NCBI GenBank assembly: GCA_946497905.1
Contig: CAMMMI010000001.1
Span: 1 to 54,139, forward strand
Reading direction: 5' to 3'
Length of the DNA: 54,139 nucleotides
DNA from: an uncultured Clostridium sp.
GTDB taxonomy: Bacteria > Bacillota > Clostridia > TANB77 > CAG-508
Shown here: positions 1 through 54,139 of the stretch, piece after piece
Numbering within the stretch: the stretch's first letter is position 1
How the letters are laid out: every line of letters starts with the position of its first letter
Made by a program: the position numbers and the translations under genes
Notes under the pieces: generated by a model
What the model was told of the DNA's origin: nothing
The model's input: the letters and a program-made list of their open reading frames with translations, nothing else
The model's database searches: none

Positions 1-184
1 GCGTAACTTAAAGTTTCATATTGTTTCCTATTGTATAAAAAATGCTTCGCACAACGGATGCACACAATTTTACAGAAAGCCTAAGATGAATGTTAAAAGT
101 TGTACAAATGTTAAGGCTTTCCGATTTGTTCTACAATATGAAATTAAGCATTTTTTATTGTAAAAAAATATTATAAAATCAAAA

Positions 185-216
185 TTCCAATTTTGGACGC
201 GTTCCCAAAATGGTGA
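185..216. repeat. Copy A of a GC-rich palindromic interspersed repeat (core CCAATTTTGGACGCGTyCCCAAAwTGG)
   Basis: ttccaattttggacgcgttcccaaaatggtga closely matches 43422-43451 and the reverse complement of 43336-43365 and 50128-50158. A GC-rich tail with further GTCCCC motifs runs to about 273. Confidence 0.6.
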
Positions 217-359
217 TTTTCCAGAGGTCCGTCCCCATTGTCCCGAATTTTAGGGATTAAAGGAACGTCCCCTAATAAAAAATTTTTTCAAAAAAATAAA
301 TAAAAAATTTAAAAAATAACATACTAATAATATAAAAAAATTTTTAAGGAGGATAAGAA

Positions 360-1436
360 ATGAAAAAAATTTTGAGTATATTAACAATACTAACAATACT
401 TACATTATTATTTTCATCAATACTTATTGGAAAAGTATATGCTGTACCACTAGATACAATTACTTTAGATGTAGATAAAACTACTGTAAACCCTGGGGAT
501 AATGTAACATTAAATATAAACTTTGGAAAAGTTCTAGGAGCATATACTTTTGATATTGCATATGACAATAAATTATTAGAGTATGTTAGTTGTGAAGGTG
601 GAACACCAAATGATAATGGAACAAGAGTAAGAGTAGTATTTTATGATTCAACAGGAGGAACAGCTTCAAGAAGTAATATGAGTATAAAATTTAAAGCAAA
701 AGAAGGTATAATTACTTCAAATCCAACAGATTTATCTGTTACAGCTGAAGGGATGGCAAATGCAGATGCATCAGAACAATATGATGATATAGGAGTGCCA
801 ATAGTTAAAAACATTGTGGTAGAGCCAAAATATGAAGATTATAATATAGATTTAGCCTATTCAGGAAATATTATAGAAAATGTAGAAAAAGAAATGACAT
901 TAACAATATCATCTAAACTAGGTAAAAATTACGAACATGCAAGAATTATAGCAGAAGCAACAACACCAGATGGAGGACAAGTTACATTAAAAGGAACTGA
1001 TGAACAAGATTTAGAGCATGACATCATTCAAAGTGGATGGGGAGATGCTTCTGGGTATAAAATAGGCGGCCAAGACATGAAAAAAGTTTTATCACTAAGA
1101 GGACTTTTCACTAAAGCAGGAGCTTATACAATAAAAATAAAATTAATTGATAGGGACTCATCAGATGCTGAAATAGCTAGTAAAACATTTAGCCTAACAG
1201 CAATGACAGAAGAACAAAATAACCAAACAAACAATGGAGGAACAACTGGAGAAACAAATAATGGTGAAAACCAAAATACGACAAATCCAGTAGAAGAAAA
1301 TAACACAAATACTCAAAATGAAAATTTACCAGAAACATTACCAAAAACAGGTAAAAATGTTTATATTCCAATAATTATATTAGCAATTGCATTAATTACT
1401 ACAGGAGTAGTATTACAAAGAAAAAATAAATTTTAA
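360..1436 (+). CDS. Cell-wall-anchored cohesin-domain surface protein (LPXTG-type sortase substrate)
   Basis: AAGGAGG RBS upstream of ATG. Signal peptide, then a cohesin-like module (ITLDVDKTTVNPGDNVTLNINFG...YTFDIAYDNKLLEYV) and an N/T/E-rich linker. C-terminal LPKTG motif, hydrophobic helix and RKNKF tail. Confidence 0.8.
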   Translation: MKKILSILTILTILTLLFSSILIGKVYAVPLDTITLDVDKTTVNPGDNVTLNINFGKVLGAYTFDIAYDNKLLEYVSCEGGTPNDNGTRVRVVFYDSTGGTASRSNMSIKFKAKEGIITSNPTDLSVTAEGMANADASEQYDDIGVPIVKNIVVEPKYEDYNIDLAYSGNIIENVEKEMTLTISSKLGKNYEHARIIAEATTPDGGQVTLKGTDEQDLEHDIIQSGWGDASGYKIGGQDMKKVLSLRGLFTKAGAYTIKIKLIDRDSSDAEIASKTFSLTAMTEEQNNQTNNGGTTGETNNGENQNTTNPVEENNTNTQNENLPETLPKTGKNVYIPIIILAIALITTGVVLQRKNKF

Positions 1437-1661
1437 AATAAAAACTTAATATATACAAAATGTATATAAAGCAAAACTAGGGAACTAATATTAATCTAAT
1501 TATCTTGACATAATTATATGTTCCCTTTTTGTTGTTTAATAAATACAGCTAACATTGCCTATAAACAAAAAAGTAAAATTAGCGCAAGAACATCGCTTCG
1601 CTCTAGCAAATGCATACATAAAAAGAATGCATAAAATAATTATACATAAGAGGAGTTTACA

Positions 1662-2276
1662 ATGAAAAATAAAGTTTTAAAATATTTAATTATCATTTTA
1701 ATTTTATCAATATTGTTTTTTATTTTATTCAATATACGAAAAGAAGATGTAATAAAAGAAAGCAGAACAACAGAAAAAATTGTATCAAAGACAAATATAA
1801 ATGTACAAAAAAATTTGATAGAAGAAGAACAATCCACAACAAATGAACAAACTGTGGAAAAAGAATATATAGAAACGGAATTTAAGGGATATAAAGTAAG
1901 TGCAAAATTATATATACCCAAAATTAATTTAGAAACATATGTGTTAGAACAATATAGTAAACAAGCACTTCTAACATCTGTAACAAAATTTTATGGAGGA
2001 AAACCTAATAAAGTAGGGAATTTTTGTATAGCAGGTCATAATTACGGAACACCAAACATGTTTCAAAATTTAAAAAATTTAAATATTAATGATGAAATAC
2101 TTTTAATTGATACAAATGGAAATAAAATGAAATATATAATTTATGATATTTATAAAGTATTACCAAACCAGACACAATGTTTATCTCAACAAACAAATGG
2201 ACAAGTAGAATTAACTTTAATAACATGTACATTAGATTCTGAAAAAAGAATAATTATAAAAGCAAGAAAAGAATAA
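1662..2276 (+). CDS. Sortase family transpeptidase
   Basis: N-terminal membrane anchor, catalytic His context FCIAGHN, Cys motif ELTLITCT, downstream Arg (KRIIIKARK). Lies immediately downstream of the LPKTG protein gene. Confidence 0.85.
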   Translation: MKNKVLKYLIIILILSILFFILFNIRKEDVIKESRTTEKIVSKTNINVQKNLIEEEQSTTNEQTVEKEYIETEFKGYKVSAKLYIPKINLETYVLEQYSKQALLTSVTKFYGGKPNKVGNFCIAGHNYGTPNMFQNLKNLNINDEILLIDTNGNKMKYIIYDIYKVLPNQTQCLSQQTNGQVELTLITCTLDSEKRIIIKARKE

Positions 2277-2350
2277 ATAGACTATTATAAGAAAATCCAA
2301 GAAAGGAGAAGTCGTATAACAAATATATTAGTATTATACGAATAATTAAG

Positions 2351-4652
2351 ATGAAAAAAGTATTATTATCAATATTTATATTTTTAATGATGATAATTAT
2401 TAATATAAAAACACAAGGAGCATACACGACTAATGGAATAAGCAATTTTCCAGAAAATTATAGACCTTATTTAGAAGTATTACAAAAAAAACATCCTGAA
2501 TGGAGTTTTACCGCACTATATACAGAATTAGACTGGAATTATGTAATTGATAATGAAAATGTATTTGGAAAAAATTTAGTACCAAAATCATATACAGATG
2601 AATGGAAAAACACCAAGCCAGGTGAATATAATGTTGAAGTCGATAGTGGTTGGGTAGATGCTTCCAGAAAATCTGTAGAATATGCTATGGATTCAAGAAA
2701 CTTTTTAAATGAAGTCAGGATTTTCCAATTTGAAGGATTATCATATGTAGAAAATTCAAATCAGATAAATACTATAGAAAAAATTTTATATGGGACAGAA
2801 TTTTACGATAATATTGTAAATTATATAAACACACAAGGGCAAACTATAACAATGAAAGAAAAATATTCTGACCTAATTTTACGTGCTGCGCAAACTTCAA
2901 AAGTAAGTTCATATCACCTAGCATCTAGAATAAAACAAGAAGTAGGACCTTTTTTGTCTCACTCTTCTATAAGTGGAAAAGTCTCACGGATATGAAGCAT
3001 TATATAATTTCTATAATATAGGAGCAACAAGTTCAGCTGAGCCTATGGGAGCAATAATAAATGGATTAAAATATGCAAGAGATGGGCATGGTGCAAGTGA
3101 AGCAACAAAAACAAAATATCTAATTCCATGGAATACAAAAGAAAGAGCAATTACAGGAGGAGGAATATTTATAGGATCTAGCTATATAAATATAGGACAA
3201 GATACAATATATCTACAAAAATTTCATGTTGTAGACAACAGAGGAGGAAGTTTATTTTGGCATCAATATATGACAAATGTATTAGCACCATATAGTGAGT
3301 CAAATTCAATATATAAAGGATACTTAAATAGCAATCTACTAGATACAGACATTAATTTCGTAATCCCAATATATAATAACATGCCAGAACTTCCATGCAA
3401 AAGACCAAGTATTTTAGATAAAGATTATGTACAAGATAACACAAAAGTATATGCAGATGTAACGACCACTTTAAATGTAAGAACAGGACCATCAACATCA
3501 TATGAAACTATAACAACAGTAACTAATAAAGATATAATGACAAGAATAGAAAAAGGAATTCAAAATGGAGAATTATGGGATAGAGTAGTATTAGAAAATG
3601 GTATTGTAGGATATGTTTTTCAAAATTATTTAAAAGAAGTGCCACAAGCTCAAATAGAAAAAATCACTTTATCTTTAGATAAAGATACAATAAATAAAAA
3701 TGAAAGTACAAAACTATCAATAGACATACAACCAGAAGAAGCAAAAGAACAGAAAATAGTATTTTCATCTAGCAATCCAAACATTATAAGTGTTGATCAA
3801 GAAGGAAATATATTTGGAGTAAGTTCTGGAAGTGCAGTAATAACAGCAAAAGCTGAAAATGGTATAAATGGAAATATAACTTTAAAAGTCTATTCAAAAG
3901 TGGAAGATTTACAACTAGATACTAATAATCTAATAATGCAAGAAACACAAACATATAATTTAATAGCAACAGTATATCCAGAAGATGCAAGTAATAAAAA
4001 AGTTTTATTTAGTTCATCAAATAACGATGTGGCAACAGTCAATGAAAATGGAAAAATTACAGCTCTAAAAAAAGGAACAACTAAAATTATTGCAACAACA
4101 GAAGATAGTAATATACAAAAAGATGTTAATATTAATGTAATAGAAAAAATTCCAGAAGATGAATTAAAATTTGACGAAAAATTAAATATAAATGGAAATA
4201 TAATAAGTGGTTTCAACCATTTAGACATGTCAGTAAATAATATAAAAAGATATATATCTACAATATATGGAATACAAATAGAAAATTATAAAGGAGAAAA
4301 ATTAGGGGATAATCAATTGGTAGGAACAGGTTCAAAAATAAAAATTATAAAAAACACAAGATCAAATGAAAACCAGGAAAATAGCAATGAATTAGACAGT
4401 GTCAATAATATAGATAACAAAGCAAACATATTGGCAGAATACACTGCATTACTTTATGGAGATGTTAATGGAGATGGAAAAATAAATAGTGTGGATTTAT
4501 TAGTTTTACAAAGGGATATATTACAAATACAAGAAGTAGATGAAATATTTAAAAAAGCAGGGAATATAAATAAGAATGGTAAAAAACCAACATCTGTTGA
4601 CTTACTATTAATCCAAAGGCATATTTTAGGATTGCAAATTATAGTACAATGA
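2351..4652 (+). pseudogene. Frameshifted secreted N-acetylglucosaminidase (GH73-like) with SH3-like, two Big_2-like and C-terminal dockerin modules
   Basis: ORFs 2351-2995 and 2973-4652 are N- and C-terminal parts of one enzyme. The conserved run ...ISGKVS / GYEALYNFYNIGA is broken by one extra base near 2987 (tca c gga tat gaa). Dockerin repeats: DVNGDGKINSVDLLVLQRDIL and NINKNGKKPTSVDLLLIQRHIL. Confidence 0.7.
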
Positions 4653-4749
4653 CAAGCATATAAATAAAATAGGTTTATAGGTAAACCCTAAATAAAAATC
4701 TAAATATAATTGAGGGAGATATATTATATTAATATAATATAAAGAAAAA

Positions 4750-5997
4750 ATGAAAAAAATCATATATTTTTCAATAGTAGTATTAATATTGATATTTATA
4801 TTAAGCATATCGAATAATACTTTAGCTAGCGAAAATTTAGAAATAAAAATTAGTAGTTTTGAAATAATAAAAGATGAAAATTTTAAAATATATATTAACA
4901 TAGGAAACATAGAAGTAGCATCATATCTATTAAATATAAACTATGATGATAATAAGGTAGAATATGTAAATGGTCCGGAAAATACTAATAAGCTAGACAA
5001 TAGAATTATTAGTATTTGGTTTGATGAAACAGGAGGAAATAGTCCAAAAATAAATCAAGAGATTGCAGTTTTTGAATTTAAAGCAAAAGAAATAGGAAAT
5101 ATAGATTTTAATATAGAAGGAGAATTTTTTGATAAAAATGGAAATGAAATAAAAATAAATAATCAACACATAAATGCAAAAATAGTAGAAACAAATAATG
5201 AAGTGTTAAAAAATACTCAAATTCAAGGAGAAGATAATAATTCTTTATTGAAAATTATGAGATTAGATAAAGAAGGCATTATACCAGAATTTTCACCAGA
5301 AATTAAGGATTATTATTTTATAGCAGATTCTACAATAAATAATTTAGAAGTAGTTGCAATACCAGAAGCTACAAATGCAAAGGTAAATATAAATGGAAAT
5401 AAAAATTTAAAAAATGGAATAAATAAAATAGAAATAGAAGTAACTTCGAGAGATGGAAACAGCAAAAATATTTATACAATTAATGTTAGTAAAACAGATG
5501 ATATAGAAGCGGCAAATACTAATTTAGAAACATTGGCAATAGAATATGTTACATTAGAACCATTATTTGATACAAACGTGTTGAACTATAAGGCAAGTGT
5601 TTCAAATAGTTTTAATGATCTAAATATATTAGCAGTACCAGAAAATATTAATGCAAAAATAGAAATTAACGGAAATAAAAGTTTGCAAATAGGGGATAAT
5701 TTAGTAACTATAAATGTTATTGCTCCTGATAATTTTACTGAAAAAGTTTATAAAATAATTATACACAGAAGGACAGAAGAAGAGGATAAGATTTTTGAAG
5801 ATGAACAGAATATAAATGTAGAAAAATTAAATAGTATTTTAGAGGAACAAGAAATAAATAATAATAATGATGATATGAATGGTACAAATAATTCGAATGT
5901 TTTATATATAGTTTTTGGTGTAATAGGGGTTTTATGCATTATAGGGATTATAAGTTTAATTGTGTTTAAATTTAGAAAAAAAATCAACAATAATTAG
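4750..5997 (+). CDS. Membrane-anchored cohesin-domain protein with two cadherin-like beta-sandwich repeats
   Basis: Signal peptide and cohesin-like N-terminal module (FKIYINIGNIEVASYLLNINYDDNKVEYV). Two repeats of the LxxLxxxxGxLxPxFxPxxxxY type (LLKIMRLDKEGIIPEFSPEIKDYY; LETLAIEYVTLEPLFDTNVLNYK). C-terminal TM helix plus basic tail, no LPXTG. Confidence 0.7.
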   Translation: MKKIIYFSIVVLILIFILSISNNTLASENLEIKISSFEIIKDENFKIYINIGNIEVASYLLNINYDDNKVEYVNGPENTNKLDNRIISIWFDETGGNSPKINQEIAVFEFKAKEIGNIDFNIEGEFFDKNGNEIKINNQHINAKIVETNNEVLKNTQIQGEDNNSLLKIMRLDKEGIIPEFSPEIKDYYFIADSTINNLEVVAIPEATNAKVNINGNKNLKNGINKIEIEVTSRDGNSKNIYTINVSKTDDIEAANTNLETLAIEYVTLEPLFDTNVLNYKASVSNSFNDLNILAVPENINAKIEINGNKSLQIGDNLVTINVIAPDNFTEKVYKIIIHRRTEEEDKIFEDEQNINVEKLNSILEEQEINNNNDDMNGTNNSNVLYIVFGVIGVLCIIGIISLIVFKFRKKINNN

Positions 5998-6034
5998 TAC
6001 CCTTAGATTACCTGAAAAATAAAAATAAAAAATA

Positions 6035-6070
6035 GAAACCGTTGATATATAATGAATTCAACGGTTTTTG
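6035..6070 (+). terminator. Rho-independent terminator hairpin after the cohesin gene (abuts tRNA-Arg)
   Basis: gaaaccgttga - 12 nt - tcaacggtttt followed by a T-run. Confidence 0.5.
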
Positions 6071-6147
<77 letters not shown>

Positions 6148-6212
6148 ATACAATATATTATAAAGTAAAAATAAAAAAATTTCAATAATTTTAAAAAAGT
6201 TTTCAAAAAATA

Positions 6213-6241
6213 TTGCAAAAATTAAAAAAATATGGTATATT
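6213..6241 (+). promoter_or_regulatory. Sigma-A-type promoter for tRNA-Pro
   Basis: TTGCAA - 17 nt - TATATT with TGg immediately upstream of the -10, about 18 nt before the tRNA 5' end. Confidence 0.5.
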
Positions 6242-6258
6242 AAATAAGCGATTGATTT

Positions 6259-6334
6259 CGAGGCGTAGCGCAGTTGGTAGCGCGCGTGGTTTGGGACCAT
6301 GAGGTCGCAGGTTCGATCCCTGTCGCCTCGACCA
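6259..6334 (+). tRNA. tRNA-Pro (anticodon TGG); its 3' end is the integration site of the IME
   Basis: CGAGGCG acceptor, GCGC D-stem, CGTGG/CCATG anticodon stem, loop TTTGGGA, GCAGG-TTCGATC-CCTGT T-arm, CGCCTCG-A-CCA. Confidence 0.9.
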
Positions 6335-6393
6335 GAAAAAGAGACTTTTTACAAGTCTCTTAATTTGTTTTTTGGCTATTTTAAGCCTTTTTT
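6326..6393 (+). repeat. attL (tRNA-Pro 3' end + hairpin allele A + shared 20-mer)
   Basis: CCTCGACCAGAAAAAG ... AGAGAC-N9-GTCTCT ... GGCTATTTTAAGCCTTTTTT. Confidence 0.75.
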
Positions 6394-6437
6394 CTTTTCT
6401 CAAACTTTTTCAAAATTTCTCTATATTTGTGTTACTG

Positions 6438-6488
6438 CATTCAAAATTACATTCAGATTTCTACAATTGAATGTAATAATTGCATTCA
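6438..6488. promoter_or_regulatory. Candidate integrase arm-type sites, P' arm (4 x CATTCA)
   Basis: CATTCA at 6438, 6450 and 6483 (direct) and TGAATG at 6468 (inverted), all in a WGCATTCAAA / TACATTCAG context. Confidence 0.45.
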
Positions 6489-6528
6489 AATTTTATAAGC
6501 ATATAAATATTTTTTAATTATTTAAAAT

Positions 6529-6553
6529 TAGGAAAGTACAATGTACCTTCCTA
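6529..6553 (-). terminator. Terminator of the leftward IME operon
   Basis: On the minus strand: aggaaggtac-att-gtactttcct followed by a T-rich tract, 27 nt after the ABC gene stop. Confidence 0.55.
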
Positions 6554-6579
6554 ATCGAAAAAACAGTAGATTAAATGTG

Positions 6580-8403
6580 TTAAATCTCTTTTACTAAATT
6601 AAATTCTCCAGCCTTTGCAAACTGTAAGTTTCTAAATGTGTACTCATTAGCAAGTTTACTTTTGAATCCATCAATGTTTTGGTGAGTTGAAATAATTACA
6701 ATTCGTTTTTTATCCGAGTTAGCATACCTCACAATGTACTCCAAAATTTTTTCTGCATCAGCAGAATCAGATTCCGTCTTATCATCAAGACCTGATGTAC
6801 ATTCATCCAAAACAATAACATCAATTTCATCATCTAACCAGTATAGCATCTTTGCAAGAATAAGTCTCTGTTTCTGTCCATTTGAAAGCGACTGCTCAAA
6901 TTGTTTTTCTTTCATCCATTTCCATACATCAAAGCAATTAGATTTTATTTCACACCACAAATGGAGATTCTCTAAAATCTTTTGCATTTTTGCAAGATCT
7001 GGATTCTCATTACAACAGAACAGCTCTTCAAAAATACTCAAACTACCAAACTTCAACTTTTCATCATAGAACAAAAATCGTGATGTCGAGGGTATCTCTG
7101 TACTCTTTTCCAATCTGATTCTTTCGGTTAACATCTTCATAAATGTCGATTTACCACTACCAGATGGTCCGTACAGAATAACAACCTCTCCGTTATTAAT
7201 GTGTATCTGCTTTTTTGAAATTAATGTGAAAGGTTTATCGTTCTCGGATTCCTCCAAATACTGAATCGAGAATGGATTTATTCTTATATTGTCAACAATT
7301 TTAGGTATAGAAACCTTTGCAGATTCATTATGATACACATCTAAAATTAATGACATATCCTTTTCTTCTTTTTCCAGTATGATTAACCTTTCATTGTGAT
7401 TGTTCAAAGTTTCAGCAATTCTGCTAATCTGTCCTAATGCTGTTTCAACAATCAGAAGTGTTGCAGTAATTTCTGTTATAGTAGCTAAATTGATACTACT
7501 CCACTCGACTCCTAACAGATAGAATATTATAATTCCATACTGACTAAGTGCTTCCATTATTGTTACAAATAATCTCGACAAATTCATCTTCTTGTGGAAC
7601 TTTGTAACATTCTCATTGCTCGCAATAACAGTCTTTTGAAATTTATTGATTCTCATATCCAAGTCATCTTTGACAATTACAGGAACACGAAGTAAATCAT
7701 TTACTATCAAAGACTGTTCGTTGTTATACTCTCTGTGTTTCTTATAATATGCTTCTCTATTCAAACTAATATATGCTGAACTAAAGAAAGAAATAAGCAC
7801 AAATATGAAAATCAGAGGAATAAAAACAACTTGTGAAATAGATGTGTTGGTTATTATGGCTACAGCTAGCATAATTATTACACTAATCATTTCAAATACA
7901 TCAAATGTATGTTGAATTTTCTGTCGCCACAGATTTTGCAAATAGTTCTTAATAGTATTTAACACCGATTCATTGCTCATTACTTTATACAATTTATTTG
8001 ATGTGTTATACTTCAAAACCTTATTTGCTGTCTTGCCGATGATTTGACTACCTCTGAATACAATTTCATCCTCAAAAATGAGTTCAAATTTCTTGTTTTC
8101 AGAGCTTTCAAAAAGATAAAATGCTTCCCTTACAACTTGCTGCCCACGATATAACATAAATAATATGATTCCAAGCAAAATCAACCTGTACTCAATCATC
8201 ATGTTTGTCGCTTTAAGCATAAATGCAAAAACAAGGGCGATTACGGTCATTCCCAGATTCATGAAACCCACTTTAAATCCCATCCGCTTTACACTTTCAG
8301 GAATAATGAGCATCTCATCTGATAAACCATATGGCTTGAAGAACTTAATAATGAGATTTATCACCTCCCGAATTAAATTTTTCAATTTTTCCTGTCCTTT
8401 CAT
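6580..8403 (-). CDS. ABC half-transporter-like protein (N-terminal multi-TM domain fused to an ABC ATPase); IME cargo
   Basis: Several hydrophobic helices in about aa 40-330. Walker A GPSGSGKST, signature LSNGQKQR, Walker B VIVLDECTSGLD, H-loop STHQ. Confidence 0.8.
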   Translation of the reverse strand: MKGQEKLKNLIREVINLIIKFFKPYGLSDEMLIIPESVKRMGFKVGFMNLGMTVIALVFAFMLKATNMMIEYRLILLGIILFMLYRGQQVVREAFYLFESSENKKFELIFEDEIVFRGSQIIGKTANKVLKYNTSNKLYKVMSNESVLNTIKNYLQNLWRQKIQHTFDVFEMISVIIMLAVAIITNTSISQVVFIPLIFIFVLISFFSSAYISLNREAYYKKHREYNNEQSLIVNDLLRVPVIVKDDLDMRINKFQKTVIASNENVTKFHKKMNLSRLFVTIMEALSQYGIIIFYLLGVEWSSINLATITEITATLLIVETALGQISRIAETLNNHNERLIILEKEEKDMSLILDVYHNESAKVSIPKIVDNIRINPFSIQYLEESENDKPFTLISKKQIHINNGEVVILYGPSGSGKSTFMKMLTERIRLEKSTEIPSTSRFLFYDEKLKFGSLSIFEELFCCNENPDLAKMQKILENLHLWCEIKSNCFDVWKWMKEKQFEQSLSNGQKQRLILAKMLYWLDDEIDVIVLDECTSGLDDKTESDSADAEKILEYIVRYANSDKKRIVIISTHQNIDGFKSKLANEYTFRNLQFAKAGEFNLVKEI

Positions 8404-8554
8404 GTGCTTTTCCTCCTTAATTATATGTGATAGAAAAAATTTTTTACAAAGGTATGTACCTCATACTTTTATTATAGCATATTTACATAATATTTTCTAT
8501 AATTATCCAAAAAATACAACAATTGGGTTCATCTCAAAGTCATTATATTTTTAT

Positions 8555-9790
8555 TTACATTTCTTCCTCTTCATCAAACCAATCAAAACCACTAGAATTA
8601 GCTTTTTTAATTGCATATTCTTTCATAGCTTGTTTTGATAAAGTTCTATATCTTCTAATTCTTATTTTAGGTCTATGATTTATTTGTGAGTTAGAAACCA
8701 TATTGCTGATAGCAATAATCCCACCAAGAATGTTATTAACCCTGTTTTCCATTTTATTTTGGAAATCTTGCTTTTCTGTTCCTCTTCCGTTTTTTTCAAT
8801 TCTTGTTTCAAGTTGTAAAATTGATTTTTCACTTCTTGTGCCACTAATTTTTGCATTTCCTTGTTCATCTGTATATTGTCCTTTAATAATCTTTCTAGTG
8901 TATCTTGTACTTTCTTTTTCATAATTGTTATATCTTCTACTATTGCTTGTTCCATTTGATATAAATCCTTTATTATCTCTGGCTCTATTAGATAATAATC
9001 CATCTTTACTATTGATGGAACTACTTGATTTTCTTGTATTATTTGATTGTTCTTTTTCAATTCTTCTAAATTCATTTTCCATTGCTCCTTTTGAATATTT
9101 TTTATCATATAATTTATTATCTCTACACTTATATCCTTCAGGCGTTGTATATGTAATGTATTTTCTTGTATCTGTCCAATTAACTTGATAACCTAACTTA
9201 TTCATTAATTTTATAAATTGCTCTTTGTTACTACTTTCTGCCAGTGATAAATCAATTGCATTTATTAACTTAAATTTCCAACTCTTACCCTGTTCAGCAA
9301 CTCTATATTCATTTCTTTTTATGTATTGTGTATTTTCTTTTTTAGGTATAACTGAAGCTCTTATCTCTAAGCACAACTTGTCTGAATAATCTTTTAAATC
9401 TTGTAAATCCTTTTTACTCATTTGAATTTTATATCCATTTTCAAATGAAACTGAATTTACAACTAAATGATTATGCAAATGTTTTTTATCAATATGTGTT
9501 GCAACTAATACCTGGTATCCATTGAATTTTTCTGCTAATCTAATACCGGTATTATGAACTTGTTCTGCAGATAAATTATCTTTTGGGGCAAATGATTGAA
9601 TAATATGAATATACTGTCTGCCATTATTCTTGTTATATAATTCTTTTGTATATAACATTTCTTCTAAACTACTTTCAGCTAAACAATCTTTTCCTGTTAT
9701 CAAATTAGCATTTGTTTTCTTGTCTTGTGTAACATAGTTTATAATTGTTTTTAAGTTTGCTTTTGAACTAATTGCTTCAATAATTGCCAT
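8555..9790 (-). CDS. Relaxase / mobilization nuclease (MobA/VirD2-type, MOBQ-like)
   Basis: N-terminal relaxase motifs: HIIQSFAP, and a His cluster HIDKKHLHNHLVVNSV. The start overlaps the mobC 3' end by 40 nt. Low-complexity C-terminal half with an acidic tail DWFDEEEEM. Confidence 0.85.
   Translation of the reverse strand: MAIIEAISSKANLKTIINYVTQDKKTNANLITGKDCLAESSLEEMLYTKELYNKNNGRQYIHIIQSFAPKDNLSAEQVHNTGIRLAEKFNGYQVLVATHIDKKHLHNHLVVNSVSFENGYKIQMSKKDLQDLKDYSDKLCLEIRASVIPKKENTQYIKRNEYRVAEQGKSWKFKLINAIDLSLAESSNKEQFIKLMNKLGYQVNWTDTRKYITYTTPEGYKCRDNKLYDKKYSKGAMENEFRRIEKEQSNNTRKSSSSINSKDGLLSNRARDNKGFISNGTSNSRRYNNYEKESTRYTRKIIKGQYTDEQGNAKISGTRSEKSILQLETRIEKNGRGTEKQDFQNKMENRVNNILGGIIAISNMVSNSQINHRPKIRIRRYRTLSKQAMKEYAIKKANSSGFDWFDEEEEM
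8680..9075 (-). CDS. Nested MobB-like ORF in an alternative frame inside the relaxase gene (coiled-coil + C-terminal TM helix)
   Basis: 142-aa ORF, of which 131 aa follow the second Met, preceded by AAAGGAG-9 nt-ATG. Non-degenerate, coiled-coil-like sequence ending in TGLITFLVGLLLSAIWFL. Confidence 0.45.
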   Translation of the reverse strand: MNLEELKKNNQIIQENQVVPSIVKMDYYLIEPEIIKDLYQMEQAIVEDITIMKKKVQDTLERLLKDNIQMNKEMQKLVAQEVKNQFYNLKQELKKTEEEQKSKISKIKWKTGLITFLVGLLLSAIWFLTHK

Positions 9791-9978
9791 ATATTATTCA
9801 CTTCCATTCGCAGTTCTTTCAAGTCAACTACTGTAATTATTTTTTCATTTGCAAGTCTTGTTAATTGATTAATATTATTTCCTATTCTTCGAAGCTCACT
9901 ATCTACTTTATCTAGTCCTTTTACTATAATAATTTTATCTTTTAAACACGAACTTACAATAAATTTTGTAATTGTCAT
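9751..9978 (-). CDS. mobC: MobC-family relaxosome accessory protein (the annotated ORF lacks its RHH N-terminus; see finding)
   Basis: LRRIGNNINQLTRLAN matches the MobC NxNQ motif. There is no SD before ATG 9978, while a strong GAGGAGG SD precedes an out-of-frame ATG at 10058. Confidence 0.75.
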   Translation of the reverse strand: MTITKFIVSSCLKDKIIIVKGLDKVDSELRRIGNNINQLTRLANEKIITVVDLKELRMEVNNIWQLLKQLVQKQT

Positions 9979-10114
9979 ATTACATTTCTTTGCTTTTGAT
10001 TCAATTATGCTTTTTCTTTTTCAGTTAATCGTATATTTATTTTCTTATCTTTGGGCATTCTATTCCTCCTCGTTTTCCCTAAAACAAATTAAAGGGGTTT
10101 GGGTTCTCCCAAGT

Positions 10115-10163
10115 TTGCAAGCTCTATTTGTAGTACTTGTACTTACAAATAGGAAGCTTGCAA
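10115..10163. promoter_or_regulatory. Candidate oriT inverted repeat
   Basis: TTGCAAGCTCTATTTGTA - 11 nt - TACAAATAGGAAGCTTGCAA, located between int and mobC. Confidence 0.45.
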
Positions 10164-10180
10164 TACTATATATTTGGTAT

Positions 10181-11359
10181 TTAATTACTGTTATTCACAA
10201 AATTTAATTGGTTATTATTTAAATAAGTATTTACCTTTTCAAGTTCATTTTCTTTAAATTTATTAAACACAGATGTGTATGTATTTAAAGTTACAGTTAC
10301 ATCTTTGTGTCCCATTAATCTTTGCAAAACGACTGCTGTCATTCCTGCTTCAATACATCTTGTTCCATAAGTATGTCTTAAACAATGGGTACTAATATTT
10401 TTTGAATCTACATTTAATTCTTCTTTGAAAATTCTTTTTAGTTCTTTATTAATTGCAGATGTTCTTATATAACTATCATTATTTGTAAATATTAAATTGT
10501 GTAAATTTTCATTTGTATATTTTAATTGTTCCTCAAAAATTGGAACTAAAAAATCTGGTATAGGTAAAGTTCTATTACCTGAATACGTTTTTGTCTTATT
10601 TCCTAAAATAATGGCAAATTCTTTGTCATTTGTTAGTGTTCTCTTAACATATAAAAGTTTATTTTCTAAATCAATATTTTCTTTGCTTAATGCAAGTACT
10701 TCGCCTATTCTTAATCCCATATACATTTGTAGTAAAAATATATTTTTATATGGTTCGTTTTCTATTGAAACTTTATTCAAATATTGTGTAAATTCTTTTT
10801 GCACATTGATATTTAATGCTTCAACCACTTTTGTTTGTTTATTACTTTTAGGTTTTATAACTTCATACATTGGGTTATATGAAATGTATTTTTTTATTTC
10901 TGCTCTACGATATGCTTGTACAAATTGTTCATAAATTTTCTTGATATACGAATCACTTAAATCTTTAATAGAATTTAAAAATTCTTGAATATCATCTTTG
11001 GTTATATCCTGTATTTTCATATTTCCAATATTGCTATTTTTAATTTTATTGATAGTCCATTTTAATCTAGCATATTGACCACCTGAAATTGTATTAGATG
11101 CCAATTTTTCTTCTCTTATATCTTCCATAATTTTTACTAATTTAATTCCATTTTTTTCTATATACATGTCATTATTCATTTTATATTTAATCTCATTTAA
11201 TTTATTTATGACCTCTTTTTGAGTCTTTCCATATACTGATTTTCTAATGACTTTTCCATCTACAGATGTTCCATATATATATTGACCAATCCATCTTTTA
11301 TTTTTCTTATCTTCAAATATTGTGCCTTCGCCATTTCCTCTTCTTCTTTTTCTCTTCAT
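10181..11359 (-). CDS. int: Tyrosine recombinase / site-specific integrase
   Basis: N-terminal arm-binding-like GNGEGTIFEDKKNKRWIGQ. Catalytic region LRIGEVLAL ... HCLRHTYGTR ... LMGHKDVTVTLNTYTSV (R-H-R-Y pattern). Confidence 0.9.
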   Translation of the reverse strand: MKRKRRRGNGEGTIFEDKKNKRWIGQYIYGTSVDGKVIRKSVYGKTQKEVINKLNEIKYKMNNDMYIEKNGIKLVKIMEDIREEKLASNTISGGQYARLKWTINKIKNSNIGNMKIQDITKDDIQEFLNSIKDLSDSYIKKIYEQFVQAYRRAEIKKYISYNPMYEVIKPKSNKQTKVVEALNINVQKEFTQYLNKVSIENEPYKNIFLLQMYMGLRIGEVLALSKENIDLENKLLYVKRTLTNDKEFAIILGNKTKTYSGNRTLPIPDFLVPIFEEQLKYTNENLHNLIFTNNDSYIRTSAINKELKRIFKEELNVDSKNISTHCLRHTYGTRCIEAGMTAVVLQRLMGHKDVTVTLNTYTSVFNKFKENELEKVNTYLNNNQLNFVNNSN

Positions 11360-11371
11360 AATTTTGACCTC

Positions 11372-12175
11372 CTATTTTGCAAGTTCATTAACCAAACTTG
11401 AAATATAATATTCTATTATGTTTTCGATATTTTTATTTTTTAAGATATTACCAAATACTTTTTCTAGTATAGGTAAAGTTACTTTTTCCAATAATTCTCC
11501 CTGTTTATTATCGTATAACCTTTTTACTGCCAATTGATATAGTTTTATTTGAGTTAGTACACTTTTTGGTAAGTACTCTGAGTTTTCAAAATATATTTTC
11601 TTTTGTTTAAAAATTACATTATATTTTGCTGTTTCTTTTTGAACTAAATTTGTTTTATTTAATTTTAAATTAATTAAATCTAATCCATCATTCAATCCAT
11701 TATTTTCTATATCTTCATCTATCTCTATATCTAACTCTTTATCTATATCTATCTCTTGTGGACTATTTGGTAGACATTGTCCACTTAATAATTTCTGCTT
11801 TTCTCTTTGTTCTCTTTTTTGTTTTGCCCAACCAGTTTCACTACCTACCATATTTTCAAATCCAGCTATTTTTAAACAAATTCCATCATCTGTATAAATT
11901 AAATTTAGTTTTTTAAATAGTTCCATAGCAACTATAACAGTATCTTTACTAAAATATTTAGTATCTCTTACTATTTTTTCTGGATCATAGGGAATAATCA
12001 TTTCTCCAACTCGTGATGCTAATTCTCCATTATTATTAGCAGTTTGTAGGCATAGCATTTGATACAAAACGATATACTGACAACCATCTTTTTGTGATAA
12101 TAAGAAATCTATTTCGGCTAAATTAAAGAAATCAGTTTTTAATTTTATCCAATAATATCTTTTTGTTTTTTCCAT
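11372..12175 (-). CDS. Phage-replisome-organizer N-terminal-domain protein (putative IME replication initiator)
   Basis: RYYWIKLKTDFFNLAEIDFLLSQKDGCQYIVLYQMLCLQTANNNGEL matches the Phage_rep_org_N pattern. Acidic repeat linker EIDIDKELDIEIDEDIE. Confidence 0.7.
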   Translation of the reverse strand: MEKTKRYYWIKLKTDFFNLAEIDFLLSQKDGCQYIVLYQMLCLQTANNNGELASRVGEMIIPYDPEKIVRDTKYFSKDTVIVAMELFKKLNLIYTDDGICLKIAGFENMVGSETGWAKQKREQREKQKLLSGQCLPNSPQEIDIDKELDIEIDEDIENNGLNDGLDLINLKLNKTNLVQKETAKYNVIFKQKKIYFENSEYLPKSVLTQIKLYQLAVKRLYDNKQGELLEKVTLPILEKVFGNILKNKNIENIIEYYISSLVNELAK

Positions 12176-12334
12176 AATTTACTCACTTTCCAGTATTTCT
12201 ACTTAATTTTCTATTGTTAAAAATAAGGAAAAATGATATACTATTTATATAAAGATTGCGAATATCTTTATGTGGCATTTGTGCAAAAGTCTGCTCGACA
12301 AAGTGTACTTTTGTATAAATGCTTTTTAAATTTT

Positions 12335-12580
12335 TCATATAACATCAATCCTTTTTTCCATCTTCCACAGAATATAAGCAATTTTTTGTATTTTTCTTGT
12401 TTTGCCAATATTCACAGATGGAAAATCTGCACGATTAAATATTTCGTTTGTTTTGTTTTCTCCCATATACAAATCTTTTGCTACATCTTTTACAGTTAGC
12501 ATTTTAAATGGGTCATCTAAGCTCTTTATAGCTTGTTTTACTAATTCTTTCTTAAGTTCTTCACTAAAATTTTCATTCAT
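12335..12580 (-). CDS. Excisionase-family / MerR-like HTH DNA-binding protein
   Basis: LTVKDVAKDLYMGENKTNEIFNRADFPSVNIGKTRKIQKIAYILW resembles HTH_17 excisionase-type proteins. First gene of the leftward operon. Confidence 0.65.
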   Translation of the reverse strand: MNENFSEELKKELVKQAIKSLDDPFKMLTVKDVAKDLYMGENKTNEIFNRADFPSVNIGKTRKIQKIAYILWKMEKRIDVI

Positions 12581-12608
12581 AATTTTGTCCTCCTTTGAAA
12601 TTTCTATA

Positions 12609-12839
12609 ATCCATTTTGGATACTTAATAAGTAAAAAAATAAATCTTATTCATATTTTTATTTTTATAGCATACCTCCTTTCAAATTTATCTGTATCCGT
12701 TTTGGATATTTATATAATAATCCAAAATGGATATATTGTCAATACCTTTTTCAAAATTTTTTAAACTTTCTAAAACTTTTATATAAAAAATATTTAATTT
12801 TCAACGATTATTGACTTTCCAAAATGGATATGATAAAAT
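12609..12839. promoter_or_regulatory. Divergent promoter/operator switch region of the IME
   Basis: Leftward promoter TTGACA(12742-12737)-17-TATTAT(12719-14). Rightward promoter TTGACT(12811-16)-17-TAAAAT(12834-39). Four ATCCAWWWWGGATA-type palindromes at 12609, 12695, 12720 and 12817; the last two fill the promoter spacers. Confidence 0.65.
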
Positions 12840-12869
12840 TTAAACATAAATTGAGAAGGAGAAAAAATT

Positions 12870-13619
12870 ATGACAAATGGCGAAAGAATAAAGTATTTAA
12901 GAGAAAAAAATGGATTTACTCAAAAAGATATTGCTACAAGATTAGGAGTAGAACCTGCAGCAATATCAAAATATGAATTAGATATGAGAGAGCCAAATAT
13001 AGAAGCAATAAAAAAACTAGCTACAATTTTTAATGTTTCAATAGATTATTTACTTGGAAGAACACCAGATGTTTTTGTAGATGAAACAAATAGAGATACA
13101 CTTGATATATCTGCTATTAAAGACAAATATAACTTTACAAAAAAGAGAATGGATAAAGTAAAAGAAATCTATAAAAATGATACTACACTAAGCACAGCAA
13201 TAAACGAATTATGTTGTGGTGTAGGAAAAACTACTTTTGGACAAACTATAACAAATACAAATATTTCAATGCTAGAAATAGAAAGCATGTTTAATGATTT
13301 TGAAAACAGCAAAGATCCTAAACCACAAATTATAATGAAAGTTAAAAATTTAGAAAATAGTATTATAATTGTTGAGATTGATTCTTTTGATGATGAAGAA
13401 ATGCCACTTGATGCAACTGATAGAATTGCTTTATATACTACAAAATTATCACAAAAATATAATGTGCTTGGTTTAGTAATGACAATTGATAAAGATGAAA
13501 ATTGTAAAATTATAGATGCTATATATCAAAAAAATAAAGATACTTATTATACTCAATTACATTTGCCTAAAACAGTATTAACTGCTGGAGAGTATATTGA
13601 TATAATGAGTAGATTATAG
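12870..13619 (+). CDS. XRE-family HTH regulator with an uncharacterised ~170-aa C-terminal domain
   Basis: GAAGGAG RBS. N-terminus MTNGERIKYLREKNGFTQKDIATRLGVEPAAISKYELDMREPNIEAIKKLATIFNVSIDYLLGR is a typical HTH_3. No motif recognised in the C-terminal part. Confidence 0.8.
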   Translation: MTNGERIKYLREKNGFTQKDIATRLGVEPAAISKYELDMREPNIEAIKKLATIFNVSIDYLLGRTPDVFVDETNRDTLDISAIKDKYNFTKKRMDKVKEIYKNDTTLSTAINELCCGVGKTTFGQTITNTNISMLEIESMFNDFENSKDPKPQIIMKVKNLENSIIIVEIDSFDDEEMPLDATDRIALYTTKLSQKYNVLGLVMTIDKDENCKIIDAIYQKNKDTYYTQLHLPKTVLTAGEYIDIMSRL

Positions 13620-13635
13620 GAAGGAGTAAATCTTA

Positions 13636-15312
13636 ATGGAAGATTCAGAACTTAAACAAATATTATTTTCATTATTAAAAAATGATGAAAATGAGTGTAT
13701 AGAATATAAAGAAGCAAATAATAGTTTTGATTTTGAAAAACTCGGAAAATATTTTTCTGCATTGAGTAATGCTGCTAACTTGGTTGGAAAGCAATATTCA
13801 TGGTTAATCTTTGGAATTAAAGATAAAACTCACGAGTTTGTTAATACTAAATATAGAAACAATGGAAATTTGAATAAGTTAAAAAAAGAAATTACAAAAG
13901 GAACTAACGATGGAATTACTTTTTTGGATATTTTTGAATTATTTGTAGAAGATAATAAAAGAGTAATAATGTTTAAAATACCAGCAGCTATGGGAATTCC
14001 CACAACATGGAGAGGATTTGCTTATGATAGAAATGATGAGGATTTAGTCCCTTTAAATCAAATGAAATCTGATCAAATTAAGTCAACAATGAATTTCGAT
14101 TGGTCAAGACAGATTATAGAAAGTTTGACAGTAGATGATTTAGACAAAGAAGCCATTTTAAAAGCAAGAGAACAATTTAAAAAGAAAAATGAAGATAAAG
14201 AAATTGCTAAAGAAGTGGATAATATGGATGATATTACATTTCTAAATAAAGCGAAGGTTTTATTAAATGGTAAAGTGACTCGTACAGCTTTACTATTACT
14301 TGGAAAAGAAGAAAATAGTTATTTGTTTGAAGATTTTATTCCGCAAATAACGTGGAAATTACAAGAGAATGGAGAAATTTTAGATTATGAACACTTTACA
14401 ATTCCATTTTTAGTAAATGTTGAAAAAGCAAAAAATAAAATTAGAAATTTAAGATATAGATATATGGTTAATGAAATAACATTATTTCCCAACGAAGTGG
14501 ATCAATATGATAATTATACTTTAAGAGAGTTATTAAACAATGCAATCGCTCATCAAGATTACAGAAAACATGGTAGAATAAATATATTAGAAATGAAAGA
14601 AAAATTAATTTTTATAAATGAAGGAAGTTTTATTCCTCAAAATGTTGACAAATTTTTACTAGATGAAAGTTATGTTCCTCCATATTATAGAAATCCGTTT
14701 TTAGCAAATGCTATGGTTAATTTAAATATGATTGATACTGCTGGAAGTGGCATAAGAAGAGTATTTAATAATCAAAAGCAAAAATTCTTTCCTATGCCAG
14801 ACTATGATTTATCAGTAGAGGGAAGAGTAAAAGTAACTTTGTATGGAAAAATATTAGATGAAAAATATACAAAAATGCTTTTTGAAAAAACTGATTTAGA
14901 TATTGGTATTGTAATGCTTTTAGATAGAGTTCAAAAAGGAATACATATAGCAAAGCAGGAGTCTGATTTATTAAAAAAAGAAAAATTAGTAGAAGGAAGA
15001 TATCCAAACTTATATATTTCTAAAGAAATTTCAGAAATAACAGATGAAAAAGCAAAATATATAAAAAATCGTGGATTAAGTAATGATATGTATAAACAAA
15101 TGATAGTAGAATTGATAAAGACATATGGTAAAGCAACAAGAAATGAAATAAATGATTTGTTACTTGATAAAATGCCAGAATTCTTATCTGAAGATAAGAA
15201 AAAAAGAAGGATTAAATATTTATTAATTGAATGTTTGCAAAATAAAGAGAAAAAAATAAAAAATATTGGAAGTCGTACAAATTCTATATGGGTTTTAAAT
15301 AAAGATGATTAA
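13636..15312 (+). CDS. AlbA_2 (Schlafen-like) + HATPase_c_4 / RecG-C-like putative DNA-binding protein
   Basis: N-terminus ECIEYKEANNSF...ALSNAANLVGKQYSWLIFGIKD (AlbA_2 pattern). Central LRELLNNAIAHQDYRKHGRINILEMKEKLIFINEGSF (HATPase_c_4 pattern). GGAGTAA RBS 16 nt after the XRE stop. Confidence 0.7.
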   Translation: MEDSELKQILFSLLKNDENECIEYKEANNSFDFEKLGKYFSALSNAANLVGKQYSWLIFGIKDKTHEFVNTKYRNNGNLNKLKKEITKGTNDGITFLDIFELFVEDNKRVIMFKIPAAMGIPTTWRGFAYDRNDEDLVPLNQMKSDQIKSTMNFDWSRQIIESLTVDDLDKEAILKAREQFKKKNEDKEIAKEVDNMDDITFLNKAKVLLNGKVTRTALLLLGKEENSYLFEDFIPQITWKLQENGEILDYEHFTIPFLVNVEKAKNKIRNLRYRYMVNEITLFPNEVDQYDNYTLRELLNNAIAHQDYRKHGRINILEMKEKLIFINEGSFIPQNVDKFLLDESYVPPYYRNPFLANAMVNLNMIDTAGSGIRRVFNNQKQKFFPMPDYDLSVEGRVKVTLYGKILDEKYTKMLFEKTDLDIGIVMLLDRVQKGIHIAKQESDLLKKEKLVEGRYPNLYISKEISEITDEKAKYIKNRGLSNDMYKQMIVELIKTYGKATRNEINDLLLDKMPEFLSEDKKKRRIKYLLIECLQNKEKKIKNIGSRTNSIWVLNKDD

Positions 15313-15345
15313 ATATTTAAAATTTTCTAATTTTAAAAAATGATT

Positions 15346-15526
15346 GGCCGAAATTCAAAAAAATCCGGCCGAATTCTAAAAATATTCGGCCGAATTCCGG
15401 ACAAAAATCAGCCGAAATTCAAAAAAATCCGGCCGAATTCTAAAAATATTCGGCCGAATTCCGGGCGAATATCGGCCAAAATTCAAAAAAGTCCGGCTGA
15501 ATTCTAAAAATATTCGGCCGAATTCT
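15346..15526. repeat. GC-rich iteron array: 3 x 64-bp units = 9 x (C)GGCCGAA(A)TTC sites
   Basis: Site starts at 15346, 15367, 15388, 15410, 15431, 15452, 15474, 15495 and 15516, giving spacings of 21,21,22,21,21,22,21,21. Confidence 0.8.
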
Positions 15527-15606
15527 AAGCAGAAATTAATAAATTTAAAATTACAAATTTTGTAAAATCATAAATAAGCTTATGATATATTTTTCAATAT
15601 CCACAA

Positions 15607-15798
15607 TTAATTATTTTTAGTAAGTATTTCTTCTTCATATCCATCATCATATACCCAATGTATGTATTTAAAATCTCCACCAATTCTTGTATATTCATTT
15701 CCACCATCAATTGAACATGCCCCACATTTACATTTTTTATAATCGTGAACACTTAAAGATTCAATTATATCATTACATTTTAAGCATCTAATTTTCAT
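15607..15798 (-). CDS. Small Cys-rich zinc-ribbon-like protein (63 aa)
   Basis: GAGGTGG RBS. CxxC (CLKCN) and CKCGAC motifs. Last gene before the att site. Confidence 0.6.
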   Translation of the reverse strand: MKIRCLKCNDIIESLSVHDYKKCKCGACSIDGGNEYTRIGGDFKYIHWVYDDGYEEEILTKNN

Positions 15799-15869
15799 AA
15801 TTTTTCCACCTCTTATAGCTTTTCTTTAAGACAATTATACAAACATTTAAAAAATTTTTCAATAAAATT

Positions 15870-15896
15870 CATTCAACTGCATTCAAACTACATTCA
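15870..15896 (+). promoter_or_regulatory. Candidate integrase arm-type sites, P arm (3 direct CATTCA)
   Basis: CATTCA at 15870, 15880 and 15891 (10-11 bp spacing), about 55 bp from the tRNA-end repeat. Confidence 0.45.
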
Positions 15897-15949
15897 AAAA
15901 ATGTCGAATTGCTAGAAAATAGGTAATTCTCAAAAGTAAATTCTCCTCA

Positions 15950-16017
15950 CCTCGACCAGAAAAAGGAGCTTTTTACAAGCTCCTTAAATTGTTTTTAGGC
16001 TATTTTAAGCCTTTTTT
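15950..16017 (+). repeat. Inter-copy junction = reconstituted attP (hairpin allele B)
   Basis: CCTCGACCAGAAAAAG ... AGGAGC-N9-GCTCCT ... GGCTATTTTAAGCCTTTTTT, flanked by element sequence on both sides. Confidence 0.75.
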
Positions 16018-16061
16018 CTTTTCTCAAACTTTTTCAAAATTTCTCTATATTTGTGTTACTG

Positions 16062-16112
16062 CATTCAAAATTACATTCAGATTTCTACAATTGAATGTAA
16101 TAATTGCATTCA
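16062..16112. promoter_or_regulatory. Arm-type sites, P' arm, copy 2
   Basis: Identical to 6438-6488 (+9624). Confidence 0.45.
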
Positions 16113-16152
16113 AATTTTATAAGCATATAAATATTTTTTAATTATTTAAAAT

Positions 16153-16177
16153 TAGGAAAGTACAATGTACCTTCCTA
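16153..16177 (-). terminator. Terminator of the leftward operon, copy 2
   Basis: Identical to 6529-6553 (+9624). Confidence 0.55.
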
Positions 16178-16203
16178 ATCGAAAAAACAGTAGATTAAAT
16201 GTG

Positions 16204-18027
16204 TTAAATCTCTTTTACTAAATTAAATTCTCCAGCCTTTGCAAACTGTAAGTTTCTAAATGTGTACTCATTAGCAAGTTTACTTTTGAATCCATCAATG
16301 TTTTGGTGAGTTGAAATAATTACAATTCGTTTTTTATCCGAGTTAGCATACCTCACAATGTACTCCAAAATTTTTTCTGCATCAGCAGAATCAGATTCCG
16401 TCTTATCATCAAGACCTGATGTACATTCATCCAAAACAATAACATCAATTTCATCATCTAACCAGTATAGCATCTTTGCAAGAATAAGTCTCTGTTTCTG
16501 TCCATTTGAAAGCGACTGCTCAAATTGTTTTTCTTTCATCCATTTCCATACATCAAAGCAATTAGATTTTATTTCACACCACAAATGGAGATTCTCTAAA
16601 ATCTTTTGCATTTTTGCAAGATCTGGATTCTCATTACAACAGAACAGCTCTTCAAAAATACTCAAACTACCAAACTTCAACTTTTCATCATAGAACAAAA
16701 ATCGTGATGTCGAGGGTATCTCTGTACTCTTTTCCAATCTGATTCTTTCGGTTAACATCTTCATAAATGTCGATTTACCACTACCAGATGGTCCGTACAG
16801 AATAACAACCTCTCCGTTATTAATGTGTATCTGCTTTTTTGAAATTAATGTGAAAGGTTTATCGTTCTCGGATTCCTCCAAATACTGAATCGAGAATGGA
16901 TTTATTCTTATATTGTCAACAATTTTAGGTATAGAAACCTTTGCAGATTCATTATGATACACATCTAAAATTAATGACATATCCTTTTCTTCTTTTTCCA
17001 GTATGATTAACCTTTCATTGTGATTGTTCAAAGTTTCAGCAATTCTGCTAATCTGTCCTAATGCTGTTTCAACAATCAGAAGTGTTGCAGTAATTTCTGT
17101 TATAGTAGCTAAATTGATACTACTCCACTCGACTCCTAACAGATAGAATATTATAATTCCATACTGACTAAGTGCTTCCATTATTGTTACAAATAATCTC
17201 GACAAATTCATCTTCTTGTGGAACTTTGTAACATTCTCATTGCTCGCAATAACAGTCTTTTGAAATTTATTGATTCTCATATCCAAGTCATCTTTGACAA
17301 TTACAGGAACACGAAGTAAATCATTTACTATCAAAGACTGTTCGTTGTTATACTCTCTGTGTTTCTTATAATATGCTTCTCTATTCAAACTAATATATGC
17401 TGAACTAAAGAAAGAAATAAGCACAAATATGAAAATCAGAGGAATAAAAACAACTTGTGAAATAGATGTGTTGGTTATTATGGCTACAGCTAGCATAATT
17501 ATTACACTAATCATTTCAAATACATCAAATGTATGTTGAATTTTCTGTCGCCACAGATTTTGCAAATAGTTCTTAATAGTATTTAACACCGATTCATTGC
17601 TCATTACTTTATACAATTTATTTGATGTGTTATACTTCAAAACCTTATTTGCTGTCTTGCCGATGATTTGACTACCTCTGAATACAATTTCATCCTCAAA
17701 AATGAGTTCAAATTTCTTGTTTTCAGAGCTTTCAAAAAGATAAAATGCTTCCCTTACAACTTGCTGCCCACGATATAACATAAATAATATGATTCCAAGC
17801 AAAATCAACCTGTACTCAATCATCATGTTTGTCGCTTTAAGCATAAATGCAAAAACAAGGGCGATTACGGTCATTCCCAGATTCATGAAACCCACTTTAA
17901 ATCCCATCCGCTTTACACTTTCAGGAATAATGAGCATCTCATCTGATAAACCATATGGCTTGAAGAACTTAATAATGAGATTTATCACCTCCCGAATTAA
18001 ATTTTTCAATTTTTCCTGTCCTTTCAT
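16204..18027 (-). CDS. TMD-fused ABC ATPase, copy 2
   Basis: Translation identical to 6580-8403. Confidence 0.8.
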   Translation of the reverse strand: MKGQEKLKNLIREVINLIIKFFKPYGLSDEMLIIPESVKRMGFKVGFMNLGMTVIALVFAFMLKATNMMIEYRLILLGIILFMLYRGQQVVREAFYLFESSENKKFELIFEDEIVFRGSQIIGKTANKVLKYNTSNKLYKVMSNESVLNTIKNYLQNLWRQKIQHTFDVFEMISVIIMLAVAIITNTSISQVVFIPLIFIFVLISFFSSAYISLNREAYYKKHREYNNEQSLIVNDLLRVPVIVKDDLDMRINKFQKTVIASNENVTKFHKKMNLSRLFVTIMEALSQYGIIIFYLLGVEWSSINLATITEITATLLIVETALGQISRIAETLNNHNERLIILEKEEKDMSLILDVYHNESAKVSIPKIVDNIRINPFSIQYLEESENDKPFTLISKKQIHINNGEVVILYGPSGSGKSTFMKMLTERIRLEKSTEIPSTSRFLFYDEKLKFGSLSIFEELFCCNENPDLAKMQKILENLHLWCEIKSNCFDVWKWMKEKQFEQSLSNGQKQRLILAKMLYWLDDEIDVIVLDECTSGLDDKTESDSADAEKILEYIVRYANSDKKRIVIISTHQNIDGFKSKLANEYTFRNLQFAKAGEFNLVKEI

Positions 18028-18178
18028 GTGCTTTTCCTCCTTAATTATATGTGATAGAAAAAATTTTTTACAAAGGTATGTACCTCATACTTTTATTATA
18101 GCATATTTACATAATATTTTCTATAATTATCCAAAAAATACAACAATTGGGTTCATCTCAAAGTCATTATATTTTTAT

Positions 18179-19414
18179 TTACATTTCTTCCTCTTCATCA
18201 AACCAATCAAAACCACTAGAATTAGCTTTTTTAATTGCATATTCTTTCATAGCTTGTTTTGATAAAGTTCTATATCTTCTAATTCTTATTTTAGGTCTAT
18301 GATTTATTTGTGAGTTAGAAACCATATTGCTGATAGCAATAATCCCACCAAGAATGTTATTAACCCTGTTTTCCATTTTATTTTGGAAATCTTGCTTTTC
18401 TGTTCCTCTTCCGTTTTTTTCAATTCTTGTTTCAAGTTGTAAAATTGATTTTTCACTTCTTGTGCCACTAATTTTTGCATTTCCTTGTTCATCTGTATAT
18501 TGTCCTTTAATAATCTTTCTAGTGTATCTTGTACTTTCTTTTTCATAATTGTTATATCTTCTACTATTGCTTGTTCCATTTGATATAAATCCTTTATTAT
18601 CTCTGGCTCTATTAGATAATAATCCATCTTTACTATTGATGGAACTACTTGATTTTCTTGTATTATTTGATTGTTCTTTTTCAATTCTTCTAAATTCATT
18701 TTCCATTGCTCCTTTTGAATATTTTTTATCATATAATTTATTATCTCTACACTTATATCCTTCAGGCGTTGTATATGTAATGTATTTTCTTGTATCTGTC
18801 CAATTAACTTGATAACCTAACTTATTCATTAATTTTATAAATTGCTCTTTGTTACTACTTTCTGCCAGTGATAAATCAATTGCATTTATTAACTTAAATT
18901 TCCAACTCTTACCCTGTTCAGCAACTCTATATTCATTTCTTTTTATGTATTGTGTATTTTCTTTTTTAGGTATAACTGAAGCTCTTATCTCTAAGCACAA
19001 CTTGTCTGAATAATCTTTTAAATCTTGTAAATCCTTTTTACTCATTTGAATTTTATATCCATTTTCAAATGAAACTGAATTTACAACTAAATGATTATGC
19101 AAATGTTTTTTATCAATATGTGTTGCAACTAATACCTGGTATCCATTGAATTTTTCTGCTAATCTAATACCGGTATTATGAACTTGTTCTGCAGATAAAT
19201 TATCTTTTGGGGCAAATGATTGAATAATATGAATATACTGTCTGCCATTATTCTTGTTATATAATTCTTTTGTATATAACATTTCTTCTAAACTACTTTC
19301 AGCTAAACAATCTTTTCCTGTTATCAAATTAGCATTTGTTTTCTTGTCTTGTGTAACATAGTTTATAATTGTTTTTAAGTTTGCTTTTGAACTAATTGCT
19401 TCAATAATTGCCAT
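18179..19414 (-). CDS. MOBQ-like relaxase, copy 2
   Basis: Translation identical to 8555-9790. Confidence 0.85.
   Translation of the reverse strand: MAIIEAISSKANLKTIINYVTQDKKTNANLITGKDCLAESSLEEMLYTKELYNKNNGRQYIHIIQSFAPKDNLSAEQVHNTGIRLAEKFNGYQVLVATHIDKKHLHNHLVVNSVSFENGYKIQMSKKDLQDLKDYSDKLCLEIRASVIPKKENTQYIKRNEYRVAEQGKSWKFKLINAIDLSLAESSNKEQFIKLMNKLGYQVNWTDTRKYITYTTPEGYKCRDNKLYDKKYSKGAMENEFRRIEKEQSNNTRKSSSSINSKDGLLSNRARDNKGFISNGTSNSRRYNNYEKESTRYTRKIIKGQYTDEQGNAKISGTRSEKSILQLETRIEKNGRGTEKQDFQNKMENRVNNILGGIIAISNMVSNSQINHRPKIRIRRYRTLSKQAMKEYAIKKANSSGFDWFDEEEEM
18304..18699 (-). CDS. Nested MobB-like ORF, copy 2
   Basis: Identical to 8680-9075 (+9624). Confidence 0.45.
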   Translation of the reverse strand: MNLEELKKNNQIIQENQVVPSIVKMDYYLIEPEIIKDLYQMEQAIVEDITIMKKKVQDTLERLLKDNIQMNKEMQKLVAQEVKNQFYNLKQELKKTEEEQKSKISKIKWKTGLITFLVGLLLSAIWFLTHK

Positions 19415-19602
19415 ATATTATTCACTTCCATTCGCAGTTCTTTCAAGTCAACTACTGTAATTATTTTTTCATTTGCAAGTCTTGTTAATTGATTAATATT
19501 ATTTCCTATTCTTCGAAGCTCACTATCTACTTTATCTAGTCCTTTTACTATAATAATTTTATCTTTTAAACACGAACTTACAATAAATTTTGTAATTGTC
19601 AT
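19375..19602 (-). CDS. mobC: MobC-family protein, copy 2
   Basis: Translation identical to 9751-9978. Confidence 0.75.
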   Translation of the reverse strand: MTITKFIVSSCLKDKIIIVKGLDKVDSELRRIGNNINQLTRLANEKIITVVDLKELRMEVNNIWQLLKQLVQKQT

Positions 19603-19738
19603 ATTACATTTCTTTGCTTTTGATTCAATTATGCTTTTTCTTTTTCAGTTAATCGTATATTTATTTTCTTATCTTTGGGCATTCTATTCCTCCTCGTTTT
19701 CCCTAAAACAAATTAAAGGGGTTTGGGTTCTCCCAAGT

Positions 19739-19787
19739 TTGCAAGCTCTATTTGTAGTACTTGTACTTACAAATAGGAAGCTTGCAA
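19739..19787. promoter_or_regulatory. Candidate oriT inverted repeat, copy 2
   Basis: Identical to 10115-10163 (+9624). Confidence 0.45.
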
Positions 19788-19804
19788 TACTATATATTTG
19801 GTAT

Positions 19805-20983
19805 TTAATTACTGTTATTCACAAAATTTAATTGGTTATTATTTAAATAAGTATTTACCTTTTCAAGTTCATTTTCTTTAAATTTATTAAACACAGATGT
19901 GTATGTATTTAAAGTTACAGTTACATCTTTGTGTCCCATTAATCTTTGCAAAACGACTGCTGTCATTCCTGCTTCAATACATCTTGTTCCATAAGTATGT
20001 CTTAAACAATGGGTACTAATATTTTTTGAATCTACATTTAATTCTTCTTTGAAAATTCTTTTTAGTTCTTTATTAATTGCAGATGTTCTTATATAACTAT
20101 CATTATTTGTAAATATTAAATTGTGTAAATTTTCATTTGTATATTTTAATTGTTCCTCAAAAATTGGAACTAAAAAATCTGGTATAGGTAAAGTTCTATT
20201 ACCTGAATACGTTTTTGTCTTATTTCCTAAAATAATGGCAAATTCTTTGTCATTTGTTAGTGTTCTCTTAACATATAAAAGTTTATTTTCTAAATCAATA
20301 TTTTCTTTGCTTAATGCAAGTACTTCGCCTATTCTTAATCCCATATACATTTGTAGTAAAAATATATTTTTATATGGTTCGTTTTCTATTGAAACTTTAT
20401 TCAAATATTGTGTAAATTCTTTTTGCACATTGATATTTAATGCTTCAACCACTTTTGTTTGTTTATTACTTTTAGGTTTTATAACTTCATACATTGGGTT
20501 ATATGAAATGTATTTTTTTATTTCTGCTCTACGATATGCTTGTACAAATTGTTCATAAATTTTCTTGATATACGAATCACTTAAATCTTTAATAGAATTT
20601 AAAAATTCTTGAATATCATCTTTGGTTATATCCTGTATTTTCATATTTCCAATATTGCTATTTTTAATTTTATTGATAGTCCATTTTAATCTAGCATATT
20701 GACCACCTGAAATTGTATTAGATGCCAATTTTTCTTCTCTTATATCTTCCATAATTTTTACTAATTTAATTCCATTTTTTTCTATATACATGTCATTATT
20801 CATTTTATATTTAATCTCATTTAATTTATTTATGACCTCTTTTTGAGTCTTTCCATATACTGATTTTCTAATGACTTTTCCATCTACAGATGTTCCATAT
20901 ATATATTGACCAATCCATCTTTTATTTTTCTTATCTTCAAATATTGTGCCTTCGCCATTTCCTCTTCTTCTTTTTCTCTTCAT
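19805..20983 (-). CDS. int: Tyrosine integrase, copy 2
   Basis: Translation identical to 10181-11359. Confidence 0.9.
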   Translation of the reverse strand: MKRKRRRGNGEGTIFEDKKNKRWIGQYIYGTSVDGKVIRKSVYGKTQKEVINKLNEIKYKMNNDMYIEKNGIKLVKIMEDIREEKLASNTISGGQYARLKWTINKIKNSNIGNMKIQDITKDDIQEFLNSIKDLSDSYIKKIYEQFVQAYRRAEIKKYISYNPMYEVIKPKSNKQTKVVEALNINVQKEFTQYLNKVSIENEPYKNIFLLQMYMGLRIGEVLALSKENIDLENKLLYVKRTLTNDKEFAIILGNKTKTYSGNRTLPIPDFLVPIFEEQLKYTNENLHNLIFTNNDSYIRTSAINKELKRIFKEELNVDSKNISTHCLRHTYGTRCIEAGMTAVVLQRLMGHKDVTVTLNTYTSVFNKFKENELEKVNTYLNNNQLNFVNNSN

Positions 20984-20995
20984 AATTTTGACCTC

Positions 20996-21799
20996 CTATT
21001 TTGCAAGTTCATTAACCAAACTTGAAATATAATATTCTATTATGTTTTCGATATTTTTATTTTTTAAGATATTACCAAATACTTTTTCTAGTATAGGTAA
21101 AGTTACTTTTTCCAATAATTCTCCCTGTTTATTATCGTATAACCTTTTTACTGCCAATTGATATAGTTTTATTTGAGTTAGTACACTTTTTGGTAAGTAC
21201 TCTGAGTTTTCAAAATATATTTTCTTTTGTTTAAAAATTACATTATATTTTGCTGTTTCTTTTTGAACTAAATTTGTTTTATTTAATTTTAAATTAATTA
21301 AATCTAATCCATCATTCAATCCATTATTTTCTATATCTTCATCTATCTCTATATCTAACTCTTTATCTATATCTATCTCTTGTGGACTATTTGGTAGACA
21401 TTGTCCACTTAATAATTTCTGCTTTTCTCTTTGTTCTCTTTTTTGTTTTGCCCAACCAGTTTCACTACCTACCATATTTTCAAATCCAGCTATTTTTAAA
21501 CAAATTCCATCATCTGTATAAATTAAATTTAGTTTTTTAAATAGTTCCATAGCAACTATAACAGTATCTTTACTAAAATATTTAGTATCTCTTACTATTT
21601 TTTCTGGATCATAGGGAATAATCATTTCTCCAACTCGTGATGCTAATTCTCCATTATTATTAGCAGTTTGTAGGCATAGCATTTGATACAAAACGATATA
21701 CTGACAACCATCTTTTTGTGATAATAAGAAATCTATTTCGGCTAAATTAAAGAAATCAGTTTTTAATTTTATCCAATAATATCTTTTTGTTTTTTCCAT
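20996..21799 (-). CDS. Replisome-organizer-domain protein, copy 2
   Basis: Translation identical to 11372-12175. Confidence 0.7.
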   Translation of the reverse strand: MEKTKRYYWIKLKTDFFNLAEIDFLLSQKDGCQYIVLYQMLCLQTANNNGELASRVGEMIIPYDPEKIVRDTKYFSKDTVIVAMELFKKLNLIYTDDGICLKIAGFENMVGSETGWAKQKREQREKQKLLSGQCLPNSPQEIDIDKELDIEIDEDIENNGLNDGLDLINLKLNKTNLVQKETAKYNVIFKQKKIYFENSEYLPKSVLTQIKLYQLAVKRLYDNKQGELLEKVTLPILEKVFGNILKNKNIENIIEYYISSLVNELAK

Positions 21800-21958
21800 A
21801 ATTTACTCACTTTCCAGTATTTCTACTTAATTTTCTATTGTTAAAAATAAGGAAAAATGATATACTATTTATATAAAGATTGCGAATATCTTTATGTGGC
21901 ATTTGTGCAAAAGTCTGCTCGACAAAGTGTACTTTTGTATAAATGCTTTTTAAATTTT

Positions 21959-22204
21959 TCATATAACATCAATCCTTTTTTCCATCTTCCACAGAATATA
22001 AGCAATTTTTTGTATTTTTCTTGTTTTGCCAATATTCACAGATGGAAAATCTGCACGATTAAATATTTCGTTTGTTTTGTTTTCTCCCATATACAAATCT
22101 TTTGCTACATCTTTTACAGTTAGCATTTTAAATGGGTCATCTAAGCTCTTTATAGCTTGTTTTACTAATTCTTTCTTAAGTTCTTCACTAAAATTTTCAT
22201 TCAT
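21959..22204 (-). CDS. Excisionase-family HTH protein, copy 2
   Basis: Translation identical to 12335-12580. Confidence 0.65.
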   Translation of the reverse strand: MNENFSEELKKELVKQAIKSLDDPFKMLTVKDVAKDLYMGENKTNEIFNRADFPSVNIGKTRKIQKIAYILWKMEKRIDVI

Positions 22205-22232
22205 AATTTTGTCCTCCTTTGAAATTTCTATA

Positions 22233-22463
22233 ATCCATTTTGGATACTTAATAAGTAAAAAAATAAATCTTATTCATATTTTTATTTTTATAGCATACCT
22301 CCTTTCAAATTTATCTGTATCCGTTTTGGATATTTATATAATAATCCAAAATGGATATATTGTCAATACCTTTTTCAAAATTTTTTAAACTTTCTAAAAC
22401 TTTTATATAAAAAATATTTAATTTTCAACGATTATTGACTTTCCAAAATGGATATGATAAAAT
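22233..22463. promoter_or_regulatory. Divergent promoter/operator switch, copy 2
   Basis: Identical to 12609-12839 (+9624). Confidence 0.65.
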
Positions 22464-22493
22464 TTAAACATAAATTGAGAAGGAGAAAAAATT

Positions 22494-23243
22494 ATGACAA
22501 ATGGCGAAAGAATAAAGTATTTAAGAGAAAAAAATGGATTTACTCAAAAAGATATTGCTACAAGATTAGGAGTAGAACCTGCAGCAATATCAAAATATGA
22601 ATTAGATATGAGAGAGCCAAATATAGAAGCAATAAAAAAACTAGCTACAATTTTTAATGTTTCAATAGATTATTTACTTGGAAGAACACCAGATGTTTTT
22701 GTAGATGAAACAAATAGAGATACACTTGATATATCTGCTATTAAAGACAAATATAACTTTACAAAAAAGAGAATGGATAAAGTAAAAGAAATCTATAAAA
22801 ATGATACTACACTAAGCACAGCAATAAACGAATTATGTTGTGGTGTAGGAAAAACTACTTTTGGACAAACTATAACAAATACAAATATTTCAATGCTAGA
22901 AATAGAAAGCATGTTTAATGATTTTGAAAACAGCAAAGATCCTAAACCACAAATTATAATGAAAGTTAAAAATTTAGAAAATAGTATTATAATTGTTGAG
23001 ATTGATTCTTTTGATGATGAAGAAATGCCACTTGATGCAACTGATAGAATTGCTTTATATACTACAAAATTATCACAAAAATATAATGTGCTTGGTTTAG
23101 TAATGACAATTGATAAAGATGAAAATTGTAAAATTATAGATGCTATATATCAAAAAAATAAAGATACTTATTATACTCAATTACATTTGCCTAAAACAGT
23201 ATTAACTGCTGGAGAGTATATTGATATAATGAGTAGATTATAG
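22494..23243 (+). CDS. XRE-family regulator with unknown C-terminal domain, copy 2
   Basis: Translation identical to 12870-13619. Confidence 0.8.
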   Translation: MTNGERIKYLREKNGFTQKDIATRLGVEPAAISKYELDMREPNIEAIKKLATIFNVSIDYLLGRTPDVFVDETNRDTLDISAIKDKYNFTKKRMDKVKEIYKNDTTLSTAINELCCGVGKTTFGQTITNTNISMLEIESMFNDFENSKDPKPQIIMKVKNLENSIIIVEIDSFDDEEMPLDATDRIALYTTKLSQKYNVLGLVMTIDKDENCKIIDAIYQKNKDTYYTQLHLPKTVLTAGEYIDIMSRL

Positions 23244-23259
23244 GAAGGAGTAAATCTTA

Positions 23260-24936
23260 ATGGAAGATTCAGAACTTAAACAAATATTATTTTCATTATT
23301 AAAAAATGATGAAAATGAGTGTATAGAATATAAAGAAGCAAATAATAGTTTTGATTTTGAAAAACTCGGAAAATATTTTTCTGCATTGAGTAATGCTGCT
23401 AACTTGGTTGGAAAGCAATATTCATGGTTAATCTTTGGAATTAAAGATAAAACTCACGAGTTTGTTAATACTAAATATAGAAACAATGGAAATTTGAATA
23501 AGTTAAAAAAAGAAATTACAAAAGGAACTAACGATGGAATTACTTTTTTGGATATTTTTGAATTATTTGTAGAAGATAATAAAAGAGTAATAATGTTTAA
23601 AATACCAGCAGCTATGGGAATTCCCACAACATGGAGAGGATTTGCTTATGATAGAAATGATGAGGATTTAGTCCCTTTAAATCAAATGAAATCTGATCAA
23701 ATTAAGTCAACAATGAATTTCGATTGGTCAAGACAGATTATAGAAAGTTTGACAGTAGATGATTTAGACAAAGAAGCCATTTTAAAAGCAAGAGAACAAT
23801 TTAAAAAGAAAAATGAAGATAAAGAAATTGCTAAAGAAGTGGATAATATGGATGATATTACATTTCTAAATAAAGCGAAGGTTTTATTAAATGGTAAAGT
23901 GACTCGTACAGCTTTACTATTACTTGGAAAAGAAGAAAATAGTTATTTGTTTGAAGATTTTATTCCGCAAATAACGTGGAAATTACAAGAGAATGGAGAA
24001 ATTTTAGATTATGAACACTTTACAATTCCATTTTTAGTAAATGTTGAAAAAGCAAAAAATAAAATTAGAAATTTAAGATATAGATATATGGTTAATGAAA
24101 TAACATTATTTCCCAACGAAGTGGATCAATATGATAATTATACTTTAAGAGAGTTATTAAACAATGCAATCGCTCATCAAGATTACAGAAAACATGGTAG
24201 AATAAATATATTAGAAATGAAAGAAAAATTAATTTTTATAAATGAAGGAAGTTTTATTCCTCAAAATGTTGACAAATTTTTACTAGATGAAAGTTATGTT
24301 CCTCCATATTATAGAAATCCGTTTTTAGCAAATGCTATGGTTAATTTAAATATGATTGATACTGCTGGAAGTGGCATAAGAAGAGTATTTAATAATCAAA
24401 AGCAAAAATTCTTTCCTATGCCAGACTATGATTTATCAGTAGAGGGAAGAGTAAAAGTAACTTTGTATGGAAAAATATTAGATGAAAAATATACAAAAAT
24501 GCTTTTTGAAAAAACTGATTTAGATATTGGTATTGTAATGCTTTTAGATAGAGTTCAAAAAGGAATACATATAGCAAAGCAGGAGTCTGATTTATTAAAA
24601 AAAGAAAAATTAGTAGAAGGAAGATATCCAAACTTATATATTTCTAAAGAAATTTCAGAAATAACAGATGAAAAAGCAAAATATATAAAAAATCGTGGAT
24701 TAAGTAATGATATGTATAAACAAATGATAGTAGAATTGATAAAGACATATGGTAAAGCAACAAGAAATGAAATAAATGATTTGTTACTTGATAAAATGCC
24801 AGAATTCTTATCTGAAGATAAGAAAAAAAGAAGGATTAAATATTTATTAATTGAATGTTTGCAAAATAAAGAGAAAAAAATAAAAAATATTGGAAGTCGT
24901 ACAAATTCTATATGGGTTTTAAATAAAGATGATTAA
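23260..24936 (+). CDS. AlbA_2 / HATPase_c_4 protein, copy 2
   Basis: Translation identical to 13636-15312. Confidence 0.7.
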   Translation: MEDSELKQILFSLLKNDENECIEYKEANNSFDFEKLGKYFSALSNAANLVGKQYSWLIFGIKDKTHEFVNTKYRNNGNLNKLKKEITKGTNDGITFLDIFELFVEDNKRVIMFKIPAAMGIPTTWRGFAYDRNDEDLVPLNQMKSDQIKSTMNFDWSRQIIESLTVDDLDKEAILKAREQFKKKNEDKEIAKEVDNMDDITFLNKAKVLLNGKVTRTALLLLGKEENSYLFEDFIPQITWKLQENGEILDYEHFTIPFLVNVEKAKNKIRNLRYRYMVNEITLFPNEVDQYDNYTLRELLNNAIAHQDYRKHGRINILEMKEKLIFINEGSFIPQNVDKFLLDESYVPPYYRNPFLANAMVNLNMIDTAGSGIRRVFNNQKQKFFPMPDYDLSVEGRVKVTLYGKILDEKYTKMLFEKTDLDIGIVMLLDRVQKGIHIAKQESDLLKKEKLVEGRYPNLYISKEISEITDEKAKYIKNRGLSNDMYKQMIVELIKTYGKATRNEINDLLLDKMPEFLSEDKKKRRIKYLLIECLQNKEKKIKNIGSRTNSIWVLNKDD

Positions 24937-24969
24937 ATATTTAAAATTTTCTAATTTTAAAAAATGATT

Positions 24970-25150
24970 GGCCGAAATTCAAAAAAATCCGGCCGAATTC
25001 TAAAAATATTCGGCCGAATTCCGGACAAAAATCAGCCGAAATTCAAAAAAATCCGGCCGAATTCTAAAAATATTCGGCCGAATTCCGGGCGAATATCGGC
25101 CAAAATTCAAAAAAGTCCGGCTGAATTCTAAAAATATTCGGCCGAATTCT
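24970..25150. repeat. GC-rich iteron array, copy 2
   Basis: Identical to 15346-15526 (+9624). Confidence 0.8.
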
Positions 25151-25230
25151 AAGCAGAAATTAATAAATTTAAAATTACAAATTTTGTAAAATCATAAATA
25201 AGCTTATGATATATTTTTCAATATCCACAA

Positions 25231-25422
25231 TTAATTATTTTTAGTAAGTATTTCTTCTTCATATCCATCATCATATACCCAATGTATGTATTTAAAATCT
25301 CCACCAATTCTTGTATATTCATTTCCACCATCAATTGAACATGCCCCACATTTACATTTTTTATAATCGTGAACACTTAAAGATTCAATTATATCATTAC
25401 ATTTTAAGCATCTAATTTTCAT
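25231..25422 (-). CDS. Small zinc-ribbon-like protein, copy 2
   Basis: Translation identical to 15607-15798. Confidence 0.6.
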   Translation of the reverse strand: MKIRCLKCNDIIESLSVHDYKKCKCGACSIDGGNEYTRIGGDFKYIHWVYDDGYEEEILTKNN

Positions 25423-25493
25423 AATTTTTCCACCTCTTATAGCTTTTCTTTAAGACAATTATACAAACATTTAAAAAATTTTTCAATAAAATT

Positions 25494-25520
25494 CATTCAA
25501 CTGCATTCAAACTACATTCA
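25494..25520 (+). promoter_or_regulatory. Arm-type sites, P arm, copy 2
   Basis: Identical to 15870-15896 (+9624). Confidence 0.45.
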
Positions 25521-25573
25521 AAAAATGTCGAATTGCTAGAAAATAGGTAATTCTCAAAAGTAAATTCTCCTCA

Positions 25574-25641
25574 CCTCGACCAGAAAAAGGAGCTTTTTAC
25601 AAGCTCCTTAAATTGTTTTTAGGCTATTTTAAGCCTTTTTT
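25574..25641 (+). repeat. attR (hairpin allele B; sequence leaves the repeat unit at 25642)
   Basis: Identical to 15950-16017. The first mismatch to the unit is at 25642 (a versus c). Confidence 0.75.
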
Positions 25642-25787
25642 ATTTTATCAAACTTTTTAAAAATTTTTTTATATTTGTGTTAATATATTTAATATTACAT
25701 TCAATAAAAAAAGAGGTAAAATCCTCTTTTCAATTTTGTTTTAATTTAATATTTGCAGAGAATGTAATCTTAAAATAATACCTTCAA

Positions 25788-26504
25788 TCAAATTTTTTCA
25801 AATACTTCACCTAAACTTTCATTTATAACCAAATCAGCCATATAATCATAAGGAGTAGAATCTCTATTTAGCAGTACCAAATTATTACCATTAAAATAAT
25901 TAATTAATCCACTTGCTGGATACACAGTTAAAGAAGTTCCAGCAACTATCAATAAATCTGCATTTTGAATAGCCAATATAGAATTTTTTAATATATTTGA
26001 ATCCAAGTTTTCATCATATAATACAACATCAGGTTTTATAATTCCTCCACAAGAGCATAAAGGAATCCCATTAGAATTAAATACATAATCTGCATTATAT
26101 AATTTTCCACACTTCATACAATAATTCCTAAGTACACTTCCATGCAATTCATAAACATTTTTAGAGCCTGCTTTTTGATGTAGACCATCAATATTTTGTG
26201 TAATAATGCCTTTCAATTTGGAAGTATTTTCAAGATCTACTAATTTCATATGAGTTATATTAGGTTTATAATTCAAGGAATTCATTTTATCCTTATAAAA
26301 TTTATAAAATTCACTTGTATTATTTATAAAAAAAGAATGGCTTAATATTTCTTCAGGAGGATAGTCATATTTCTGGTTATATAAGCCATCTTTACTTCTA
26401 AAATCAGGAATTCCACTTTCAGTTGAAACACCTGCGCCACCAAAAAAAATTATATTATTACTTTTTTCTAATAATTGTCTAAATTTTTGAATCTTATCAT
26501 CCAT
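25788..26504 (-). CDS. cobB: NAD-dependent protein deacylase (Sir2/CobB family)
   Basis: GAGVSTESGIPDFRS, QNIDGLH, ELHGS, and Zn-ribbon cysteines CMKCG...CSCGG. Size typical of CobB (238 aa). Confidence 0.85.
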   Translation of the reverse strand: MDDKIQKFRQLLEKSNNIIFFGGAGVSTESGIPDFRSKDGLYNQKYDYPPEEILSHSFFINNTSEFYKFYKDKMNSLNYKPNITHMKLVDLENTSKLKGIITQNIDGLHQKAGSKNVYELHGSVLRNYCMKCGKLYNADYVFNSNGIPLCSCGGIIKPDVVLYDENLDSNILKNSILAIQNADLLIVAGTSLTVYPASGLINYFNGNNLVLLNRDSTPYDYMADLVINESLGEVFEKI

Positions 26505-26560
26505 AAAACATTAACTCCTTAAAAAGTTATACATAACTATAAAATACACAATAAAACACT

Positions 26561-27256
26561 TTAAAATTTACCAAATTGCCCTATTGCCTTACCAACTATT
26601 TTCAAACTATCAAAATTAGTAGAATTAACCAAAATAGTATCAATAGAATAAGAGCTAACAGCTTCTAAAGCAATAGTTTCGCCATCAATTTTTTTATACA
26701 ATCTAATAAACACAAAATCATCAATAATACCAACAATTATATCATTATTTTCAGCAAAATCTTGTTTATGTATAAGAACATAATCACCATTATGAACCTT
26801 CAAATTTACACTTTCATCAGTAATTTTTAGATAAAAATAATCATCAGGCATTTTCATATCATAAATATTTGGATCTAATGGCAAATAGCCCTCTAAATAT
26901 TCATTATCTATTATCGAATTACCCAATGAAATTTTTGATATAATAGGTATATTAAATAAAACATTACTTTCACCATTAAGGTTATTTCTAATAAATTCTG
27001 AGGAATCATCAGAAAGCAAATTTTTATCAATATAACCACAAATAATTAATAATTCATAATAAGAAACTACACCTTTAGAATTATCAGCTATTTTTTTCAA
27101 AATCTCTGGGGAAGGAGCTTTTTTATAAATTAATCTAATTAATTTAGAAATATAAGCAGAGGTAACCCCAGTCGATTCAGCCATTTTATTTATAGAACCA
27201 TACTTATTTTTAATTTTTATAAGGATTTTTGAAAAAGCCTTTTTATCAAAATTCAT
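26561..27256 (-). CDS. LexA-like repressor (HTH + S24 peptidase-like C-terminal domain)
   Basis: HTH (GSINKMAESTGVTSAYISKLI). C-terminal beta-rich domain with VHNGDYVLIHKQ...IVGKAIG resembling the S24 fold. Start moved to the MNFDKK Met (27256); the longer ORF reaches 27292. Confidence 0.6.
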   Translation of the reverse strand: MNFDKKAFSKILIKIKNKYGSINKMAESTGVTSAYISKLIRLIYKKAPSPEILKKIADNSKGVVSYYELLIICGYIDKNLLSDDSSEFIRNNLNGESNVLFNIPIISKISLGNSIIDNEYLEGYLPLDPNIYDMKMPDDYFYLKITDESVNLKVHNGDYVLIHKQDFAENNDIIVGIIDDFVFIRLYKKIDGETIALEAVSSYSIDTILVNSTNFDSLKIVGKAIGQFGKF

Positions 27257-27329
27257 TGAAAAATCAACTCCTTTCAAAAAATAGTATATCACAAATTATT
27301 AACTATGGTCAATAATTTTAAAAAATATG

Positions 27330-27358
27330 TTGACAAAGGACGAAAAATGTTATATATT
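27330..27358 (+). promoter_or_regulatory. Sigma-A-type promoter divergent from the LexA-like gene
   Basis: TTGACA - 17 nt - TATATT. Confidence 0.5.
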
Positions 27359-27420
27359 AACAACAGTTAATAGCAGATTAGAAAGTCCATGTGCTAAAGA
27401 TACAATAAATAGGAGGAAAT

Positions 27421-27435
27421 ATCACTAATAGTGAT
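27421..27435. promoter_or_regulatory. Perfect 7-1-7 palindrome, candidate operator
   Basis: ATCACTA-A-TAGTGAT, about 65 nt downstream of the 27330 promoter. Confidence 0.35.
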
Positions 27436-27666
27436 AAAACAAAAAGAAAAATAACATTAACTGGAATTAACGAAAAAAGAAAGGAGGGAATATTATAAAA
27501 GTTTTTTATATTTATAAAATTATAGAATTAGAAGAAGAAATACAAGTCTGATAAAAAAATGACATTAATAATATGACAAAATAACAAAAAAATCGACAAA
27601 ATAACCTTTTTTTAGATTTTTTTTAATATTTTACTGTACAATTTGTAAAAGTTTATGTATAATATT

Positions 27667-27742
27667 AAAAAAGAGAAAAGATAGATAGGATTTGGCGATC
27701 GGCTATCTTTTCTCTCGTTGAGCATACACTAAAAATATGCCT
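27667..27742 (-). ncRNA. Candidate small RNA (~75 nt) bounded by a consensus promoter and an intrinsic terminator
   Basis: Minus strand: TTGACA-17-TATAAT (27777-27749). A 13-bp stem (27703-27715 / 27672-27684) is followed by TTTTTT. No ORF or SD lies between them. Confidence 0.5.
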
Positions 27743-27748
27743 ATTTCT

Positions 27749-27777
27749 ATTATACACACGTTAAATGCACATGTCAA
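27749..27777 (-). promoter_or_regulatory. Perfect consensus sigma-A promoter driving the candidate sRNA
   Basis: The reverse complement reads TTGACA tgtgcatttaacgtgtg TATAAT (17-nt spacer). Confidence 0.65.
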
Positions 27778-27892
27778 GCTAATTTGCTATATTTTAAATG
27801 TAAATATTTAACATTTAAAACAATATAAAAAATTAGTTCTAATTTTAAAAATTGGGAATAAAATTAAAAAGCTAGTACAAAGGAGATTATAT

Positions 27893-28435
27893 ATGGATAT
27901 TATGATAAAAAGTATTTTAATAGGTGTAATACCAGATGTAATATTTTTAAGTTTATTTATAATTTATTCAAAGAAAATACAAACTAGAAGAGTAATATTT
28001 TTTATACTATTACTAATAGATTATATAGTAACTCTTATAATATTTAAATATCAAACATTATTTTATATTTTATTTATAGTCATAGAATATATAATTTTAA
28101 GACTATTATATAAAAAAGAAATCCAATTAATAGATTCCTTTGTAATAACTATTCCTTTTTTAATTCTATTTCTAATGTCATGTATATATTACTTTTTAAT
28201 TCCAAACTATATGTTAGCATGTATTTTAGAAAAAATTACGATACTTATAATGATATTCTTAATAAAAAATAAAATAAATATAGCATATAAAACTTACAGG
28301 CATTTATGGAATAGAACTAAAGAAGAGGCAAGAAAAATAAGAAGTATTACATTAAGAAATATAAGCCTTATCTTGATGTATATATTTATATTTCTATCAG
28401 ATTTGGTTTGTATATATATAATGAATGTGAGGTGA
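27893..28435 (+). CDS. Polytopic membrane protein of unknown function (180 aa)
   Basis: GGAG RBS. About 5-6 hydrophobic helices and a short basic cytoplasmic segment (RHLWNRTKEEARKIR). No catalytic motif recognised. Confidence 0.6.
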   Translation: MDIMIKSILIGVIPDVIFLSLFIIYSKKIQTRRVIFFILLLIDYIVTLIIFKYQTLFYILFIVIEYIILRLLYKKEIQLIDSFVITIPFLILFLMSCIYYFLIPNYMLACILEKITILIMIFLIKNKINIAYKTYRHLWNRTKEEARKIRSITLRNISLILMYIFIFLSDLVCIYIMNVR

Positions 28436-28439
28436 TAAT

Positions 28440-28490
28440 ATGCCAATATGGTCTGCATGGTTCTTCTGCGATACAGAAGATGGAGAATAA
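28440..28490 (+). CDS. Candidate 16-aa peptide MPIWSAWFFCDTEDGE
   Basis: ATG lies 7 nt after a GAGGTG SD and 4 nt after the upstream stop (coupled). Ends with a double stop TAATAA. Sits between two membrane-protein genes. Confidence 0.35.
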   Translation: MPIWSAWFFCDTEDGE

Positions 28491-28510
28491 TAAATAGGAG
28501 AAGATAACTA

Positions 28511-29137
28511 ATGAAAAACATAAAAAGTAGATTATTTAATATTTTTGAATTAATTGTAATAATTATTATAGGATTATCTATGAAAGTTCCAGTACAACAG
28601 ATAATATGTCTACTTATAGTTTTCATGGTAGTAAGACAGAATTTAAATAATCCTATGCATTATAAATCACAATATCTATGCTTATTTTGGAGTACAGCAG
28701 TCTTTATATCATTTTACATATTAACATATGTCAACCCAATAGTTGCTATGTTAGGAGCTGGTTTTGGGGCATTAGTAGTAACAGGAAATGCAGATGTAAA
28801 AGATGTATTTATGTTTAATAATGATGATGAATCAAAATACAGAGAAATGAAAAAATTCATAGAAAATAATCAGAATATAGATATAGTAAAAGAATATGAA
28901 AAAATAGTAAAAAATTTAAATGAAAGATATAAAAACAGATATAAAATCGACTTTTATAAAGTATTTGTATTAAAATTTTATGAAAAGAAAACGTTTAAAC
29001 AAATAATTGAAGAAACTAATTTAAATGACAATAAAGAAGTAACAAAAGCACTGGATATAATTAGTATGAGTTTTAATACATTTATGCAAGTAAAAAATAA
29101 GCTTGAGGAGATTGATAATGACGAAAAAACTGGTTAA
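28511..29137 (+). CDS. Membrane-anchored protein with an AgrB-like R-x7-H-x6-C-x3-S motif and a C-terminal sigma-70 region-4-like HTH
   Basis: AGGAGA RBS. Three N-terminal TM helices, VRQNLNNPMHYKSQYLCLFWS, and a C-terminal FYKVFVLKFYEKKTFKQIIEETNLNDNKEVTKAL HTH-like segment. Confidence 0.6.
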   Translation: MKNIKSRLFNIFELIVIIIIGLSMKVPVQQIICLLIVFMVVRQNLNNPMHYKSQYLCLFWSTAVFISFYILTYVNPIVAMLGAGFGALVVTGNADVKDVFMFNNDDESKYREMKKFIENNQNIDIVKEYEKIVKNLNERYKNRYKIDFYKVFVLKFYEKKTFKQIIEETNLNDNKEVTKALDIISMSFNTFMQVKNKLEEIDNDEKTG

Positions 29138-29150
29138 AGCCAGTTTTTTT
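29125..29150 (+). terminator. Rho-independent terminator
   Basis: aaaaactgg-ttaaag-ccagttttttt, overlapping the stop codon of the 208-aa gene. Confidence 0.7.
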
Positions 29151-29241
29151 GTGTACCTAACCACAGTAGCCACTGACATATTATATGTCGAATATTGTAA
29201 AATTAATTTGATAAATAATAATGTTAGGGGAGAAAACATAA

Positions 29242-29382
29242 ATGAAAGATTTTAGTAACAATAAAATAATTAAAAAAATTATGATAAAAAAAGATGAATT
29301 AAAACAATATTTTAATAATAAGAAGATAATAAAAAAGTCAGAGTATATAAAATATTTAAAAGAAAAAGATAAAAATAATTAA
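29242..29382 (+). CDS. Candidate small lysine-rich protein (46 aa)
   Basis: GGGGAG SD 8 nt upstream of ATG. MKDFSNNKIIKKIMIKKDELKQYFNNKKIIKKSEYIKYLKEKDKNN, followed directly by a terminator. The AT-rich composition makes chance ORFs of this type common. Confidence 0.3.
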   Translation: MKDFSNNKIIKKIMIKKDELKQYFNNKKIIKKSEYIKYLKEKDKNN

Positions 29383-29384
29383 AA

Positions 29385-29428
29385 AATTGGGCTTTGAAGA
29401 TTCTTTGTTATAATATCAAAGCCCAATT
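29385..29428. terminator. Bidirectional terminator hairpin
   Basis: aattgggctttga - 18 nt - tcaaagcccaatt, between convergent genes. Confidence 0.6.
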
Positions 29429-29478
29429 ATAATTAGTGTTATTATGATTTTTTAAAAATCATTTAACTATAAATAAAA

Positions 29479-30465
29479 CTATAATAATTCTTTTCTTAAT
29501 TCTTCACTACCTTTTGTAGATAACAAGCTAGGAGCAATATCAAAAACAGTTTTACAACCAAAGTCAGATTTTTTATATAAACGATAATTTGCTCTAGCAT
29601 ATGCAACTAAAACGCTAGCTGTAAATTCGGGATTTGATTCTAATTTTAAAGAAAATTCTGCTATTTGTTTTGTTGTATTATTAGGACCAGTTAATCCACT
29701 TCTTAAGACAAATCCACCATGTGGCATAGAAGAGTGATTTTTCTTAAATTCTTCTTCCGAAATAAAATGAACAACAGTATTATATTCATCAAAATAATTA
29801 GGCATTTCTTTTATTGTTTTTTCTATAAAATTTTTATCTGCACTATCTTCAGCTACAACAAAACATTCTCTCCACATTTTTTCACGAACAGATTTAAATT
29901 GAGGATTTTCACCATTTCTAACTCTTTCTACAGCTTCATCATAAGGAACTGTATATTGAACAGCATTTTTTACACCAGGAACTCTTCTAACAGCGTCAGA
30001 ATGTCCTTGACTTAATCCTCTTCCATAAAAATAATATGAATTTCCATTAGGTAAAACAGACTCAAATAAACTTCTTTGAATAGAAAATAATCCAGGATCC
30101 CATCCTACACAAATAATTGAAACATGTTTACTTTCGATTGAATTCTTATCAACATTTTTGAAATATTCAGGAATTTTTGCATGGGTATCAAAACTATCAA
30201 CAGTATTAAATAATTTTGCAAATTCAGGCCCTTGAACTGGTAAATCTGTAGCAGAACCACCACACAATATCATGACATCTATTTTATCAGTCATATTTTT
30301 AGCATCATCTATATAATATACAGGTGAATAAATAGTATTTACAGTATTTGGATCACGTCTTGTAAATACTCCAACTAATTCCATGTCGTTATTTTGCTTA
30401 ATAGCAAGCTCAACACCTCTTCCAAGATTACCATAACCTAAAATACCAATTCTGATTTTACACAT
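29479..30465 (-). CDS. ddh: meso-Diaminopimelate D-dehydrogenase
   Basis: MCKIRIGILGYGNLGRGVE Rossmann N-terminus and about 328 aa, typical of Ddh. Start set at the Met preceded by GAAGG; the ORF extends to 30483. Confidence 0.8.
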   Translation of the reverse strand: MCKIRIGILGYGNLGRGVELAIKQNNDMELVGVFTRRDPNTVNTIYSPVYYIDDAKNMTDKIDVMILCGGSATDLPVQGPEFAKLFNTVDSFDTHAKIPEYFKNVDKNSIESKHVSIICVGWDPGLFSIQRSLFESVLPNGNSYYFYGRGLSQGHSDAVRRVPGVKNAVQYTVPYDEAVERVRNGENPQFKSVREKMWRECFVVAEDSADKNFIEKTIKEMPNYFDEYNTVVHFISEEEFKKNHSSMPHGGFVLRSGLTGPNNTTKQIAEFSLKLESNPEFTASVLVAYARANYRLYKKSDFGCKTVFDIAPSLLSTKGSEELRKELL

Positions 30466-30547
30466 ATAAAAACCTTCTTTCATTTAATCTATTAGAAAGA
30501 TTTTATCATATTAGAATTATAATAGTCAAACAAAACATAGAATCATA

Positions 30548-30709
30548 TTAATATGATTTCAATGTATCTTCAATAACATATGAAACAGGTAGCACATTGT
30601 CATTATCTGTTTTTACGTCAAAAATCATACAGTCATTGTCAAATTGTTGATAAACAGAAATAGTAACAGTGCCACATTTTCTATATGCACCACGTATAAG
30701 TCTAGACAT
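30548..30709 (-). CDS. Small hypothetical protein (53 aa)
   Basis: Strong AAGGGGGG SD 5 nt upstream. MSRLIRGAYRKCGTVTISVYQQFDNDCMIFDVKTDNDNVLPVSYVIEDTLKSY has non-low-complexity composition. Confidence 0.5.
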   Translation of the reverse strand: MSRLIRGAYRKCGTVTISVYQQFDNDCMIFDVKTDNDNVLPVSYVIEDTLKSY

Positions 30710-31086
30710 CAAAACCCCCCTTTTCTTTAGTAATAATATTCACTATAACATATAGAAAATGAAATAAATGTCGAATCTTGCAATAAATGAAAATAAATTT
30801 TAAAAAAATAAGAAAAAAACTTTTATAATGTAAAAAGAACTAGACTCTATCTATTAAAGGAGAAATCTAGTTCAATAAACAAAAAATAAATATATAAATA
30901 TATGATTTATTACTGAGATTGTAGCAAAAAAAGAGTGTTAAGTCAATAAAAAAAAGAAAAATTATATAAATTACACAAAAAAGCCATAATAATTTACAAA
31001 AATAGTAGCAAAATAAAAAAAATAGTGTTATACTTATCAAATGAAAAGAGAGAAGGTAGGATTGTAAGGAAGGAATGTGATTAGAA

Positions 31087-32484
31087 ATGAGTGAAGAATT
31101 AAAAAATAAGTTATTTAATAAGAAAGAGAATGGTTGGGCAAATTTAAGTAATGAAAAAATAGATGAAATAAATAATTATTCTGAAAAATATATGAAATTT
31201 TTAAATTCTGCAAAAACAGAAAGAGAATTTATAAAACAAGCAAGAAAAATAGCAGATGAAAATGGATACAAAGATATAATGGAATTTGAAACATTAAAAC
31301 CTGGAGATAAGATATACTTTATAAATAGGGAAAAAAGTATGTATTTAGCAATAATAGGTGAAGAACCTATAGAAAATGGACTACACATAATTGGTTCACA
31401 CATAGATTCCCCAAGACTAGATTTAAAACCTAATCCATTATATGAAGATACTGAACTTGCATATTTAAAAACACATTATTATGGAGGAATTAAAAAGTAT
31501 CAATGGACAACTATTCCATTAAGTATGCATGGAATTATAGTAAAAACTAATGGTGAAAAGATAGAAATAAATATAGGAGAAGATGAGAAAGATCCAATAT
31601 TTACAATAACAGACTTGTTACCACACCTAGCCCAAGAACAAATGGAAAAGAAATTAAAAGAAGGAATAAACGGAGAGGACTTAAATTTATTAGTAGGAAG
31701 TATGCCATATAATTCAGAAAAAATATCAGAAAATGTAAAACTAAATATATTGAATATATTAAACAAAAAATATGGAATTACTGAAATAGATTTAAATAGC
31801 TCAGAAATAGAAATTGTACCAGCATTTAAAGCAAGAAGCTTAGGTTTCGATGAGAGTATGGTAGCAGCATATGGACAAGATGATAAAGTGTGTGCATATA
31901 CATCACTAAGTGCAATTATGGAATTAAAAAATGTAAAAAATACAGCTGTATGTATATTATCAGATAAAGAAGAAATAGGTAGCATGGGAAACACAGGAAT
32001 GGAATCACATATGTTTGACTTCTTTATATCAGAAATATTAAACAAATTAGGAATAAATAAACCAAATTTATTAGACAGGGTTTTCTGTTTTTCAAAAATG
32101 TTATCATCAGACGTAGATGCTGGATTTGACCCAATATATTCTTCTGTTTCAGATAAAACAAATGCAGGATATTTAGGAAAAGGAGTAACACTTAATAAAT
32201 ATACTGGAGCGAGAGGAAAATCAGGGGCTTCTGATGCGAATGCTGAATTTGTAGCATGGGTAAGAAACGTCTTAGAAAAAAATGAAATAAAATATCAATT
32301 AACAGAACTAGGAAAAGTAGACATTGGAGGAGGAGGAACTATAGCATATATTCTAGCTAATAAAGGAGCAGATGTTATAGATTGTGGAATTGCAGTACTT
32401 TCAATGCATGCTCCATATGAAGTTACTAGCAAATATGATATCTATTGTGCATATAAAACTTATAAAGCTTTTTGGGAAGAATAA
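31087..32484 (+). CDS. M18-family aminopeptidase
   Basis: IGSHIDSPRLDLKPNP...LKTHYYGGIKKYQW, DKEEIGS, SMHAPYE. 465 aa, typical of clostridial aminopeptidase 1. Confidence 0.85.
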   Translation: MSEELKNKLFNKKENGWANLSNEKIDEINNYSEKYMKFLNSAKTEREFIKQARKIADENGYKDIMEFETLKPGDKIYFINREKSMYLAIIGEEPIENGLHIIGSHIDSPRLDLKPNPLYEDTELAYLKTHYYGGIKKYQWTTIPLSMHGIIVKTNGEKIEINIGEDEKDPIFTITDLLPHLAQEQMEKKLKEGINGEDLNLLVGSMPYNSEKISENVKLNILNILNKKYGITEIDLNSSEIEIVPAFKARSLGFDESMVAAYGQDDKVCAYTSLSAIMELKNVKNTAVCILSDKEEIGSMGNTGMESHMFDFFISEILNKLGINKPNLLDRVFCFSKMLSSDVDAGFDPIYSSVSDKTNAGYLGKGVTLNKYTGARGKSGASDANAEFVAWVRNVLEKNEIKYQLTELGKVDIGGGGTIAYILANKGADVIDCGIAVLSMHAPYEVTSKYDIYCAYKTYKAFWEE

Positions 32485-32521
32485 GAAAAAAGGGCTATAA
32501 AAATATAGCCCAACATATATT

Positions 32522-32863
32522 TTAATTATGATTAATTAATAAATCAGCAATACCATTCAGCAAGATAATATCTTCTTGAGACATTAAGTTTAATTTATCG
32601 CTCAACTCTATTTGAGGTTTTAAACTATTATTTGTAATAAAACTACTAAATAACATATTAGGAGGAATACCTAATATATTTATATAATTTATTAATGTTT
32701 GAATTTTTATACCACTGTTACCATTCTCTATCCTAGATATATATTTTAAAGAGATATCTAATTTTTCTGCTAGTTGTTCTTGTGTTAATCCATTTTTAGT
32801 ACGATAATCTTTAAATATTTTACCAAAAATATTATTAATATCTGATTTTAATACAGAACTCAT
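32522..32863 (-). CDS. XRE-family HTH transcriptional regulator
   Basis: GLTQEQLAEKLDISLKYISRIENG. Start set at the Met preceded by GGAGGG; the ORF extends to 32908. Confidence 0.75.
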   Translation of the reverse strand: MSSVLKSDINNIFGKIFKDYRTKNGLTQEQLAEKLDISLKYISRIENGNSGIKIQTLINYINILGIPPNMLFSSFITNNSLKPQIELSDKLNLMSQEDIILLNGIADLLINHN

Positions 32864-33095
32864 CTTACCCTCCATAAATATAAGTATCATTATAAGTATA
32901 ACAAGCATTAAAAATACTTAAAACACATTAATACTATAACCAAAAAATAGGAAAATATTAACAAAAAACTATAAAAGTCTTGAAAAATAAAGGAATTGAT
33001 GATATCATAAAGGATGAAAAATCACACTGGCAGTGAGATATGATATAAATAAAATATACTGAGAGCATAATTAGTAAAAAGAGAGGAATTTTAAA

Positions 33096-33431
33096 ATGGT
33101 AAAAAACGAAGATTACACAAACTTACTAAAGAAAATGATATCTTGTATAAGTTATGGAGACTATTATTCAGTAAAAGAGTTATCTAAGTTACAGTTAGAT
33201 AATATAAAAGAAATAAATACTAAAGTGGAAAAGGAAGTTAATCAATTAAATAAATCAAGAGAATTGAATAAGTGTAAAGAAAAACCATTAGAAGAATGGA
33301 CTAATAGTCAACTTGTAACTTTGTTGAAAATGTATTCAAATTATATATTGAAAAAAATAGAGAAAACAGATAATATTAAAGAACTACAAACAATGACAGT
33401 TTCTATAGATGAATTCATAAGAAATATATAA
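33096..33431 (+). CDS. Hypothetical protein (111 aa)
   Basis: ORF with a GAGAGG RBS, a helical charged sequence and no recognised motif. Confidence 0.5.
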   Translation: MVKNEDYTNLLKKMISCISYGDYYSVKELSKLQLDNIKEINTKVEKEVNQLNKSRELNKCKEKPLEEWTNSQLVTLLKMYSNYILKKIEKTDNIKELQTMTVSIDEFIRNI

Positions 33432-33446
33432 AGAGGTGGTACACAT

Positions 33447-33875
33447 ATGATAAGAAATTTAAAACAAGAAGATTTAACAAAAGTAATGACAATATGGACA
33501 AAAGGCAATTTTGCATCACATAATTTTATAGAAAAAGACTATTGGTTAGAAAATTTTAATAAAGTAAAAAACTACTATATACCTAATTCAGATACATATG
33601 TATATGTAGAAAAAGAAGAAGTAAAAGGATTTATTAGTGTGTCTCAAAATAATTATATTGGAGCTTTATATGTAAAACAACAAGAACAAAGAAAAGGAAT
33701 AGGAAGAAAGTTAATAAATTATTGTAAAGAAAAATATGAAAATTTAGAATTAAAAGTATATGATAAAAATGGAAATGCAATAGCATTTTATATGGCAATG
33801 GGATTTAAAAATGCAGGTGTTCAAATAGATTCAAATACTGGAGAAAAAGAATATATAATGCAATGGAAAAAATAA
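33447..33875 (+). CDS. GNAT-family N-acetyltransferase
   Basis: Acetyl-CoA binding motif QQEQRKGIGRKLINYC and AIAFYMAMGF. Confidence 0.8.
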   Translation: MIRNLKQEDLTKVMTIWTKGNFASHNFIEKDYWLENFNKVKNYYIPNSDTYVYVEKEEVKGFISVSQNNYIGALYVKQQEQRKGIGRKLINYCKEKYENLELKVYDKNGNAIAFYMAMGFKNAGVQIDSNTGEKEYIMQWKK

Positions 33876-33920
33876 AAAGATTGTAATATATGACTTAATA
33901 TTATAATCTTTTTTTTTTAG

Positions 33921-33952
33921 AATCGGAAAGCAATCAACCCTTTCCGATTTGT
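33921..33952 (+). terminator. Rho-independent terminator
   Basis: aatcggaaag - 9 nt - ctttccgatt followed by T-rich sequence. Confidence 0.6.
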
Positions 33953-34100
33953 TATATATTAAAATAGTTTCAATCAAAAATAATTAGAAAAGAATTGACT
34001 TTTTTTAAAATTATATATATTATATACAGGAATTACATATATTTACAGAAAAAGTAAAAAAATGTTAATGGTTTATTTTTACTCAATGAAAGGGGTATAT

Positions 34101-34250
34101 ATGAAAGATATAACAAAAGATGGAACTTTAAACGAAACAATAGAAGAACTAAAAATTATAAAAGAGGATTGGAAGAATTATTTTAAAGAAAACAAAATTA
34201 TTTTAAAAGAGGAGTATATTAATTATTTATGTTCTAAAAATAAAAAATAA
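34101..34250 (+). CDS. Small hypothetical protein (49 aa)
   Basis: AAAGGGG SD 5 nt upstream of the MKDITKDG start; the ORF-track start 34062 has no SD. Confidence 0.4.
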   Translation: MKDITKDGTLNETIEELKIIKEDWKNYFKENKIILKEEYINYLCSKNKK

Positions 34251-34311
34251 CTATTGGATTTAAAGAACTTTTTATTATAAAATGAAATATTATAGTGAAA
34301 ATTATGTCTTT

Positions 34312-34557
34312 GACTCGAAAACGAGCTCTATATAGGGAAAACAGAAAGAGGAAAAATAGATTTCGTAATTGATAAATTTCGGAGAAAGAGAATATATACA
34401 AGTAGCAGATTACTTATCAAGCGATGAAGTGATTAAAAGAGAGTTCGGAGCATTTAAATATGTAAATGATAATTTTCCCAAATATGTTATAACAATGGAT
34501 AAAATTAATTATAGTCAAAATGGAATTAAACATTTGAATTTAGAAGATTTTTATTGA
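34312..34557 (+). pseudogene. 3' remnant of a DUF4143-type AAA ATPase gene
   Basis: IGKTERGKIDFVIDK (one frame), then FGEREYIQVADYLSSDEVIKREFGAF (ORF 34369-34557), matches the C-terminal end of that family. Internal frameshift and no N-terminal ATPase part. Confidence 0.55.
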
Positions 34558-34666
34558 ATGTCCACAATTTATAAGTGATATATAAAAATATCCTTAGCAA
34601 TTCTAAATACTGCTAAGGATATTTTTAATACTACTAGCTTTTTAAATGGTTCGTATAATAATGCTT

Positions 34667-34743
<77 letters not shown>

Positions 34744-34878
34744 GTATCTCAAATAACAATAAATATAATAGCATAAAATATATCATATGTCAATAAAAAA
34801 TGAAAAATATTTTGAGAAAGTAATACACAATCTTAATTTCTTAAGATTGTGTATATATATAGATTTATAAGTTTTAAA

Positions 34879-37800
34879 TCATTTATTATCAGGATCAGTA
34901 TAGTTCCAACTTCTACCCGTAGTAGTATAAATATAGAAACTACCTTTAGATTTATTTGTTTTATCATCATCTACTCCATATACATAGTTAAACCAATTAG
35001 AGGATGTTAATTTTACAGGTTTATTTCCAGGAGTTCCTACATAAGTAGAATTATAATATTGTCTAATTCTATAGTCAACACCTCTTTCAACACATTTTAC
35101 AATACTTCCTCCACAGTCAGGATTGCCTGTTACAACGATTTTATTAGGTCTAACAACATTTAAAAAAGGAATAGAGGTAGAAGTTCTTATATGATGGTGT
35201 CCTTTTTTTAATACTTGTGCAAATAAATCTTTTTCAGTAAGGCGTGATATTTTATATTTTTTCTCTAATTCATTTAATGTAGTACAGCCTCCATACTTAT
35301 TTTTTAACAAATCATTTACTAAGCTAATATATGATGTTAATGTTACACTATCAGAATTGTTTCCTCCTGTAGATGAATCTATTTGAAGACCATTAGAAAG
35401 TGCAGTATTTTTAGATAATATTTGTTTAGAAGGGACACCCAATAAAATCTCTTCTGTAATAAATTCTGAATCTCCCATTAATAAAATTTTTCTAGAGCCA
35501 TCAATTATTTTAATAACTATCGAATTATTATTAGAAGAACTCATTGTAGTTCCATACGATTCACCTTTATAATTCAAAATGGAAGCTTTTTCTCTAATGC
35601 CTTGAGTAGGGATTCCAGAAGAATCTGTACTAGTGTATAGCCATCTTGTTGGTACATCACTTGACCTATAAGGATTAAAAATATTAAAAATAGAATTATC
35701 AATTTTTAACACATTTCCAGCTGTTACTTTAAGTAATTTGTCATTTTCTTTTGCATAACAATATATAGCTTTAAATTTTGCTGTGCGATTATTTCCTTCC
35801 GCACCATCCAAAATAGGTAGACCATTGTTACTTAAAACTTCATCACCATTGTAGGTTAGTACATTACATCCTAATACAATATTATCAAATTCATATCTTA
35901 ATTTTTCATTATTAATCATATTATTATTATCAATCAAATACCCAGGACTAGATGACTTATAATGTACACCTGTTAATCCTGCAAAACCTCCTATATGATC
36001 TAAATGAGAGTGTGTTAATATCAAATAATCAATATGAACAATTCCATTTTTAGAATTTACCAATGATGTGCCACTTTTACTATTTTTGTCTTTTCTTAAA
36101 TATTTATCAATTTTATCTACATTGTTTACAAAAGTTCCCTCAACATCATCTGCTCCAGTATCAATCATTATAGTTTTTCCGTTCTTGGTTTTTATAAAAA
36201 TGCAATCTGCTGTATATAAACCATCTACGACATCAATAAAATGAACTTCAAGACCATTATTTGATTCAGCAGTTATATCTTTTTCCACCCATCCTGAAAC
36301 AATATCATCACTAGTTTTATCTTTGTAAACATCAATTTTTACCTTCACTTTATAAGTTTTACCTTCTGTCAATTCAGAAAAAGTATAATCATTAGTTGTT
36401 CTACCACCTATAACTTTTTTATCATCTAAATAGTAATCAAAACTTTTTATATAAAAAGAATTATGAACACCAACAGCAACTGTAATATAATTAGAGGCAG
36501 TTGTTTCATTTAAAGTGAATACATAATCTTCATCCTTTTTTACCTCACTATTAGTTTTATTACTAGAATTTGTCGCCATACCTTCTTGAACATAAATTCC
36601 AAGTGTTCCAACTTTGTCTGCTACTGTAACTTCAGCTACATAACTATTTGCATTTCCGGTCACTGTTAAACTACTACTATTTGCAAGTGAACCAGAAAGC
36701 TTAACTTTACTTGTATCTACATTTGTAATATTATCTCCCTCAATTGCTATAGGAAATTGTATTTTAGTACCTGCTGTAATTATATTACCTTCATATGGTG
36801 TTTTAATTTTTACCGTAGGAGTAGAGACCTCTGGCGAATTCTCTTTAGTAACTGTTACTTGGCAAGTAGCAATTTTTCCATTAGATGTAGAAACTGTAAT
36901 TATAGTTTTACCTTCAGATTTTGCAGTTACTAAACCATCTTGAGTAACTTCCGCAACTGTAGTATTACTACTTTCCCAAGTTATTTGAGTCTGAGCATTA
37001 GAAGGAGAGATTGTAGCTTCTAATTTTTCAGTAGGACTAGTATTTATAACTAAACTTAGTAAAGATTTATTTAGTTTTATAGATGTAGGTTCAACAGTTG
37101 GATCTACAGGTGTTTGTGAATTTTCAGACCATTTAGCATATAAAGTTAAGTTTGATGTAGGTGCATATTTTTCACCAGCATTTCCAATTAAAGTTTTAAA
37201 TTCAGCATCTGAATACCATCCACCAAAAGTATATCCAGTTCTTTGAGTATTAGGTAAAGTTATTTCTTGACCTTTTTCCTCATAAAGTGGTATTAATTCA
37301 GCATTACCATTTCCGAATGTGTATGTTATTGTGCTTGAATTTTTGTCAGTGATACTACCAGCACCATCTAATACCCAATTTTTAAAATCTCTTTTCGAAT
37401 TTTGTGAACTAGGTGTAGAAGCTCCATTTGCATTGAATTGTATTTTATAATTAGATTCAGGAGCAGAAATTTGTATTGTACTACCAGATGCACGAGTATA
37501 TTTAGCTCCAGATGAACCTCTAATTGTTAATGTATAGGTATTGTCAGTTTCGGTTTTGGTTATCTTTTTACATAAATTTAACCAACTAGGATGCTTAGTT
37601 TGTATTTTCTGACTTTTATTTGCAGATATATATCTTCCTAAACTAAGTACATCTGTTAGATCAATTTTTCCATTTTCATCAATATCAGCATTAATAGAGG
37701 AATCATCTTTTAAAATCCACTCTGATCTTTTAGTAGTTTTTTGTGCATATATATGACGTAATAATGCTAGTTGATCTGTAAGTGTTATTTTTCCATCTAA

Positions 37801-37953
37801 GTTAATATCTCCCAAATAGTACTCTTTTTCAGATGCTAAAGAATAAGAAAAAATAGATGATATAAAAATAAATATCATTATAATAATTTTAATAATGAAA
37901 TTAGATAATGTGCTATTTTCAAAAACATTTTTATTTCTTTTTTGTAGAAACAT
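34879..37953 (-). CDS. Large secreted multidomain protein: N-terminal dockerin, Listeria-Bacteroides repeat, Big_2, C-terminal MBL-fold (ComEC-like) hydrolase domain
   Basis: Dockerin repeats GDINLDGKITLTDQLALLRHIY and DIDENGKIDLTDVLSLGRYIS. GYTFGGWYSDAEF...LYAKW. Big_2-like SLLSLVINTSPTEKLEATISP. MBL motifs VHFIDV...IMIDTGADD and LILTHSHLDHIGG. Confidence 0.8.
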   Translation of the reverse strand: MFLQKRNKNVFENSTLSNFIIKIIIMIFIFISSIFSYSLASEKEYYLGDINLDGKITLTDQLALLRHIYAQKTTKRSEWILKDDSSINADIDENGKIDLTDVLSLGRYISANKSQKIQTKHPSWLNLCKKITKTETDNTYTLTIRGSSGAKYTRASGSTIQISAPESNYKIQFNANGASTPSSQNSKRDFKNWVLDGAGSITDKNSSTITYTFGNGNAELIPLYEEKGQEITLPNTQRTGYTFGGWYSDAEFKTLIGNAGEKYAPTSNLTLYAKWSENSQTPVDPTVEPTSIKLNKSLLSLVINTSPTEKLEATISPSNAQTQITWESSNTTVAEVTQDGLVTAKSEGKTIITVSTSNGKIATCQVTVTKENSPEVSTPTVKIKTPYEGNIITAGTKIQFPIAIEGDNITNVDTSKVKLSGSLANSSSLTVTGNANSYVAEVTVADKVGTLGIYVQEGMATNSSNKTNSEVKKDEDYVFTLNETTASNYITVAVGVHNSFYIKSFDYYLDDKKVIGGRTTNDYTFSELTEGKTYKVKVKIDVYKDKTSDDIVSGWVEKDITAESNNGLEVHFIDVVDGLYTADCIFIKTKNGKTIMIDTGADDVEGTFVNNVDKIDKYLRKDKNSKSGTSLVNSKNGIVHIDYLILTHSHLDHIGGFAGLTGVHYKSSSPGYLIDNNNMINNEKLRYEFDNIVLGCNVLTYNGDEVLSNNGLPILDGAEGNNRTAKFKAIYCYAKENDKLLKVTAGNVLKIDNSIFNIFNPYRSSDVPTRWLYTSTDSSGIPTQGIREKASILNYKGESYGTTMSSSNNNSIVIKIIDGSRKILLMGDSEFITEEILLGVPSKQILSKNTALSNGLQIDSSTGGNNSDSVTLTSYISLVNDLLKNKYGGCTTLNELEKKYKISRLTEKDLFAQVLKKGHHHIRTSTSIPFLNVVRPNKIVVTGNPDCGGSIVKCVERGVDYRIRQYYNSTYVGTPGNKPVKLTSSNWFNYVYGVDDDKTNKSKGSFYIYTTTGRSWNYTDPDNK

Positions 37954-38163
37954 AAAAACTCCCCTTACATTAAATATTATAATATATTATATTACATAAA
38001 TATAAATATATAAAGAAGGGATATTTAGAAAAAAGAAAGATATATCAAAATATGTCTACGCAAAGAACAGATATATGCTTTTAGCATAAAATTTAAAAAT
38101 ATATGTTTTTTTGATGACAAATATGTAACATATTTCTATATCTACTATAGCCGTAAGATTACA

Positions 38164-38778
38164 TTAATTACCAAAAAATAATCCCAAAAATCCAACAATA
38201 CCAAAAACAATAAAAATAAAATTAGACAAAAACTCAATAAAGTCATGATTTAATTTTGAACTAATAAATTTAGCAAAAAATATAGCAATACAATTACTAG
38301 TAACCATCCCAAAAATACAGCCCAAAATCAAAGAAAGCTTGTAATCTGGGAATTGTAGAGCCATACCCAAAGAAGACAAAAAAGTCTTATCACCAATCTC
38401 ACCAACAAAAATGCTAATAGCAATCAAAAAAACATAATTAAATTTAAGAGAAGATAATCTTTGTAAAAAAGAAACTTTGCCAGAATTTTCTGACTCACTA
38501 TGTTTAGGTAAAAAACCAATAAAGCCAAATAACAAAAAAGAAGAATATGTAATAATTTTTAAATAAAAATTAAAAAAATCATTATCAAAAGAAGCAATTT
38601 GGCTACCAAACAAGATAGCAAGACCATGGCTAAAAAAAGTGCCAATAACAACTCCTAAAAGAACATTAGAAACTTTACTCTTATTTGAAAAAGACAAAAC
38701 TAATAATTGTGTTTTATCTCCAAGTTCAGATAAAAAGATAATAGAAAAAGTAATAAAAAAAGTATATACAAAATTCAT
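38164..38778 (-). CDS. UPF0016 / GDT1 (TMEM165) family cation (Mn2+/Ca2+) transporter
   Basis: Two E-x-G-D-K-T motifs (ELGDKTQLL, EIGDKTFLS) in a 6-7 TM protein. Confidence 0.85.
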   Translation of the reverse strand: MNFVYTFFITFSIIFLSELGDKTQLLVLSFSNKSKVSNVLLGVVIGTFFSHGLAILFGSQIASFDNDFFNFYLKIITYSSFLLFGFIGFLPKHSESENSGKVSFLQRLSSLKFNYVFLIAISIFVGEIGDKTFLSSLGMALQFPDYKLSLILGCIFGMVTSNCIAIFFAKFISSKLNHDFIEFLSNFIFIVFGIVGFLGLFFGN

Positions 38779-39129
38779 AGAAACCTCTTTTCAATAAAAG
38801 ATATGCAAAATAGCAAAAAAATATGAATTGACAAAAGATTTAAACAAAAACAGATTAAAACTATTGCTTTTAGGTTTCCTATCTATCACTAAAAAATTAA
38901 ATCACACCCAAAAAAATTTAAAATTTAATAAAATAAAATTCTACAATTAAAAAATCACAAAGTGTGAAAATCCGTAAGAAAAAATGTGAAATTTTTGTGA
39001 ATTTCTTTACTTTGAAAATTTAAAATGGTAATATATAACAGAGTGAAAAATTAACTCTTTATAAAAGGAAAAAAGCTACATAGAAAAAATAAAACAAATT
39101 TTTTCTAAACAAAAAAAGGAGGAACTTTT

Positions 39130-40071
39130 GTGATAGAATTAAAAAATGTTACAAAAAAATATGGAAAAGTAACAGCAGTAGACAATATTAATTTTTCTGT
39201 AAAAGAAGGAGAAATTGTAGGATTACTTGGTCCAAATGGAGCTGGAAAAAGTACAACTATGAATATGATGACAGGGTTTATAGAACAAACAGAAGGAGAA
39301 ATAATGATTAATGGTTTTGATATTACTAAAAAACCAAAAAAAGCTAAAAAATGTATAGGGTATATGCCAGAAGGAGTACCACTATATACAGACCTAACAG
39401 TTAAAGAATTTGTAACATATATGGCAGAAATTAAGCAAGTAAATAAAAAAGAAAGAAAAGAAAAAATTAAACAAATAATAGAAAAGACAGGATTAAAAGA
39501 TGTAGAAAAAAAAGTTATAAAGAATCTATCAAGAGGATATAAGCAAAGAGTAAGTATGGCAGGAGCATTAGTTGGAGACCCTAAAATACTTATATTGGAT
39601 GAACCAACAGTAGGATTAGATCCAAAACAGATAACAGAAATAAGAAATATGATAAAAGAACTAGGAAAAACACATACAGTAATATTAAGCTCACATATAT
39701 TATCTGAAGTAAGCCAAATATGCAATAAAGTAATAATTATAAATAAAGGAAAAATAGTAGCAATAGATACACCAGAAAATTTGGAAAATAGAGTAAACAA
39801 TAAAAATTGTATCTATGTTACAGTAGAAGACAACGAAAATAAAATATACACAATAAAAAATAAAATTAAAGAAATAAAAAGTGTACAGATTACACAAAAA
39901 AATGAGGATGGAACAAAACAATATATAATAGAAGCAGAAGGAGAAATAGATTTAAGAAAGACAATATTTAATGAATTTGCAAAAGAAAATATAACAATTT
40001 TTGAAATGAAAAAAGCTGATACAACACTAGAAGAAGCATTTATGAAACTAATTGAAGGAGGTAATAAATAA
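39130..40071 (+). CDS. ABC-2-type transporter ATP-binding protein (GldA-like)
   Basis: GTG start after AAGGAGG. Walker A GPNGAGKST, signature LSRGYKQR, Walker B ILILDEPTVGLD. Confidence 0.85.
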   Translation: MIELKNVTKKYGKVTAVDNINFSVKEGEIVGLLGPNGAGKSTTMNMMTGFIEQTEGEIMINGFDITKKPKKAKKCIGYMPEGVPLYTDLTVKEFVTYMAEIKQVNKKERKEKIKQIIEKTGLKDVEKKVIKNLSRGYKQRVSMAGALVGDPKILILDEPTVGLDPKQITEIRNMIKELGKTHTVILSSHILSEVSQICNKVIIINKGKIVAIDTPENLENRVNNKNCIYVTVEDNENKIYTIKNKIKEIKSVQITQKNEDGTKQYIIEAEGEIDLRKTIFNEFAKENITIFEMKKADTTLEEAFMKLIEGGNK

Positions 40072-40751
40072 TGTGGGCAGTTATGAAAAAAGAATTTAAA
40101 TCATATTTCTTCTCACCAGTAGGATATGTATTTATAGGATTATTTTTAATAATGTTTAGCATATTTTTCTATTTAGATGTATTTACATATCAAAGTACCA
40201 AATTTGAATATATATTTTATTCAGGAGCAACAATATTAACATTTATAATACCAATATTAACAATGAGAACTATAGCAGAAGAAAGAAAAACAGGTACAGA
40301 GCAATTGTTACTAACATCACCAGTAAGTATAACAAAAATGGTATTAGGAAAATTTTTAGCAGCAGTAGCAATAGTAGTTATTACAGAACTTTGTACATTC
40401 ATGTATTTTGGAATATTATGTTTTTTTGGAACTCCACATATAACAACAGCATTAGTAACTTTATTAGGTTTTTTACTACTAGCAATAAGTTATATTTCAT
40501 TTGGAATACTTGCATCTAGTATAACAGAAAATCAAATTATTGCAGGAGTAATAACAATTGGATTTTTCATATTAACATGGTTTTTACCAAATATTAATGA
40601 AATATTTACAAACTTTTCATTAATTAATATGTTTTCTAAATTTCCAAGTGGACAAATAGATATTGCTGATACAGTAACGTTTATAACTTTTTCAATTGCA
40701 TGTATATTATTAACAATAATAGTTATGCAAAGAAGAAAAAGTGTAAGATAA
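40071..40751 (+). CDS. ABC-2 family permease (GldF-like)
   Basis: Overlapping start/stop with the ATPase gene; 6 TM helices; AEERKTGTEQLLLTSP motif typical of ABC-2 permeases. Confidence 0.8.
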   Translation: MWAVMKKEFKSYFFSPVGYVFIGLFLIMFSIFFYLDVFTYQSTKFEYIFYSGATILTFIIPILTMRTIAEERKTGTEQLLLTSPVSITKMVLGKFLAAVAIVVITELCTFMYFGILCFFGTPHITTALVTLLGFLLLAISYISFGILASSITENQIIAGVITIGFFILTWFLPNINEIFTNFSLINMFSKFPSGQIDIADTVTFITFSIACILLTIIVMQRRKSVR

Positions 40752-40765
40752 AGGAGGAAATGTAA

Positions 40766-42286
40766 TTGAAAGAAAAGAAAGAAAAAGTTTCAAAAATAAA
40801 AACAGACAAAAAAGAAAAAAAGCCTAATAAATTCATACAAACAATAAAGAAAAAATGGTTAATAGATGGAACAAAAACTTTAATATTAATTTTAGCAATA
40901 ATAGCTATATGTATTGCAATAAATATATTAATGCAAAACTTAGAATTAGCACCATTGGACTTTACACAAGAAAAACTATATACATTATCAGATGAAACAA
41001 AAGAAAAAGTTAAAGATATAGACAAAAATGTAAATATATATTTTATAGGATACACAGACGAAAGTCCAGATGTAGACCTGTCAAAACAATTTAAAAATGC
41101 AAATGAAAAAATAGTTACAGAAGCAGTAGATATAAACAATAGACCTGATTTAGCACAAAAATATGGAATAGAAAGTGGAACAGAAGGAATAATTGTAGAA
41201 TGTGGAGATAAATCTAAAGTATTAACGTCAAGTGATTTAGTAACATATGATTCAAGTACATATGAAACAATAAGTATAGCAGAAGAAAAATTAACAAGTG
41301 CAATCATATCTGTTACAGCAGACAAAGTACCAACAGTATATTTCCTAGAAGGATATAGCGACTTTTCATTAAGTAATAATATGAATTATTTAAATATGTA
41401 TTTAGGAAACGAAATAAACGAAATAAAAACACTAAATATATTAAATGAAGGGAAAATTCCAGATGATTGCGATACACTAGTAATCACAACACCAAGTAAG
41501 GACTTTGATGATATTGCAACAAATGAAATATTAGAATATATAAATTCAGGAAAAAATATATTATGGCTAAATGCAGCAATAACAACTACAGAAGATATGC
41601 CAAATGTTAATAAAATATTAGCAATATATGGAGTGAATGCATTTGATTCGGGAATAATAAAAGAAACAGATTCAGAACATATGGTATCAGGATCACCAGA
41701 TTTAATAATGCCAGAAGTACAATATTCAACAATAACAAAAGATTTATATAATAGTATGCCACCAATATTTGTAAATGCAACAAAAATAAATATAGATACA
41801 GATAAACTAGAAGATTTAAATGTAGAAAAAACAGATTTATTATCAACAAGTCAAAATGCATATTTTAGAACAGATTTAAGCATGCAAACAGATACACCAG
41901 CAGAAGGAGAAGAAACAGGAAGCTTTATAGTAGGAGCAGAATTAGATAAAACAGTTTCAGCAGCAAATGAAGAAACAGGAGAAAGTGCTGTAATATCAAA
42001 ACTTGTAATATATGGAGAAAATGTATTTATATCAGACTATCAATTAATACAAAACTCACAATATAGTGCAATTATGTTAGGTGGAAACAAAGATTTAGTT
42101 TTAAACTCAATAGCATATTTAGTAGATAGAGAAGATGATATAACAGTAAGGAAAAGCACAGGAACAGTAACTTATACAGCAACTGAACAACAAGATACAG
42201 TAGTAAAAGCAATAATATTCACAATACCAGCAATAATAATCATAGTAGGAATCATTATTTGGCAAGTAAGAAGAAGAAAAAAATAG
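40766..42286 (+). CDS. GldG-like ABC-transporter auxiliary protein
   Basis: TTG start 8 nt after AGGAGG. N- and C-terminal TM anchors flank a large extracytoplasmic domain. Gene order ATPase-permease-GldG. Confidence 0.7.
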   Translation: MKEKKEKVSKIKTDKKEKKPNKFIQTIKKKWLIDGTKTLILILAIIAICIAINILMQNLELAPLDFTQEKLYTLSDETKEKVKDIDKNVNIYFIGYTDESPDVDLSKQFKNANEKIVTEAVDINNRPDLAQKYGIESGTEGIIVECGDKSKVLTSSDLVTYDSSTYETISIAEEKLTSAIISVTADKVPTVYFLEGYSDFSLSNNMNYLNMYLGNEINEIKTLNILNEGKIPDDCDTLVITTPSKDFDDIATNEILEYINSGKNILWLNAAITTTEDMPNVNKILAIYGVNAFDSGIIKETDSEHMVSGSPDLIMPEVQYSTITKDLYNSMPPIFVNATKINIDTDKLEDLNVEKTDLLSTSQNAYFRTDLSMQTDTPAEGEETGSFIVGAELDKTVSAANEETGESAVISKLVIYGENVFISDYQLIQNSQYSAIMLGGNKDLVLNSIAYLVDREDDITVRKSTGTVTYTATEQQDTVVKAIIFTIPAIIIIVGIIIWQVRRRKK

Positions 42287-42330
42287 AATAAAAGTTTAAA
42301 AGCCCCATAAAATAATATGGGGTTTTATTT

Positions 42331-43374
42331 ATGAAAAATATATTAAAAATAGTATTTGTAATAATTGGAGCACTAATAGGTGCTGGGTTTGCCTCTGGGC
42401 AAGAAATAAATATATTCTTCTTCTCACATGGAATACAAGGACTATTTGGGATAATTATTTCATCTGTACTGATGGGAATAATAATATATAACACATTAAA
42501 TATTATCAATAAATACGACATAAAAAATTACAAAGAATTTTTAGATATATTAATAAAAAAAGACAGCATAATAAAAAATATAATCAATTTAATAATAAAT
42601 ATATTCATATTAATAACATTTTTTATAATGATAGCTGGATTCGGAGCATATTTTGAGCAAGAATTTGGTATAAATAGCATAATTGGAAGTATAATTCTTG
42701 CAATATTAAACTTTATAATATTCAACAAAAGTATAGAAGGATTAATAAAAGCAAATGGCATTTTAATACCAATACTAATACTTTTTTTAATTATAATTGG
42801 ATTTTTATGTTCAAAAGAAATAAATATACTAGAAATACAAAAATATGTAGTAAAATCAAATGGATTAAAATGGTTACTTGATGCAATATTATATTGTAGT
42901 TATAACAGTATATTATTAATACCAGTTATAATAACACTAAAAAAATATATAAAAAACAGAAAACAAACTATATTAATATCAACAATAACAACAATCATAA
43001 CAATAGGATTATCAATAATAATATATATGATATTACTAAAAGTAGATGTAGATATAACAAAATTAGAAATGCCAGCAGTATATGTAGTATCAAATATGTT
43101 TAAAATATTAAGAATTATATATGGATTTATAATATTAGCTTCAATTTTTACAACAAGTATATCTTTGGGAACTAGCTTTTTAGAAAATACATGTAATAAT
43201 AAAAAAAGTTATAAACAAATTGCGATAATAATGTGCATAAGTTCTGTTTTAGTATCAAAAATTGGATTTTCAAATTTAGTTAATATGCTTTATCCAATAT
43301 TTGGCTACTTAGGAATAATTCAAATAATAAAAATTACCAATTTGGGGACGTGTCCAAAATTGGAAAATTCTTAA
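42331..43374 (+). CDS. YkvI-family membrane protein; last ~13 codons and stop lie inside a palindromic repeat
   Basis: N-terminal GALIGAGFASGQEINIFF signature; about 10 TM helices. The tail ITNLGTCPKLENS* is encoded by 43336-43374. Confidence 0.75.
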   Translation: MKNILKIVFVIIGALIGAGFASGQEINIFFFSHGIQGLFGIIISSVLMGIIIYNTLNIINKYDIKNYKEFLDILIKKDSIIKNIINLIINIFILITFFIMIAGFGAYFEQEFGINSIIGSIILAILNFIIFNKSIEGLIKANGILIPILILFLIIIGFLCSKEINILEIQKYVVKSNGLKWLLDAILYCSYNSILLIPVIITLKKYIKNRKQTILISTITTIITIGLSIIIYMILLKVDVDITKLEMPAVYVVSNMFKILRIIYGFIILASIFTTSISLGTSFLENTCNNKKSYKQIAIIMCISSVLVSKIGFSNLVNMLYPIFGYLGIIQIIKITNLGTCPKLENS

Positions 43375-43451
43375 GCAGTATTATTTTTATATTCATAAAA
43401 ATAGAGATTATAAATCTCAAATTCCAATTTTGGACACGTCCCCAAATTGGT
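43336..43451. mobile_element. MITE-like element: two perfect 30-bp inverted copies of the palindromic repeat flanking a 56-bp AT-rich core
   Basis: 43336-43365 (accaatttggggacgtgtccaaaattggaa) is the exact reverse complement of 43422-43451. Confidence 0.6.
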
Positions 43452-43528
43452 AAAAACGTCCTCTTTCTCTTGACATATAACAATTTAGTATAGTAAAATA
43501 AACCTATAAAAATCTACAAGGAGAGAAA

Positions 43529-44707
43529 ATGAAAGATTTTTGGATAGAAACTGAAGAGAAAAAAATAAACAAAAAAAAGATAATAATATTAACTCTTATA
43601 ATACTAATAGCTATAGCAATTATTAGTATTATAGCTGTTTATGTGGCCAATAAAGAAATAAGAGAATGGATAGATGTTAATATATTTAGAAAACAAGTTG
43701 TTCAAGACAAAGTAGCAACAATAGAATTAAAAGACATACAAAATAGTAATATTTATGCTTTTAACAAATATATAGGGATACTAAATAAAAATAAATTTTC
43801 TATATATGGAAATTCAGGAAATGAAGAAAAATCATTAGATATTCAAATTACTAATCCAGTATTTAGTTCTGAAAATAGATTTTTAGCAATAGGAGAAATA
43901 GGAGGGCAAAAAGTATATCTAATTGAAGATAAAGATATATCATGGGAAACATCAATAGAAGGAAATATTTCACAAATACATGTAAATAGAAATGGATATG
44001 TAGCTGTAGTTTTATCAGACGCAAGCAATAAAACAGTAATCCAAATGTATAATACAGAAGGAAAACCATTATTTAAAACATATGCACCATATAATAGAAG
44101 TACTGATGTAACAATATCAAATGATAATAAATACCTAGCAATAGCAGAAATAGATACATCAGGAACGATTATACAATCAAATATAAAAATTATTTCTATA
44201 GAAAAAGCGTCTACAGAATCTGAAAATTCAATAGAAAATACATATAAATGTGAAAGTGGTAAATTATTAACAGATTTAAAGTACCAAGATAAAAATATAT
44301 TAATATGTATGTACACAGATTCAATTACAAAATATCAAAATGAACAAGAAACGACTTTAATTGATAATAATAATAAAAAAGTAATATTTCAATCAATAGA
44401 ATTGAATGGTAATATAGCCTCTATTGAAGAAAAATCATCTGGATTATTTACAGCAGATTCACTTATTAACATAGTAAATACAGAAAGCAACAATGCAAAA
44501 TCATATACAGTAAATTCAATTGCCAAAGAAGTTTATACCAATGGTAATATTATTGCACTAAATTTAGGAACAGAAGTAGAATTTATAAATACAGGAGGAT
44601 GGCTAGTAAAAAGATATGTTGCAAACCAAGAAATAACTAATGTTGCTATGTCAGAAAGTATTGCAGGAATAATTTACAGAGATAAAATAGAGATAATTAA
44701 TCTTTAA
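43529..44707 (+). CDS. Membrane-anchored hypothetical protein (possibly DUF5711-like, beta-rich ectodomain)
   Basis: GGAGAG RBS; a single N-terminal TM helix followed by a repetitive beta-strand-like sequence. Confidence 0.6.
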   Translation: MKDFWIETEEKKINKKKIIILTLIILIAIAIISIIAVYVANKEIREWIDVNIFRKQVVQDKVATIELKDIQNSNIYAFNKYIGILNKNKFSIYGNSGNEEKSLDIQITNPVFSSENRFLAIGEIGGQKVYLIEDKDISWETSIEGNISQIHVNRNGYVAVVLSDASNKTVIQMYNTEGKPLFKTYAPYNRSTDVTISNDNKYLAIAEIDTSGTIIQSNIKIISIEKASTESENSIENTYKCESGKLLTDLKYQDKNILICMYTDSITKYQNEQETTLIDNNNKKVIFQSIELNGNIASIEEKSSGLFTADSLINIVNTESNNAKSYTVNSIAKEVYTNGNIIALNLGTEVEFINTGGWLVKRYVANQEITNVAMSESIAGIIYRDKIEIINL

Positions 44708-44720
44708 AAAGGAGGACGAA

Positions 44721-45338
44721 ATGGGATTAATAATAGATATAATTATTATAGCAATTATAGCATTATCGGTATTTTTAGGATATAAAAAAGGAATAGTGGC
44801 ATTATCAATTCAATTATTTGCTTTTATCATAGCAGTAGTAATAACATTTATTTTATATCAACCAATTACAAATTTGATAGTAAATGCTACTGGAATAGAT
44901 GAAAGTATCCAAAATGCGATATTAGAAAAAGCAAATGACATAATGCAAGAAGATAATGAGTTAAGTAATACTGTTATAGAAGAAGCAAAAAATAACATGT
45001 TACCAGAAACAGCAAGAACATTATCAATTAATATAATTACATTTGTAGTAATGATATTATTATTCTTATTAGTAAAAATAGGCCTAAGATTTGTAACAGC
45101 TTTAGCAAATTTAGTAACAAAATTACCTATCCTAAAACAAGTTAATGAATTAGGAGGAATTATATATGGACTGATAAGAGGAATATTAATAATATATGTT
45201 GCTTTATTAATAATTAATATATCAGGAGAAATAAGTCCAGAAAATAGTGTTTATGAAAATGTTAATAAAACAAATATAGGTAAAATGATGATGGAATACA
45301 ATGTATTAAATGTATTTTTAGATAAAGTAAATATCTAA
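44721..45338 (+). CDS. CvpA-family membrane protein
   Basis: AGGAGG RBS. MGLIIDIIIIAIIALSVFLGYKKGIV N-terminus and a 4-TM layout typical of CvpA. Confidence 0.7.
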   Translation: MGLIIDIIIIAIIALSVFLGYKKGIVALSIQLFAFIIAVVITFILYQPITNLIVNATGIDESIQNAILEKANDIMQEDNELSNTVIEEAKNNMLPETARTLSINIITFVVMILLFLLVKIGLRFVTALANLVTKLPILKQVNELGGIIYGLIRGILIIYVALLIINISGEISPENSVYENVNKTNIGKMMMEYNVLNVFLDKVNI

Positions 45339-45440
45339 AATAAAAAAATATTTCCAATTTTTTAAATTTGTCTAAATTTGTTGCGTTTTGCCCATAAATT
45401 TGTTATACTTACTACATGAAATTTTTAGGAGTGGATTATT

Positions 45441-46838
45441 TTGAAAAAAGATAATAAGAACAAAAGAATAGATAATAAAGTAAAAAATAGTAAAAACAAA
45501 AAAAATAAAAAAACTAAAAGATGGAAAAAAGTACTACTAGTTATTCTTTTAATATTATTAATAGCAGGAGGAGTATTTGCATATAAAGTATATAAAAATG
45601 GTGGAGGAGTATCGGGAATGCTAGCAACTATGGTTGGGCATGACGAGAACACAAAGAAAAATCTACCTGAACTAAAAGTTTTATTATTAGGGATAAGTAC
45701 AGATCAAGCAGGTGTAGAACTAACAGATACAATAATGGTAGCGTCATATAATCCAAAAACCCAAAAAGCATCATTATTATCAATTCCAAGAGATACATAC
45801 ACAGGAAATTACCCATCAAAAGCTACAGCATATGAAAAGATAAATGCTTTATATGGAAGAAAAAGTAGACCAGATGAAACATTAGAAGCTGTTAACAAAA
45901 TTACAGGATTAGGTATAGAATATTATGTAGTTATAAGAACAGAAGCACTAATAGAATTAGTTGACGCAATAGGTGGAGTTACATTTTATGTACCTAAAGA
46001 TATGAATTATGATGACCCTACACAAGATTTACACATACACTTAGAAGAAGGTGAACAATTACTTGATGGGGACAAAGCAGAACAACTATTAAGATATAGA
46101 CATGATAATCCAGATAAATATGGAAATATGGAAACATATTCAGATGAATATGGAAATAATGATACAGGAAGAATGAGAACACAAAGAGAATTTATAATGG
46201 CAGCAATAAAACAAACAGCAAAACCAGAAAACATATTTAAAATAGGTGAAATACTTGATGTTGCAGAAAGAAATGTACAAACAAATATTGATTTTAATGT
46301 GGCAAAAGATTATATACCATATATAGTGGAATTTAATACAGAAAATATAATTACAGGTACTTTACCAGGAGAAAATACAGATAAAAATAGCAGTGGTACT
46401 TGGGTATTTATCTATGATGAAGACGAAACAGAAAAATTAGTGCAAGAAATGTTTTATGATAGAGACTTAGAACAAGAAACCACAGAAAATGAAGAAAATT
46501 CAACTAATAATACAACAAACAATACAAATACAGCAAATAATACTACATCAACAAACAAAGTAAGTAAATCAGATATCAAATTAGAAGTAGTAAATGGAAC
46601 AGGACAAAGTAGTACATTACAGAAGGTTGTAGATGAACTAGAAGATTCAGGATACAATGTAACAAGAACAGGAACAACAAACACAACAGCTAAAACAATT
46701 ATAATTAACAAAAAAAATGCAAGTGATACACTCCTAGATAATATACAACTAATGTTAGGAGTTGGAACAATACAAAATAGTCAATCAAATTCAAGCAAAG
46801 TAGATGTAACAATTATATTAGGAAAAGACTATCAATAA
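45441..46838 (+). CDS. LCP (LytR-CpsA-Psr) family cell-envelope phosphotransferase with LytR_C-like C-terminal domain
   Basis: TTG start after AGGAG. TDTIMVASYNPKTQKASLLSIPRDTY and GIEYYVVIRTEALIELVDAIGGV. C-terminal VVNGTGQSSTLQKVVDELEDSGYNV. Confidence 0.85.
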   Translation: MKKDNKNKRIDNKVKNSKNKKNKKTKRWKKVLLVILLILLIAGGVFAYKVYKNGGGVSGMLATMVGHDENTKKNLPELKVLLLGISTDQAGVELTDTIMVASYNPKTQKASLLSIPRDTYTGNYPSKATAYEKINALYGRKSRPDETLEAVNKITGLGIEYYVVIRTEALIELVDAIGGVTFYVPKDMNYDDPTQDLHIHLEEGEQLLDGDKAEQLLRYRHDNPDKYGNMETYSDEYGNNDTGRMRTQREFIMAAIKQTAKPENIFKIGEILDVAERNVQTNIDFNVAKDYIPYIVEFNTENIITGTLPGENTDKNSSGTWVFIYDEDETEKLVQEMFYDRDLEQETTENEENSTNNTTNNTNTANNTTSTNKVSKSDIKLEVVNGTGQSSTLQKVVDELEDSGYNVTRTGTTNTTAKTIIINKKNASDTLLDNIQLMLGVGTIQNSQSNSSKVDVTIILGKDYQ

Positions 46839-46860
46839 AATTTTTACATTAAAAATAGGC

Positions 46861-47140
46861 ATTGGAATTTTTGTTACAACAGGCAATCAAGGATAATAAC
46901 AGCAATAAATATAGTATTTTGAATGTGATTGGAGTAATTTTAGAAATTCTTTATTAATTTTTTGGAAAATGTTCACGTTGAGCGAAGCGAAGACTAAGTG
47001 AAAGGATGCCAAAAAATTAATTTAGAATTTCTTGAATTATGTATTGAGCCGAAAAATACTATCTTTATCGCTGTTATTATCCTTGATATGTCCGTGAATT
47101 GTAACGAATTTTTACTTTCAATATCTATTTCTTAATATAA
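46861..47140. repeat. ~280-bp imperfect palindrome (two ~110-bp inverted arms around a GC-richer core), MITE-like
   Basis: The left arm ...gttacaacaggcaatcaaggataataacagcaataaatatagtatttt... pairs with the reverse complement of the right arm ...aaaatactatctttatcgctgttattatccttgatatgtccgtgaattgtaac. Inner arms: aattctttattaattttttgg / ccaaaaaattaatttagaatttc. Confidence 0.65.
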
Positions 47141-47154
47141 ATAATTTTAATCTG

Positions 47155-47330
47155 ATAAATCAAAACTTAATATATAAATTTATTTTTTATCTTAACATTT
47201 TAATCTTGTAAATCAAATTTAATATATAAAATTATTTTTATCTTAACATTTTAAGCTTGTAAATCAAATTCAATATATAAAATTATTTTCATCTTAACAT
47301 TTTAATTATATAAATTTTAGTATAAATCAT
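47155..47330. repeat. Tandem repeat, about 3.4 copies of a 51-53-bp AT-rich unit
   Basis: ttttaatcTKgtaaatcaaaWttMaatatataaaattattttNatcttaaca repeated from 47155, 47208 and 47259, with a partial copy at 47310. Confidence 0.7.
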
Positions 47331-47367
47331 TTATTATAGTAAATTGCAAATAATTAATGCTTACTAT

Positions 47368-48591
47368 TTATTTTCTATTTCGCATTTTTAAAAGAAAAAT
47401 TATAACCAACACTAATAAAAAACCTGCTACAAAATAGAAAGAATAATCCCATATATTAAATTTTTCAACACTATGAGAAGCAATCAAATTAACATTATAT
47501 TTCACACCATCAATTTCATATTCAGCAAATCCCATAGTAGTACCTTCCTCTATTGGAGCAGTCAAATTTTGATTTAAAGTAATAGAAGGCTCTAAATTAT
47601 CAATAGAAGAATCATTACTCACAATTGCACTTACATCGGTTTGTGCAATCAAATCTAAATTTTTAGTTTCTTTAGTAGCATTATCAATTGTAATACTGTA
47701 GATAGGATTTCCTTCATTAACAATAGGTTTAATACTATAATTACTATATCCATATTCATAAAGTTCTTTAGTTTCAGAAAATCTTAAAGAAGAATTATCA
47801 ACAGTCTGATTTCCTCCTAAAATAACACAAATAAATTCGATATCATTTTTATAAGCACTTGATACTAAACATTCACCAGCAGGAGTAGTAAAACCAGTTT
47901 TTCCAGCTGTTAAATATTGATAGTAATTCTTATTACTAGGAACAATCAAATCATTTGTAGAATCATATTTTCTAACACCAGACTTATTAGTTGCAGGGAT
48001 AGCAACAGAAGCACTACCAGCAATTCTCCTAAAATCATTATTTTGCACGCAATATTTCATAATAATTGCTAAATCATATGCGGTAGTATAATGATTTTCA
48101 TCATGAAGACCATAAGAATTAGTAAAATGAGTATTTTTCAAGCCTAAATCATGAACTTTGGTATTCATCATAGAAACAAAACTTTCTATAGAACCACCTA
48201 CATATTCAGCTAACACATTTGCAGCATCATTTGCAGAATGAACCAACAAAAGTTCCAATAACTGTTCAACTGTAAGAACTTCTCCAAACTGTAAATTAGC
48301 AGAAGAATATCCATCAGGAATATCCAAAATCGCAGTATCACTGACAGTTACTGCATCATCCAAATTGCAGTTTTCTAAAGTTAATATAGCTGTCAGAATC
48401 TTAGTAGTACTTGCCGGATACATTTTTTTATCTATATTTTTACTATATAAAATCTTACTGGTCTGGCTATCTATTAAAATAGCAGATTCAGAAATCAAAT
48501 TTGGTTCAGCTGATATTGCAAATGTAAAACTACAATTAAAAAACACTAATATTAGTACAATTATTGCCATAAATATTTTTCTATATTTCAT
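47368..48591 (-). CDS. D-alanyl-D-alanine carboxypeptidase (PBP5/DacF-type low-MW PBP)
   Basis: SxxK (ASTTKILT), SxN (SANDAA), KTG (KTGFT); signal peptide and C-terminal membrane anchor. Confidence 0.85.
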   Translation of the reverse strand: MKYRKIFMAIIVLILVFFNCSFTFAISAEPNLISESAILIDSQTSKILYSKNIDKKMYPASTTKILTAILTLENCNLDDAVTVSDTAILDIPDGYSSANLQFGEVLTVEQLLELLLVHSANDAANVLAEYVGGSIESFVSMMNTKVHDLGLKNTHFTNSYGLHDENHYTTAYDLAIIMKYCVQNNDFRRIAGSASVAIPATNKSGVRKYDSTNDLIVPSNKNYYQYLTAGKTGFTTPAGECLVSSAYKNDIEFICVILGGNQTVDNSSLRFSETKELYEYGYSNYSIKPIVNEGNPIYSITIDNATKETKNLDLIAQTDVSAIVSNDSSIDNLEPSITLNQNLTAPIEEGTTMGFAEYEIDGVKYNVNLIASHSVEKFNIWDYSFYFVAGFLLVLVIIFLLKMRNRK

Positions 48592-48763
48592 ATTTAAAAA
48601 ATCTCCTAAAAAATTATTAATAATATATTATATTATTTTTAAAAAATTTTCAATAAATTTTTTAAGTATGAACTCAAAAATTTTGACTAATAATTTATTC
48701 AAAATTTATAAATATAATATGAATTTTTTTAAAACAAAATATTTTTAGAAAGGATGAATAAAA

Positions 48764-49471
48764 ATGAACAATTTAAACAAAACACAAAAAATAATTATAA
48801 CAATAATAGCAATTATATTAATTTTAGGAATTTGCTATTATATATATTTCAAAGATGAAAGAGATATAAATATAATAGAAGATAATTCATTAGAAATAGA
48901 AGAGGTACAAGAAGAAACACAAGATGAAGAAGAATATAGTGATACAAGAATAATTGTGTATATAACAGGAGCAATAAACAAAGAAGGAATATATGAATTG
49001 CCAGTAAATAGTAGAATATCAGACTTAATAGAAAAAGCAGAAGGAATAAAAGAAGAAGCATATATAGAAAAATTAAATTTAGCGTACAAACTAGAAGATG
49101 GAATGAAAGTACATATACCAACAAAGCAAGAATATGAAGAAGAGCAAAAATTACAAGAAAATACAGACACAAAAGAAGATATGACTAATGAATATATAAC
49201 AACTAATAGTGGTATTAGCTCAATAGAAAATAGTATAGAAAATGGTAATAATAGCAATAAAAATAGTAGCAATATTAATACAAAGATAAACATAAATAGA
49301 GCAACTCAGACAGAATTAGATAGCTTACCAGGAATAGGACCATCAACATCAATGAAAATAATTGAATATAGAGAAGAAAATGGCAATTTTAAAAATATTG
49401 AAGAAATAAAAAATGTTAGTGGAATAGGAGAAGCAAAATATGAAAAAATAAAAGACAAAATAGAAATATAA
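48764..49471 (+). CDS. comEA: ComEA-family DNA receptor (SLBB + helix-hairpin-helix)
   Basis: N-terminal TM; SLBB-like IIVYITGAINKEGIYELPVNSRISDLI. C-terminal INRATQTELDSLPGIGPSTSMKIIEYREENGNFKNIEEIKNVSGIGEAKYEKI. Confidence 0.85.
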   Translation: MNNLNKTQKIIITIIAIILILGICYYIYFKDERDINIIEDNSLEIEEVQEETQDEEEYSDTRIIVYITGAINKEGIYELPVNSRISDLIEKAEGIKEEAYIEKLNLAYKLEDGMKVHIPTKQEYEEEQKLQENTDTKEDMTNEYITTNSGISSIENSIENGNNSNKNSSNINTKININRATQTELDSLPGIGPSTSMKIIEYREENGNFKNIEEIKNVSGIGEAKYEKIKDKIEI

Positions 49472-49478
49472 ATAAATA

Positions 49479-49565
49479 GTTACAATTCACAGCTATACCA
49501 GGGATAATAACAGCAATAAATATAGTATTTTTCGGTTCAATACATAATTTAATTATTTCTTAGAA
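49479..49565 (+). repeat. Solo copy of the arm of the 46.9-kb palindrome
   Basis: gttacaattcacagctataccagggataataacagcaataaatatagtatttttcggttcaatacataattt closely matches the reverse complement of 47040-47115. Confidence 0.6.
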
Positions 49566-49574
49566 GAATAGATA

Positions 49575-49620
49575 TTGACAAAAGAAGAATTATGTTATAA
49601 AATGTTAGCGTAAACTAACA
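49575..49620 (+). promoter_or_regulatory. Promoter plus inverted-repeat operator candidate upstream of the DtxR-family gene
   Basis: TTGACA-17-TAAAAT (49575-49603), followed immediately by TGTTAG-N6-CTAACA (49603-49620), reminiscent of the GTTAGC/CTAAC half-sites of DtxR/IdeR boxes. Confidence 0.45.
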
Positions 49621-49634
49621 AAAGGAGAAATATA

Positions 49635-50168
49635 ATGGAAACAGTCAATTCACAGGAAAAAAATATAACTAAAATAACCAATTCACAAGAAGAATATTTA
49701 AAAACAATATTTATACTAGAAAAAAACAATAAAAAAGTTAGGGTAACAGATATAGCAGAAAAACTACATATTACAAAACCAAGTGTAAATAAAGCTATAA
49801 ATATATTAAAAGACATGGAATTAATAAATTATAAAATTTATGGAGACATAAAATTGACACAACAAGGAGAAAAACTAGCAAAAGAAATAATAAAAAAACA
49901 TGATATATTAAAAATGTTTTTAAGTGATGTTTTAGAAGTAGAACCCAATAAAGCAGAAGAAGAAGCAAAACAAATGAAATACGCAATATCAGAAGACACA
50001 GCAAAAAAATTAGATCAATATATAGGCAAAATATTTGACTTAGGAGACTTAAACTGTAACTATGATAGTAATAGTGAGAAATGTAGAAACTGTATAAAAA
50101 TAACAGCAAAAAATAGACTAAAAAATTACCAATTTGGGGACGCGTCCAAAATGGGTAAAAATGCATAA
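49635..50168 (+). CDS. DtxR/MntR-family metal-dependent transcriptional regulator; last 14 codons lie inside a palindromic repeat
   Basis: EEYLKTIFILEKNNKKVRVTDIAEKLHITKPSVNKAINILKDMELI, a wHTH and dimerisation helix typical of DtxR. The tail NYQFGDASKMGKNA* is encoded by 50128-50168. Confidence 0.8.
   Translation: METVNSQEKNITKITNSQEEYLKTIFILEKNNKKVRVTDIAEKLHITKPSVNKAINILKDMELINYKIYGDIKLTQQGEKLAKEIIKKHDILKMFLSDVLEVEPNKAEEEAKQMKYAISEDTAKKLDQYIGKIFDLGDLNCNYDSNSEKCRNCIKITAKNRLKNYQFGDASKMGKNA
50128..50158. repeat. Copy C of the palindromic interspersed repeat
   Basis: accaatttggggacgcgtccaaaatgggtaa; same family as 185-216 and 43336-43451. Confidence 0.6.
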
Positions 50169-50181
50169 ATAGGAGGTAGAA

Positions 50182-50895
50182 ATGTTATTAGAATTAAAAG
50201 ATATATGTTTTGAAAGAGCAAATAAAAAAATATTAGATAATATAAATTTACAAATAGATACAGGAAAATTTATAGCAATTACCGGGCCTAATGGATCTGG
50301 AAAATCAACATTAGTAAAAATAATAATGGGAATAGAAAAGCCAGATTCAGGAAAGATTATTTTTAATAATAAAGATATTACGCATATGCCAATAAATGAA
50401 AGAGCTAAACTAGGTATAAGTTTTGCATTTCAACAACCTGTAAAATTTAAAGGGATAACAGTATATGACTTATTAAAAATGTCATCAAAGAAAAATATCA
50501 CAAAAAAAGAAGCTTGTGAGTATCTTTCTAAAGTAGGATTATGTGCAAAAGAGTATGTGGATAGAGAAGTTGATAATTCTCTTTCAGGAGGAGAATTAAA
50601 AAGAATAGAAATAGCAACTGTAGCTTTGAGAAAAACAAAATTGACAATATTTGACGAGCCAGAAGCGGGAATTGATTTATGGAGCTTTAATAATTTAATA
50701 GAGATATTCGAAAATATGAATGAACTTATAAAAGGGACAACTATAATAATATCTCATCAAGAAAAAATATTAAAAATAGCTGATGAAATAATATTAATGA
50801 AAAATGGAAAAATAAAAGATATAGGTATTAGCGAAGATATATTAAAAAAAGCTATGACAAACGTAGAATGTTGTAAAATAAGAAAAAGTAATTAA
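50182..50895 (+). CDS. sufC: SufC-like ABC ATPase
   Basis: Walker A GPNGSGKST, LSGGELKRIEIA signature, Walker B LTIFDEPEAGIDL. No TMD, and followed by a SufB/D gene. Confidence 0.7.
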   Translation: MLLELKDICFERANKKILDNINLQIDTGKFIAITGPNGSGKSTLVKIIMGIEKPDSGKIIFNNKDITHMPINERAKLGISFAFQQPVKFKGITVYDLLKMSSKKNITKKEACEYLSKVGLCAKEYVDREVDNSLSGGELKRIEIATVALRKTKLTIFDEPEAGIDLWSFNNLIEIFENMNELIKGTTIIISHQEKILKIADEIILMKNGKIKDIGISEDILKKAMTNVECCKIRKSN

Positions 50896-51005
50896 TAAAA
50901 ATTAAGTATAATAAGTCATAATTTAAATATAAAAGCAAAAAGTTTATTTCAAAGATAATAAATAGATGAAAAAGACTATACCTTAGAAAGGGATGAGATT
51001 AAAAT

Positions 51006-51932
51006 ATGGAAAACATAGATAATATAGATAAAGGACTTTTAAAAGAGATTTCAGGATTAGAAACTATGCCAGAAGGAGCATATAACATCAGAAAAAATGG
51101 AAAAGGAATAGAAAGAAAAGTTACAGATAATGTGAAAATAATTACAAAAAAAGATGTATCTGGAATAGACATTCATGTAAAAGAAAATACAAAGTTTGAA
51201 TTCATACATATACCTGTTATAATTACAGAAAGTGGATTAAAAGATATAGTATATAATGACTTTTTTATAGGAAAAAATGCAAATGTAATAATAGTAGCAG
51301 GCTGTGGAATACACAATGATCATCATAAGGATTCTCAACATGATGGGATACATAGATTTTATTTAGAAGAAGGTGCAAGAGTAAGATATATAGAAAAACA
51401 CTATGGGGAAGGTAATGGAGATGGAAAAAGAATTTTAAATCCTATAACAGAAGTATTTTTAAAAGAAGGTAGTTCTTTAGAAATGGAAAGTGTTCAAATA
51501 AAAGGAGTGGATTCAACAATAAGAGAAACAAAAGGACAATTAGACAAAAATACAAATTTTGTTGTAACTGAAAAAATTATGACTCATGGAAATCAATATG
51601 CAAAAACTATATTTGATGTACAATTAAATGGAGAAAATTCAAGTACACATGTAACATCAAGGTCAGTTGCAACAGATAATTCAGTACAAGAATTTGTATC
51701 TAAAATATATGGAAATGAAAAATGTTTTTCACATAGTGAATGTGATGCGATTATTAAAGATAATGCTAAAGTGACAGCAATTCCAGAAGTTACAGCAAAT
51801 AATGTAGAAGCAAATTTAATTCATGAAGCGGCAATAGGTAAAATTGCGGGTGAACAAATTATAAAATTGATGACATTAGGCTTGACAGAAGAAGAAGCAG
51901 AACAAGAGATTATAAATGGTTTTTTAAGGTGA
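51006..51932 (+). CDS. SufB/SufD-family Fe-S cluster assembly protein
   Basis: C-terminal HEAAIGKIAGEQIIKLMTLGLTEEEAEQEIINGFL is the conserved SufB/D C-terminal motif. Beta-helix-like central repeats. Confidence 0.7.
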   Translation: MENIDNIDKGLLKEISGLETMPEGAYNIRKNGKGIERKVTDNVKIITKKDVSGIDIHVKENTKFEFIHIPVIITESGLKDIVYNDFFIGKNANVIIVAGCGIHNDHHKDSQHDGIHRFYLEEGARVRYIEKHYGEGNGDGKRILNPITEVFLKEGSSLEMESVQIKGVDSTIRETKGQLDKNTNFVVTEKIMTHGNQYAKTIFDVQLNGENSSTHVTSRSVATDNSVQEFVSKIYGNEKCFSHSECDAIIKDNAKVTAIPEVTANNVEANLIHEAAIGKIAGEQIIKLMTLGLTEEEAEQEIINGFLR

Positions 51933-51998
51933 GGTTAATTGTATTGTATAACCTTATTTTAAAAAATATGATATAATATTTTCGGAGGATGATAGATA

Positions 51999-52688
51999 AT
52001 GGAATATAATAATAATGCTTTAGTTTTATACAATTTATTAAAGAATGATAATATAATAGGTTCTATTGGAAAAATAACATTTAAGTTAGCTAATACATGC
52101 GTGGACATATCAACTACCGATACTGTTGGTCAATCATTACAGTCTTGGCTAAAACAATATATGTTGAATAAAAATATAATATTTATGGAGATGGATAATA
52201 CACAAGAATTCCCAGACTTTATTCTTGATCCACTTGATAGAGAAAATAATTTATTAGAAGTAAAGGCTTTTAACTATAATGCAGGTCCAGGGTTTGATAT
52301 AGCAAATTTTGAATCATATTGTGATTCAGTTAGATTAAAACCGTATAGATTAGGGGCTGATTATTTGATATTTGGTTATTCAATGACTGGTACGGAAATA
52401 AAAATAGAAAATATATGGTTAAAAAAGATTTGGGAAATTTCTAGTTCTTCTGGGCCACATCCATTAAAAGTACAAGACAAGAGAGGTATGATATATAATA
52501 TAAGACCATGCAAATGGTATGGAATAAATACTAACAGATTTCCACCATTTACATCAAAAGAGAAATTTATAAAAGCCATATATAATACATTAAAAGAATA
52601 TCAACATTCTAGAATAGATGCAGATAAATGGTTACAAGACTTAAAAATTAACTATAAAAAATATTACAATAAAGATTTAAATATTTAA
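51999..52688 (+). CDS. Putative type II restriction endonuclease (PD-(D/E)xK)
   Basis: EFPDFILD ... NLLEVKAF gives a PD...E-x-K arrangement. Convergent with, and 35 bp from, a C5 methyltransferase gene. Confidence 0.5.
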   Translation: MEYNNNALVLYNLLKNDNIIGSIGKITFKLANTCVDISTTDTVGQSLQSWLKQYMLNKNIIFMEMDNTQEFPDFILDPLDRENNLLEVKAFNYNAGPGFDIANFESYCDSVRLKPYRLGADYLIFGYSMTGTEIKIENIWLKKIWEISSSSGPHPLKVQDKRGMIYNIRPCKWYGINTNRFPPFTSKEKFIKAIYNTLKEYQHSRIDADKWLQDLKINYKKYYNKDLNI

Positions 52689-52691
52689 ATA

Positions 52692-52717
52692 ATACTGAGG
52701 TATGAGTACCTCAGTAT
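52692..52717. terminator. Bidirectional terminator between the R and M genes
   Basis: atactgaggta-tgag-tacctcagtat flanked by A/T runs. Confidence 0.65.
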
Positions 52718-52722
52718 TTATT

Positions 52723-54099
52723 TTAATTTACATTTGACATGTGGTTATGATTATTATTTGAATTCAAACTATCAATATATGTATCAGCTATTCTATTAGA
52801 AACCTCTTTTACAACATTTATTACTACAGTATTTCCAAGTAAATCAAAACCACTTTTTATATCTTTTGAATTATTAAAATCTTCTAAAGTATATGTCTCA
52901 GGATATCCAAATAGTCTTAATCCCTCACGAAGTGATAATGATCTAATTCCGCCATTATCTATAATTCCTAATTTATCTACATCCATAGCCACAAGTGTTG
53001 GTGCAATATCATTTGGATCTAAAATCTTACTATATTCAAAACTCAATTTTCCAGATACGATATTATACCCTTTTTCTTTGCTTTTATCTTGGACTCTCTT
53101 CTTTGTTACTTTTCCATCATCTGTAATAACAGTTACTTCCTTTTTCGGATATTCCTTTTTTAAATATCCTTTTTTATCTAGATCTTCTAACATTTCTTCT
53201 AAATTAGGCTTATTATAAAATGTTTTTATTTGTTTAATTGTTAAAGGCATACCATCCATCCATTTTATTCCTATTTCTTCTGCCCACTTTTTTTTGCGTC
53301 TTTCTTTTAATAATTCTGATAATAATTCTTTTTGTTCTTTGGTTATTTTTCCTTTTAATTCTAAATCCCAACTATGTATATTATTACTTCCTCCTCTTTT
53401 ATCCTTAATAGATTTTCCGTATAATTCTTCTGGAGAAAACTTTTTAAATACACATTTCGAAAATTCTGTATTTTCTGTTTTTAAATTATTTTCTAATATA
53501 TCTTTTAGGACCTCTCTACTTTCTTCAAATTCTTCTAAATTAACCTTTTTATCTAAAGTTCCTGTAATATACACTCTTTTTCTTGACTGAGCTACACCGA
53601 ACTTTTTAGAGTCCAATAATTTCCATTCTACATTATATTCTAAATCTTCCAATTTTTTTAATATAACTTTAAATGTTTTTCCTATATTATCACCTTTATT
53701 TTCTAAATCATGGGTAACTAACCCTTCAACATTTTCAAGCAGAAAACCGTAAGGTTTTTTAGCTTTTAATATTCTTTCAATTTCAAAAAATAATGTGCCT
53801 CTTGTGTCTGCAAACCCCAACCTATTTCCAGCAGAACTAAAAGGTTGACACGGAAAACCAGCAAGTAAAAAGTCAAAATCTTCTATTGAATTGGCATCTA
53901 TTTCACATATATTACCAACTAATTTTTTGTGACTAAAATTTTTATTTAATGCTTTTATAGCTGTTGGTTTTATTTCAGATGTTAAAATACACTCTGTTTC
54001 AATTCCCTTAGCATTAAAAGCTTGTTCAAAACCCAATCTTAGACCACCTAATCCAGCAAATAAATCTATAAATTTAACTTTTTTCATATTTAATCTCAT
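52723..54099 (-). CDS. DNA (cytosine-5)-methyltransferase
   Basis: Motif I FIDLFAGLGG, IV GFPCQPFS, TRGTLFFEIERI, VI LLENVEGL, VIII QSRKRVYI, X GNTVVINV. Long variable (TRD) region. The start may be the MKKVKF Met (54087). Confidence 0.9.
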   Translation of the reverse strand: MRLNMKKVKFIDLFAGLGGLRLGFEQAFNAKGIETECILTSEIKPTAIKALNKNFSHKKLVGNICEIDANSIEDFDFLLAGFPCQPFSSAGNRLGFADTRGTLFFEIERILKAKKPYGFLLENVEGLVTHDLENKGDNIGKTFKVILKKLEDLEYNVEWKLLDSKKFGVAQSRKRVYITGTLDKKVNLEEFEESREVLKDILENNLKTENTEFSKCVFKKFSPEELYGKSIKDKRGGSNNIHSWDLELKGKITKEQKELLSELLKERRKKKWAEEIGIKWMDGMPLTIKQIKTFYNKPNLEEMLEDLDKKGYLKKEYPKKEVTVITDDGKVTKKRVQDKSKEKGYNIVSGKLSFEYSKILDPNDIAPTLVAMDVDKLGIIDNGGIRSLSLREGLRLFGYPETYTLEDFNNSKDIKSGFDLLGNTVVINVVKEVSNRIADTYIDSLNSNNNHNHMSNVN

Positions 54100-54139
54100 T
54101 CCTTCCTTGCCTTCGCTAACGCTACGTCTAGGAAGGCAC

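Follow-up and report, generated by a model that had tools for sequence, protein, structure and literature searches.

The 9,624-bp unit at a tRNA-Pro gene of an uncultured gut Clostridia genome fits an integrative mobilizable element (IME) that has been duplicated head to tail, and the hybrid joint between its two copies points to homologous recombination with the leftover of an older island, or to an effect of assembly, rather than to a second site-specific integration. The window analyzed here is an entire contig of 54,139 bp (NCBI/ENA), and the two-copy array is known from this assembled contig alone.

The duplicated unit

Offset comparison across the window found positions 6374-16017 to equal 15998-25641 exactly over 9,644 bp, with a period of 9,624 bp and no mismatch or indel. 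Each ORF and intergenic stretch of the unit recurs at +9624, and the exact identity confirms the preliminary description, in which the ORFs between 6580 and 15798 were seen to repeat at this offset together with intergenic stretches. When phased at the tRNA core, copy 1 (6326-15949, + strand) and copy 2 (15950-25573, + strand) differ by eight changes within 32 bp of a hairpin region (15966-15997 in copy 2) and by none across the remaining 9,592 bp.

Gene content of the element

The ORFs of the unit were annotated with Pfam, NCBIfam and PHROGs and compared with at least 24 related loci that have the same backbone, 14 of them directly at tRNA-Pro(tgg). The backbone of the family is composed of relaxase, MobC, integrase, replisome organizer, a small HTH protein and a repressor, with variable cargo at both ends. 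The tyrosine integrase (10181-11359, - strand; copy 2, 19805-20983) matches Phage_integrase PF00589 (E 3e-24) and the phrog_1 integrase (E 3e-68), and is followed by a replisome organizer/DnaD-like protein (11372-12175, - strand; copy 2, 20996-21799) and by an 81-aa conserved protein that is a candidate excisionase/RDF (12335-12580, - strand; copy 2, 21959-22204). The gene for this last protein stays linked to int even where the integrase of relatives is only 46% identical; its earlier description as a "Xis-like" HTH protein has this linkage and weak PHROG HTH matches (E 1e-3 to 2e-4) behind it, with no Pfam, NCBIfam or PDB sequence match and a single-sequence AlphaFold2 model of low confidence (pLDDT 51). 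A divergent control region with four to five ATCCATTTTGGATA-type palindromes, which are candidate operators (12581-12869), precedes the 249-aa Cro/CI-type HTH regulator of the conserved backbone (12870-13619, + strand; copy 2, 22494-23243).

The cargo includes a 607-aa ABC half-transporter with membrane domain and ATPase (6580-8403, - strand; copy 2, 16204-18027) and a 558-aa HATPase_c_4 protein (13636-15312, + strand; copy 2, 23260-24936), the latter found among the relatives in L007 and L016 only. The 2-kb ABC module (6523-8524) is present in many other contexts, and a metagenome scan with the ABC protein for the element elsewhere returned only this cargo module in other backbones. The PADLOC matches of the cargo were generic (ABC ATPase, HTH), and no defense system was deduced from them. 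Toward the right end, three iteron-like 64-bp repeats with the palindrome ATTCGGCCGAAT (15347-15538; copy 2, 24971-25162), composed of about nine 21-bp subrepeats and of putative function, are followed by the gene for a 63-aa DUF7695 zinc-ribbon protein (15607-15798, - strand; copy 2, 25231-25422).

The relaxase (8555-9790, - strand; copy 2, 18179-19414) carries an HxDxxHxHxH motif and matches PF03432 (E 9e-34). It had been described as MOBQ-type, but MOB-suite assigns its best plasmid homologue, pBOT3502, to MOBP, and its NCBIfam matches, both below cut-off, are to the SAG1250 family and the TraI/MobA(P) family. Small mobilizable MOBP plasmids of Clostridium botulinum, such as pBOT3502 (NC_009496), are the closest typed mobC-relaxase relatives, with 41-46% identity and the same gene order, although they have no integrase, an intact mobC and no DNA-level similarity to the element. 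In the window, mobC (9751-10058, - strand; copy 2, 19375-19682) is split into an N-terminal fragment (10058-10005) and a C-terminal ORF (9978-9751) by the loss of 1 nt from an A run, which is A5 at 10011-10015 versus A6 in the relatives, where the gene is intact and encodes 102 aa. The frameshift is found in both copies and in L078, an independent assembly that is 99.2% identical without gaps, and a homopolymer read error was rejected because the run length is the same there. The nested inverted repeat that separates mobC from the stop codon of int (10115-10163) may serve as the oriT hairpin, as the int terminator or as both.

Neither T4SS, coupling-protein (T4CP) nor capsid genes were found among all ORFs of the 9.6-kb unit. 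Signs of a prophage or satellite were likewise absent, with no capsid, terminase or packaging ORF, no DNA match among 50,697 phage records and, in an IMG/VR scan with the integrase, no relative. The unit thus has its own recombinase, direct repeats at a tRNA 3' end and a relaxase, and lacks a T4SS and coupling protein, so that its first classification as an IME rather than an ICE or prophage, made from the integrase, relaxase, MobC, replisome organizer and Xis-like HTH protein, still stands; the intact MobC of the relatives is what it does not share, owing to the 1-nt deletion.

Integration site and crossover

The integration target is tRNA-Pro(UGG) (6259-6334, + strand; ARAGORN), which is intact despite the insertion and adjoins tRNA-Arg(ACG) (6071-6147, - strand; ARAGORN), a tRNA pairing that recurs at many related loci. 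CCTCGACCAG is found at 6326, within the tRNA-Pro 3' end, and at 15950 and 25574, in agreement with the first reading that the unit starts inside the tRNA. A core-containing identity block, CCTCGACCAGAAAAAG (6326-6341, + strand, at attL), is located at the same three positions, and a 20-bp block, GGCTATTTTAAGCCTTTTTT, containing a small hairpin and a T run, at 6374, 15998 and 25622 (6374-6393, + strand; 15998-16017; 25622-25641); for either block, 0.04-0.16 matches are expected by chance in shuffled sequence.

The preliminary description regarded a 68-bp segment starting at the core as att-like. In at least 15 relatives, the repeat that stands at both ends is only (TC[AG])CCTCGACCA, approximately 10 bp of the tRNA 3' end, and the remaining ~58 bp of the segment, together with ~63 bp beyond it, are the element's own left end, as roughly 20 relatives of the element in other gut MAGs show. 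At this left end, hairpin, 20-bp block and the next ~60 bp are conserved across different hosts, and unrelated chromosome follows attR. The 20-bp block was also considered as the true integrase core and was rejected, being absent at attR of the relatives. Position 67 of the tRNA is retained by the left partner in L005, L008, L024 and the window, and position 70 travels with the right partner in L018, where C70 of the attL tRNA is mismatched to A3. Comparison of these sequences maps the putative family crossover between tRNA positions 67 and 70, which would place the canonical crossover at ~6325-6328 in the window, and in the model proposed below the family integrase would cut in the tRNA end and not inside GGCTATTTTAAGCC.

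Junction sequences and relic

The 68-bp copies at 15950 and 25574 are identical, but the copy at 6326, previously taken to be the same, differs from them at eight clustered positions: 6342-6344 (AGA vs GAG), 6356-6358 (TCT vs CTC), 6364 (T vs A) and 6373 (T vs A). Six of the eight are compensatory differences in the 9-bp stem of the left-end hairpin (6339-6361, + strand, AGA/TCT version), and both versions fold the same way, which argues for two natural alleles rather than sequencing errors. The AGA/TCT/T/T haplotype, comprising the hairpin with 6364 and 6373, is present only at the tRNA-side junction. Both hairpin types serve as native left ends within the family, and L007 and L021, though 98% identical as elements, are of different type, which shows that this patch is subject to exchange. 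To the right of the 20-bp block, 47 bp of the element are identical to L003, with one mismatch to L002, L004 and L007 (all GAG-type) and two to the AGA-type L006 and L021; L002-L004 are the closest relatives when integrase and backbone are compared (96%).

The middle junction (15950-16017, + strand) runs from the element right end through the core, a GAG-type hairpin and the 20-bp block into the element left end. It matches attR (25574) across all 68 bp and is a hybrid, with attR contributing the left part and attL the right, and on these sequences the putative recombination switch behind it can lie only within 6374-6393. For a crossover at tRNA positions 67-70, an AGA-type hairpin in the middle would be predicted whether a copy integrated a second time, a dimer integrated or attL recombined with attR, and this canonical prediction is missed at eight of eight diagnostic positions. 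The earlier view of the joint as an attP reconstituted from this attL and attR does not agree with these sequences, though the layout of attP (right end, core, left end) is kept, and the integrase could probably still remove one copy or both. The idea that one copy might be excised while the other is kept is compatible with this layout, but the accompanying proposal of transfer without loss is weakened by the frameshifted mobC.

The attR core at 25574-25583 is followed by a ~121-bp relic of another family member's left end (25574-25704 with the core, + strand), which equals the middle junction up to 25641 and is then ~83% identical to ~25704. The left end is conserved as element-own in the relatives, and the sequence at 25584-25704 is thus the relic of an older member of the family; the preliminary description counted a third att copy here and did not recognize it as a relic, and the similarity to the left end runs past 25641. 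A tblastn search with the family proteins beyond 25641 in the window gave no match, with no int or mob genes after the relic, and neither a further copy of the core nor one of the 20-bp block was found downstream within the window, where the relic is without a second att site of its own. Like a CIME-like relic, it keeps element-end sequence (83-100% identical) unaccompanied by integration or transfer genes. A relic-specific 39-mer had no match in a scan of metagenome contigs; L018 and L024 are further family loci with a relic after attR.

A contig from another sample, L033, is 99.9% identical to 25571-27849 and shows 8 nt matching the tRNA-Pro T-arm/acceptor end, then directly the core, the GAG hairpin and the relic; its tRNA position 67 is A, where the window has G. 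L033 looks like a site without the element, judging from this short stretch, and is a candidate for the empty site for which the preliminary description proposed to search related genomes.

Origin of the duplication

The array is best explained by a single canonical integration and a later unequal homologous exchange between two left-end repeats, at what we judge to be slightly short of an even chance. In this model, a single copy would have entered by the canonical integrase crossover at tRNA positions 67-70, at a site where the ~121-bp left-end relic of an earlier family member already lay just downstream of the tRNA. The element would then be bracketed by direct repeats of ~131 bp that are ~85-88% identical, namely its own left end at attL with the AGA hairpin and the relic left end after attR with the GAG hairpin. 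Unequal exchange between sister chromosomes, or alternatively a template switch, would have duplicated the element, with the exchange falling within the longest block that both repeats share perfectly, the 20 bp at 6374-6393. The model predicts AGA at attL, GAG with the 20-bp block and the element left end in the middle, GAG with the 20-bp block and the relic at attR, and copies that are otherwise identical, as observed. With the mobC frameshift in both copies and in L078, a local event is more likely than conjugative re-entry. From the repeat, the junction sequences, the family core and the relic, we infer both the order of events and a part played by host recombination.

Classical duplication and amplification proceeds by unequal exchange between flanking direct repeats, for which IS elements and rrn operons are the usual substrates. 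The array resembles it in the bracketing by direct repeats, the hybrid junction with a single switch and the otherwise identical copies, but the repeats here are homeologous element ends of 131 bp with a 20-bp perfect block, shorter than usual. For RecA-type exchange across 9.6 kb, 20 bp of substrate is short, and the event would be rare unless selected, for example through cargo dose; selection for the ABC cargo as the driver would be a guess. Against the exchange model, the likeness of the left end to L003, L002, L004 and L007 mildly favors GAG as the element's own version. L033, for its part, offers only 8 nt of tRNA-like sequence, with A67.

An assembly artefact is unlikely but a serious contender. 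There would then be one integrated copy, and a junction of GAG hairpin, 20-bp block and element left end, supplied by molecules or co-resident strains, would have made a cycle in the assembly graph whose 9.6-kb edge was walked twice. Path-based assemblers can walk a cycle with one entry and one exit repeatedly on coverage evidence, and the contigs of sister samples bear SPAdes-style names (NODE_..._cov_...), so that perhaps no single read ever crossed the two-copy path. Divergence between the copies is zero, the related loci all occur singly in MAGs built from short reads, and contigs from other samples break exactly at these junctions; look-ups with the flank genes and DUF7695 returned only such short contigs (1-2.3 kb). 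However, the k-mers that define the middle junction must be present in the reads, and a circle excised canonically from a monomer with these attL and attR sequences would carry AGA and not GAG. This contradicts the simple case of one copy plus its own circle, and an artefact would therefore require that circles formed non-canonically or that the population has a second attL allele. Exact-protein matches of the integrase, ABC, HATPase_c_4 and relaxase proteins were found only in the source contig, the plasmid and phage collections gave no DNA match, and a circular form was absent from the public collections searched.

Improbable, though it reproduces all three junctions, is a displaced first integration, in which the native attP would be the middle junction (GAG) and the relic at the tRNA would originally have been AGA. 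The first entry would have crossed over inside the 20-bp block of the relic, by homologous recombination or through a migrated junction, and a second circle would have entered attR canonically. The GAG type of the closest relatives and the 47 bp shared with L003 agree with such a native end, and later canonical excision would leave the tRNA, GAG hairpin and relic as seen in L033. Still, this explanation requires one non-canonical crossover in the same 20 bp, an AGA relic in this strain where the sole other view of the relic (L033) is GAG, and a second arrival or re-integration of an element with a broken mobC.

The preliminary description had proposed a second integration into attL or attR or the integration of a replicated dimer, and although such arrays are documented for the IME SGI1 and other elements (PMC2297512, PMC5704250) and the element has both an integrase and a replisome organizer, this origin, even with later gene conversion of the hairpin, is very improbable because attL and the middle junction should share a hairpin where they instead show eight clustered differences, with the middle equal to attR, and because the added conversion would again need a joint in the 20-bp block.

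Relation to known tandem elements

Tandem IME arrays and accretion beside relics are already known, and the case is fairly ordinary. SGI1 forms arrays of up to six copies (Doublet et al. 2008, PMC2297512), which are stable, form when the element enters by conjugation and are ascribed to site-specific integration (PMC2297512). SGI1 is likewise an IME with a tyrosine integrase, arranged head to tail at a specific site with attP-like junctions between copies, but it resides in Gammaproteobacteria at trmE/thdF, whereas the array here is known from a contig alone, at tRNA-Pro of a gut Clostridia MAG, and has a hybrid middle junction. Accretion beside decayed elements (CIMEs), at tRNA genes and elsewhere, is described for streptococcal IMEs and ICEs (Guedon et al. 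2017, PMC5704250; Coluzzi et al. 2017, PMC5357655), and replisome-organizer genes are common in streptococcal IMEs (PMC5704250; PMC5357655). These are also site-specific elements of Bacillota at gene 3' ends, often in tandem with relics or unrelated elements; the streptococcal accretions join different elements via att sites, in contrast to the duplication of the same element here, beside a relic of only ~121 bp.

If the two copies are real, the array would show, for an uncultured anaerobe of the gut, an integrated IME that naturally gained a copy through host recombination involving a relic and without re-integration, and would bear on changes in cargo dose and on the shuffling of ends among related elements at tRNA hotspots. 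It is possible, if doubtful, that the hybrid junction records an integrase-free route of host recombination in which relics at tRNA hotspots act as portable homology, with the AGA/GAG patch as its family-wide footprint. By this route, an IME with a broken mobilization gene could duplicate, amplify, delete or swap an end without its integrase.

The tRNA-Pro(UGG) family

The element belongs to a large, so far unnamed family at the tRNA-Pro(UGG) 3' end in uncultured gut Clostridia of low G+C content. With more than 1,500 relaxase homologues (1,514 at E<=1e-50), the survey defines a very widespread and seemingly undescribed IME lineage of gut Clostridia. This lineage is often stacked with unrelated tRNA-Pro elements, and a second, unrelated integrase element abuts the left end at 6 of about 25 family loci.

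Exact tandem repeat at tRNA-Pro

Offset self-comparison of the window showed that positions 6374–16017 are identical to 15998–25641, with no mismatches or indels over 9,644 bp at a period of 9,624 bp. All ORFs and intergenic bases of the integrative mobilizable element (IME) therefore recur at +9624, so that what the preliminary description had proposed for its ORFs and sampled intergenic stretches holds for every base. The two copies (6326–15949 and 15950–25573) lie head to tail beside tRNA-Pro(tgg), placed by ARAGORN at 6259–6334 on the plus strand; tRNA-Arg(acg) lies at 6071–6147 on the minus strand. The sequence CCTCGACCAGAAAAAG occurs three times in the window (starts 6326, 15950 and 25574), as does the 20-bp block GGCTATTTTAAGCCTTTTTT (starts 6374, 15998 and 25622), with fewer than 0.2 matches expected by chance for each. 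The tandem repeat as first described is largely confirmed, with one correction: the 68-bp segment reported as three identical copies is the same at 15950 and 25574, but the copy at 6326 has eight differences (6342–6344, 6356–6358, 6364 and 6373). Six of the eight fall in a 9-bp hairpin stem and compensate for one another, and both versions fold alike (−15.1 and −18.1 kcal/mol), so the two versions, termed AGA (at 6326) and GAG, are natural alleles rather than errors. Because strain variants diverge by 0.4–0.8%, yet copies 1 and 2 show no differences over the repeat, the duplication, if real, would be very recent.

Attachment site, crossover and relic

Among relatives, only (TC[AG])CCTCGACCA, the acceptor-stem end of the tRNA, is present at both element ends. 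In different hosts, the conserved left end of the element comprises the hairpin, the 20-bp block and ~60 bp beyond it, and attR is followed by unrelated chromosome. tRNA position 67 covaries with position 6 of the host tRNA and is retained by the left partner (loci L005, L008 and L024, and the window), while position 70 moves with the right partner: in locus L018, the attL tRNA has C70 opposite A3 and attR keeps T70. These markers place the predicted crossover between positions 67 and 70, at about 6325–6328. The L018 tRNA-Pro (locus positions 16382–16457), whose C70/A3 acceptor-stem mismatch served as a marker in this mapping, indicates that its element swapped the tRNA end for a copy acquired in a host with a different tRNA-Pro.

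The segment after attR, 25584–25704, matches the middle junction perfectly as far as 25641 and from there to 25704 is ~83% identical to the element left end. As only the core repeats at both ends in relatives, this segment is the left end of a different family member and, since no family genes were found after it, a relic; L018 and L024 have similar relics after attR. Locus L033, from another sample (ENA ERZ4933522), is 99.9% identical to 25571–27849 and begins with CCCTGTCA, a match to the T-arm/acceptor end of tRNA-Pro, followed directly by the core, the GAG hairpin and the relic. L033 looks like the site without the element, with the caveat that the tRNA match spans only 8 nt and has A at position 67 where the window has G.

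The middle junction is a hybrid

Junction A (6326) reads tRNA, core, AGA hairpin, 20-bp block and element left end; junction B (15950) reads element right end, core, GAG hairpin, 20-bp block and element left end; and junction C (25574) reads element right end, core, GAG hairpin, 20-bp block and relic. The left part of B is thus that of C and its right part that of A, with the switch confined to 6374–6393. Because the crossover falls in the tRNA end, the middle junction should carry an A-type hairpin under each of four canonical routes: another integration, into attL or attR; integration of a circular dimer; integrase-mediated exchange of attL with attR on sister chromosomes; and excision of a circle from one copy. 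The hairpin found there is GAG, contrary to all four as they stand, including the canonical tandem integration of the preliminary description. Whichever detailed model is right, the junction sequences place at least one recombination joint inside the 20-bp block rather than at the integrase core.

Models for the origin of the tandem copies

The model that we prefer, tentatively, is a single canonical integration beside a GAG-type relic followed by unequal homologous exchange. The element left end would have been AGA-type, and the two ~131-bp left-end repeats would then have recombined within their longest identical block, which duplicated the element. This model needs one non-canonical event and reproduces junctions A, B and C as well as L033. 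Unequal exchange between flanking direct repeats classically yields a duplication with a hybrid junction.

An assembly artefact is unlikely, though less so than the other alternatives. In its favour, the window is the entire 54,139-bp contig (NCBI/ENA) and contigs from sister samples are named in SPAdes style, so perhaps no single read crosses the repeat. In the simplest version of this explanation, however, a circle excised from this monomer would carry the AGA rather than the GAG hairpin. All complete relatives (7.8–10.4 kb) are single copies, but these come from short-read MAGs, which cannot hold identical tandem copies. We consider it improbable that integration was displaced, with a GAG-type element left end, an AGA-type relic and junction B as the true attP, copy 1 entering through the 20-bp block and copy 2 canonically into attR. 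The hairpins of the closest relatives are indeed GAG, and to the right of the block 47 bp are identical to locus L003, but the phylogenetic hint is weak because hairpin type differs even between the 98%-identical loci L007 and L021. The canonical model first proposed, patched by a later conversion, is very improbable.

The phenomenon itself is already known, since IME arrays, accretion next to relics and unequal-exchange hybrid junctions have been described before; mildly new are a flanking repeat apparently contributed by a sister-element relic and a junction sequence that appears to speak against the integrase route. SGI1, likewise an IME found in tandem copies, forms documented arrays of up to six (PMC2297512), and frequent tandem location beside decayed elements and accretion through att sites have been reviewed for IMEs (PMC5704250).

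Gene content and the mobC lesion

Genes were named from Pfam, NCBIfam and PHROGs. The minus strand encodes an ABC half-transporter (6580–8403), a relaxase (PF03432; 8555–9790), MobC (a 75-aa ORF; 9751–9978), a tyrosine integrase (10181–11359), a replisome organizer/DnaD-like protein (11372–12175), a small conserved 81-aa protein with weak HTH matches (12335–12580) and a DUF7695 zinc ribbon (15607–15798), and the plus strand encodes a Cro/CI-type regulator (12870–13619) and a HATPase_c_4 protein (13636–15312). These databases revealed no mating-pore, coupling-protein or capsid genes among the unit's genes, no DNA similarity of the element to plasmid or phage records was found, and IMG/VR yielded no relative. 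The predicted gene content, with integrase, relaxase and MobC, therefore supports the original IME label. The review of IMEs also describes tRNA 3' ends as targets and replisome-organizer genes in IMEs of Bacillota (PMC5704250). The MOBQ-type label first given to the relaxase is not supported: the nearest typed homologues are MOBP, from small mobilizable Clostridium botulinum plasmids (41–46% identity); 1,514 relaxase homologues were found in the protein collection at E≤1e-50.

The loss of 1 nt from an A run (A5 at 10011–10015 versus A6 in relatives; GAAAAAGAAAAAGC versus GAAAAAGAAAAAAGC) splits mobC, leaving a short ORF, MPKDKKINIRLTEKEKA* (10058–10005, minus strand), upstream of and in a different frame from the 75-aa ORF. 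Copy 2 has the same split (19629–19682 and 19375–19602), and the relatives' MobC is intact at 102 aa, with the ribbon-helix-helix strand in its N-terminus. Locus L078, an independent assembly (ENA ERZ4933517), covers 7548–10692 at 99.24% identity without gaps and gives the same 75-aa MobC call, which indicates a genuine, inherited frameshift. Mobilization of the element is probably impaired, which fits local duplication better than repeated conjugative entry. Locus L015 (~6800–6811) has a deletion-like truncation of mobC with the relaxase gene almost directly after it, another route to MobC loss in the family.

Three 64-bp repeats at 15347–15538 (24971–25162 in copy 2), comprising about nine 21-bp subrepeats with the G+C-rich palindrome ATTCGGCCGAAT in surrounding DNA of 25% G+C, are iteron-like and could either serve the replisome organizer as an origin or act as arm sites for the integrase. 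Where the 81-aa gene and the HTH regulator diverge (12581–12869), the intergenic DNA holds four to five palindromes of type ATCCATTTTGGATA, which are candidate operators for a repressor switch. A nested perfect inverted repeat, TTGCAAGCT/AGCTTGCAA enclosing CTATTTGTA/TACAAATAG, lies at 10115–10163, between mobC and the stop codon of int, and is a candidate oriT hairpin or terminator.

The element family

Scanning a single genome from each species gave 31 loci, nearly all in gut MAGs labelled uncultured Clostridia or Clostridium. About 24 of them share a backbone of relaxase, MobC, integrase, replisome organizer, 81-aa protein and HTH regulator at 82–96% DNA identity, with variable cargo at both element ends. 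The ABC gene is confined to the window's element among the surveyed loci, the HATPase_c_4 gene is otherwise in L007 and L016 only, and the DUF7695 gene is present in five loci. The 2-kb ABC module (6523–8524) is a cargo cassette that travels, occurring in many other contexts and often directly beside tRNA-Pro (loci L038–L069); in its nearest relatives (L038, L039, L041 and L042) it is preceded by a second ABC half-transporter gene (532 aa), which the window's element lacks.

tRNA-Pro(tgg) lies directly at the left end in 14 family loci, often with tRNA-Arg(acg) near, as in the window. In L003, L006, L014, L017, L022 and L023, the left end instead abuts a second integrase gene, on the opposite strand and 31–38% identical, and L020 holds two family integrases 10 kb apart; element stacking at the tRNA-Pro site is therefore common. 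L075–L076 also show such stacking.

Host chromosome around the element

Both flanks consist of ordinary chromosomal DNA, from a bacterium of ~25% G+C, with cohesin, dockerin and sortase surface proteins on the left and sirtuin, HTH-S24 regulator, AgrB, diaminopimelate dehydrogenase and M18 aminopeptidase genes on the right. The tandem copies lie between a cadherin-like gene at 4750–5997 and the SIR2 gene at 25788–26504. On the plus strand, a signal-peptide ORF (2351–2995) overlaps, in another frame, an ORF with SH3, Big_2 and dockerin domains and no signal peptide (2973–4652); the two may be halves of a single surface-protein gene broken by a frameshift. The regions 1–6000 and 34879–37953 encode cohesin, dockerin, sortase, Big_2 and cadherin-like surface proteins, one of which, a 1,024-aa dockerin/metallo-beta-lactamase-fold protein, adjoins tRNA-Arg(tct) at 34667–34743. 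This gene content points to a cellulosome-like surface system in this lineage of gut Clostridia.

Follow-up and report, generated by a model that had tools for sequence, protein, structure and literature searches.

Integrative mobilizable elements (IMEs) that use a tyrosine integrase to target the 3' end of tRNA genes have been reviewed (PMC5704250), and the principle by which such islands are mapped is that of Islander (PMC4383910). Tandem accretion of IMEs and ICEs with decayed elements (CIMEs) has been described for ICESt1-type elements and streptococcal IMEs (PMC5704250), and a passage of the same review records tandem arrays of Salmonella genomic island 1 (SGI1) in transconjugants (PMC5704250). 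The locus analysed here, at which two copies of a 9.6-kb element follow a tRNA-Pro gene, resembles the tRNA-targeting IMEs in the presence of an integrase together with a relaxase and MobC, the lack of conjugation machinery recognised by Pfam, insertion at the tRNA 3' end with restoration of the gene by the element and a displaced fragment at the far end, and the existence of empty sites in relatives. It differs from them in its hosts, which are uncultured gut Clostridia of 26% GC, and in that the element also bears a copy of the predicted terminator of the tRNA.

Organization of the Locus and of the Tandem Unit

The window, that is the whole stretch of DNA that was analysed (54,139 nucleotides), is the largest contig among the 127 of a draft genome of 1.63 Mb with 26% GC and a completeness of 87%, in which RecA is encoded. 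Comparison of the unit at 6374-16017 with that at 15998-25641 revealed 0 mismatches at a period of 9624 nt, and the positions of all features are given in Table 1. Near the right end of each copy, internal 64-nt tandem repeats are present (15347-15525 and 24971-25149, with 93.9% self-matches at an offset of 64 nt).

Table 1. Features of the tRNA-Pro locus and of the element, with positions in the window
Feature	Position	Strand	Remarks
tRNA-Pro(TGG)	6259..6334	+	Integration target; ARAGORN; acceptor pair C6-G67 is of the host type
attL identity block CCTCGACCAGAAAAAG	6326..6341	+	Predicted integrase crossover window in this genome
Element copy 1	6335..15958		9624 nt; seven genes assigned
Terminator-like hairpin, attL	6339..6361	+	AGAGAC/GTCTCT; T-rich tail to 6373
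20-mer GGCTATTTTAAGCCTTTTTT	6374..6393	+	Contains the 14-nt palindrome; window of the proposed junction-making exchange
P' arm	6394..6492	+	Four (T/A)(G/A)CATTCA-type repeats at ~6438, 6450, 6467 (inverted) and 6483
ABC/AAA ATPase	6580-8403	-	Copy 1; 607 aa, domain scan
Relaxase (MobA/VirD2-type)	8555-9790	-	Copy 1; PF03432, Pfam
MobC	9751-9978	-	Copy 1; PF05713, Pfam
Tyrosine integrase	10181-11359	-	Copy 1; 392 aa; PF00589, E 3e-24, residues 190-365
Replisome-organiser-like protein	11372-12175	-	Copy 1
HTH protein	12870-13619	+	Copy 1
HATPase_c_4 protein	13636-15312	+	Copy 1
P arm, copy 1	15860..15949	+	Three CATTCA repeats, 15872-15898
Junction between copies	15950..16017	+	Displaced tRNA 3' fragment (A67 CCTCGACCA), AGGAGC hairpin, 20-mer
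Element copy 2	15959..25582		No difference from copy 1
attR	25574..25641	+	tRNA 3' fragment, AGGAGC hairpin, 20-mer; chromosomal (relic) from just past the crossover
Relic	25642..25777	+	Decayed P' arm and left end of an older L022-like element
SIR2-family gene	25788..26504	-	First chromosomal gene right of the element; served to find the locus in other samples

Because a tyrosine integrase, a relaxase and MobC are found among its genes, the 9.6-kb unit is classified as an IME with putative mobilization. Direct repeats (9-16 nt in 16 loci) that include part of the target gene and empty sites in G003, G015, G021 and a sister strain are further features of this class, and the Pfam scan of 10 element ORFs revealed no VirB4- or VirD4-type domain, a result for which the 607-aa ABC/AAA ATPase leaves room for doubt. 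The CATTCA-type repeats of both arms are presumed from their arrangement to be arm-type integrase sites, since, as in a lambda-type attP, these motifs flank the core and differ from it, with three in the P arm and four in the P' arm, and are kept across 28 arms.

The family is common in small, AT-rich gut Clostridia and constitutes a widespread yet undescribed group of mobilizable elements of these uncultured bacteria. No near match was found when a plasmid collection was searched with the element, and exact-protein look-ups returned zero matches for its ABC ATPase, HATPase_c_4 protein and integrase, as well as for the neighbouring DAPDH and a 243-aa start variant of the LexA-like protein, while the left-flank protein was matched in one short contig only. 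Between tRNA-Pro and the family element, L021, L024, L032 (G020), L035, L040 and L041 contain an additional integrase gene that is unrelated to that of the family (31-38% identity). These loci are arrays of different elements at one tRNA, the other element of the G020 array measuring ~20 kb, and members of the family are often found in arrays with decayed or unrelated partners.

Comparison of the Three att Segments

All three att copies share CCTCGACCAGAAAAAG (6326-6341, 15950-15965 and 25574-25589), which comprises 9 nt of the tRNA and 7 nt past it, and they also share the 20-mer GGCTATTTTAAGCCTTTTTT (6374-6393, 15998-16017 and 25622-25641). The original prediction had recognised both blocks, with the first given as reaching 6 nt past the tRNA. 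Between the two blocks exactly 8 positions distinguish attL from the junction (6342, 6343, 6344, 6356, 6357, 6358, 6364 and 6373), and a hairpin is formed by AGAGAC-TTTTTACAA-GTCTCT in attL and by AGGAGC-TTTTTACAA-GCTCCT in the junction and attR, so that the eight compensatory hairpin differences and the 20-mer common to the three copies, as originally described, were borne out by comparing the segments. Past the 20-mer, attR departs from the other two copies at 25642, and 12 of the 64 positions of 25642-25705 differ from 6394-6457; the resulting identity of 81% agrees with the approximately 80% that had been estimated by eye.

In BLAST comparisons attL and the junction are 94% identical over 135 nt (E 7e-54), and attL and attR are 86% identical over 130 nt (E 5e-27), values far above chance. 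Up to 16017 the junction has the sequence of attR, and from 15998 onward that of attL, which establishes its recombinant make-up. The segment to the right of attR (25642-25777) retains one CATTCA site, has an internal deletion and ends with a terminator-like hairpin, AAAGAGGTAAAATCCTCTTT.

A Predicted tRNA-Pro Terminator in Elements and Chromosomes

Both hairpin alleles fold into a 9-bp stem followed by a T-rich tail, with energies of -16.8 to -18.4 kcal/mol and z values of -2.5 to -4.2, and a terminator pattern scan also finds the hairpin at attL. Over 53 unique sites the hairpin occurs in three versions, all of which preserve Watson-Crick pairing, and the copy at 6339-6361 thus combines the GC-containing stem, T-run and compensatory changes of an intrinsic terminator. 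In G094, G242, G263 and G268, a complete tRNA-Pro gene stands directly before the AGGAGC hairpin, beyond which the DNA is unrelated; G173 has this arrangement with the AAGAGC version. On these contigs no 20-mer, arm or integrase was found. Since tRNA-Pro and the hairpin occur there without the 20-mer, arm and integrase, the hairpin is predicted to be the terminator of tRNA-Pro itself in part of the genus, a copy of which is borne by the element. At the same time, the AGAGAC hairpin is element-borne in L024, L034, L035 and L039, with no such hairpin in their right flanks. Both alleles are thus present in elements as well as in chromosomes, and neither is diagnostic of one or the other. At L083 (G315) and L085 (G147) an AGAGAC hairpin without the 20-mer stands behind two different element ends and is followed by ~190 nt that are nearly identical, which may represent a further element type with the hairpin but without the palindrome.

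The 20-mer itself folds into a second, small hairpin with a U-run behind it. The 14-nt palindrome within it, GGCTATTTTAAGCC, has dyad symmetry with a 6-nt spacer and is nearly invariant in 28 unique arms with variable surroundings, being the most conserved part of the arm.

Site of Strand Exchange by the Family Integrase

Searches with the integrase retrieved 31 loci from gut Clostridia MAGs, and a motif scan retrieved 13 metagenome contigs. In the 16 loci with both ends, the attL/attR repeat is merely 9-16 nt long and always includes C(C/T)(T/C)CGACCA around CCTCGACCA, the 3' end of tRNA-Pro; attL and attR diverge 0-6 nt past CCA, and the flanks right of attR in these paired loci show no relation to hairpin, 20-mer or arm. 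In three cases the right flank has its counterpart, from CCA onward, at an unoccupied tRNA-Pro gene of another genome, with 93% identity over 259 nt for G003 and L025, 92% over 259 nt for G015 and L034, and 89% over 109 nt for G021 and L041. A scan of 300 genomes within the genus, 61 of which contain family att sequences, revealed that attR-type matches end at query positions 109-116 (the CCA end being 109), while attL-type matches begin at 98. Because the repeats span 9-16 nt at this place and the empty sites match the occupied right flanks, the comparison places the strand exchange by the family integrase within the last 9 nt of tRNA-Pro.

Natural polymorphisms narrow this interval further. 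Position 67 of attL pairs with host position 6 in 18 of 19 tRNAs, while position 70 is of the element type in L059 (G3.T70) and G149 (A3.C70), where it mismatches the host 5' strand. As position 67 is host-type and position 70 element-type in attL, the crossover point probably lies at the 5' edge of CCTCGACCA, in the interval from tRNA position 67 to 70. In L073/L074 (G149, corresponding to L036) element C70 faces host A3 in an A3.C70 acceptor-stem mismatch and the native T70 is displaced to attR, whereas the attL tRNA-Pro of L059 presents the converse G3.T70. The sole attL tRNA with a C6.A67 mismatch is that of L058, whose coverage is below 1x, so that a sequencing error is possible.

The original prediction had located the strand exchange at insertion in the 20-mer. 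The family crossover lies instead in the tRNA end, and a 20-mer never follows attR in the 16 paired loci; where it does follow an attR (this genome, L036/G149 and G232), it is part of a relic arm.

A role of the palindrome, which lies ~40 nt downstream of the tRNA end, as a second recombination site can also be envisaged, at which the element integrase or a host Xer-like enzyme would swap terminator cassettes and build or resolve tandems. Such a site would account for the presence of either hairpin allele in elements and chromosomes alike, as well as for the exchanges and the one relic breakpoint located there, and it would fit the near-invariance of the 14-mer in 28 arms with variable surroundings, its dyad symmetry with a 6-nt spacer, the inclusion of the palindrome in the exchange window of this genome and the break of the G072 relic inside the spacer (GGCTATT|ATG). 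However, the palindrome is unlike the canonical core, the tRNA end is where 16 of 16 attL/attR pairs have their crossover, other relics break off elsewhere, and a small hairpin with a U-run could account for the conservation, which makes a second site a most improbable explanation. In the G072 locus (L075), the sequence right of attR reads GGCTATT|ATGTGCC after the relic hairpin, and similarity to the arm stops within the palindrome spacer.

The Chromosomal Hairpin Allele at This Locus

Exact-protein look-ups with SIR2 yielded three short contigs covering the locus in other samples, and a homology search with the LexA-like neighbour yielded 20 more. A sister strain whose flanks are 95.1% and 96.9% identical to those of the window has an element-free site in seven samples: L100 and L101 reach across the whole locus, the tRNA side is present in L102, L106 and L107, and L099 and L103 also carry the empty site. 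The order in the sister strain is a cadherin-like gene, tRNA-Arg, tRNA-Pro, the AGGAGC hairpin, a decayed 20-mer, a decayed arm in which CATTCA sites are still recognisable, and SIR2. In addition, four samples of the same lineage as the window (L089, L090, L093 and L095), whose right flanks are ~99.5% identical to this genome, contain a different element end, of which only the last 74 nt align (89%), and right of the core they have the AGGAGC hairpin with one loop base different, TTTTTA, the 20-mer and the relic. The samples with this other element variant are ERZ24773338, ERZ28614662, ERZ24773339 and ERZ24773317.

As the empty site of the sister strain and the four same-lineage samples with another element all carry AGGAGC at this place, sequence comparison shows the block of AGGAGC hairpin, 20-mer and relic to be chromosomal, the apparent remnant of an older L022-like family member. 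The AGAGAC hairpin of attL would then be the element's own P' copy of the tRNA-Pro terminator. A canonical crossover within 6326-6341 would give attL the element arm and leave the chromosomal sequence in attR, as is observed. The original assignment of AGAGAC to the chromosome and AGGAGC to the element is hence reversed, AGGAGC being present at element-free sites of the sister strain and of other species of the genus, and the pattern for which an exchange in the tRNA end had been dismissed, namely an element allele in attL, is the very one found. The unoccupied attB that had been proposed as a check was found in the sister strain with the AGGAGC allele, and empty sites with AGGAGC/GCTCCT downstream of tRNA-Pro had been named in advance as contrary to the earlier reading. 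The suggestion that an older related element left the right flank behind as a relic is supported.

In the reading first put forward, the chromosome would have had the order tRNA-Pro, AGAGAC hairpin, 20-mer and relic, attP would have been the junction with AGGAGC, and one reciprocal crossover in the 20-mer would have inserted a monomer or dimer. A single event of this kind covers both breakpoints (6373/6374 and 25641/25642) and leaves the junction as an unaltered attP, which fits the linkage of the P' and P arms with AGGAGC in relatives. However, AGGAGC lies right of the core in every element-free or differently occupied view (the sister strain, the four same-lineage samples and L050/L051), a site with AGAGAC, 20-mer and relic was found in none of the views of the locus, and a perfect 16-nt canonical core was on offer, the integrase having used the core in all 16 other loci. 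Insertion through the 20-mer is thus very unlikely.

Other sequences around the tRNA genes were also inspected. L050 was considered as an element-free site of the exact lineage, since AGGAGC, the 20-mer and the relic come after the 8 tRNA-like bases with which its contig starts; as these 8 bases lie at the contig end and include an unexpected A67, it was retained as suggestive only. Between the relic (25583-25777) and 36 kb, where a second P arm or tRNA fragment was sought, none was found, and only left-end sequence is present. The interval of 25.7-30.8 kb was rejected as a decayed element after an old P arm sought near 30766 gave only an 11-nt match (E 0.37).

Left of tRNA-Pro, L099 and L103 have a 493-aa gene of the phage-integrase family, small ORFs and a sigma-70 region 4 protein, the integrase-family gene occupying the place of the cadherin-like gene of L100/L101; this left neighbour is another mobile element at the tRNA-Arg/tRNA-Pro pair. 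In L042 (5102-5812 of the reverse-complemented locus) a SIR2 homologue with 78% amino-acid identity lies between tRNA-Arg and tRNA-Pro in the orientation opposite to that in the window, and at L036 the SIR2-to-DAPDH block is absent at this place. The neighbourhood of the tRNA is thus rearranged between species.

Proposed Origin of the Tandem

The proposed history begins with a chromosome that would already have held the left end of an older member, with its AGGAGC hairpin, 20-mer and decayed arm, between tRNA-Pro and SIR2. The present element would have entered at the normal tRNA-end site, its P' arm bringing a replacement tRNA end, a copy of the terminator hairpin in the AGAGAC version, the conserved 14-nt palindrome and the CATTCA arm sites, with the outcome that attL received the element hairpin and attR retained the chromosomal relic hairpin. 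An integrase crossover at the core cannot yield the observed junction, because it would put AGAGAC there. Unequal homologous recombination between direct repeats gives a junction that consists of the right repeat and then, past the crossover, of the left repeat, and one such RecA-type exchange between attR and attL of sister chromosomes would have produced the tandem duplication. This exchange would have fallen in the 20-nt block, with the switch between 6373/6374 and 6393/6394, since within ~135 nt of 86% similar DNA this block has the longest perfect identity (20 nt as compared to the 16-nt core block). Identity over 20 nt is near the lower limit usually quoted for RecA. Of the earlier proposal of a homeologous exchange in the 20-mer window, the exchange is thus retained for the copy-to-copy junction, which needs it, and abandoned for the insertion, which does not. 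Canonical insertion followed by unequal homologous exchange is the account that we favour with moderate confidence, the order of events and the dependence on RecA being parts that we infer.

Several observations count against this account. The AGAGAC hairpin together with this P' arm was not found elsewhere, the same arm-proximal sequence being always linked to AGGAGC in 13 metagenome contigs and ~10 MAG loci, and the P-arm type of the element (TTCTCCTCA) is usually paired with AGGAGC. By this linkage in relatives the junction looks like a native attP and attL like the recombinant. Polarising the events by the linkage of arm type and hairpin allele was attempted and given up, as the family is too mosaic to decide.

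If the junction were indeed a native attP, the tandem would be canonical, formed, as SGI1 arrays are, through a dimer or through repeated integration, and attL alone would be altered: an AGAGAC-type member between the tRNA and the element would have been lost by homologous deletion or would have left a gene-conversion patch, with the switch in the 20-mer. The junction and attR would then both be ordinary products and the arm would have its usual AGGAGC partner; another element between tRNA-Pro and the family member is common (L021, L024, L032, L035 and L041), and tandem SGI1 arrays in transconjugants are documented in the passage of the review noted above (PMC5704250). However, at least three events are needed, a deletion between elements of 82-92% identity is expected in the long identical stretches of the backbone and not in the first 20 nt, and 68 nt of the relic (core, hairpin and 20-mer) must equal those of the element by coincidence. 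An altered attL beside a native junction is for these reasons distinctly unlikely.

The tandem as a physical molecule is likewise an interpretation of the assembly. A tandem can be simulated in a metagenome assembly when the path runs through an integrated copy and then through a circular copy or a variant. There might therefore be one integrated copy only, joined by the assembler to junction k-mers whose source is a circle, excised or replicating, or a co-resident variant of the strain, a possibility in keeping with the draft state of the genome (127 contigs, 87% complete), the 100% identity of the copies over 9.6 kb, the finding of no identical tandem at the ~25 other family loci and the breakage of contigs exactly in this att region in other assemblies. 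Yet the junction word (A, the 20-mer and C) must be in the reads at k of at least 21 and cannot be made from attL and attR, so that a molecule in which the AGGAGC hairpin is connected to this P' arm would be real even without a tandem, and canonical excision of a single copy would give an AGAGAC circle, while AGGAGC is what is seen. We regard an assembly artefact as unlikely, with some chance of being correct, and retain insertion at the tRNA end followed by unequal exchange as the preferred history.

Discussion

Overall, this locus reflects ordinary mobile-element biology, in which the 20-mer marks where the copies were joined and not where the element entered, and the current understanding of site-specific integration is unchanged by these results. 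A three-way att comparison within one genome needs an outgroup for polarity, and here the empty site of a sister strain reverses the reading. For a family of mobilizable elements that was undescribed, natural polymorphisms map the probable crossover cleanly, to tRNA positions 67-70. Remnants of earlier insertions at a tRNA hot spot are a source of homology, which can drive tandem amplification and the swapping of alleles between element and chromosome.

As compared to the subsites distinguished in PMC4383910 (anticodon loop, T-loop and T/acceptor junction), the predicted crossover lies later, in the 3' strand of the acceptor stem. At the same tRNA, the incoming element adjoins what is left of an older one, and several loci of the family are arrays with elements of unrelated integrases, both of which are reminiscent of CIME accretion. 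However, the remnant consists of ~200 nt of a left end and, because it is without an attR of its own, it is not a CIME, and the two full copies are identical and not merely related. As in unequal recombination between direct repeats, the proposed crossover falls in the longest identical block, although these repeats span only ~135 nt, at 86% similarity, and their identical block measures just 20 nt. The SGI1 arrays likewise consist of identical copies of a mobilizable island, arranged head to tail where it attaches; as far as the passage cited describes them (PMC5704250), they arise by concatemer transfer or repeated site-specific integration and keep a native attP at each junction, whereas the junction here has the chromosomal hairpin allele, which points to homologous unequal exchange.

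Follow-up and report, generated by a model that had tools for sequence, protein, structure and literature searches.

The element and its genes

The analyzed window, a stretch of 54,139 nt with a G+C content of 26%, is part of a draft genome of 1.63 Mb in 127 contigs. It contains a 9.6-kb integrative mobilizable element of an uncultured gut Clostridia bacterium, which is present as a head-to-tail tandem dimer with a unit of 9,624 bp. The two copies differ at nine positions, all of which are located in the att-proximal 50 bp (6325-6373 versus 15949-15997), and the other 9.57 kb or so are identical. Each unit encodes, in leftward direction, an 81-aa protein, a 51-aa ORF, a replisome organizer (Phage_rep_org_N), a tyrosine integrase, MobC, a MobA/VirD2-type relaxase, and an ABC ATPase, and in rightward direction an XRE protein and a 558-aa HATPase_c_4 protein. 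An iteron array is located separately at 15346-15526. The assumption of the earlier note that the leftward genes form a single xis-rep-int-mob-ABC operon found no support, as tight gene packing is limited to xis-o51-rep-int and is followed by gaps of 200 bp before mobC and of 150 bp before the ABC gene.

The non-coding region 12608-12839 separates the leftward gene for the 81-aa protein (ATG at 12580) from the rightward gene for the 249-aa XRE protein (ATG at 12870). It contains four palindromes, O1 to O4, and two divergent promoter matches, PL and PR (Table 1). As a consequence of the tandem arrangement of the two 9,624-bp units, operators and promoters are repeated at +9624, which the earlier note did not mention for this region.

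Table 1. Positions of the switch features and of the two genes that flank them
Feature	Position	Strand	Sequence	Description
Xis81	12335-12580	-		81-aa winged-helix protein (predicted); first gene of the PL operon
O1	12608-12622		AATCCATTTTGGATA	In the PL leader; center 36 nt before the Xis81 start codon, about 85-100 nt after the predicted PL start
SD-like motif	12674-12682	-	GAAAGGAGG	About 25 nt into the PL leader; conserved in all relatives
O2	12694-12708		TATCCGTTTTGGATA	Over the predicted PL start (about 12707)
PL	12742-12714	-	TTGACA-17-TATTAT	Predicted promoter of xis-o51-rep-int(-mob); 11/12 consensus matches
O3	12719-12733		AATCCAAAATGGATA	Fills the 17-nt PL spacer; abuts the -10 hexamer
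A/T block	12745-12768	-	CCTTTTTCAAAATTTTTTAAACTT	Conserved; directly upstream of the PL -35 hexamer
PR	12811-12839	+	TTGACT-17-TAAAAT	Predicted promoter of the XRE-cargo operon; 10/12 consensus matches; TG of an extended -10 at 12831-12832
O4	12816-12830		TTTCCAAAATGGATA	Fills the 17-nt PR spacer; abuts the -35 hexamer
XRE	12870-13619	+		Repressor candidate, 249 aa; ImmR-like HTH (residues 1-64), orphan alpha/beta domain (about 70-249)
Second switch copy	22232-22463			Identical; O1' 22232-22246, O2' 22318-22332, O3' 22343-22357, O4' 22440-22454, PL' 22366-22338, PR' 22435-22463

Operator-like palindromes and predicted promoters

The four palindromes and both promoter matches had been described in the earlier note, and all of them were recovered at the same coordinates, to the base. 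This includes the location of O3 and O4 within the 17-nt spacers and that of O1 in the leader of the Xis-like gene; the position of O2 over the predicted PL start point had not been mentioned. The sites share the 15-bp consensus WWTCC(A/G)NNNTGGATA. The exact motif TCCRWWWTGGATA occurs at eight places, i.e., at the four sites of both copies, and nowhere else in the 1.63-Mb genome. When up to one mismatch was allowed, 17 matches were found in the window, compared to 1.88 +/- 1.67 in shuffled sequences, and 16 of the 17 represented the eight sites on both strands. With a weight matrix derived from the relatives, the eight sites scored 20.4-21.7 bits, while the rest of the element did not exceed 6 bits and the next best site of the genome reached 17.4 bits. 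The latter (TTTTCCATTTTGGATTA, G000:C118:2177-2193) is the best operator-like site outside the element; it is found on a 4.6-kb contig, a short distance upstream of the start of a leftward gene.

Promoter-like hexamer pairs are not enriched, with 62 pairs versus 69.8 expected from shuffled DNA of 26% G+C. PL and PR, the latter with its additional TG, are among the top promoter matches of the element. Their assignment as predicted promoters is thus based on rank, position, and conservation rather than on the scan itself. The -35 hexamer of PL is TTGACA or TTGACT in 41 of 45 versions of the region from related elements (see below), and the -10 hexamer is TATTAT in 35 of the 45. PR is retained throughout the relatives, even in those that have diverged most (L139, L140, and L142). 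The two -35 hexamers are 68 bp apart. The only other promoter match of the element with 11/12 consensus positions, TTGAAA-17-TATAAT on the minus strand (15834-15862), is located near the right end and directed toward small ORFs at 15594-15798.

The conserved A/T block upstream of PL resembles an UP element, judged from its sequence and position. The SD-like motif in the PL leader is followed by an ORF of only two codons (ATG CTA TAA; ATG at 12672-12670, stop at 12666-12664), and the corresponding ORFs of the relatives have between 0 and 16 codons (e.g., in L139, L015, and L017). Motif and short ORF together may represent a vestigial leader gene or a ribosome-binding stabilizer of the 5'-end that resembles the STAB-SD type. 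An invariant block, GTAAAAAAATAA (12631-12642), adjoins O1 and contains a run of seven T on the transcribed strand, but does not form a convincing hairpin or terminator. A terminator or attenuator between PL and xis was considered and rejected, as the leader has no terminator-like site and its predicted structures are weak and lack conservation. Likewise, a second promoter in the vicinity of O1 was discarded, because the -35 candidates, inspected by eye, were poor and not conserved.

Conservation of the switch in related elements

The four-site layout is present in two congeneric species. When species-representative genomes were scanned with the pattern, 57 loci were retrieved. About 43 of these were real and stemmed from metagenome-assembled genomes of gut Clostridia from humans, rabbits, goats, and mice; the others were chance matches in unrelated phyla. 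A protein-based scan of metagenomes yielded 30 additional loci. The pooled loci comprise 45 distinct versions of the 335-nt region, contributed by about 40 species of gut Clostridia and by metagenomes. Many of these versions are close relatives and hence not independent of one another.

The half-sites TCC (left) and TGGATA (right) are nearly invariant, with 175-180 of 180 aligned sites agreeing at each position, and the central triplet is an even mixture of A and T. Invariant half-sites around a free A/T center are the pattern that is expected for the binding of a symmetric dimer. The alignment has clear footprints at the sites, the promoter hexamers, the A/T block next to the PL -35 hexamer, the SD-like motif, and the T-run near O1, and the DNA between them diverges and contains indels. 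For O2, the complete 17-mer including its odd G is identical in 33 of the 45 versions, and one of the divergent relatives (L139) has a symmetric double change at this site (TCCT..AGGA). O1 is present in most of the versions, at a distance from O2 that varies from 68 to 93 bp.

One could argue that the palindromes are conserved merely because the elements were copied recently, and that they have no function of their own. Most of the relatives are indeed close, with xis genes that are at least 90% identical, and this kinship inflates the apparent conservation. However, the surrounding non-coding DNA has diverged and has acquired indels of 9-13 bp while the half-sites remained invariant. Moreover, the sites have survived in L139 and L140, the XRE proteins of which are only 40-50% identical, and they have decayed in the one locus that carries an XRE pseudogene (L125). 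Conservation by recent copying alone is therefore very improbable.

The distance between O2 and O3 is 25 bp in 43 of the 45 versions and 24 or 26 bp in the other two; it is 25 bp also in the two most divergent relatives. The distance between O1 and O4 is 208-213 bp or 200-201 bp in the 45 versions, which corresponds to about 20 or 19 helical turns and is maintained by compensating indels. A helical phasing of the outer sites that would allow looping was considered. The distance in L140 (189 bp) is in agreement with phasing, but that in L139 (184 bp, 17.5 turns) is not, and the O1-O2 and O3-O4 distances have no constant phase. Once L139 and L140 are included, the outer-site distances are thus unphased, and looping is unsupported.

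A separate observation was made for the locus L021 (1600-1800), in which a recombination event between O1 and O2 has apparently removed the 86-bp leader. A single hybrid site with an extra T is left, together with a chimeric gene that retains only the first 17 or so residues of the 81-aa protein.

The XRE protein as candidate operator-binding protein

Two putative DNA-binding proteins are encoded next to the switch, and the earlier note had named both as candidates. The XRE protein has a DNA-binding domain of the HTH_3 family, which is of the dimeric type. Among solved structures, the closest relative of this domain is the DNA-binding part of ImmR from ICEBs1 (7t8i), which was retrieved in a profile search (hmmsearch) with an E-value of 2.5e-17; the Foldseek comparison with 7t8i yielded 44% identity, a TM-score of 0.88, and an rmsd of 1.4. 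The XRE equivalents of the proposed DNA contacts of ImmR (T17, Q18, K19, S33, Y35, and R40) are invariant in 44 homologues. They are retained even where the C-terminal domains are only 32-38% identical, and in these cases (L139 and L140) the operators are retained as well.

At six loci, a unit of PR, O4, and the XRE gene is found in other contexts, without the 81-aa gene, PL, and O1 to O3. The genome pattern scan had required O4, so that the remnants retrieved by it are uninformative with regard to the conservation of this site. Retrieval by the XRE protein alone is unbiased regarding the operator, and 23 of the 24 loci found in this way have O4 at a distance of 51-54 nt (in one case 42 nt) upstream of the XRE start codon. 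The exception is L125, in which a frameshifted XRE pseudogene is accompanied by a decayed -35 hexamer and a decayed O4.

Based on these comparisons, we consider it likely that the operators are bound by the element's own 249-aa XRE protein. The proposal that one HTH protein occupies both promoters remains the best reading of the region, given that the four sites, their positions at PL and PR, and the 25-bp distance between O2 and O3 have been kept in the 45 versions. With respect to the two candidates, the XRE protein is favored; the label "Xis-like" for the 81-aa protein appears to be right, but as a probable winged helix of the excisionase family it is unlikely to be the operator-binding protein.

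If this second candidate bound the palindromes, either by itself or in the manner of Cro as a second ligand of the same operators, the region would be a true two-repressor bistable switch. The 81-aa protein is the product of the first PL gene and a confidently predicted winged HTH protein, its HTH part shows the same invariance among the elements as the operators, and lambda-type switches are known in which two proteins share the operators. The AF2 model (pLDDT 87.7) contains a helix, a helix-turn-helix, and a beta-hairpin wing. Foldseek assigned probabilities of 0.77-0.97 to matches with Tn916 Xis, RdfS, TorI, and BldC, with all E-values above 0.1. The protein has no Pfam match at E <= 0.01, and a few of its homologues carry PF12728. 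The model looks like an excisionase-type winged helix, and the xis and int genes of the element are part of one gene string.

Excisionase-type proteins bind head-to-tail to direct repeats, and both the fold and the relatives of the 81-aa protein, weak as the Foldseek E-values are, therefore speak against a role at palindromes. In addition, all of 18 homologues with 48-65% identity are encoded directly upstream of a tyrosine integrase and retain the HTH core, but no TCCNWWWNGGA site is present within 1.5 kb at these 18 loci. Finally, PR and O4 persist together with the XRE gene where the 81-aa gene is absent. Binding of the palindromes by the 81-aa protein is thus improbable. Covariation of recognition helix and operator was considered as a further test, but both are invariant and offer nothing to exploit. 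As every intact element encodes the XRE protein together with the 81-aa protein, each with an invariant DNA-binding part, covariation cannot separate the candidates, and their separation rests on the remnants and on the distant Xis homologues.

A different element (L090, G123:C5) has the same architecture with a different operator: a 57%-identical Xis homologue, a divergent gene for a 99-aa XRE protein, and another palindrome, ATTGGAAAATCCAAT, between them. The locus L143 (logan ERR13966152_169, 6001-6822) encodes a 273-aa protein with the same N-terminal HTH (MTNGERIKYLREKNG...) and a different C-terminus. This gene belongs to a phage-like string of co-directional genes and is not preceded by an operator, which speaks against the assignment of the sites to the XRE protein.

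Remnants and the passenger slot

Several decayed copies of the element were found. Seven loci are remnants, several of them next to a tRNA gene, from which the mobilization half has been deleted and PR-O4-XRE or PR-O4-Fic has been left. One of them (L073, genome G388) has changes in the PL -35 hexamer (TTGATG) and in O3 (ATCT), and its O2 and O4 are intact. In L041 and L065 the XRE gene is deleted, and PR and O4 are located directly in front of a Fic passenger gene.

A further possibility is that a host factor or another protein of the element, e.g., the replisome organizer, binds the sites, and that they serve replication or recombination instead of transcriptional control. The element encodes a Phage_rep_org_N protein, and origins can consist of repeats close to a rep gene. 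However, the genome contains no further copies of the motif, which thus does not define a host regulon, two of the sites coincide exactly with promoter spacers and a third with a start point, and the iteron array exists in addition to them. As O4 also persists in remnants that lack the rep gene, such a role is very improbable, and regulation of PL and PR by the XRE protein remains the preferred explanation.

The slot behind the repressor gene (13636-15312) is a hot spot for passenger genes, as is seen at five of the related loci. At 33 loci, the passengers were Fic proteins with an intact HPFEDGNGRTGR motif (23), two SLFN_AlbA_2/HATPase_c_4 types (9), and a 342-aa protein (1). A linkage between repressor variant and cargo was considered and rejected, as near-identical XRE genes precede Fic or Schlafen-type genes.

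The C-terminal domain and induction

In the AF2 model of the XRE protein (pLDDT 89.8), the C-terminal 180 aa form a confidently predicted alpha/beta domain. A search of 1.84 billion representative proteins retrieved 28 hits for this domain, essentially all of which belong to the same family of about 250-aa XRE proteins or are fragments thereof, and none of 399 genomes drawn from across the class was found to contain the domain. Beyond the HTH, the protein has no match in Pfam or PHROG. In structure searches the HTH dominates the result for the whole model, and no PDB or viral model covers the C-terminal domain (query TM-scores <= 0.27). The domain diverges faster than the HTH, with identities of 52-89% versus 70-97%, and has been reshuffled relative to the promoter region (G388).

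As the earlier note had stated, an ImmA-type metalloprotease is missing, and no Peptidase_M78 was found among the proteins of the element. Three M78 genes (PF06114) are present elsewhere in the genome, on other contigs, and the encoded peptidases could mediate induction in trans. The conclusion that induction must differ from that of ICEBs1 can thus be upheld only in part. The missing ImmA and the C-terminal domain are indeed different, but the DNA-binding part is ImmR-like and provides no contrast, and a contribution of an M78 peptidase in trans is possible.

The most attractive, though purely conjectural, reading of the C-terminal domain, by analogy with SaPI Stl, is that of a sensor or of a docking part for an anti-repressor. 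One specific version would be a receptor for a protein or signal of a helper conjugative element or phage, so that excision and replication would take place only when a vehicle is available. This version is appealing but speculative, and we regard it as rather unlikely.

Proposed mechanism

We hypothesize that dimers of the XRE protein bind to the four 15-bp operators of the 230-bp switch. Binding to O3 in the PL spacer and to O2 at the PL start would block RNA polymerase and would thereby switch off xis-o51-rep-int and probably also the mobilization genes from mobC to the relaxase gene. Repression of PL would keep the element integrated and silent. The fixed 25-bp spacing of O2 and O3 suggests that the two dimers touch. 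Via O4 in the PR spacer, the XRE protein would restrict the expression of both its own gene and the passenger gene that follows. O1 in the xis leader would be an auxiliary site that might act as a roadblock or as an extra anchor. As the element has no ImmA gene, derepression would be expected to operate via the orphan 180-aa C-terminal domain or via a factor in trans.

This wiring differs from the "lysogeny-like bistable switch" that had been proposed for the locus. Repression of PL in combination with negative autoregulation of PR is not bistable by itself, and no Cro-like or antirepressor function was identified. Bistability would need a counter-acting product of the PL operon, for which the 51-aa ORF is a candidate.

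Comparison with known systems

The closest parallel is the ImmR switch of ICEBs1. The ICEBs1 repressor controls excision and autoregulates its own synthesis (PMC6540685); ImmR crystallizes as a dimer and represses Pxis and its own promoter via six sites (PMC8960796). Similarities of the element described here are the DNA-binding domain, the repressor gene that is divergent from a xis-led operon, and several operator sites over both promoters, four predicted sites in this case versus the six of ImmR (PMC8960796). Several features are different. An adjacent ImmA (Peptidase_M78) gene is lacking, and the C-terminus of the XRE protein is a 180-aa alpha/beta domain, whereas that of ImmR consists of two helices with the ImmA cleavage site F95-M96. 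In place of immA-int, the repressor operon contains passenger genes, and the element is mobilizable rather than conjugative. From its sequence, the system would therefore work like the ImmR switch of ICEBs1 but without two of the defining features of ImmR/ImmA, i.e., the adjacent ImmA and the short, cleavable C-terminus.

A second parallel is the repressor Stl of the SaPIs. Stl has an N-terminal HTH and a larger, fast-diverging C-terminal domain, and its gene is divergent from a xis/replication operon. It is subject neither to SOS cleavage nor to cleavage by ImmA; the island depends on a helper, and the inducers are proteins of helper phages. The XRE protein shares with Stl the combination of an HTH with a fast-diverging C-terminal domain, the divergent gene, and the absence of ImmA, but a relation of the two in sequence or fold was not apparent. 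In contrast to the SaPIs, the element is, as predicted from its MobC and relaxase genes, mobilized by conjugation and not by packaging.

XRE-type repressors that act on divergent promoters via several operators, including distal auxiliary sites, are also known from other systems, e.g., the CI repressor of phage TP901-1. A further example is Rco of the plasmid pLS20 (PMC6540685, PMC7641744). These two systems have overlapping promoters or use looping by tetramers or hexamers, whereas in the element the -35 hexamers are 68 bp apart and the outer sites are unphased. Antirepressors of both systems are known (Rap and MOR), while none was identified for the element. Lambda CI, finally, binds cooperatively in pairs to OR1 and OR2, two dimer sites on a promoter with a center-to-center distance of about 24-25 bp. 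The fixed 25-bp distance of O2 and O3 on PL is similar. Apart from their HTH class, the two proteins have no relationship to each other.

Significance

Integrative mobilizable elements are very common, and their excision decision is almost unstudied. A 2017 review of these elements mentions repressors in passing only (PMC5704250), and literature searches retrieved no description of the element family analyzed here. The switch is of a classical kind and introduces no new principle; its value comes from the clean model that it offers and from the question which signal the orphan domain might respond to. Most likely, the sites are bound by the element's own ImmR-like repressor, and the switch is an ordinary excision switch apart from the C-terminal domain of this repressor, which was found nowhere else. 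The analysis provides a complete proposed wiring diagram, with four putative operators, two predicted promoters, and one candidate repressor. The family to which it applies is widespread among the gut Clostridia of humans, mice, goats, and rabbits. If the C-terminal domain were indeed a receptor for a helper signal, this would represent an ImmA-independent derepression of an ImmR-type repressor and, for mobilizable elements of uncultured gut Clostridia, the first regulatory logic to be described.

Follow-up and report, generated by a model that had tools for sequence, protein, structure and literature searches.

The locus described here raises the question of whether two adjacent genes on a mobile element form a dedicated pair, or whether a regulator that belongs to the element precedes a gene that the element carries as cargo. 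The window, a 54,139-nucleotide stretch of DNA from an uncultured Clostridium sp., contains a 9.6-kb mobilizable element inserted at tRNA-Pro in two tandem copies. In each copy, a gene for an XRE-family protein is followed by a gene for a 558-aa Schlafen-GHKL ATPase, hereafter termed a Schlatpase. The initial annotation had proposed that the two genes constitute a phage-defense or abortive-infection module carried by the element or, alternatively, that they act as the sensor that flips the element's switch. The open reading frames of 249 and 558 aa, separated by 16 nt and each provided with a Shine-Dalgarno (SD) sequence, lie exactly where it had placed them:

12870-13619, plus strand: XRE repressor gene, 249 aa, with the upstream SD sequence GAAGGAG
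13620-13635, plus strand: XRE/Schlatpase junction, 16 nt, holding the SD sequence GAAGGAG at 13620-13626
13636-15312, plus strand: Schlatpase cargo gene, 558 aa, Schlafen-GHKL ATPase with a variable C-terminal tail
22494-24936, plus strand: identical second copy in the element's second tandem copy (XRE gene at 22494-23243, Schlatpase gene at 23260-24936)

The two copies of the gene pair are 100% identical, at an offset of +9624. Both genes are real; full-length homologs of the XRE protein (58-96% identity) and of the 558-aa protein (64-98% identity) are found in many metagenomes and genomes. Among relatives, the distribution of the XRE gene is patchy: it is present in 2 of 36 genomes of the same genus and in 0 of 24 from other families.

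Sequence comparisons mark the XRE protein as the mobile element's own probable backbone repressor. Residues 1 to 67 form an HTH_3 domain (Pfam, E 2.2e-16), as had been recognized initially, and the best PDB match, by sequence (7t8i, E 3.6e-12) as well as by fold, is ImmR of ICEBs1. The protein resembles ImmR-type repressors in having a Cro/C1-type HTH, in being encoded divergently from the excision and transfer genes (here, genes for an 81-aa protein, a replisome organizer, an integrase, MobC, and a relaxase), and in the presence of repeated putative operators over both promoters. It differs from ImmR in being twice as long, the additional part being an orphan C-terminal domain. The following features lie upstream of the gene:

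12609-12829, no strand assigned: four 13-bp palindromic operators, ATCCA-N3-TGGAT, at 12609, 12695, 12720, and 12817, in the divergent promoter region
12811-12839, plus strand: promoter-like match, by consensus only, for a transcript of the XRE and cargo genes (TTGACT-17-TAAAAT with TG)

The XRE HTH should bind the four palindromes. The motif occurs 11 times in the window versus 2.0 times expected, with 8 of the 11 matches falling in the two copies of the divergent promoter region, and sibling elements of every cargo class, as well as elements devoid of cargo, have the four operators at positions of about -262, -175, -150, and -53 relative to the start of the XRE gene. The putative operator at 12817-12829 overlaps the promoter-like site, although in this 26% GC DNA such matches are no more common than expected by chance (26 sites versus 27.7 in shuffled sequences). 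Judging only by the spacing of the two genes, the XRE promoter almost certainly drives the Schlatpase gene as well; a further promoter-like match, internal and located at 13578-13606, may provide the cargo gene with a promoter of its own. No intrinsic terminator was found 3' of the Schlatpase gene.

Whether the Schlatpase is the dedicated partner of this repressor can be judged from the genes found behind the same repressor elsewhere. Among 45 XRE loci, the position immediately downstream is occupied by a Fic gene in 27, a Schlatpase gene in 12, and a PDC-M59A gene with Doc in 3, while it is empty in 2 and truncated in 1. The 12 Schlatpases are of three different types, and the window's type is present in 6 of the 45 loci, the window included. 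The sequences of the different cargo classes part company right after the XRE stop codon; DNA homology to loci L014, L015, L016, L024, and others ends at 13622-13654 and restarts at 15607-15631 or at 15875. The cargo of the window is thus delimited as follows:

13627-15606, plus strand: right-hand cargo cassette, the stretch without a counterpart in siblings bearing other cargo, consisting of the Schlatpase gene and a GC-rich repeat array at 15340-15589

In the two elements that lack cargo, a terminator hairpin directly follows the XRE stop codon. The repressor gene is a fixed left border and, in all likelihood, the expression driver of a slot in which unrelated genes with links to defense, namely Fic, three kinds of Schlafen ATPase, and a Doc-containing pair, interchange. 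A relationship between the Fic and Schlatpase cargos was considered and rejected: they form separate clusters in all-against-all BLAST comparisons and belong to unrelated Pfam families.

These comparisons weigh heavily against the notion that the XRE protein and the Schlatpase are a co-evolving regulator or antitoxin and its toxin, with the XRE C-terminal domain sensing or neutralizing the Schlatpase. Such a module would account for the tight 16-nt spacing with an SD sequence for each gene, for the matches of the XRE protein to antitoxin-type HTH models (confined to the HTH region), for the retention of promoter, XRE gene, and cargo together in decayed remnants, and for the recurrence of the same XRE-Schlatpase pair in L012, L028, and L035. 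However, what lies behind the same XRE protein (≤96% identity) may also be Fic, PDC-M59A with Doc, a Schlatpase of one of two other types, or no gene at all; in total, at least five other cargo arrangements, besides an empty slot, are found there. The co-occurrence analysis that had been suggested at the outset revealed no conservation of the two genes as neighbors, an outcome that the initial annotation had itself listed as refuting the module: cargo labels are scattered randomly on the XRE tree (13 changes versus 13.6 in shuffles), the window's Schlatpase type requires 4 gains for 4 rows, and L027, which carries Fic, is the sister of L028, which carries the Schlatpase, with a support of 100/98. 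Identities are likewise discordant, at 86% for the XRE protein versus 98% for the Schlatpase in L029 and at 75.5% versus 92% in L035. Elsewhere, orthologous Schlatpase genes are either solitary or have an unrelated gene, of 306 or 180 aa, in front of them. The genes 5' of orthologous Schlatpases (306, 180, and 368 aa) were also considered as hidden XRE relatives, which was dismissed for want of any BLAST or profile similarity. In the 45 related loci, the XRE gene is part of the element backbone and has no dedicated partner, and by sequence comparison the Schlatpase is swappable cargo. The dedicated-pair reading, which we regard as highly improbable, is already largely refuted by these comparative data; of the original proposal, what survives is that the 558-aa gene is element cargo with a plausible defense role.

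The position of the gene directly behind the repressor also invites comparison with ICEBs1, in which immA follows immR, and the Schlatpase could accordingly be the sensor or anti-repressor that decides on excision and transfer in place of ImmA. The locus differs from the immR-immA-int arrangement in having no ImmA-type protease partner (no peptidase domain, of the M78 type or any other, was detected in the scanned proteins of the element) and in having the integrase on the other transcript; moreover, a DNA-binding tail is plausible for the Schlatpase class. Yet sibling elements with backbones 91-96% identical in DNA sequence lack this Schlatpase and carry unrelated genes in the slot, two elements have an empty slot, and the protein family is huge, with >7,800 matches, mostly outside such elements. 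We therefore give very little credence to element control by the Schlatpase, and the earlier suggestion of a switch-flipping sensor appears unlikely, given that near-identical backbones work without the gene.

The Schlatpase itself displays the following features:

13687-14052, plus strand: SLFN_AlbA_2 domain (PF04326), residues 18-139, 46.2 bits versus a cut-off of 25.3
13687-13710, plus strand: Ex4ExK motif, E18-E23-K25, reading E18-NECI-E23-Y-K25
14528-14542, plus strand: putative N-box, E298/N302, just upstream of the PF13749 domain
14575-14841, plus strand: HATPase_c_4, a GHKL-type ATPase domain (PF13749), residues 314-402, 42.4 bits versus a cut-off of 26

The AlbA_2-type N terminus and HATPase_c_4-like core noted initially were thus both confirmed above the Pfam cut-offs, the former emerging from a scan of the isolated N-terminal piece and not from that of the whole protein; homologs of the protein also carry PF04326. 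The catalytic RNase motif, defined as Ex4(E/D)xK (PMC13056530) and expected where the Schlafen domain begins, is present as Ex4ExK, and its E-x4-E-Y-K form is kept in 12 of 12 aligned orthologs. E298, N302, G330, G372, and R375 are invariant in the ortholog alignment; the E-x3-N spacing of E298/N302 is the same as that of E314/N318, the N-box residues of RzAgo that bind Mg-ATP, a putative equivalence drawn from motif position and not from an alignment to RzAgo or a structure. The most variable part of the protein is the tail, residues 481-558, with a mean identity of 56% versus 77-82% in the other domains. A profile search matched PDB entry 3lmm (E 9.5e-9), the sole solved relative found by sequence, while a single-sequence PDB search gave nothing useful, and PADLOC has no model for the protein beyond a weak domain-level match (2.7e-7).

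By its composition, SLFN_AlbA_2 followed by a GHKL ATPase and a variable tail, the 558-aa protein is a Schlatpase, the combination of the two domains being the most common prokaryotic Schlafen architecture described in 2025-26 (PMC13056530; bioRxiv 10.64898/2026.05.29.728809). The initial statement that neither of the proposed roles is documented is consequently outdated as far as the Schlafen part is concerned. The protein shares with the pSlfn HisKinase/HisKinase-HTH class (PMC13056530) and the Schlatpase supradomain (bioRxiv 10.64898/2026.05.29.728809) both domains and their order, above Pfam cut-offs, together with the Ex4ExK motif and, putatively, the E/N ATPase residues; its size and C-terminal extension are typical of the majority class, and its gene lies on a mobile element with defense-type genes adjoining. 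It differs in lacking the fused Argonaute, Ig-like, or DUF262 sensors, the parts behind the activity of characterized Schlatpase members. Whereas a C-terminal helix-turn-helix is said to occur in >90% of Schlatpase tails, residues 421-558 matched no Pfam family even at E ≤ 10, and no HTH was detected by sequence, so that the C terminus described initially as basic and helical has no family assignment.

Taken together, these data make it probable, in our judgment, that the tRNA-Pro element has the XRE protein as its master repressor and that the docked Schlatpase serves, as a single-gene effector, in abortive infection or against phages. The repressor would act on the four palindromes overlapping two back-to-back promoters, one of which would drive the xis-like, rep, int, and mob genes and the other the repressor itself. 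An open reading frame directly 3' of the repressor stop would be co-transcribed and would thus be expressed at a low, self-limited level while the element is quiescent in the chromosome. A cue from an invader would be sensed, probably via the fast-evolving C-terminal tail of the Schlatpase, whereupon oligomerization would bring Schlafen domains together in pairs, yielding an active RNase that would cut tRNA and bring translation to a stop. RorSlfn5 cuts tRNA upon a trigger (PMC13056530), and RzAgo, once its GHKL domain has bound ATP via E314/N318, forms tetramers in which the Schlafen nuclease is activated (bioRxiv 10.64898/2026.05.29.728809); we infer a similar ATP-driven assembly and tRNA target for the window's protein.

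The defense phenotype of the Schlatpase is inferred from relatives, the stand-alone Schlafen-GHKL(-HTH) subclass not being known to have given a positive phage test. It is conceivable that the protein is instead an addiction or stabilization toxin, a means of attacking rival plasmids or elements, or simply a DNA- or RNA-binding regulator of host genes. Some 30% of the Schlafen genes of prokaryotes lie away from known defense genes, and E. coli was not protected by HisKinase-fusion Schlafens against the phage panel used (PMC13056530); in databases, proteins of this kind bear names such as "transcriptional regulator" or "RecG-like"; and in L096 a 77%-identical ortholog stands alone between housekeeping genes. 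On the other hand, orthologs conserve the predicted motifs for RNase and ATPase activity, which are intact in the window's protein; the tail is the fastest-evolving part, as would befit an invader-facing sensor; and the genes that replace the Schlatpase in siblings match defense-candidate or abortive-infection families: the Fic cargo matches PDC-S04 (3.6e-63) and SoFic (1.2e-30), a 342-aa slot gene matches PDC-M59A (4e-98), and other Schlafen ATPases occupy the same place. Genes for AbiU (a 562-aa gene, 1.2e-37) or AbiTii (found by Pfam) often come next after the slot cargo, behind Fic. A non-defense role is therefore unlikely in our view, though it deserves more weight than the two readings discussed above, and the slot position lends support, of an indirect kind, to defense by the stand-alone Schlafen-GHKL class.

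The remainder of the repressor presents a separate problem:

13077-13616, plus strand: XRE orphan C-terminal domain, residues 70-249, no Pfam family

In agreement with the initial remark that this part contains no recognized motif, the C-terminal ~180 aa matched no Pfam family even at E ≤ 10, and 20 C-terminal domains of this type gave only noise at the same threshold. Among 1.84 billion representatives searched, the domain was found in 33 clusters; the five full-length matches examined (250-266 aa) all consist of an HTH and this domain, the remaining matches are mostly short fragments, and none was seen apart from this repressor family, another point against a dedicated module. The AlphaFold and Foldseek analysis proposed for this domain gave a model and no significant fold match. 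In the AF2 model of the full-length protein (pLDDT 89.9), the C-terminal part is predicted to be alpha/beta, and a fold search returned HTH matches alone. The 180 aa were modeled again separately, with one confident model out of five, and comparison of this model with the PDB and BFVD gave nothing significant (best Foldseek E ~0.02, TM 0.3-0.5). The weak, non-significant matches were mostly PD-(D/E)XK-fold nucleases. Identity as such a nuclease is not supported: there was no significant structural match, and the positions that are probably equivalent to the active site, as judged from secondary structure and not from superposition, read P-Q and E-x-D versus P-D and (D/E)-x-K. The resemblance is a lead only; most likely, this is a family-specific domain for oligomerization or signal sensing, and it is worth a structure. 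In a more far-reaching scenario, which we consider improbable, the repressor stop would be a general docking site for promoterless defense genes, and the orphan domain, being a PD-(D/E)XK-like fold in degenerate form, would sense infection or DNA damage, derepressing transfer of the element and boosting the docked defense gene; a single switch would in that case control both escape and defense.

In phage lambda, the rexA and rexB defense genes are co-transcribed with the repressor in the cI-rexA-rexB operon, as occurs in other prophages. The arrangement here is alike in that a defense-type gene lies directly behind the repressor of a quiescent element, where the maintenance promoter would drive it while the rest is silent; it differs in that the element is a mobilizable island rather than a phage, close relatives exchange the cargo, and the C-terminal domain of the repressor is unrelated. 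Defense-cargo hotspots of small mobile elements are known from P4-like satellites, PICIs, and hotspot 5 of SXT ICEs. There, as here, backbone genes flank a short slot in which unrelated defense genes replace one another, whereas the element family and the host group (small-genome, low-GC gut Clostridia) are different and the slot is bounded on its left by the repressor stop codon itself. The locus is a system of known kinds and reveals no new kind of system, yet it offers a clean example from nature of the way in which small mobilizable islands of uncultured gut Clostridia may harbor single-gene immune effectors and exchange them. The order of XRE repressor and Schlatpase recurs in the Streptococcus satellite phage Javan328 (MK448433.1), where an integrase comes next. 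The single-gene Fic defense SoFic, or PADLOC candidate PDC-S04, corresponds to the most common slot occupant in siblings (27 of 45 loci) and is absent from the window, its fold and chemistry being unrelated to those of the Schlatpase. The slot also holds unannotated genes of 455, 441, and 279 aa, which are candidate defense genes.

An ORF check of the window gave the following gene pair:

12870-13619, XRE ORF, 249 aa, same strand as the 558-aa ORF
13636-15312, 558-aa ORF, same strand as XRE

The two ORFs are 16 nt apart, and a GAAGGAG Shine-Dalgarno (SD) sequence precedes each, as the initial annotation had described. The window carries a 9,624-bp element twice, head to tail, at a tRNA-Pro insertion site, so that an identical copy of both genes recurs at 22494-24936. 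Pfam recognized HTH_3 at residues 1 to 67 of the XRE protein and no family in the remainder, again in line with the initial annotation, and both domains proposed for the 558-aa protein were found: HATPase_c_4 at residues 314 to 402 and SLFN_AlbA_2 at residues 18 to 139, the latter when the N-terminal piece was scanned alone. The 558-aa family is very large (>7,800 homologue matches); the XRE family is small (185 matches, all from uncultured low-GC gut Clostridia). The finding is real, yet it comprises two separate parts and not the single module that had been proposed: a backbone repressor with an orphan domain, and a Schlafen-GHKL ATPase (here, Schlatpase) in a defence-rich slot.

The claim that did not survive was the pairing itself, since the two genes are not conserved as neighbours, a finding that the initial annotation had listed among those that would refute it. 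In a maximum-likelihood phylogeny of 33 XRE proteins, six cargo classes required 13 changes, compared with 13.6 when labels were shuffled, and the window-type Schlatpase required four separate gains for its four tree rows. Sister pairs carry different cargo (Fic in L027 and Schlatpase in L028, at 100/98 support; also L034 and L035), and other cargo lies behind XREs 96% identical to that of the window. In L029, the Schlatpase is 98% identical and the XRE before it 86%. Orthologous Schlatpases with 66 to 77% identity occur outside this element family: some are carried by a different mobilizable element, in which the gene ahead of them encodes an unrelated 306-aa protein that has a zinc-finger-like tail; one follows a 180-aa protein, and another stands alone amid housekeeping genes. 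On the grounds of tree shuffling, discordant identities, and orthologues elsewhere, a dedicated pair was rejected. The L029 pair (L029:10001-12440) is a decaying copy, with two in-frame stop codons in XRE and a Schlatpase split into 81 and 462 aa.

The nearest relative of the XRE HTH, by sequence and by fold, is ImmR, the ICEBs1 repressor. Opposite XRE, across a 290-bp region, lie an 81-aa gene and genes for a replisome organiser, a tyrosine integrase, MobC, and a relaxase. The region contains four ATCCA-N3-TGGAT palindromes; this motif has 11 matches in the window against 2 expected, 8 of them within the two copies of the region, and two palindromes overlap the best promoter-like sites of the two strands. 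Among 45 loci with a full-length XRE homologue, drawn from metagenome contigs and from a survey that took one genome for each prokaryotic species, the backbone and the four operator positions (about -262, -175, -150, and -53) are kept whatever cargo sits downstream. The gene is patchy, being present in 2 of 36 same-genus genomes and in none of 24 from other families of the order. Together, these observations place XRE in the backbone of the element, the simplest reading of its role being that of master repressor. In seven decayed remnants (L001 to L006 and L033), the integrase, replication, and mobilisation backbone is lost and only the -53 operator, XRE, and Fic cargo remain; P0148, the remnant form of the XRE protein, has entries in 115 indexed blocks of the assembly collection. 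The proximal operator alone was likewise seen in L019, L022, L026, L029, and L031.

The AlphaFold model of full-length XRE is confident (pLDDT 89.9 for the best model, 86.7 to 89.9 over all five) and places an alpha/beta domain C-terminal to the HTH. Searched alone, this domain matched no PDB or BFVD structure significantly; its weak best matches were mostly PD-(D/E)XK-fold nucleases (Hjc, splicing endonuclease, VRR-NUC, and UL24). If the fold is a real PD-(D/E)XK, it is not a standard active nuclease: at the positions that probably correspond to the active site, assigned from secondary structure without superposition, the conserved residues read P-Q and E-x-D. When 1.84 billion representatives were searched with a profile, the domain turned up in 33 clusters; the full-length matches inspected were HTH-plus-domain proteins of ~250 aa, and the others were mostly short fragments. 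The domain is an orphan, and the repressor belongs to a mobilizable-element family. We favour oligomerisation on the four operators as the role of the domain, possibly with signal sensing as well. P0230 and P0237, two XRE homologues, share this C-terminal domain but have a clearly different HTH ahead of a conserved DYLLGRT junction, which looks like domain shuffling that would alter operator specificity.

Behind XRE, the cargo gene begins 13 to 25 nt past the stop codon (further in L016 and L030) and differs among sibling elements.

Cargo behind XRE in related loci
Fic protein of ~227 aa: 27 loci
Window-type Schlatpase: 6 loci (the window, L012, L013, L028, L035, and the decaying copy in L029)
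Different Schlafen-ATPase of 486 aa: 4 loci
Third Schlafen-ATPase, split: 2 loci
342-aa protein plus Doc-like protein: 3 loci
No cargo, terminator hairpin directly after the XRE stop codon: 2 loci
Second position, behind Fic: 562-aa AIPR protein, AbiTii proteins, or unannotated 455-, 441-, and 279-aa genes

Library scans tie the majority of slot genes to defence or abortive infection: Fic matched PADLOC PDC-S04 (3.6e-63) and SoFic (1.2e-30), the 342-aa protein PDC-M59A (4e-98), the AIPR protein AbiU (1.2e-37), 328- and 222-aa proteins Pfam AbiTii, and the 486-aa protein the N-terminal part of a Schlafen-Argonaute model (2.5e-48). The 455-, 441-, and 279-aa proteins, encoded second after XRE in L019, L021, and L023, respectively, had no significant Pfam or PADLOC family; their genes, which share the slot with AbiU and AbiTii genes, are candidate new defence genes.

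DNA comparison with siblings placed the left cassette breakpoint at 13622-13654, at or just beyond the XRE stop codon, and the right one at 15607-15631 or 15875. In the cargo-less L039 and L041, a hairpin and T-run stand immediately behind the repressor gene, which fits the idea that cargo ORFs enter between that gene and its terminator. The locus is a tidy illustration of how cargo in such a position is exchanged. Within the right-hand cassette, a GC-rich repeat array (15340-15589) accompanies the window-type Schlatpase of L028 and L029; L035 has a shorter array and L012 has none, and elements with other cargo do not share it. A small Zn-ribbon DUF7695 gene (15607-15798, minus strand; E 9.2e-18) is kept at the right edge of the slot in many siblings, decayed remnants included. 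An 85-nt relic at L015:5878-5962 is 93% identical to 14917-15001 within the Schlatpase gene. The XRE found 4.6 kb upstream of it now has the 486-aa cargo, and the relic may be a trace of earlier cargo.

The cargo presumably remains coupled to XRE transcription, as it shows no evident promoter and lies as close to the repressor as an operon partner; gene spacing suggests a variable slot driven by the repressor's promoter. A promoter-like site (TTAACT-17-TATAAT with TG; 13578-13606) inside the XRE 3' end, 30 nt before the cargo start, could give repressor-independent expression; such matches occur at chance frequency in this AT-rich DNA. The layout, repressor then cargo, resembles the cI-rexAB arrangement of phage lambda. 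It recurs in Streptococcus satellite phage Javan328, as an XRE repressor followed by a Schlafen-ATPase and then an integrase.

The 558-aa protein belongs to the Schlafen-GHKL ATPases, a family that recent papers describe. Among prokaryotes, Perez Taboada et al. (PMC13056530) found 5,930 Schlafen proteins sharing a conserved Ex4(E/D)xK motif, the commonest fusions being "HisKinase" (34%) and "HisKinase-HTH" (19%); protection of E. coli was seen with two further kinds of fusion, in one case via trigger-dependent tRNA cleavage, and the tested HisKinase fusions gave no protection against the study's panel. The PF04326-PF13749 combination was named "Schlatpase" in a 2026 preprint, in which ATP binding to the GHKL domain of a Schlafen-Argonaute (E314/N318) drives tetramerisation and assembles the active Schlafen nuclease (10.64898/2026.05.29.728809). 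The window protein has the same Schlafen motif class (E18-x4-E23-x-K25) and, by motif position, the putative ATPase residues E298-x3-N302, with G330, G372, and R375 invariant. Its last 78 residues, in which a sequence search found no HTH, are the most variable among 13 orthologues (56% mean identity versus 77 to 82% for the catalytic domains), as an invader-facing sensor would show. From family, motifs, and position, we infer on good grounds a probable defence role for the protein, and its location lends positional support to such a putative role for the majority class of bacterial Schlafens, the stand-alone Schlafen-GHKL type.

A second variable slot (6490-8549) lies at the opposite end of the element and is absent from siblings whose relaxase-to-XRE backbone is 91 to 96% identical. 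It holds a 607-aa ABC-like gene (6580-8403; second copy, 16204-18027), whose product, a membrane-anchored ABC ATPase, had generic ATPase matches alone in PADLOC (mad3, 5.9e-19).

Follow-up and report, generated by a model that had tools for sequence, protein, structure and literature searches.

A clade-specific repeat array downstream of a Schlafen-GHKL gene in a mobile element is a candidate docking site for the encoded winged-helix protein

Introduction

Which process is served by an array of nine G/C-rich direct repeats that directly follows the gene for a 558-aa protein in an integrative mobilizable element (IME) of 73% A+T? The array lies in a window of 54,139 nucleotides, the whole stretch of DNA analysed here, from an uncultured Clostridium sp. 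The original prediction was an origin of replication or a partition-like site, bound either by the 267-aa replisome organizer of the element (Rep267) or by the 558-aa protein. The features of the locus are collected in Table 1.

Table 1. Features of the repeat array, the neighbouring gene and the mobile element (positions in the window).
Feature	Position	Strand	Description and basis
IME copy 1	6323..16079	+	9624 bp + 133-bp att repeat; integrated at the 3' end of tRNA-Pro(tgg)
IME copy 2	15947-25703		tandem dimer with copy 1
Variable cargo cassette (558-aa gene + array)	13655..15630	+	blastn boundaries against ten sibling elements; absent or replaced in siblings
558-aa Schlafen(AlbA_2)-GHKL ATPase-winged-helix gene	13636..15312	+	predicted array binder; PF13749 match, homologs PF04326 + PF13749, AF2, Foldseek
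Second identical copy of the 558-aa gene	23260..24936	+	
Schlafen RNase motif Ex4ExK, codons E18-K25 (E18, E23, K25)	13687..13710	+	translation
GHKL (HATPase_c_4) ATP-binding domain, residues 314-402	14575..14841	+	PF13749, E = 6.9e-11
C-terminal winged helix, variable specificity tail, codons 483-556	15082..15303	+	AF2 secondary structure, Foldseek, swap-pair differences
Array copy 1	15346..15526	+	nine sites; core GCCGAA(A)TTC, G/C-rich bases before, A-tract spacer after
Site starts, array copy 1	15346, 15367, 15388, 15410, 15431, 15452, 15474, 15495, 15516	+	
First 64-bp super-unit	15347..15410	+	three diverged 21/21/22-bp sites of types a, b and c; TRF and repeat search
Second 64-bp super-unit	15411..15474	+	94% identical to unit 1
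Third super-unit	15475..15525	+	cut to 51 bp
Array copy 2	24970..25150	+	identical to copy 1; in the second element copy
AT-rich inverted repeat ATCATAA-N6-TTATGAT	15569..15588	.	between the array and the convergent DUF7695 gene; sequence, RNA fold, terminator scan

Architecture of the array

The array consists of (C)GGCCGAA(A)TTC sites in direct repeat, and re-derivation of the nine starts, in agreement with TRF, reproduced the positions and the 21/21/22-bp spacing first given; the source is a short-read metagenome-assembled genome, in which mis-assembly or collapse could have altered the exact count of units. TRF reports a 21-bp period with 9.1 copies (15336-15528) and a 64-bp period with 2.8 copies and 93% matches (15347-15525). 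Of the three super-units the third is truncated, and three of the nine sites are degenerate (AGCCGAAATTC, GGCCAAAATTC and GGCTGAATTC), GGCCGAA being intact in the other six. No other 181-bp segment of the element is as rich in GC (40.3%, with an element-wide value of 26.7%), in agreement with the original description; the first site of the array begins 34 bp past the stop codon of the 558-aa gene. An identical set of sites is found in the second element copy because the element is a tandem dimer.

Across the whole assembly the motif is essentially confined to the arrays. Allowing at most one mismatch, GGCCGAAWTTC has 12 matches in the window, all within the two arrays, where shuffled sequences lead one to expect 0.34, and GCCGAATTC occurs 11 times in the 1.63-Mb assembly, with ten occurrences in the two arrays and one elsewhere. 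The array sits between two convergent genes, the 558-aa gene and a DUF7695 gene; the inverted repeat beyond it is possibly a weak bidirectional terminator.

The mobile element and its cargo

The two IME copies are identical internally, and all 19 differences between them fall in the att repeats, in the pattern attL / attP-like / attR. The dimer needs no replication phase, which had been invoked to help explain it. Comparison with ten sibling IMEs, in which Rep is 79-96% identical and the relaxase-mobC-int-rep-xis-xre backbone is conserved, showed that none of them carries the 558-aa gene and that neither GGCCGAA nor CGGCCG occurs within about 9 kb. The cargo found in the same slot of siblings is of defence type (AbiTii, AIPR, Fic), which lends some support to a putative defence role of the 558-aa gene. 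In sibling L134, the Rep of which is 96% identical, the slot is taken by a different Schlafen-GHKL gene of 486 aa, directly followed by a different array of about ten copies of the 11-bp unit TTGAACAGT. Judged by these alignments, the 558-aa gene and its array form one cargo cassette of about 2 kb in a variable slot, outside the replication and transfer backbone.

The 558-aa Schlafen protein

The 558-aa protein combines an SLFN domain, a GHKL domain and a C-terminal HTH and thereby has the make-up of the 'HisKinase-HTH' class among the prokaryotic Schlafen (pSlfn) defence nucleases (Taboada et al., Nat Microbiol 2026, PMC13056530), also described as the 'Schlatpase' supradomain with a C-terminal HTH (bioRxiv 10.64898/2026.05.29.728809). 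The catalytic motif that defines the SLFN domain, Ex4(E/D)xK (PMC13056530), is intact and reads E18-NECI-E23-Y-K25. In A2, E18, E23 and K25 are at least 90% conserved and N302, D367, G370 and G372 are invariant. Homologs at 64-83% identity bear PF04326; the 558-aa protein itself did not reach the threshold of E <= 0.01 for this family in the profile search. Schlafen-GHKL relatives are tRNase defence effectors or growth restrictors (PMC13056530; 10.64898/2026.05.29.728809; TrlG, 10.1101/2020.06.02.129163).

The AF2 model has a pLDDT of 85.5 overall and of 81-95 over the winged-helix blocks. Residues 483-556 adopt a canonical H-b-H-H-b-b winged helix, composed of H1 (483-497), b1 (499-501), H2 (502-512), H3 (519-537) and a wing (541-554, with strands 541-543 and 551-554). 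Foldseek matched the crystal structure of DIP2311 (PDB 3lmm) over the full length (E = 7e-20) and SLFN11 (7zel) at a probability of 0.97; the GHKL part matched PDK and the ATP-binding (CA) domains of histidine kinases, and the tail matched the wHTH proteins 2vqc (probability 0.99) and 8ylg (an MftR-operator complex) as well as DNA-bound winged helices. These matches came from the fold search: a sequence search of the PDB returned nothing useful, NCBIfam gave no match, and PADLOC one weak, partial match to Argonaute-associated models. Candidate promoters of the 558-aa gene are located at 12811-12839 and 13578-13606.

Distribution of the gene-array pair

All in-genus homologs with downstream DNA (53-98% identity, from 17 other genomes) are followed by a short direct-repeat array 5-40 bp past the stop codon, with motifs that are specific to the clade (GGCCGAATTC, AGTATCGGATAA, AGTTTGGACGAA, ATCGCCGAAA, TTCACTGAG, TCTAAAGAGAAT, AGTCACTGTAAA and TTTGCTGC). 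Relatives in several bacterial phyla likewise have a matching array of their own right past the stop codon of a Schlafen-type gene. Among 65 de-duplicated loci from GTDB genomes of Bacillota, Bacteroidota and Akkermansia, an array, taken as an exact 8-mer occurring at least three times within 200 bp, was present within 200 bp after the stop in 75%, compared to 2% upstream of the gene and 5% downstream of the remaining ORFs at these loci (Wilcoxon 9e-10, Mann-Whitney 2e-24; the loci are related sequences, and these p-values overstate their independence). The median distance from the stop to the first site in the family arrays is 12 bp. The number of sites varies widely among close relatives (about 1, 6, 6-7 and 9), a relative of the gene at 92% identity having a single site.

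The association is clade-specific and not family-wide. A class-wide sample of PF13749 genes had arrays at 3 of 30 loci, which rules out an array beside every HATPase_c_4 gene, and two paralogs in the same genome (contigs C31 and C47) have none. A Rep267 homolog was found within 3 kb at just 2 of 80 homologous gene loci. The gene-array module also occurs in chromosomal contexts, for instance ahead of genes that we take, by eye, to be hsdR-like and tsaD. The array had no blastn match in PLSDB plasmids or INPHARED phages, and a pattern scan of IMG/VR for two phased sites gave 0 matches and hence no sign of phage-borne decoy arrays. A metagenome scan for GCCGAATTC-N11-13-GCCGAAWTTC was discarded, as its 120 matches were all unrelated and fell mostly in GC-rich coding regions that have no homolog of the gene near them.

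Covariation with the protein tail and helical phasing

Sequence comparison indicates that the identity of the array tracks the last ~100 residues of the protein, which comprise the winged helix, and that near-identical proteins with swapped tails are followed by unrelated arrays. A partial Mantel test of array k-mers against tail identity, with the N-terminal 495 residues controlled for, gave r = 0.32 (p = 0.001, which likewise overstates the independence of related sequences). Among 98 protein pairs with N-terminal parts at least 85% identical, the two members share array k-mers in all 51 pairs whose tails are at least 85% identical, and in 4 of the 26 pairs whose tails are less than 70% identical. 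Residues 461-558 differ by 23-55% per 20-residue bin in the 29 'swap' pairs, against 2-23% elsewhere in the protein, and by only 2-9% in the 45 pairs with the same array. The GTATCGGATAA-type and ATCGCCGAAA-type proteins form a natural near-identical pair, 97% identical outside the tail.

Copy-to-copy distances, measured in 52 arrays, cluster at 10-12, 20-22, 31-32 and 41-43 bp, and many family arrays are built of 11-bp units. These values are multiples of the helical repeat of DNA (~10.5 bp) and point to recognition of double-stranded DNA.

Proposed role of the array

We are highly confident that, in function, the array goes with the Schlafen gene rather than with replication of the IME. Of the two binders in the original prediction, Rep267 is not supported, as siblings lack the array, and co-occurrence, covariation with the winged helix and helical phasing favour the 558-aa protein. 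Direct binding by its C-terminal winged helix is likely. Taking the comparative sequence evidence together, the array is probably a cis-linked cognate docking array of the upstream Schlafen gene that loads or holds the nuclease on DNA.

The winged-helix tails would dock on successive GCCGAA(A)TTC cores in head-to-tail order, at intervals of two helical turns and all on roughly the same DNA face. Newly made protein may load in cis onto the DNA that encodes it, which would be possible because the sites begin about 12-35 bp past the stop codon and the DNA-binding domain is translated last. Our committed guess is that the array holds or oligomerises an ATP-switched tRNase in a DNA-bound resting state. 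The array could thereby serve as a platform from which a defence effector with potential toxicity is controlled, the alternative being transcriptional self-regulation; that its role is sequestration in a resting state, rather than purely transcriptional control, is suggested tentatively, at less than even odds. A position downstream of the gene is unusual for an operator, which counts against the docking reading.

A more far-reaching version, which we consider unlikely, is that the array is a DNA 'guard' or antitoxin: the Schlafen-GHKL protein would load in cis and be kept inactive as a DNA-scaffolded oligomer. If this DNA were lost or damaged, the protein would be released to assemble in an ATP-driven manner and to cleave tRNA; a phage that causes host DNA to be degraded or remodelled could bring this about, as could the disappearance of the mobile element. 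One gene and a non-coding DNA array would then constitute a complete sensor-effector or addiction module.

Alternative explanations

The array might instead be a self-operator, binding to which only controls transcription of the 558-aa gene, by a roadblock of read-through or of convergent DUF7695 transcription or by promoter looping, with no direct effect on the nuclease. The comparative evidence for cognate binding applies here too, and the position between convergent genes and two loci (L071 and L089) that have an array 0-250 bp upstream and none downstream also speak for it. We nevertheless rate it as quite unlikely: in the clade of the 558-aa gene the arrays are downstream at 75% of the loci and upstream at about 2%, no copy of the motif is present near either candidate promoter, and nine to fourteen sites are far more than a roadblock requires.

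In a centromere-like or maintenance site, similar to sopC, parC or parS, the 558-aa protein would act through its GHKL ATPase as a ParB-, SopB- or initiator-like protein for its own cassette. The array adjoins the gene of its predicted binder, as in sopB-sopC and parB-parS, this layout is repeated in the relatives, and the helical phasing, cis linkage and cognate, fast-evolving specificity would suit such a site. It is very unlikely all the same, since the Schlafen RNase motif is kept, relatives with the Schlafen-GHKL supradomain are tRNase effectors or growth restrictors, the module is also chromosomal and sibling IMEs are maintained without the cassette. The partition-like site of the original prediction also lacks a ParA-type partner: a Pfam scan of all element ORFs found no ParA, ParM or TubZ, the sole other NTPase of the element being an ABC-type protein of 607 aa, encoded 5 kb away in a different variable slot.

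The repeats could also act as RNA, either by forming 3' stem-loops or terminators that serve both convergent genes or by providing a type III-like repeat-RNA partner of the nuclease. Between the stop codon and the first repeat the terminator scan detected none of consensus type, so that transcription probably runs on through the array. Adjacent sites have the potential to form hairpins with each other, in RNA or in DNA (RNA fold z = -6.6); sites 2+3, 5+6 and 8+9 give hairpins of 8-9 bp, and on the minus strand a T-run follows each hairpin. The orientation of the array relative to the gene is constant within every tail class, which is compatible with an RNA element; the lack of flips within any class is in itself uninformative on an RNA role. 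The hairpin potential, however, is local, as the closest relative has a single site and the TTGAACAGT, GTTTGGACGAA and TTCACTGAG motifs of other clades are not self-complementary. With spacings quantised in helical turns of DNA, a specificity that tracks the winged helix, and units of 10-22 nt that are much shorter than the ~36-nt ToxI-type repeats and lie downstream instead of upstream of the gene, an RNA-level element is highly improbable.

That Rep267 binds the array as an iteron-type origin of the IME was suggested by nine direct repeats at two-turn phasing (origins of this type have at least three repeats of ~17-22 bp in register), by AT-rich flanks with an 8/9 DnaA-box match at 15597-15605, by a Phage_rep_org_N gene 3.2 kb away and by the tandem dimer. 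This reading fails because siblings with 79-96% identical Rep and a conserved backbone lack both the gene and the motif; searching related elements for the motif thus told against an origin, and L134 replaces the array together with its Schlafen gene. The 92%-identical relative makes do with one site, and the initiator is not conserved with the array, 78 of 80 gene loci being without a Rep267 homolog within 3 kb. The DnaA-box argument was dropped, as the window contains 23 matches of this kind, about as many as chance would give (19.8 expected); the locus of the closest relative protein (98% identical) has ATATCTACA in place of the match. A better origin candidate, judging from its sequence, is a conserved inverted repeat with GATAGA/GATATAGA repeats inside the rep gene of all siblings (about 11690-11800 in the window), and we regard an origin in the array as extremely improbable. 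The chance of a functionless, slippage-prone minisatellite hitch-hiking beside the gene is negligible: the variable copy number among close relatives (about 1 to 9) and the 93% identity of the 64-bp units, which implies recent expansion, would suit it, but the array keeps its position across phyla despite complete sequence turnover and covaries with the protein tail.

Comparison with known systems

The iterons of theta plasmids (P1 RepA/incC, F ori2, R6K and pPS10) resemble the array in being two-turn direct repeats of ~21-22 bp beside the gene of a winged-helix protein, with cognate, fast-evolving specificity. Unlike these, the array is not conserved with Rep, its partner is a nuclease-ATPase and not an initiator, and many arrays of the family have 11-bp units. 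The centromeres of F (sopB-sopC), P1 (parB-parS) and R1 (parC) lie next to the gene of the binding protein, and there too helically phased repeats downstream of or beside this gene permit cooperative coating; the module described here differs in having no partition NTPase, chromosomal loci, dispensability for sibling IMEs and a protein with an RNase active site. In RepA-CIS-oriR of plasmid R1 the target is the origin and the intervening CIS stalls transcription. The target DNA just 3' of the coding sequence, which favours capture of nascent protein, is a common feature, whereas for the 558-aa protein cis-loading is proposed from the geometry.

Type III ToxIN systems likewise couple a ribonuclease gene genetically to tandem repeats; there, repeats of ~34-36 nt upstream of the RNase gene, with a terminator between, act as structured RNA. 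Here the repeats are of 10-22 bp (21 bp in this array), lie downstream, show DNA-like phasing and covary with a winged helix, and the ToxIN arrangement is not reproduced.

It was shown only in 2025-2026 that Schlafen proteins of bacteria are anti-phage effectors that cut tRNA. The 558-aa protein has the same domain order, AlbA_2 (Ex4ExK)-GHKL PF13749-winged helix, as the pSlfn HisKinase-HTH and Schlatpase proteins and DIP2311 (3lmm), and like many members of the pSlfn family it is encoded as cargo beside other defence-type genes. In SLFN-pAgo (RzAgo), nucleic-acid-dependent filaments keep the nuclease off and ATP-driven tetramerisation switches it on (bioRxiv 10.64898/2026.05.29.728809). RzAgo shares the Schlafen-GHKL module and is a precedent for a nucleic-acid-scaffolded resting state; its scaffold is guide RNA on an Argonaute core, whereas the scaffold proposed here is a duplex-DNA array on a winged helix.

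Schlafen-GHKL compositions have been reported most often (34% without an annotated HTH and 19% with one), and the two HisKinase-type proteins that were assayed gave no defence phenotype (PMC13056530). The array may explain failures of constructs cloned without flanks, if those flanks have such arrays. Text searches of PMC13056530 and bioRxiv 10.64898/2026.05.29.728809 found no mention of a gene-linked DNA repeat array. Our analysis recasts the array from the origin of a mobile element into part of a swappable defence cassette, with the origin candidate now inside the rep gene, and the co-evolving gene-array pairs offer matched protein-DNA sets for direct tests. For the HTH 'sensor' of Schlafen-GHKL proteins, a class without a known trigger, the array is a concrete candidate ligand; compared to the published HisKinase-HTH class, the HTH thus appears here with a putative cognate ligand encoded beside its own gene.

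The repeat array and the element carrying it

The observation of a phased repeat array is confirmed. According to TRF the tandem array is genuine: its period is 64 bp (2.8 copies, 93% matches), with a sub-period of 21 bp (9.1 copies). The nine site starts of the original prediction are exact, with a repeated 21/21/22 spacing; the motif (C)GGCCGAA(A)TTC, ascribed to all nine sites, was recovered as GGCCGAA(A)TTC at six of them, the other three being degenerate (AGCCGAAATTC, GGCCAAAATTC and GGCTGAATTC). All share the core GCCGAA(A)TTC, behind which lies an A-tract spacer. With 21.3 bp on average, the spacing approximates two turns of the helix, which places the sites roughly on one DNA face, as had been proposed. 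The array was also correctly described as the most GC-rich stretch, since it tops all 181-bp windows of the element (40.3% vs 26.7% for the element). The window holds 12 motif matches against 0.34 expected from shuffles, and in the 1.63-Mb assembly GCCGAATTC occurs ten times within the two arrays and once elsewhere.

The array lies in a 9624-bp element that is present as a head-to-tail dimer, the insertion site being the 3' end of tRNA-Pro(tgg). The element encodes an ABC-type ATPase, a MobA/VirD2 relaxase with MobC, a tyrosine integrase, the replisome-organizer protein Rep267, a small Xis-like ORF (without family match; named by its size and its location next to the genes for integrase and Rep), an XRE repressor, the 558-aa protein with the array downstream, and a convergent DUF7695 gene; this content identifies it as an integrative mobilizable element (IME). 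The two copies are internally identical, and all 19 differences fall within three 133-bp att repeats in an attL/attP-like/attR pattern. Both sides of the middle junction are of the element type, consistent with a true tandem as well as with an excised circle that was folded into the assembly. In the att repeats, the hairpin following the tRNA shows compensatory changes between the chromosomal and element versions (AAAAAGAGACT...AGTCTCTT vs AAAAAGGAGCT...AGCTCCTT), indicating that the element carries a tRNA-Pro terminator variant of its own.

Positions of repeats, element copies and related features (window coordinates unless a locus or contig is named)
Feature	Position	Strand	Remark
Tandem array	15336-15528		
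Array hairpins, sites 2+3, 5+6, 8+9	15366-15398, 15430-15462, 15494-15526	minus	8-9-bp GC-rich stems, 9-nt loops
Element copies	6323-16079, 15947-25703		
att repeats	6323-6455, 15947-16079, 25571-25703		133 bp
rep gene (Phage_rep_org_N)	11372-12175		267 aa
Rep-internal repeat region	11690-11800	minus	within rep gene
Conserved sibling backbone	~8550-13650		
Variable cargo slot (sibling comparison)	13655-15630		
Repeat array TTGAACAGT of sibling L134	L134:5560-5690	minus	downstream of gene L134:5683-7143
Paralogous ORF and array, contig C8 of the same genome	C8 ~26000-27200	minus	
51-bp tandem repeat (TRF)	47144-47306		3.2 copies, 91% matches; AT-rich, intergenic

Linkage of gene and array in relatives

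All homologs of the 558-aa protein in the genus that have downstream DNA are followed by a short direct-repeat array that starts 5-40 bp past the stop codon, and the motif differs from clade to clade. A scan of GTDB genomes gave 80 loci with homologs (39-98% identity) from gut Bacillota MAGs, Bacteroidota (Flavobacterium, Chitinophaga, Chryseobacterium, Capnocytophaga), Akkermansia and Burkholderiales. Among 65 de-duplicated loci, an exact 8-mer occurring at least three times in 200 bp was found past the homolog stop in 75%, as compared to 2% upstream of the homolog and 5% past the other 248 ORFs of the same loci (p = 9e-10 and 2e-24, values that overstate independence because the sequences are related). 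Arrays directly past the stop include CTRCGATTGA and GATTTATGA in Akkermansia (4 copies each) and TTTAGATGAAC / TTTAGACGAAC in Bacteroidota (3-4 copies). Two loci, L071 and L089, lack a downstream array and carry one 0-250 bp upstream of the homolog start instead (GTTCTACATTT, about 5 copies; 21-bp unit AAAAATGCTGTGGTGAGAGCA, 4 copies); linkage to the gene seems conserved while the position can shift.

The association is clade-specific: in a class-wide sample of PF13749 genes, arrays were present at only 3 of 30 loci, and among three paralogs elsewhere in the same genome one has TGTCACAG three times past its stop and two have no array. On contig C8, a paralogous HATPase_c_4/winged-helix ORF directly precedes three TGTCACAG copies at 11-12-bp spacing; this ORF is just 205 aa long and seems to extend further upstream in a different frame.

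Site numbers vary among close relatives, with about 1, about 6-7 and about 6 sites next to proteins 92%, 96% and 98% identical to that of the window, which itself has 9; these counts come from MAG assemblies, in which repeats may be collapsed. The amplified sub-unit differs as well (22 bp in one lineage, 42 bp in another, 64 bp in the window), so that the arrays appear to expand and contract quickly.

The winged-helix tail and array identity

By three criteria of sequence and structure, the 558-aa protein belongs to the published pSlfn 'HisKinase-HTH' / 'Schlatpase-HTH' class. Its Ex4ExK motif (E18, E23, K25), the catalytic motif of Schlafens as defined in PMC13056530, is intact, as are the GHKL ATP-binding residues. 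In Foldseek, the protein matched DIP2311 (3lmm) along its full length (E = 7e-20); the N-terminal domain matched SLFN11, the middle part the ATP-binding domains of PDK and histidine kinases, and the tail DNA-binding winged-helix proteins. In the AF2 model (mean pLDDT 85.5), residues 483-556 adopt a canonical winged-helix fold, in which 519-537 make up the recognition helix and 541-554 the wing. Conservation is high over the first ~460 residues, and the last ~70-100 are variable.

Array identity follows this tail. Array similarity, scored as shared repeated 7-mers, correlates with tail identity when the rest of the protein is controlled for (partial Mantel r = 0.32, p = 0.001). The N-terminal 495 residues are at least 85% identical in 98 pairs. 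Where the tails reach 85% identity as well (51 pairs), array k-mers are always shared; where tail identity is below 70% (26 pairs), only 4 pairs share them. In the 29 swap pairs with unrelated arrays, differences gather in residues 461-558 (23-55% per 20-residue bin vs 2-23% elsewhere), a region differing by 2-9% in the 45 same-array pairs. Most of the top switching positions (K495, L510, I531, E532, Q535, R547, N549, I551) belong to the recognition helix and wing. Gene and array form a unit in inheritance, exchange and diversification, and the predicted binding of the array by the adjacent 558-aa protein, one of two binders originally suggested, is well supported by linkage and tail covariation.

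Proposed function of the array

Copy-to-copy spacings in 52 arrays fall at 10-12, 20-22, 31-32 and 41-43 bp; both this quantisation by helical turns and the winged-helix specificity domain speak for duplex DNA as the form recognised. The tails may occupy the array cores in head-to-tail order along one face of the DNA. The DNA-binding domain is made last and a median of 12 bp separates the stop from the first site, so nascent protein would be released beside the sites and could load in cis onto its own array. In a SLFN-pAgo system, ATP binding by the Schlafen-GHKL module causes the active nuclease to assemble, and filaments scaffolded by nucleic acid hold the nuclease in an inactive state (preprint, 10.64898/2026.05.29.728809); TrlG, a stand-alone relative, restricts growth conditionally (10.1101/2020.06.02.129163). 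We tentatively propose that the array could serve as a platform on which the tRNase is kept DNA-bound in a resting state. The main alternative to such a platform, pure transcriptional self-control, we consider unlikely.

Some observations would be compatible with an RNA role of the array. The terminator scan gave no consensus terminator between the stop of the 558-aa gene and the array, which is therefore probably transcribed. In the array of the window, neighbouring sites can pair as hairpins (z = -6.6), each followed by a T-run on the minus strand; these look like terminators for the convergent DUF7695 gene and escaped the scan because of its loop limit of 8 nt. The hairpin potential is absent in the single-site relative and in the non-palindromic arrays of other clades, and we treat it as a local by-product with at most a secondary role in termination.

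The array and replication of the element

An origin or partition site, as originally predicted, is not supported. Homologs of Rep267 occur in 19 other genomes of the genus, and ten elements from these were compared. All ten share the rep-xis-xre core (Rep 79-96% identical); relaxase, mobC and int are present as well in the nine elements that are not truncated at a contig end. The 558-aa gene is absent from all ten, and the search for the motif in related elements, called for with the prediction, found neither GGCCGAA nor CGGCCG within about 9 kb in any of them. In or beside the cargo slot, siblings carry Fic with an unknown 441-aa protein, AbiTii, AIPR or RepA_N-type genes. The most telling sibling against an origin is L134 (Rep 96% identical), in which another Schlafen-GHKL gene (486 aa, PF04326 + PF13749) occupies the same slot, directly followed by about ten 11-bp TTGAACAGT repeats and the same DUF7695 gene. 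Only 2 of the 80 loci with homologs of the 558-aa gene have a Rep267 homolog within 3 kb, the relative with the 92%-identical protein has a single site, and the sole DnaA-box-like match adjoining the array is at chance level. These observations speak strongly against the array as the origin of the IME.

The post-XRE slot of siblings L133-L141 (equivalent to 13655-15875 in the window) is a hot spot of variable cargo, including another Schlafen-GHKL gene; this IME family seems to act as a shuttle for defence-type cassettes.

The rep gene itself contains a better origin candidate than the GC-rich array: the inverted repeat GTGGACA-A-TGTCCAC (7 bp per arm in siblings; 6 of 7 paired in the window copy) is followed there by 5-8 GATAGA/GATATAGA repeats (TRF TCTATA, 8.5 copies in the window). 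All ten siblings retain the repeat cluster, and eight of them have an exact inverted repeat. Origins within the replisome-organizer gene are found in some phages.

Comparison with known systems

The array would work like iteron, operator and centromere arrays. It differs from an iteron origin in not being co-conserved with Rep and from a partition site in that no partner NTPase was found in the element, and its position and unit size do not fit a type III toxin-antitoxin array. The proposed cis-loading resembles R1 RepA, which acts in cis on DNA just 3' of its own gene. Linked repeat arrays are not mentioned in PMC13056530, 10.64898/2026.05.29.728809 or the TrlG paper (10.1101/2020.06.02.129163). 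The array is probably a new and so far unpublished component, acting in cis, of a known class of defence proteins, and SLFN-pAgo, with the same Schlafen-GHKL module, provides a precedent for the proposed array-held resting state.
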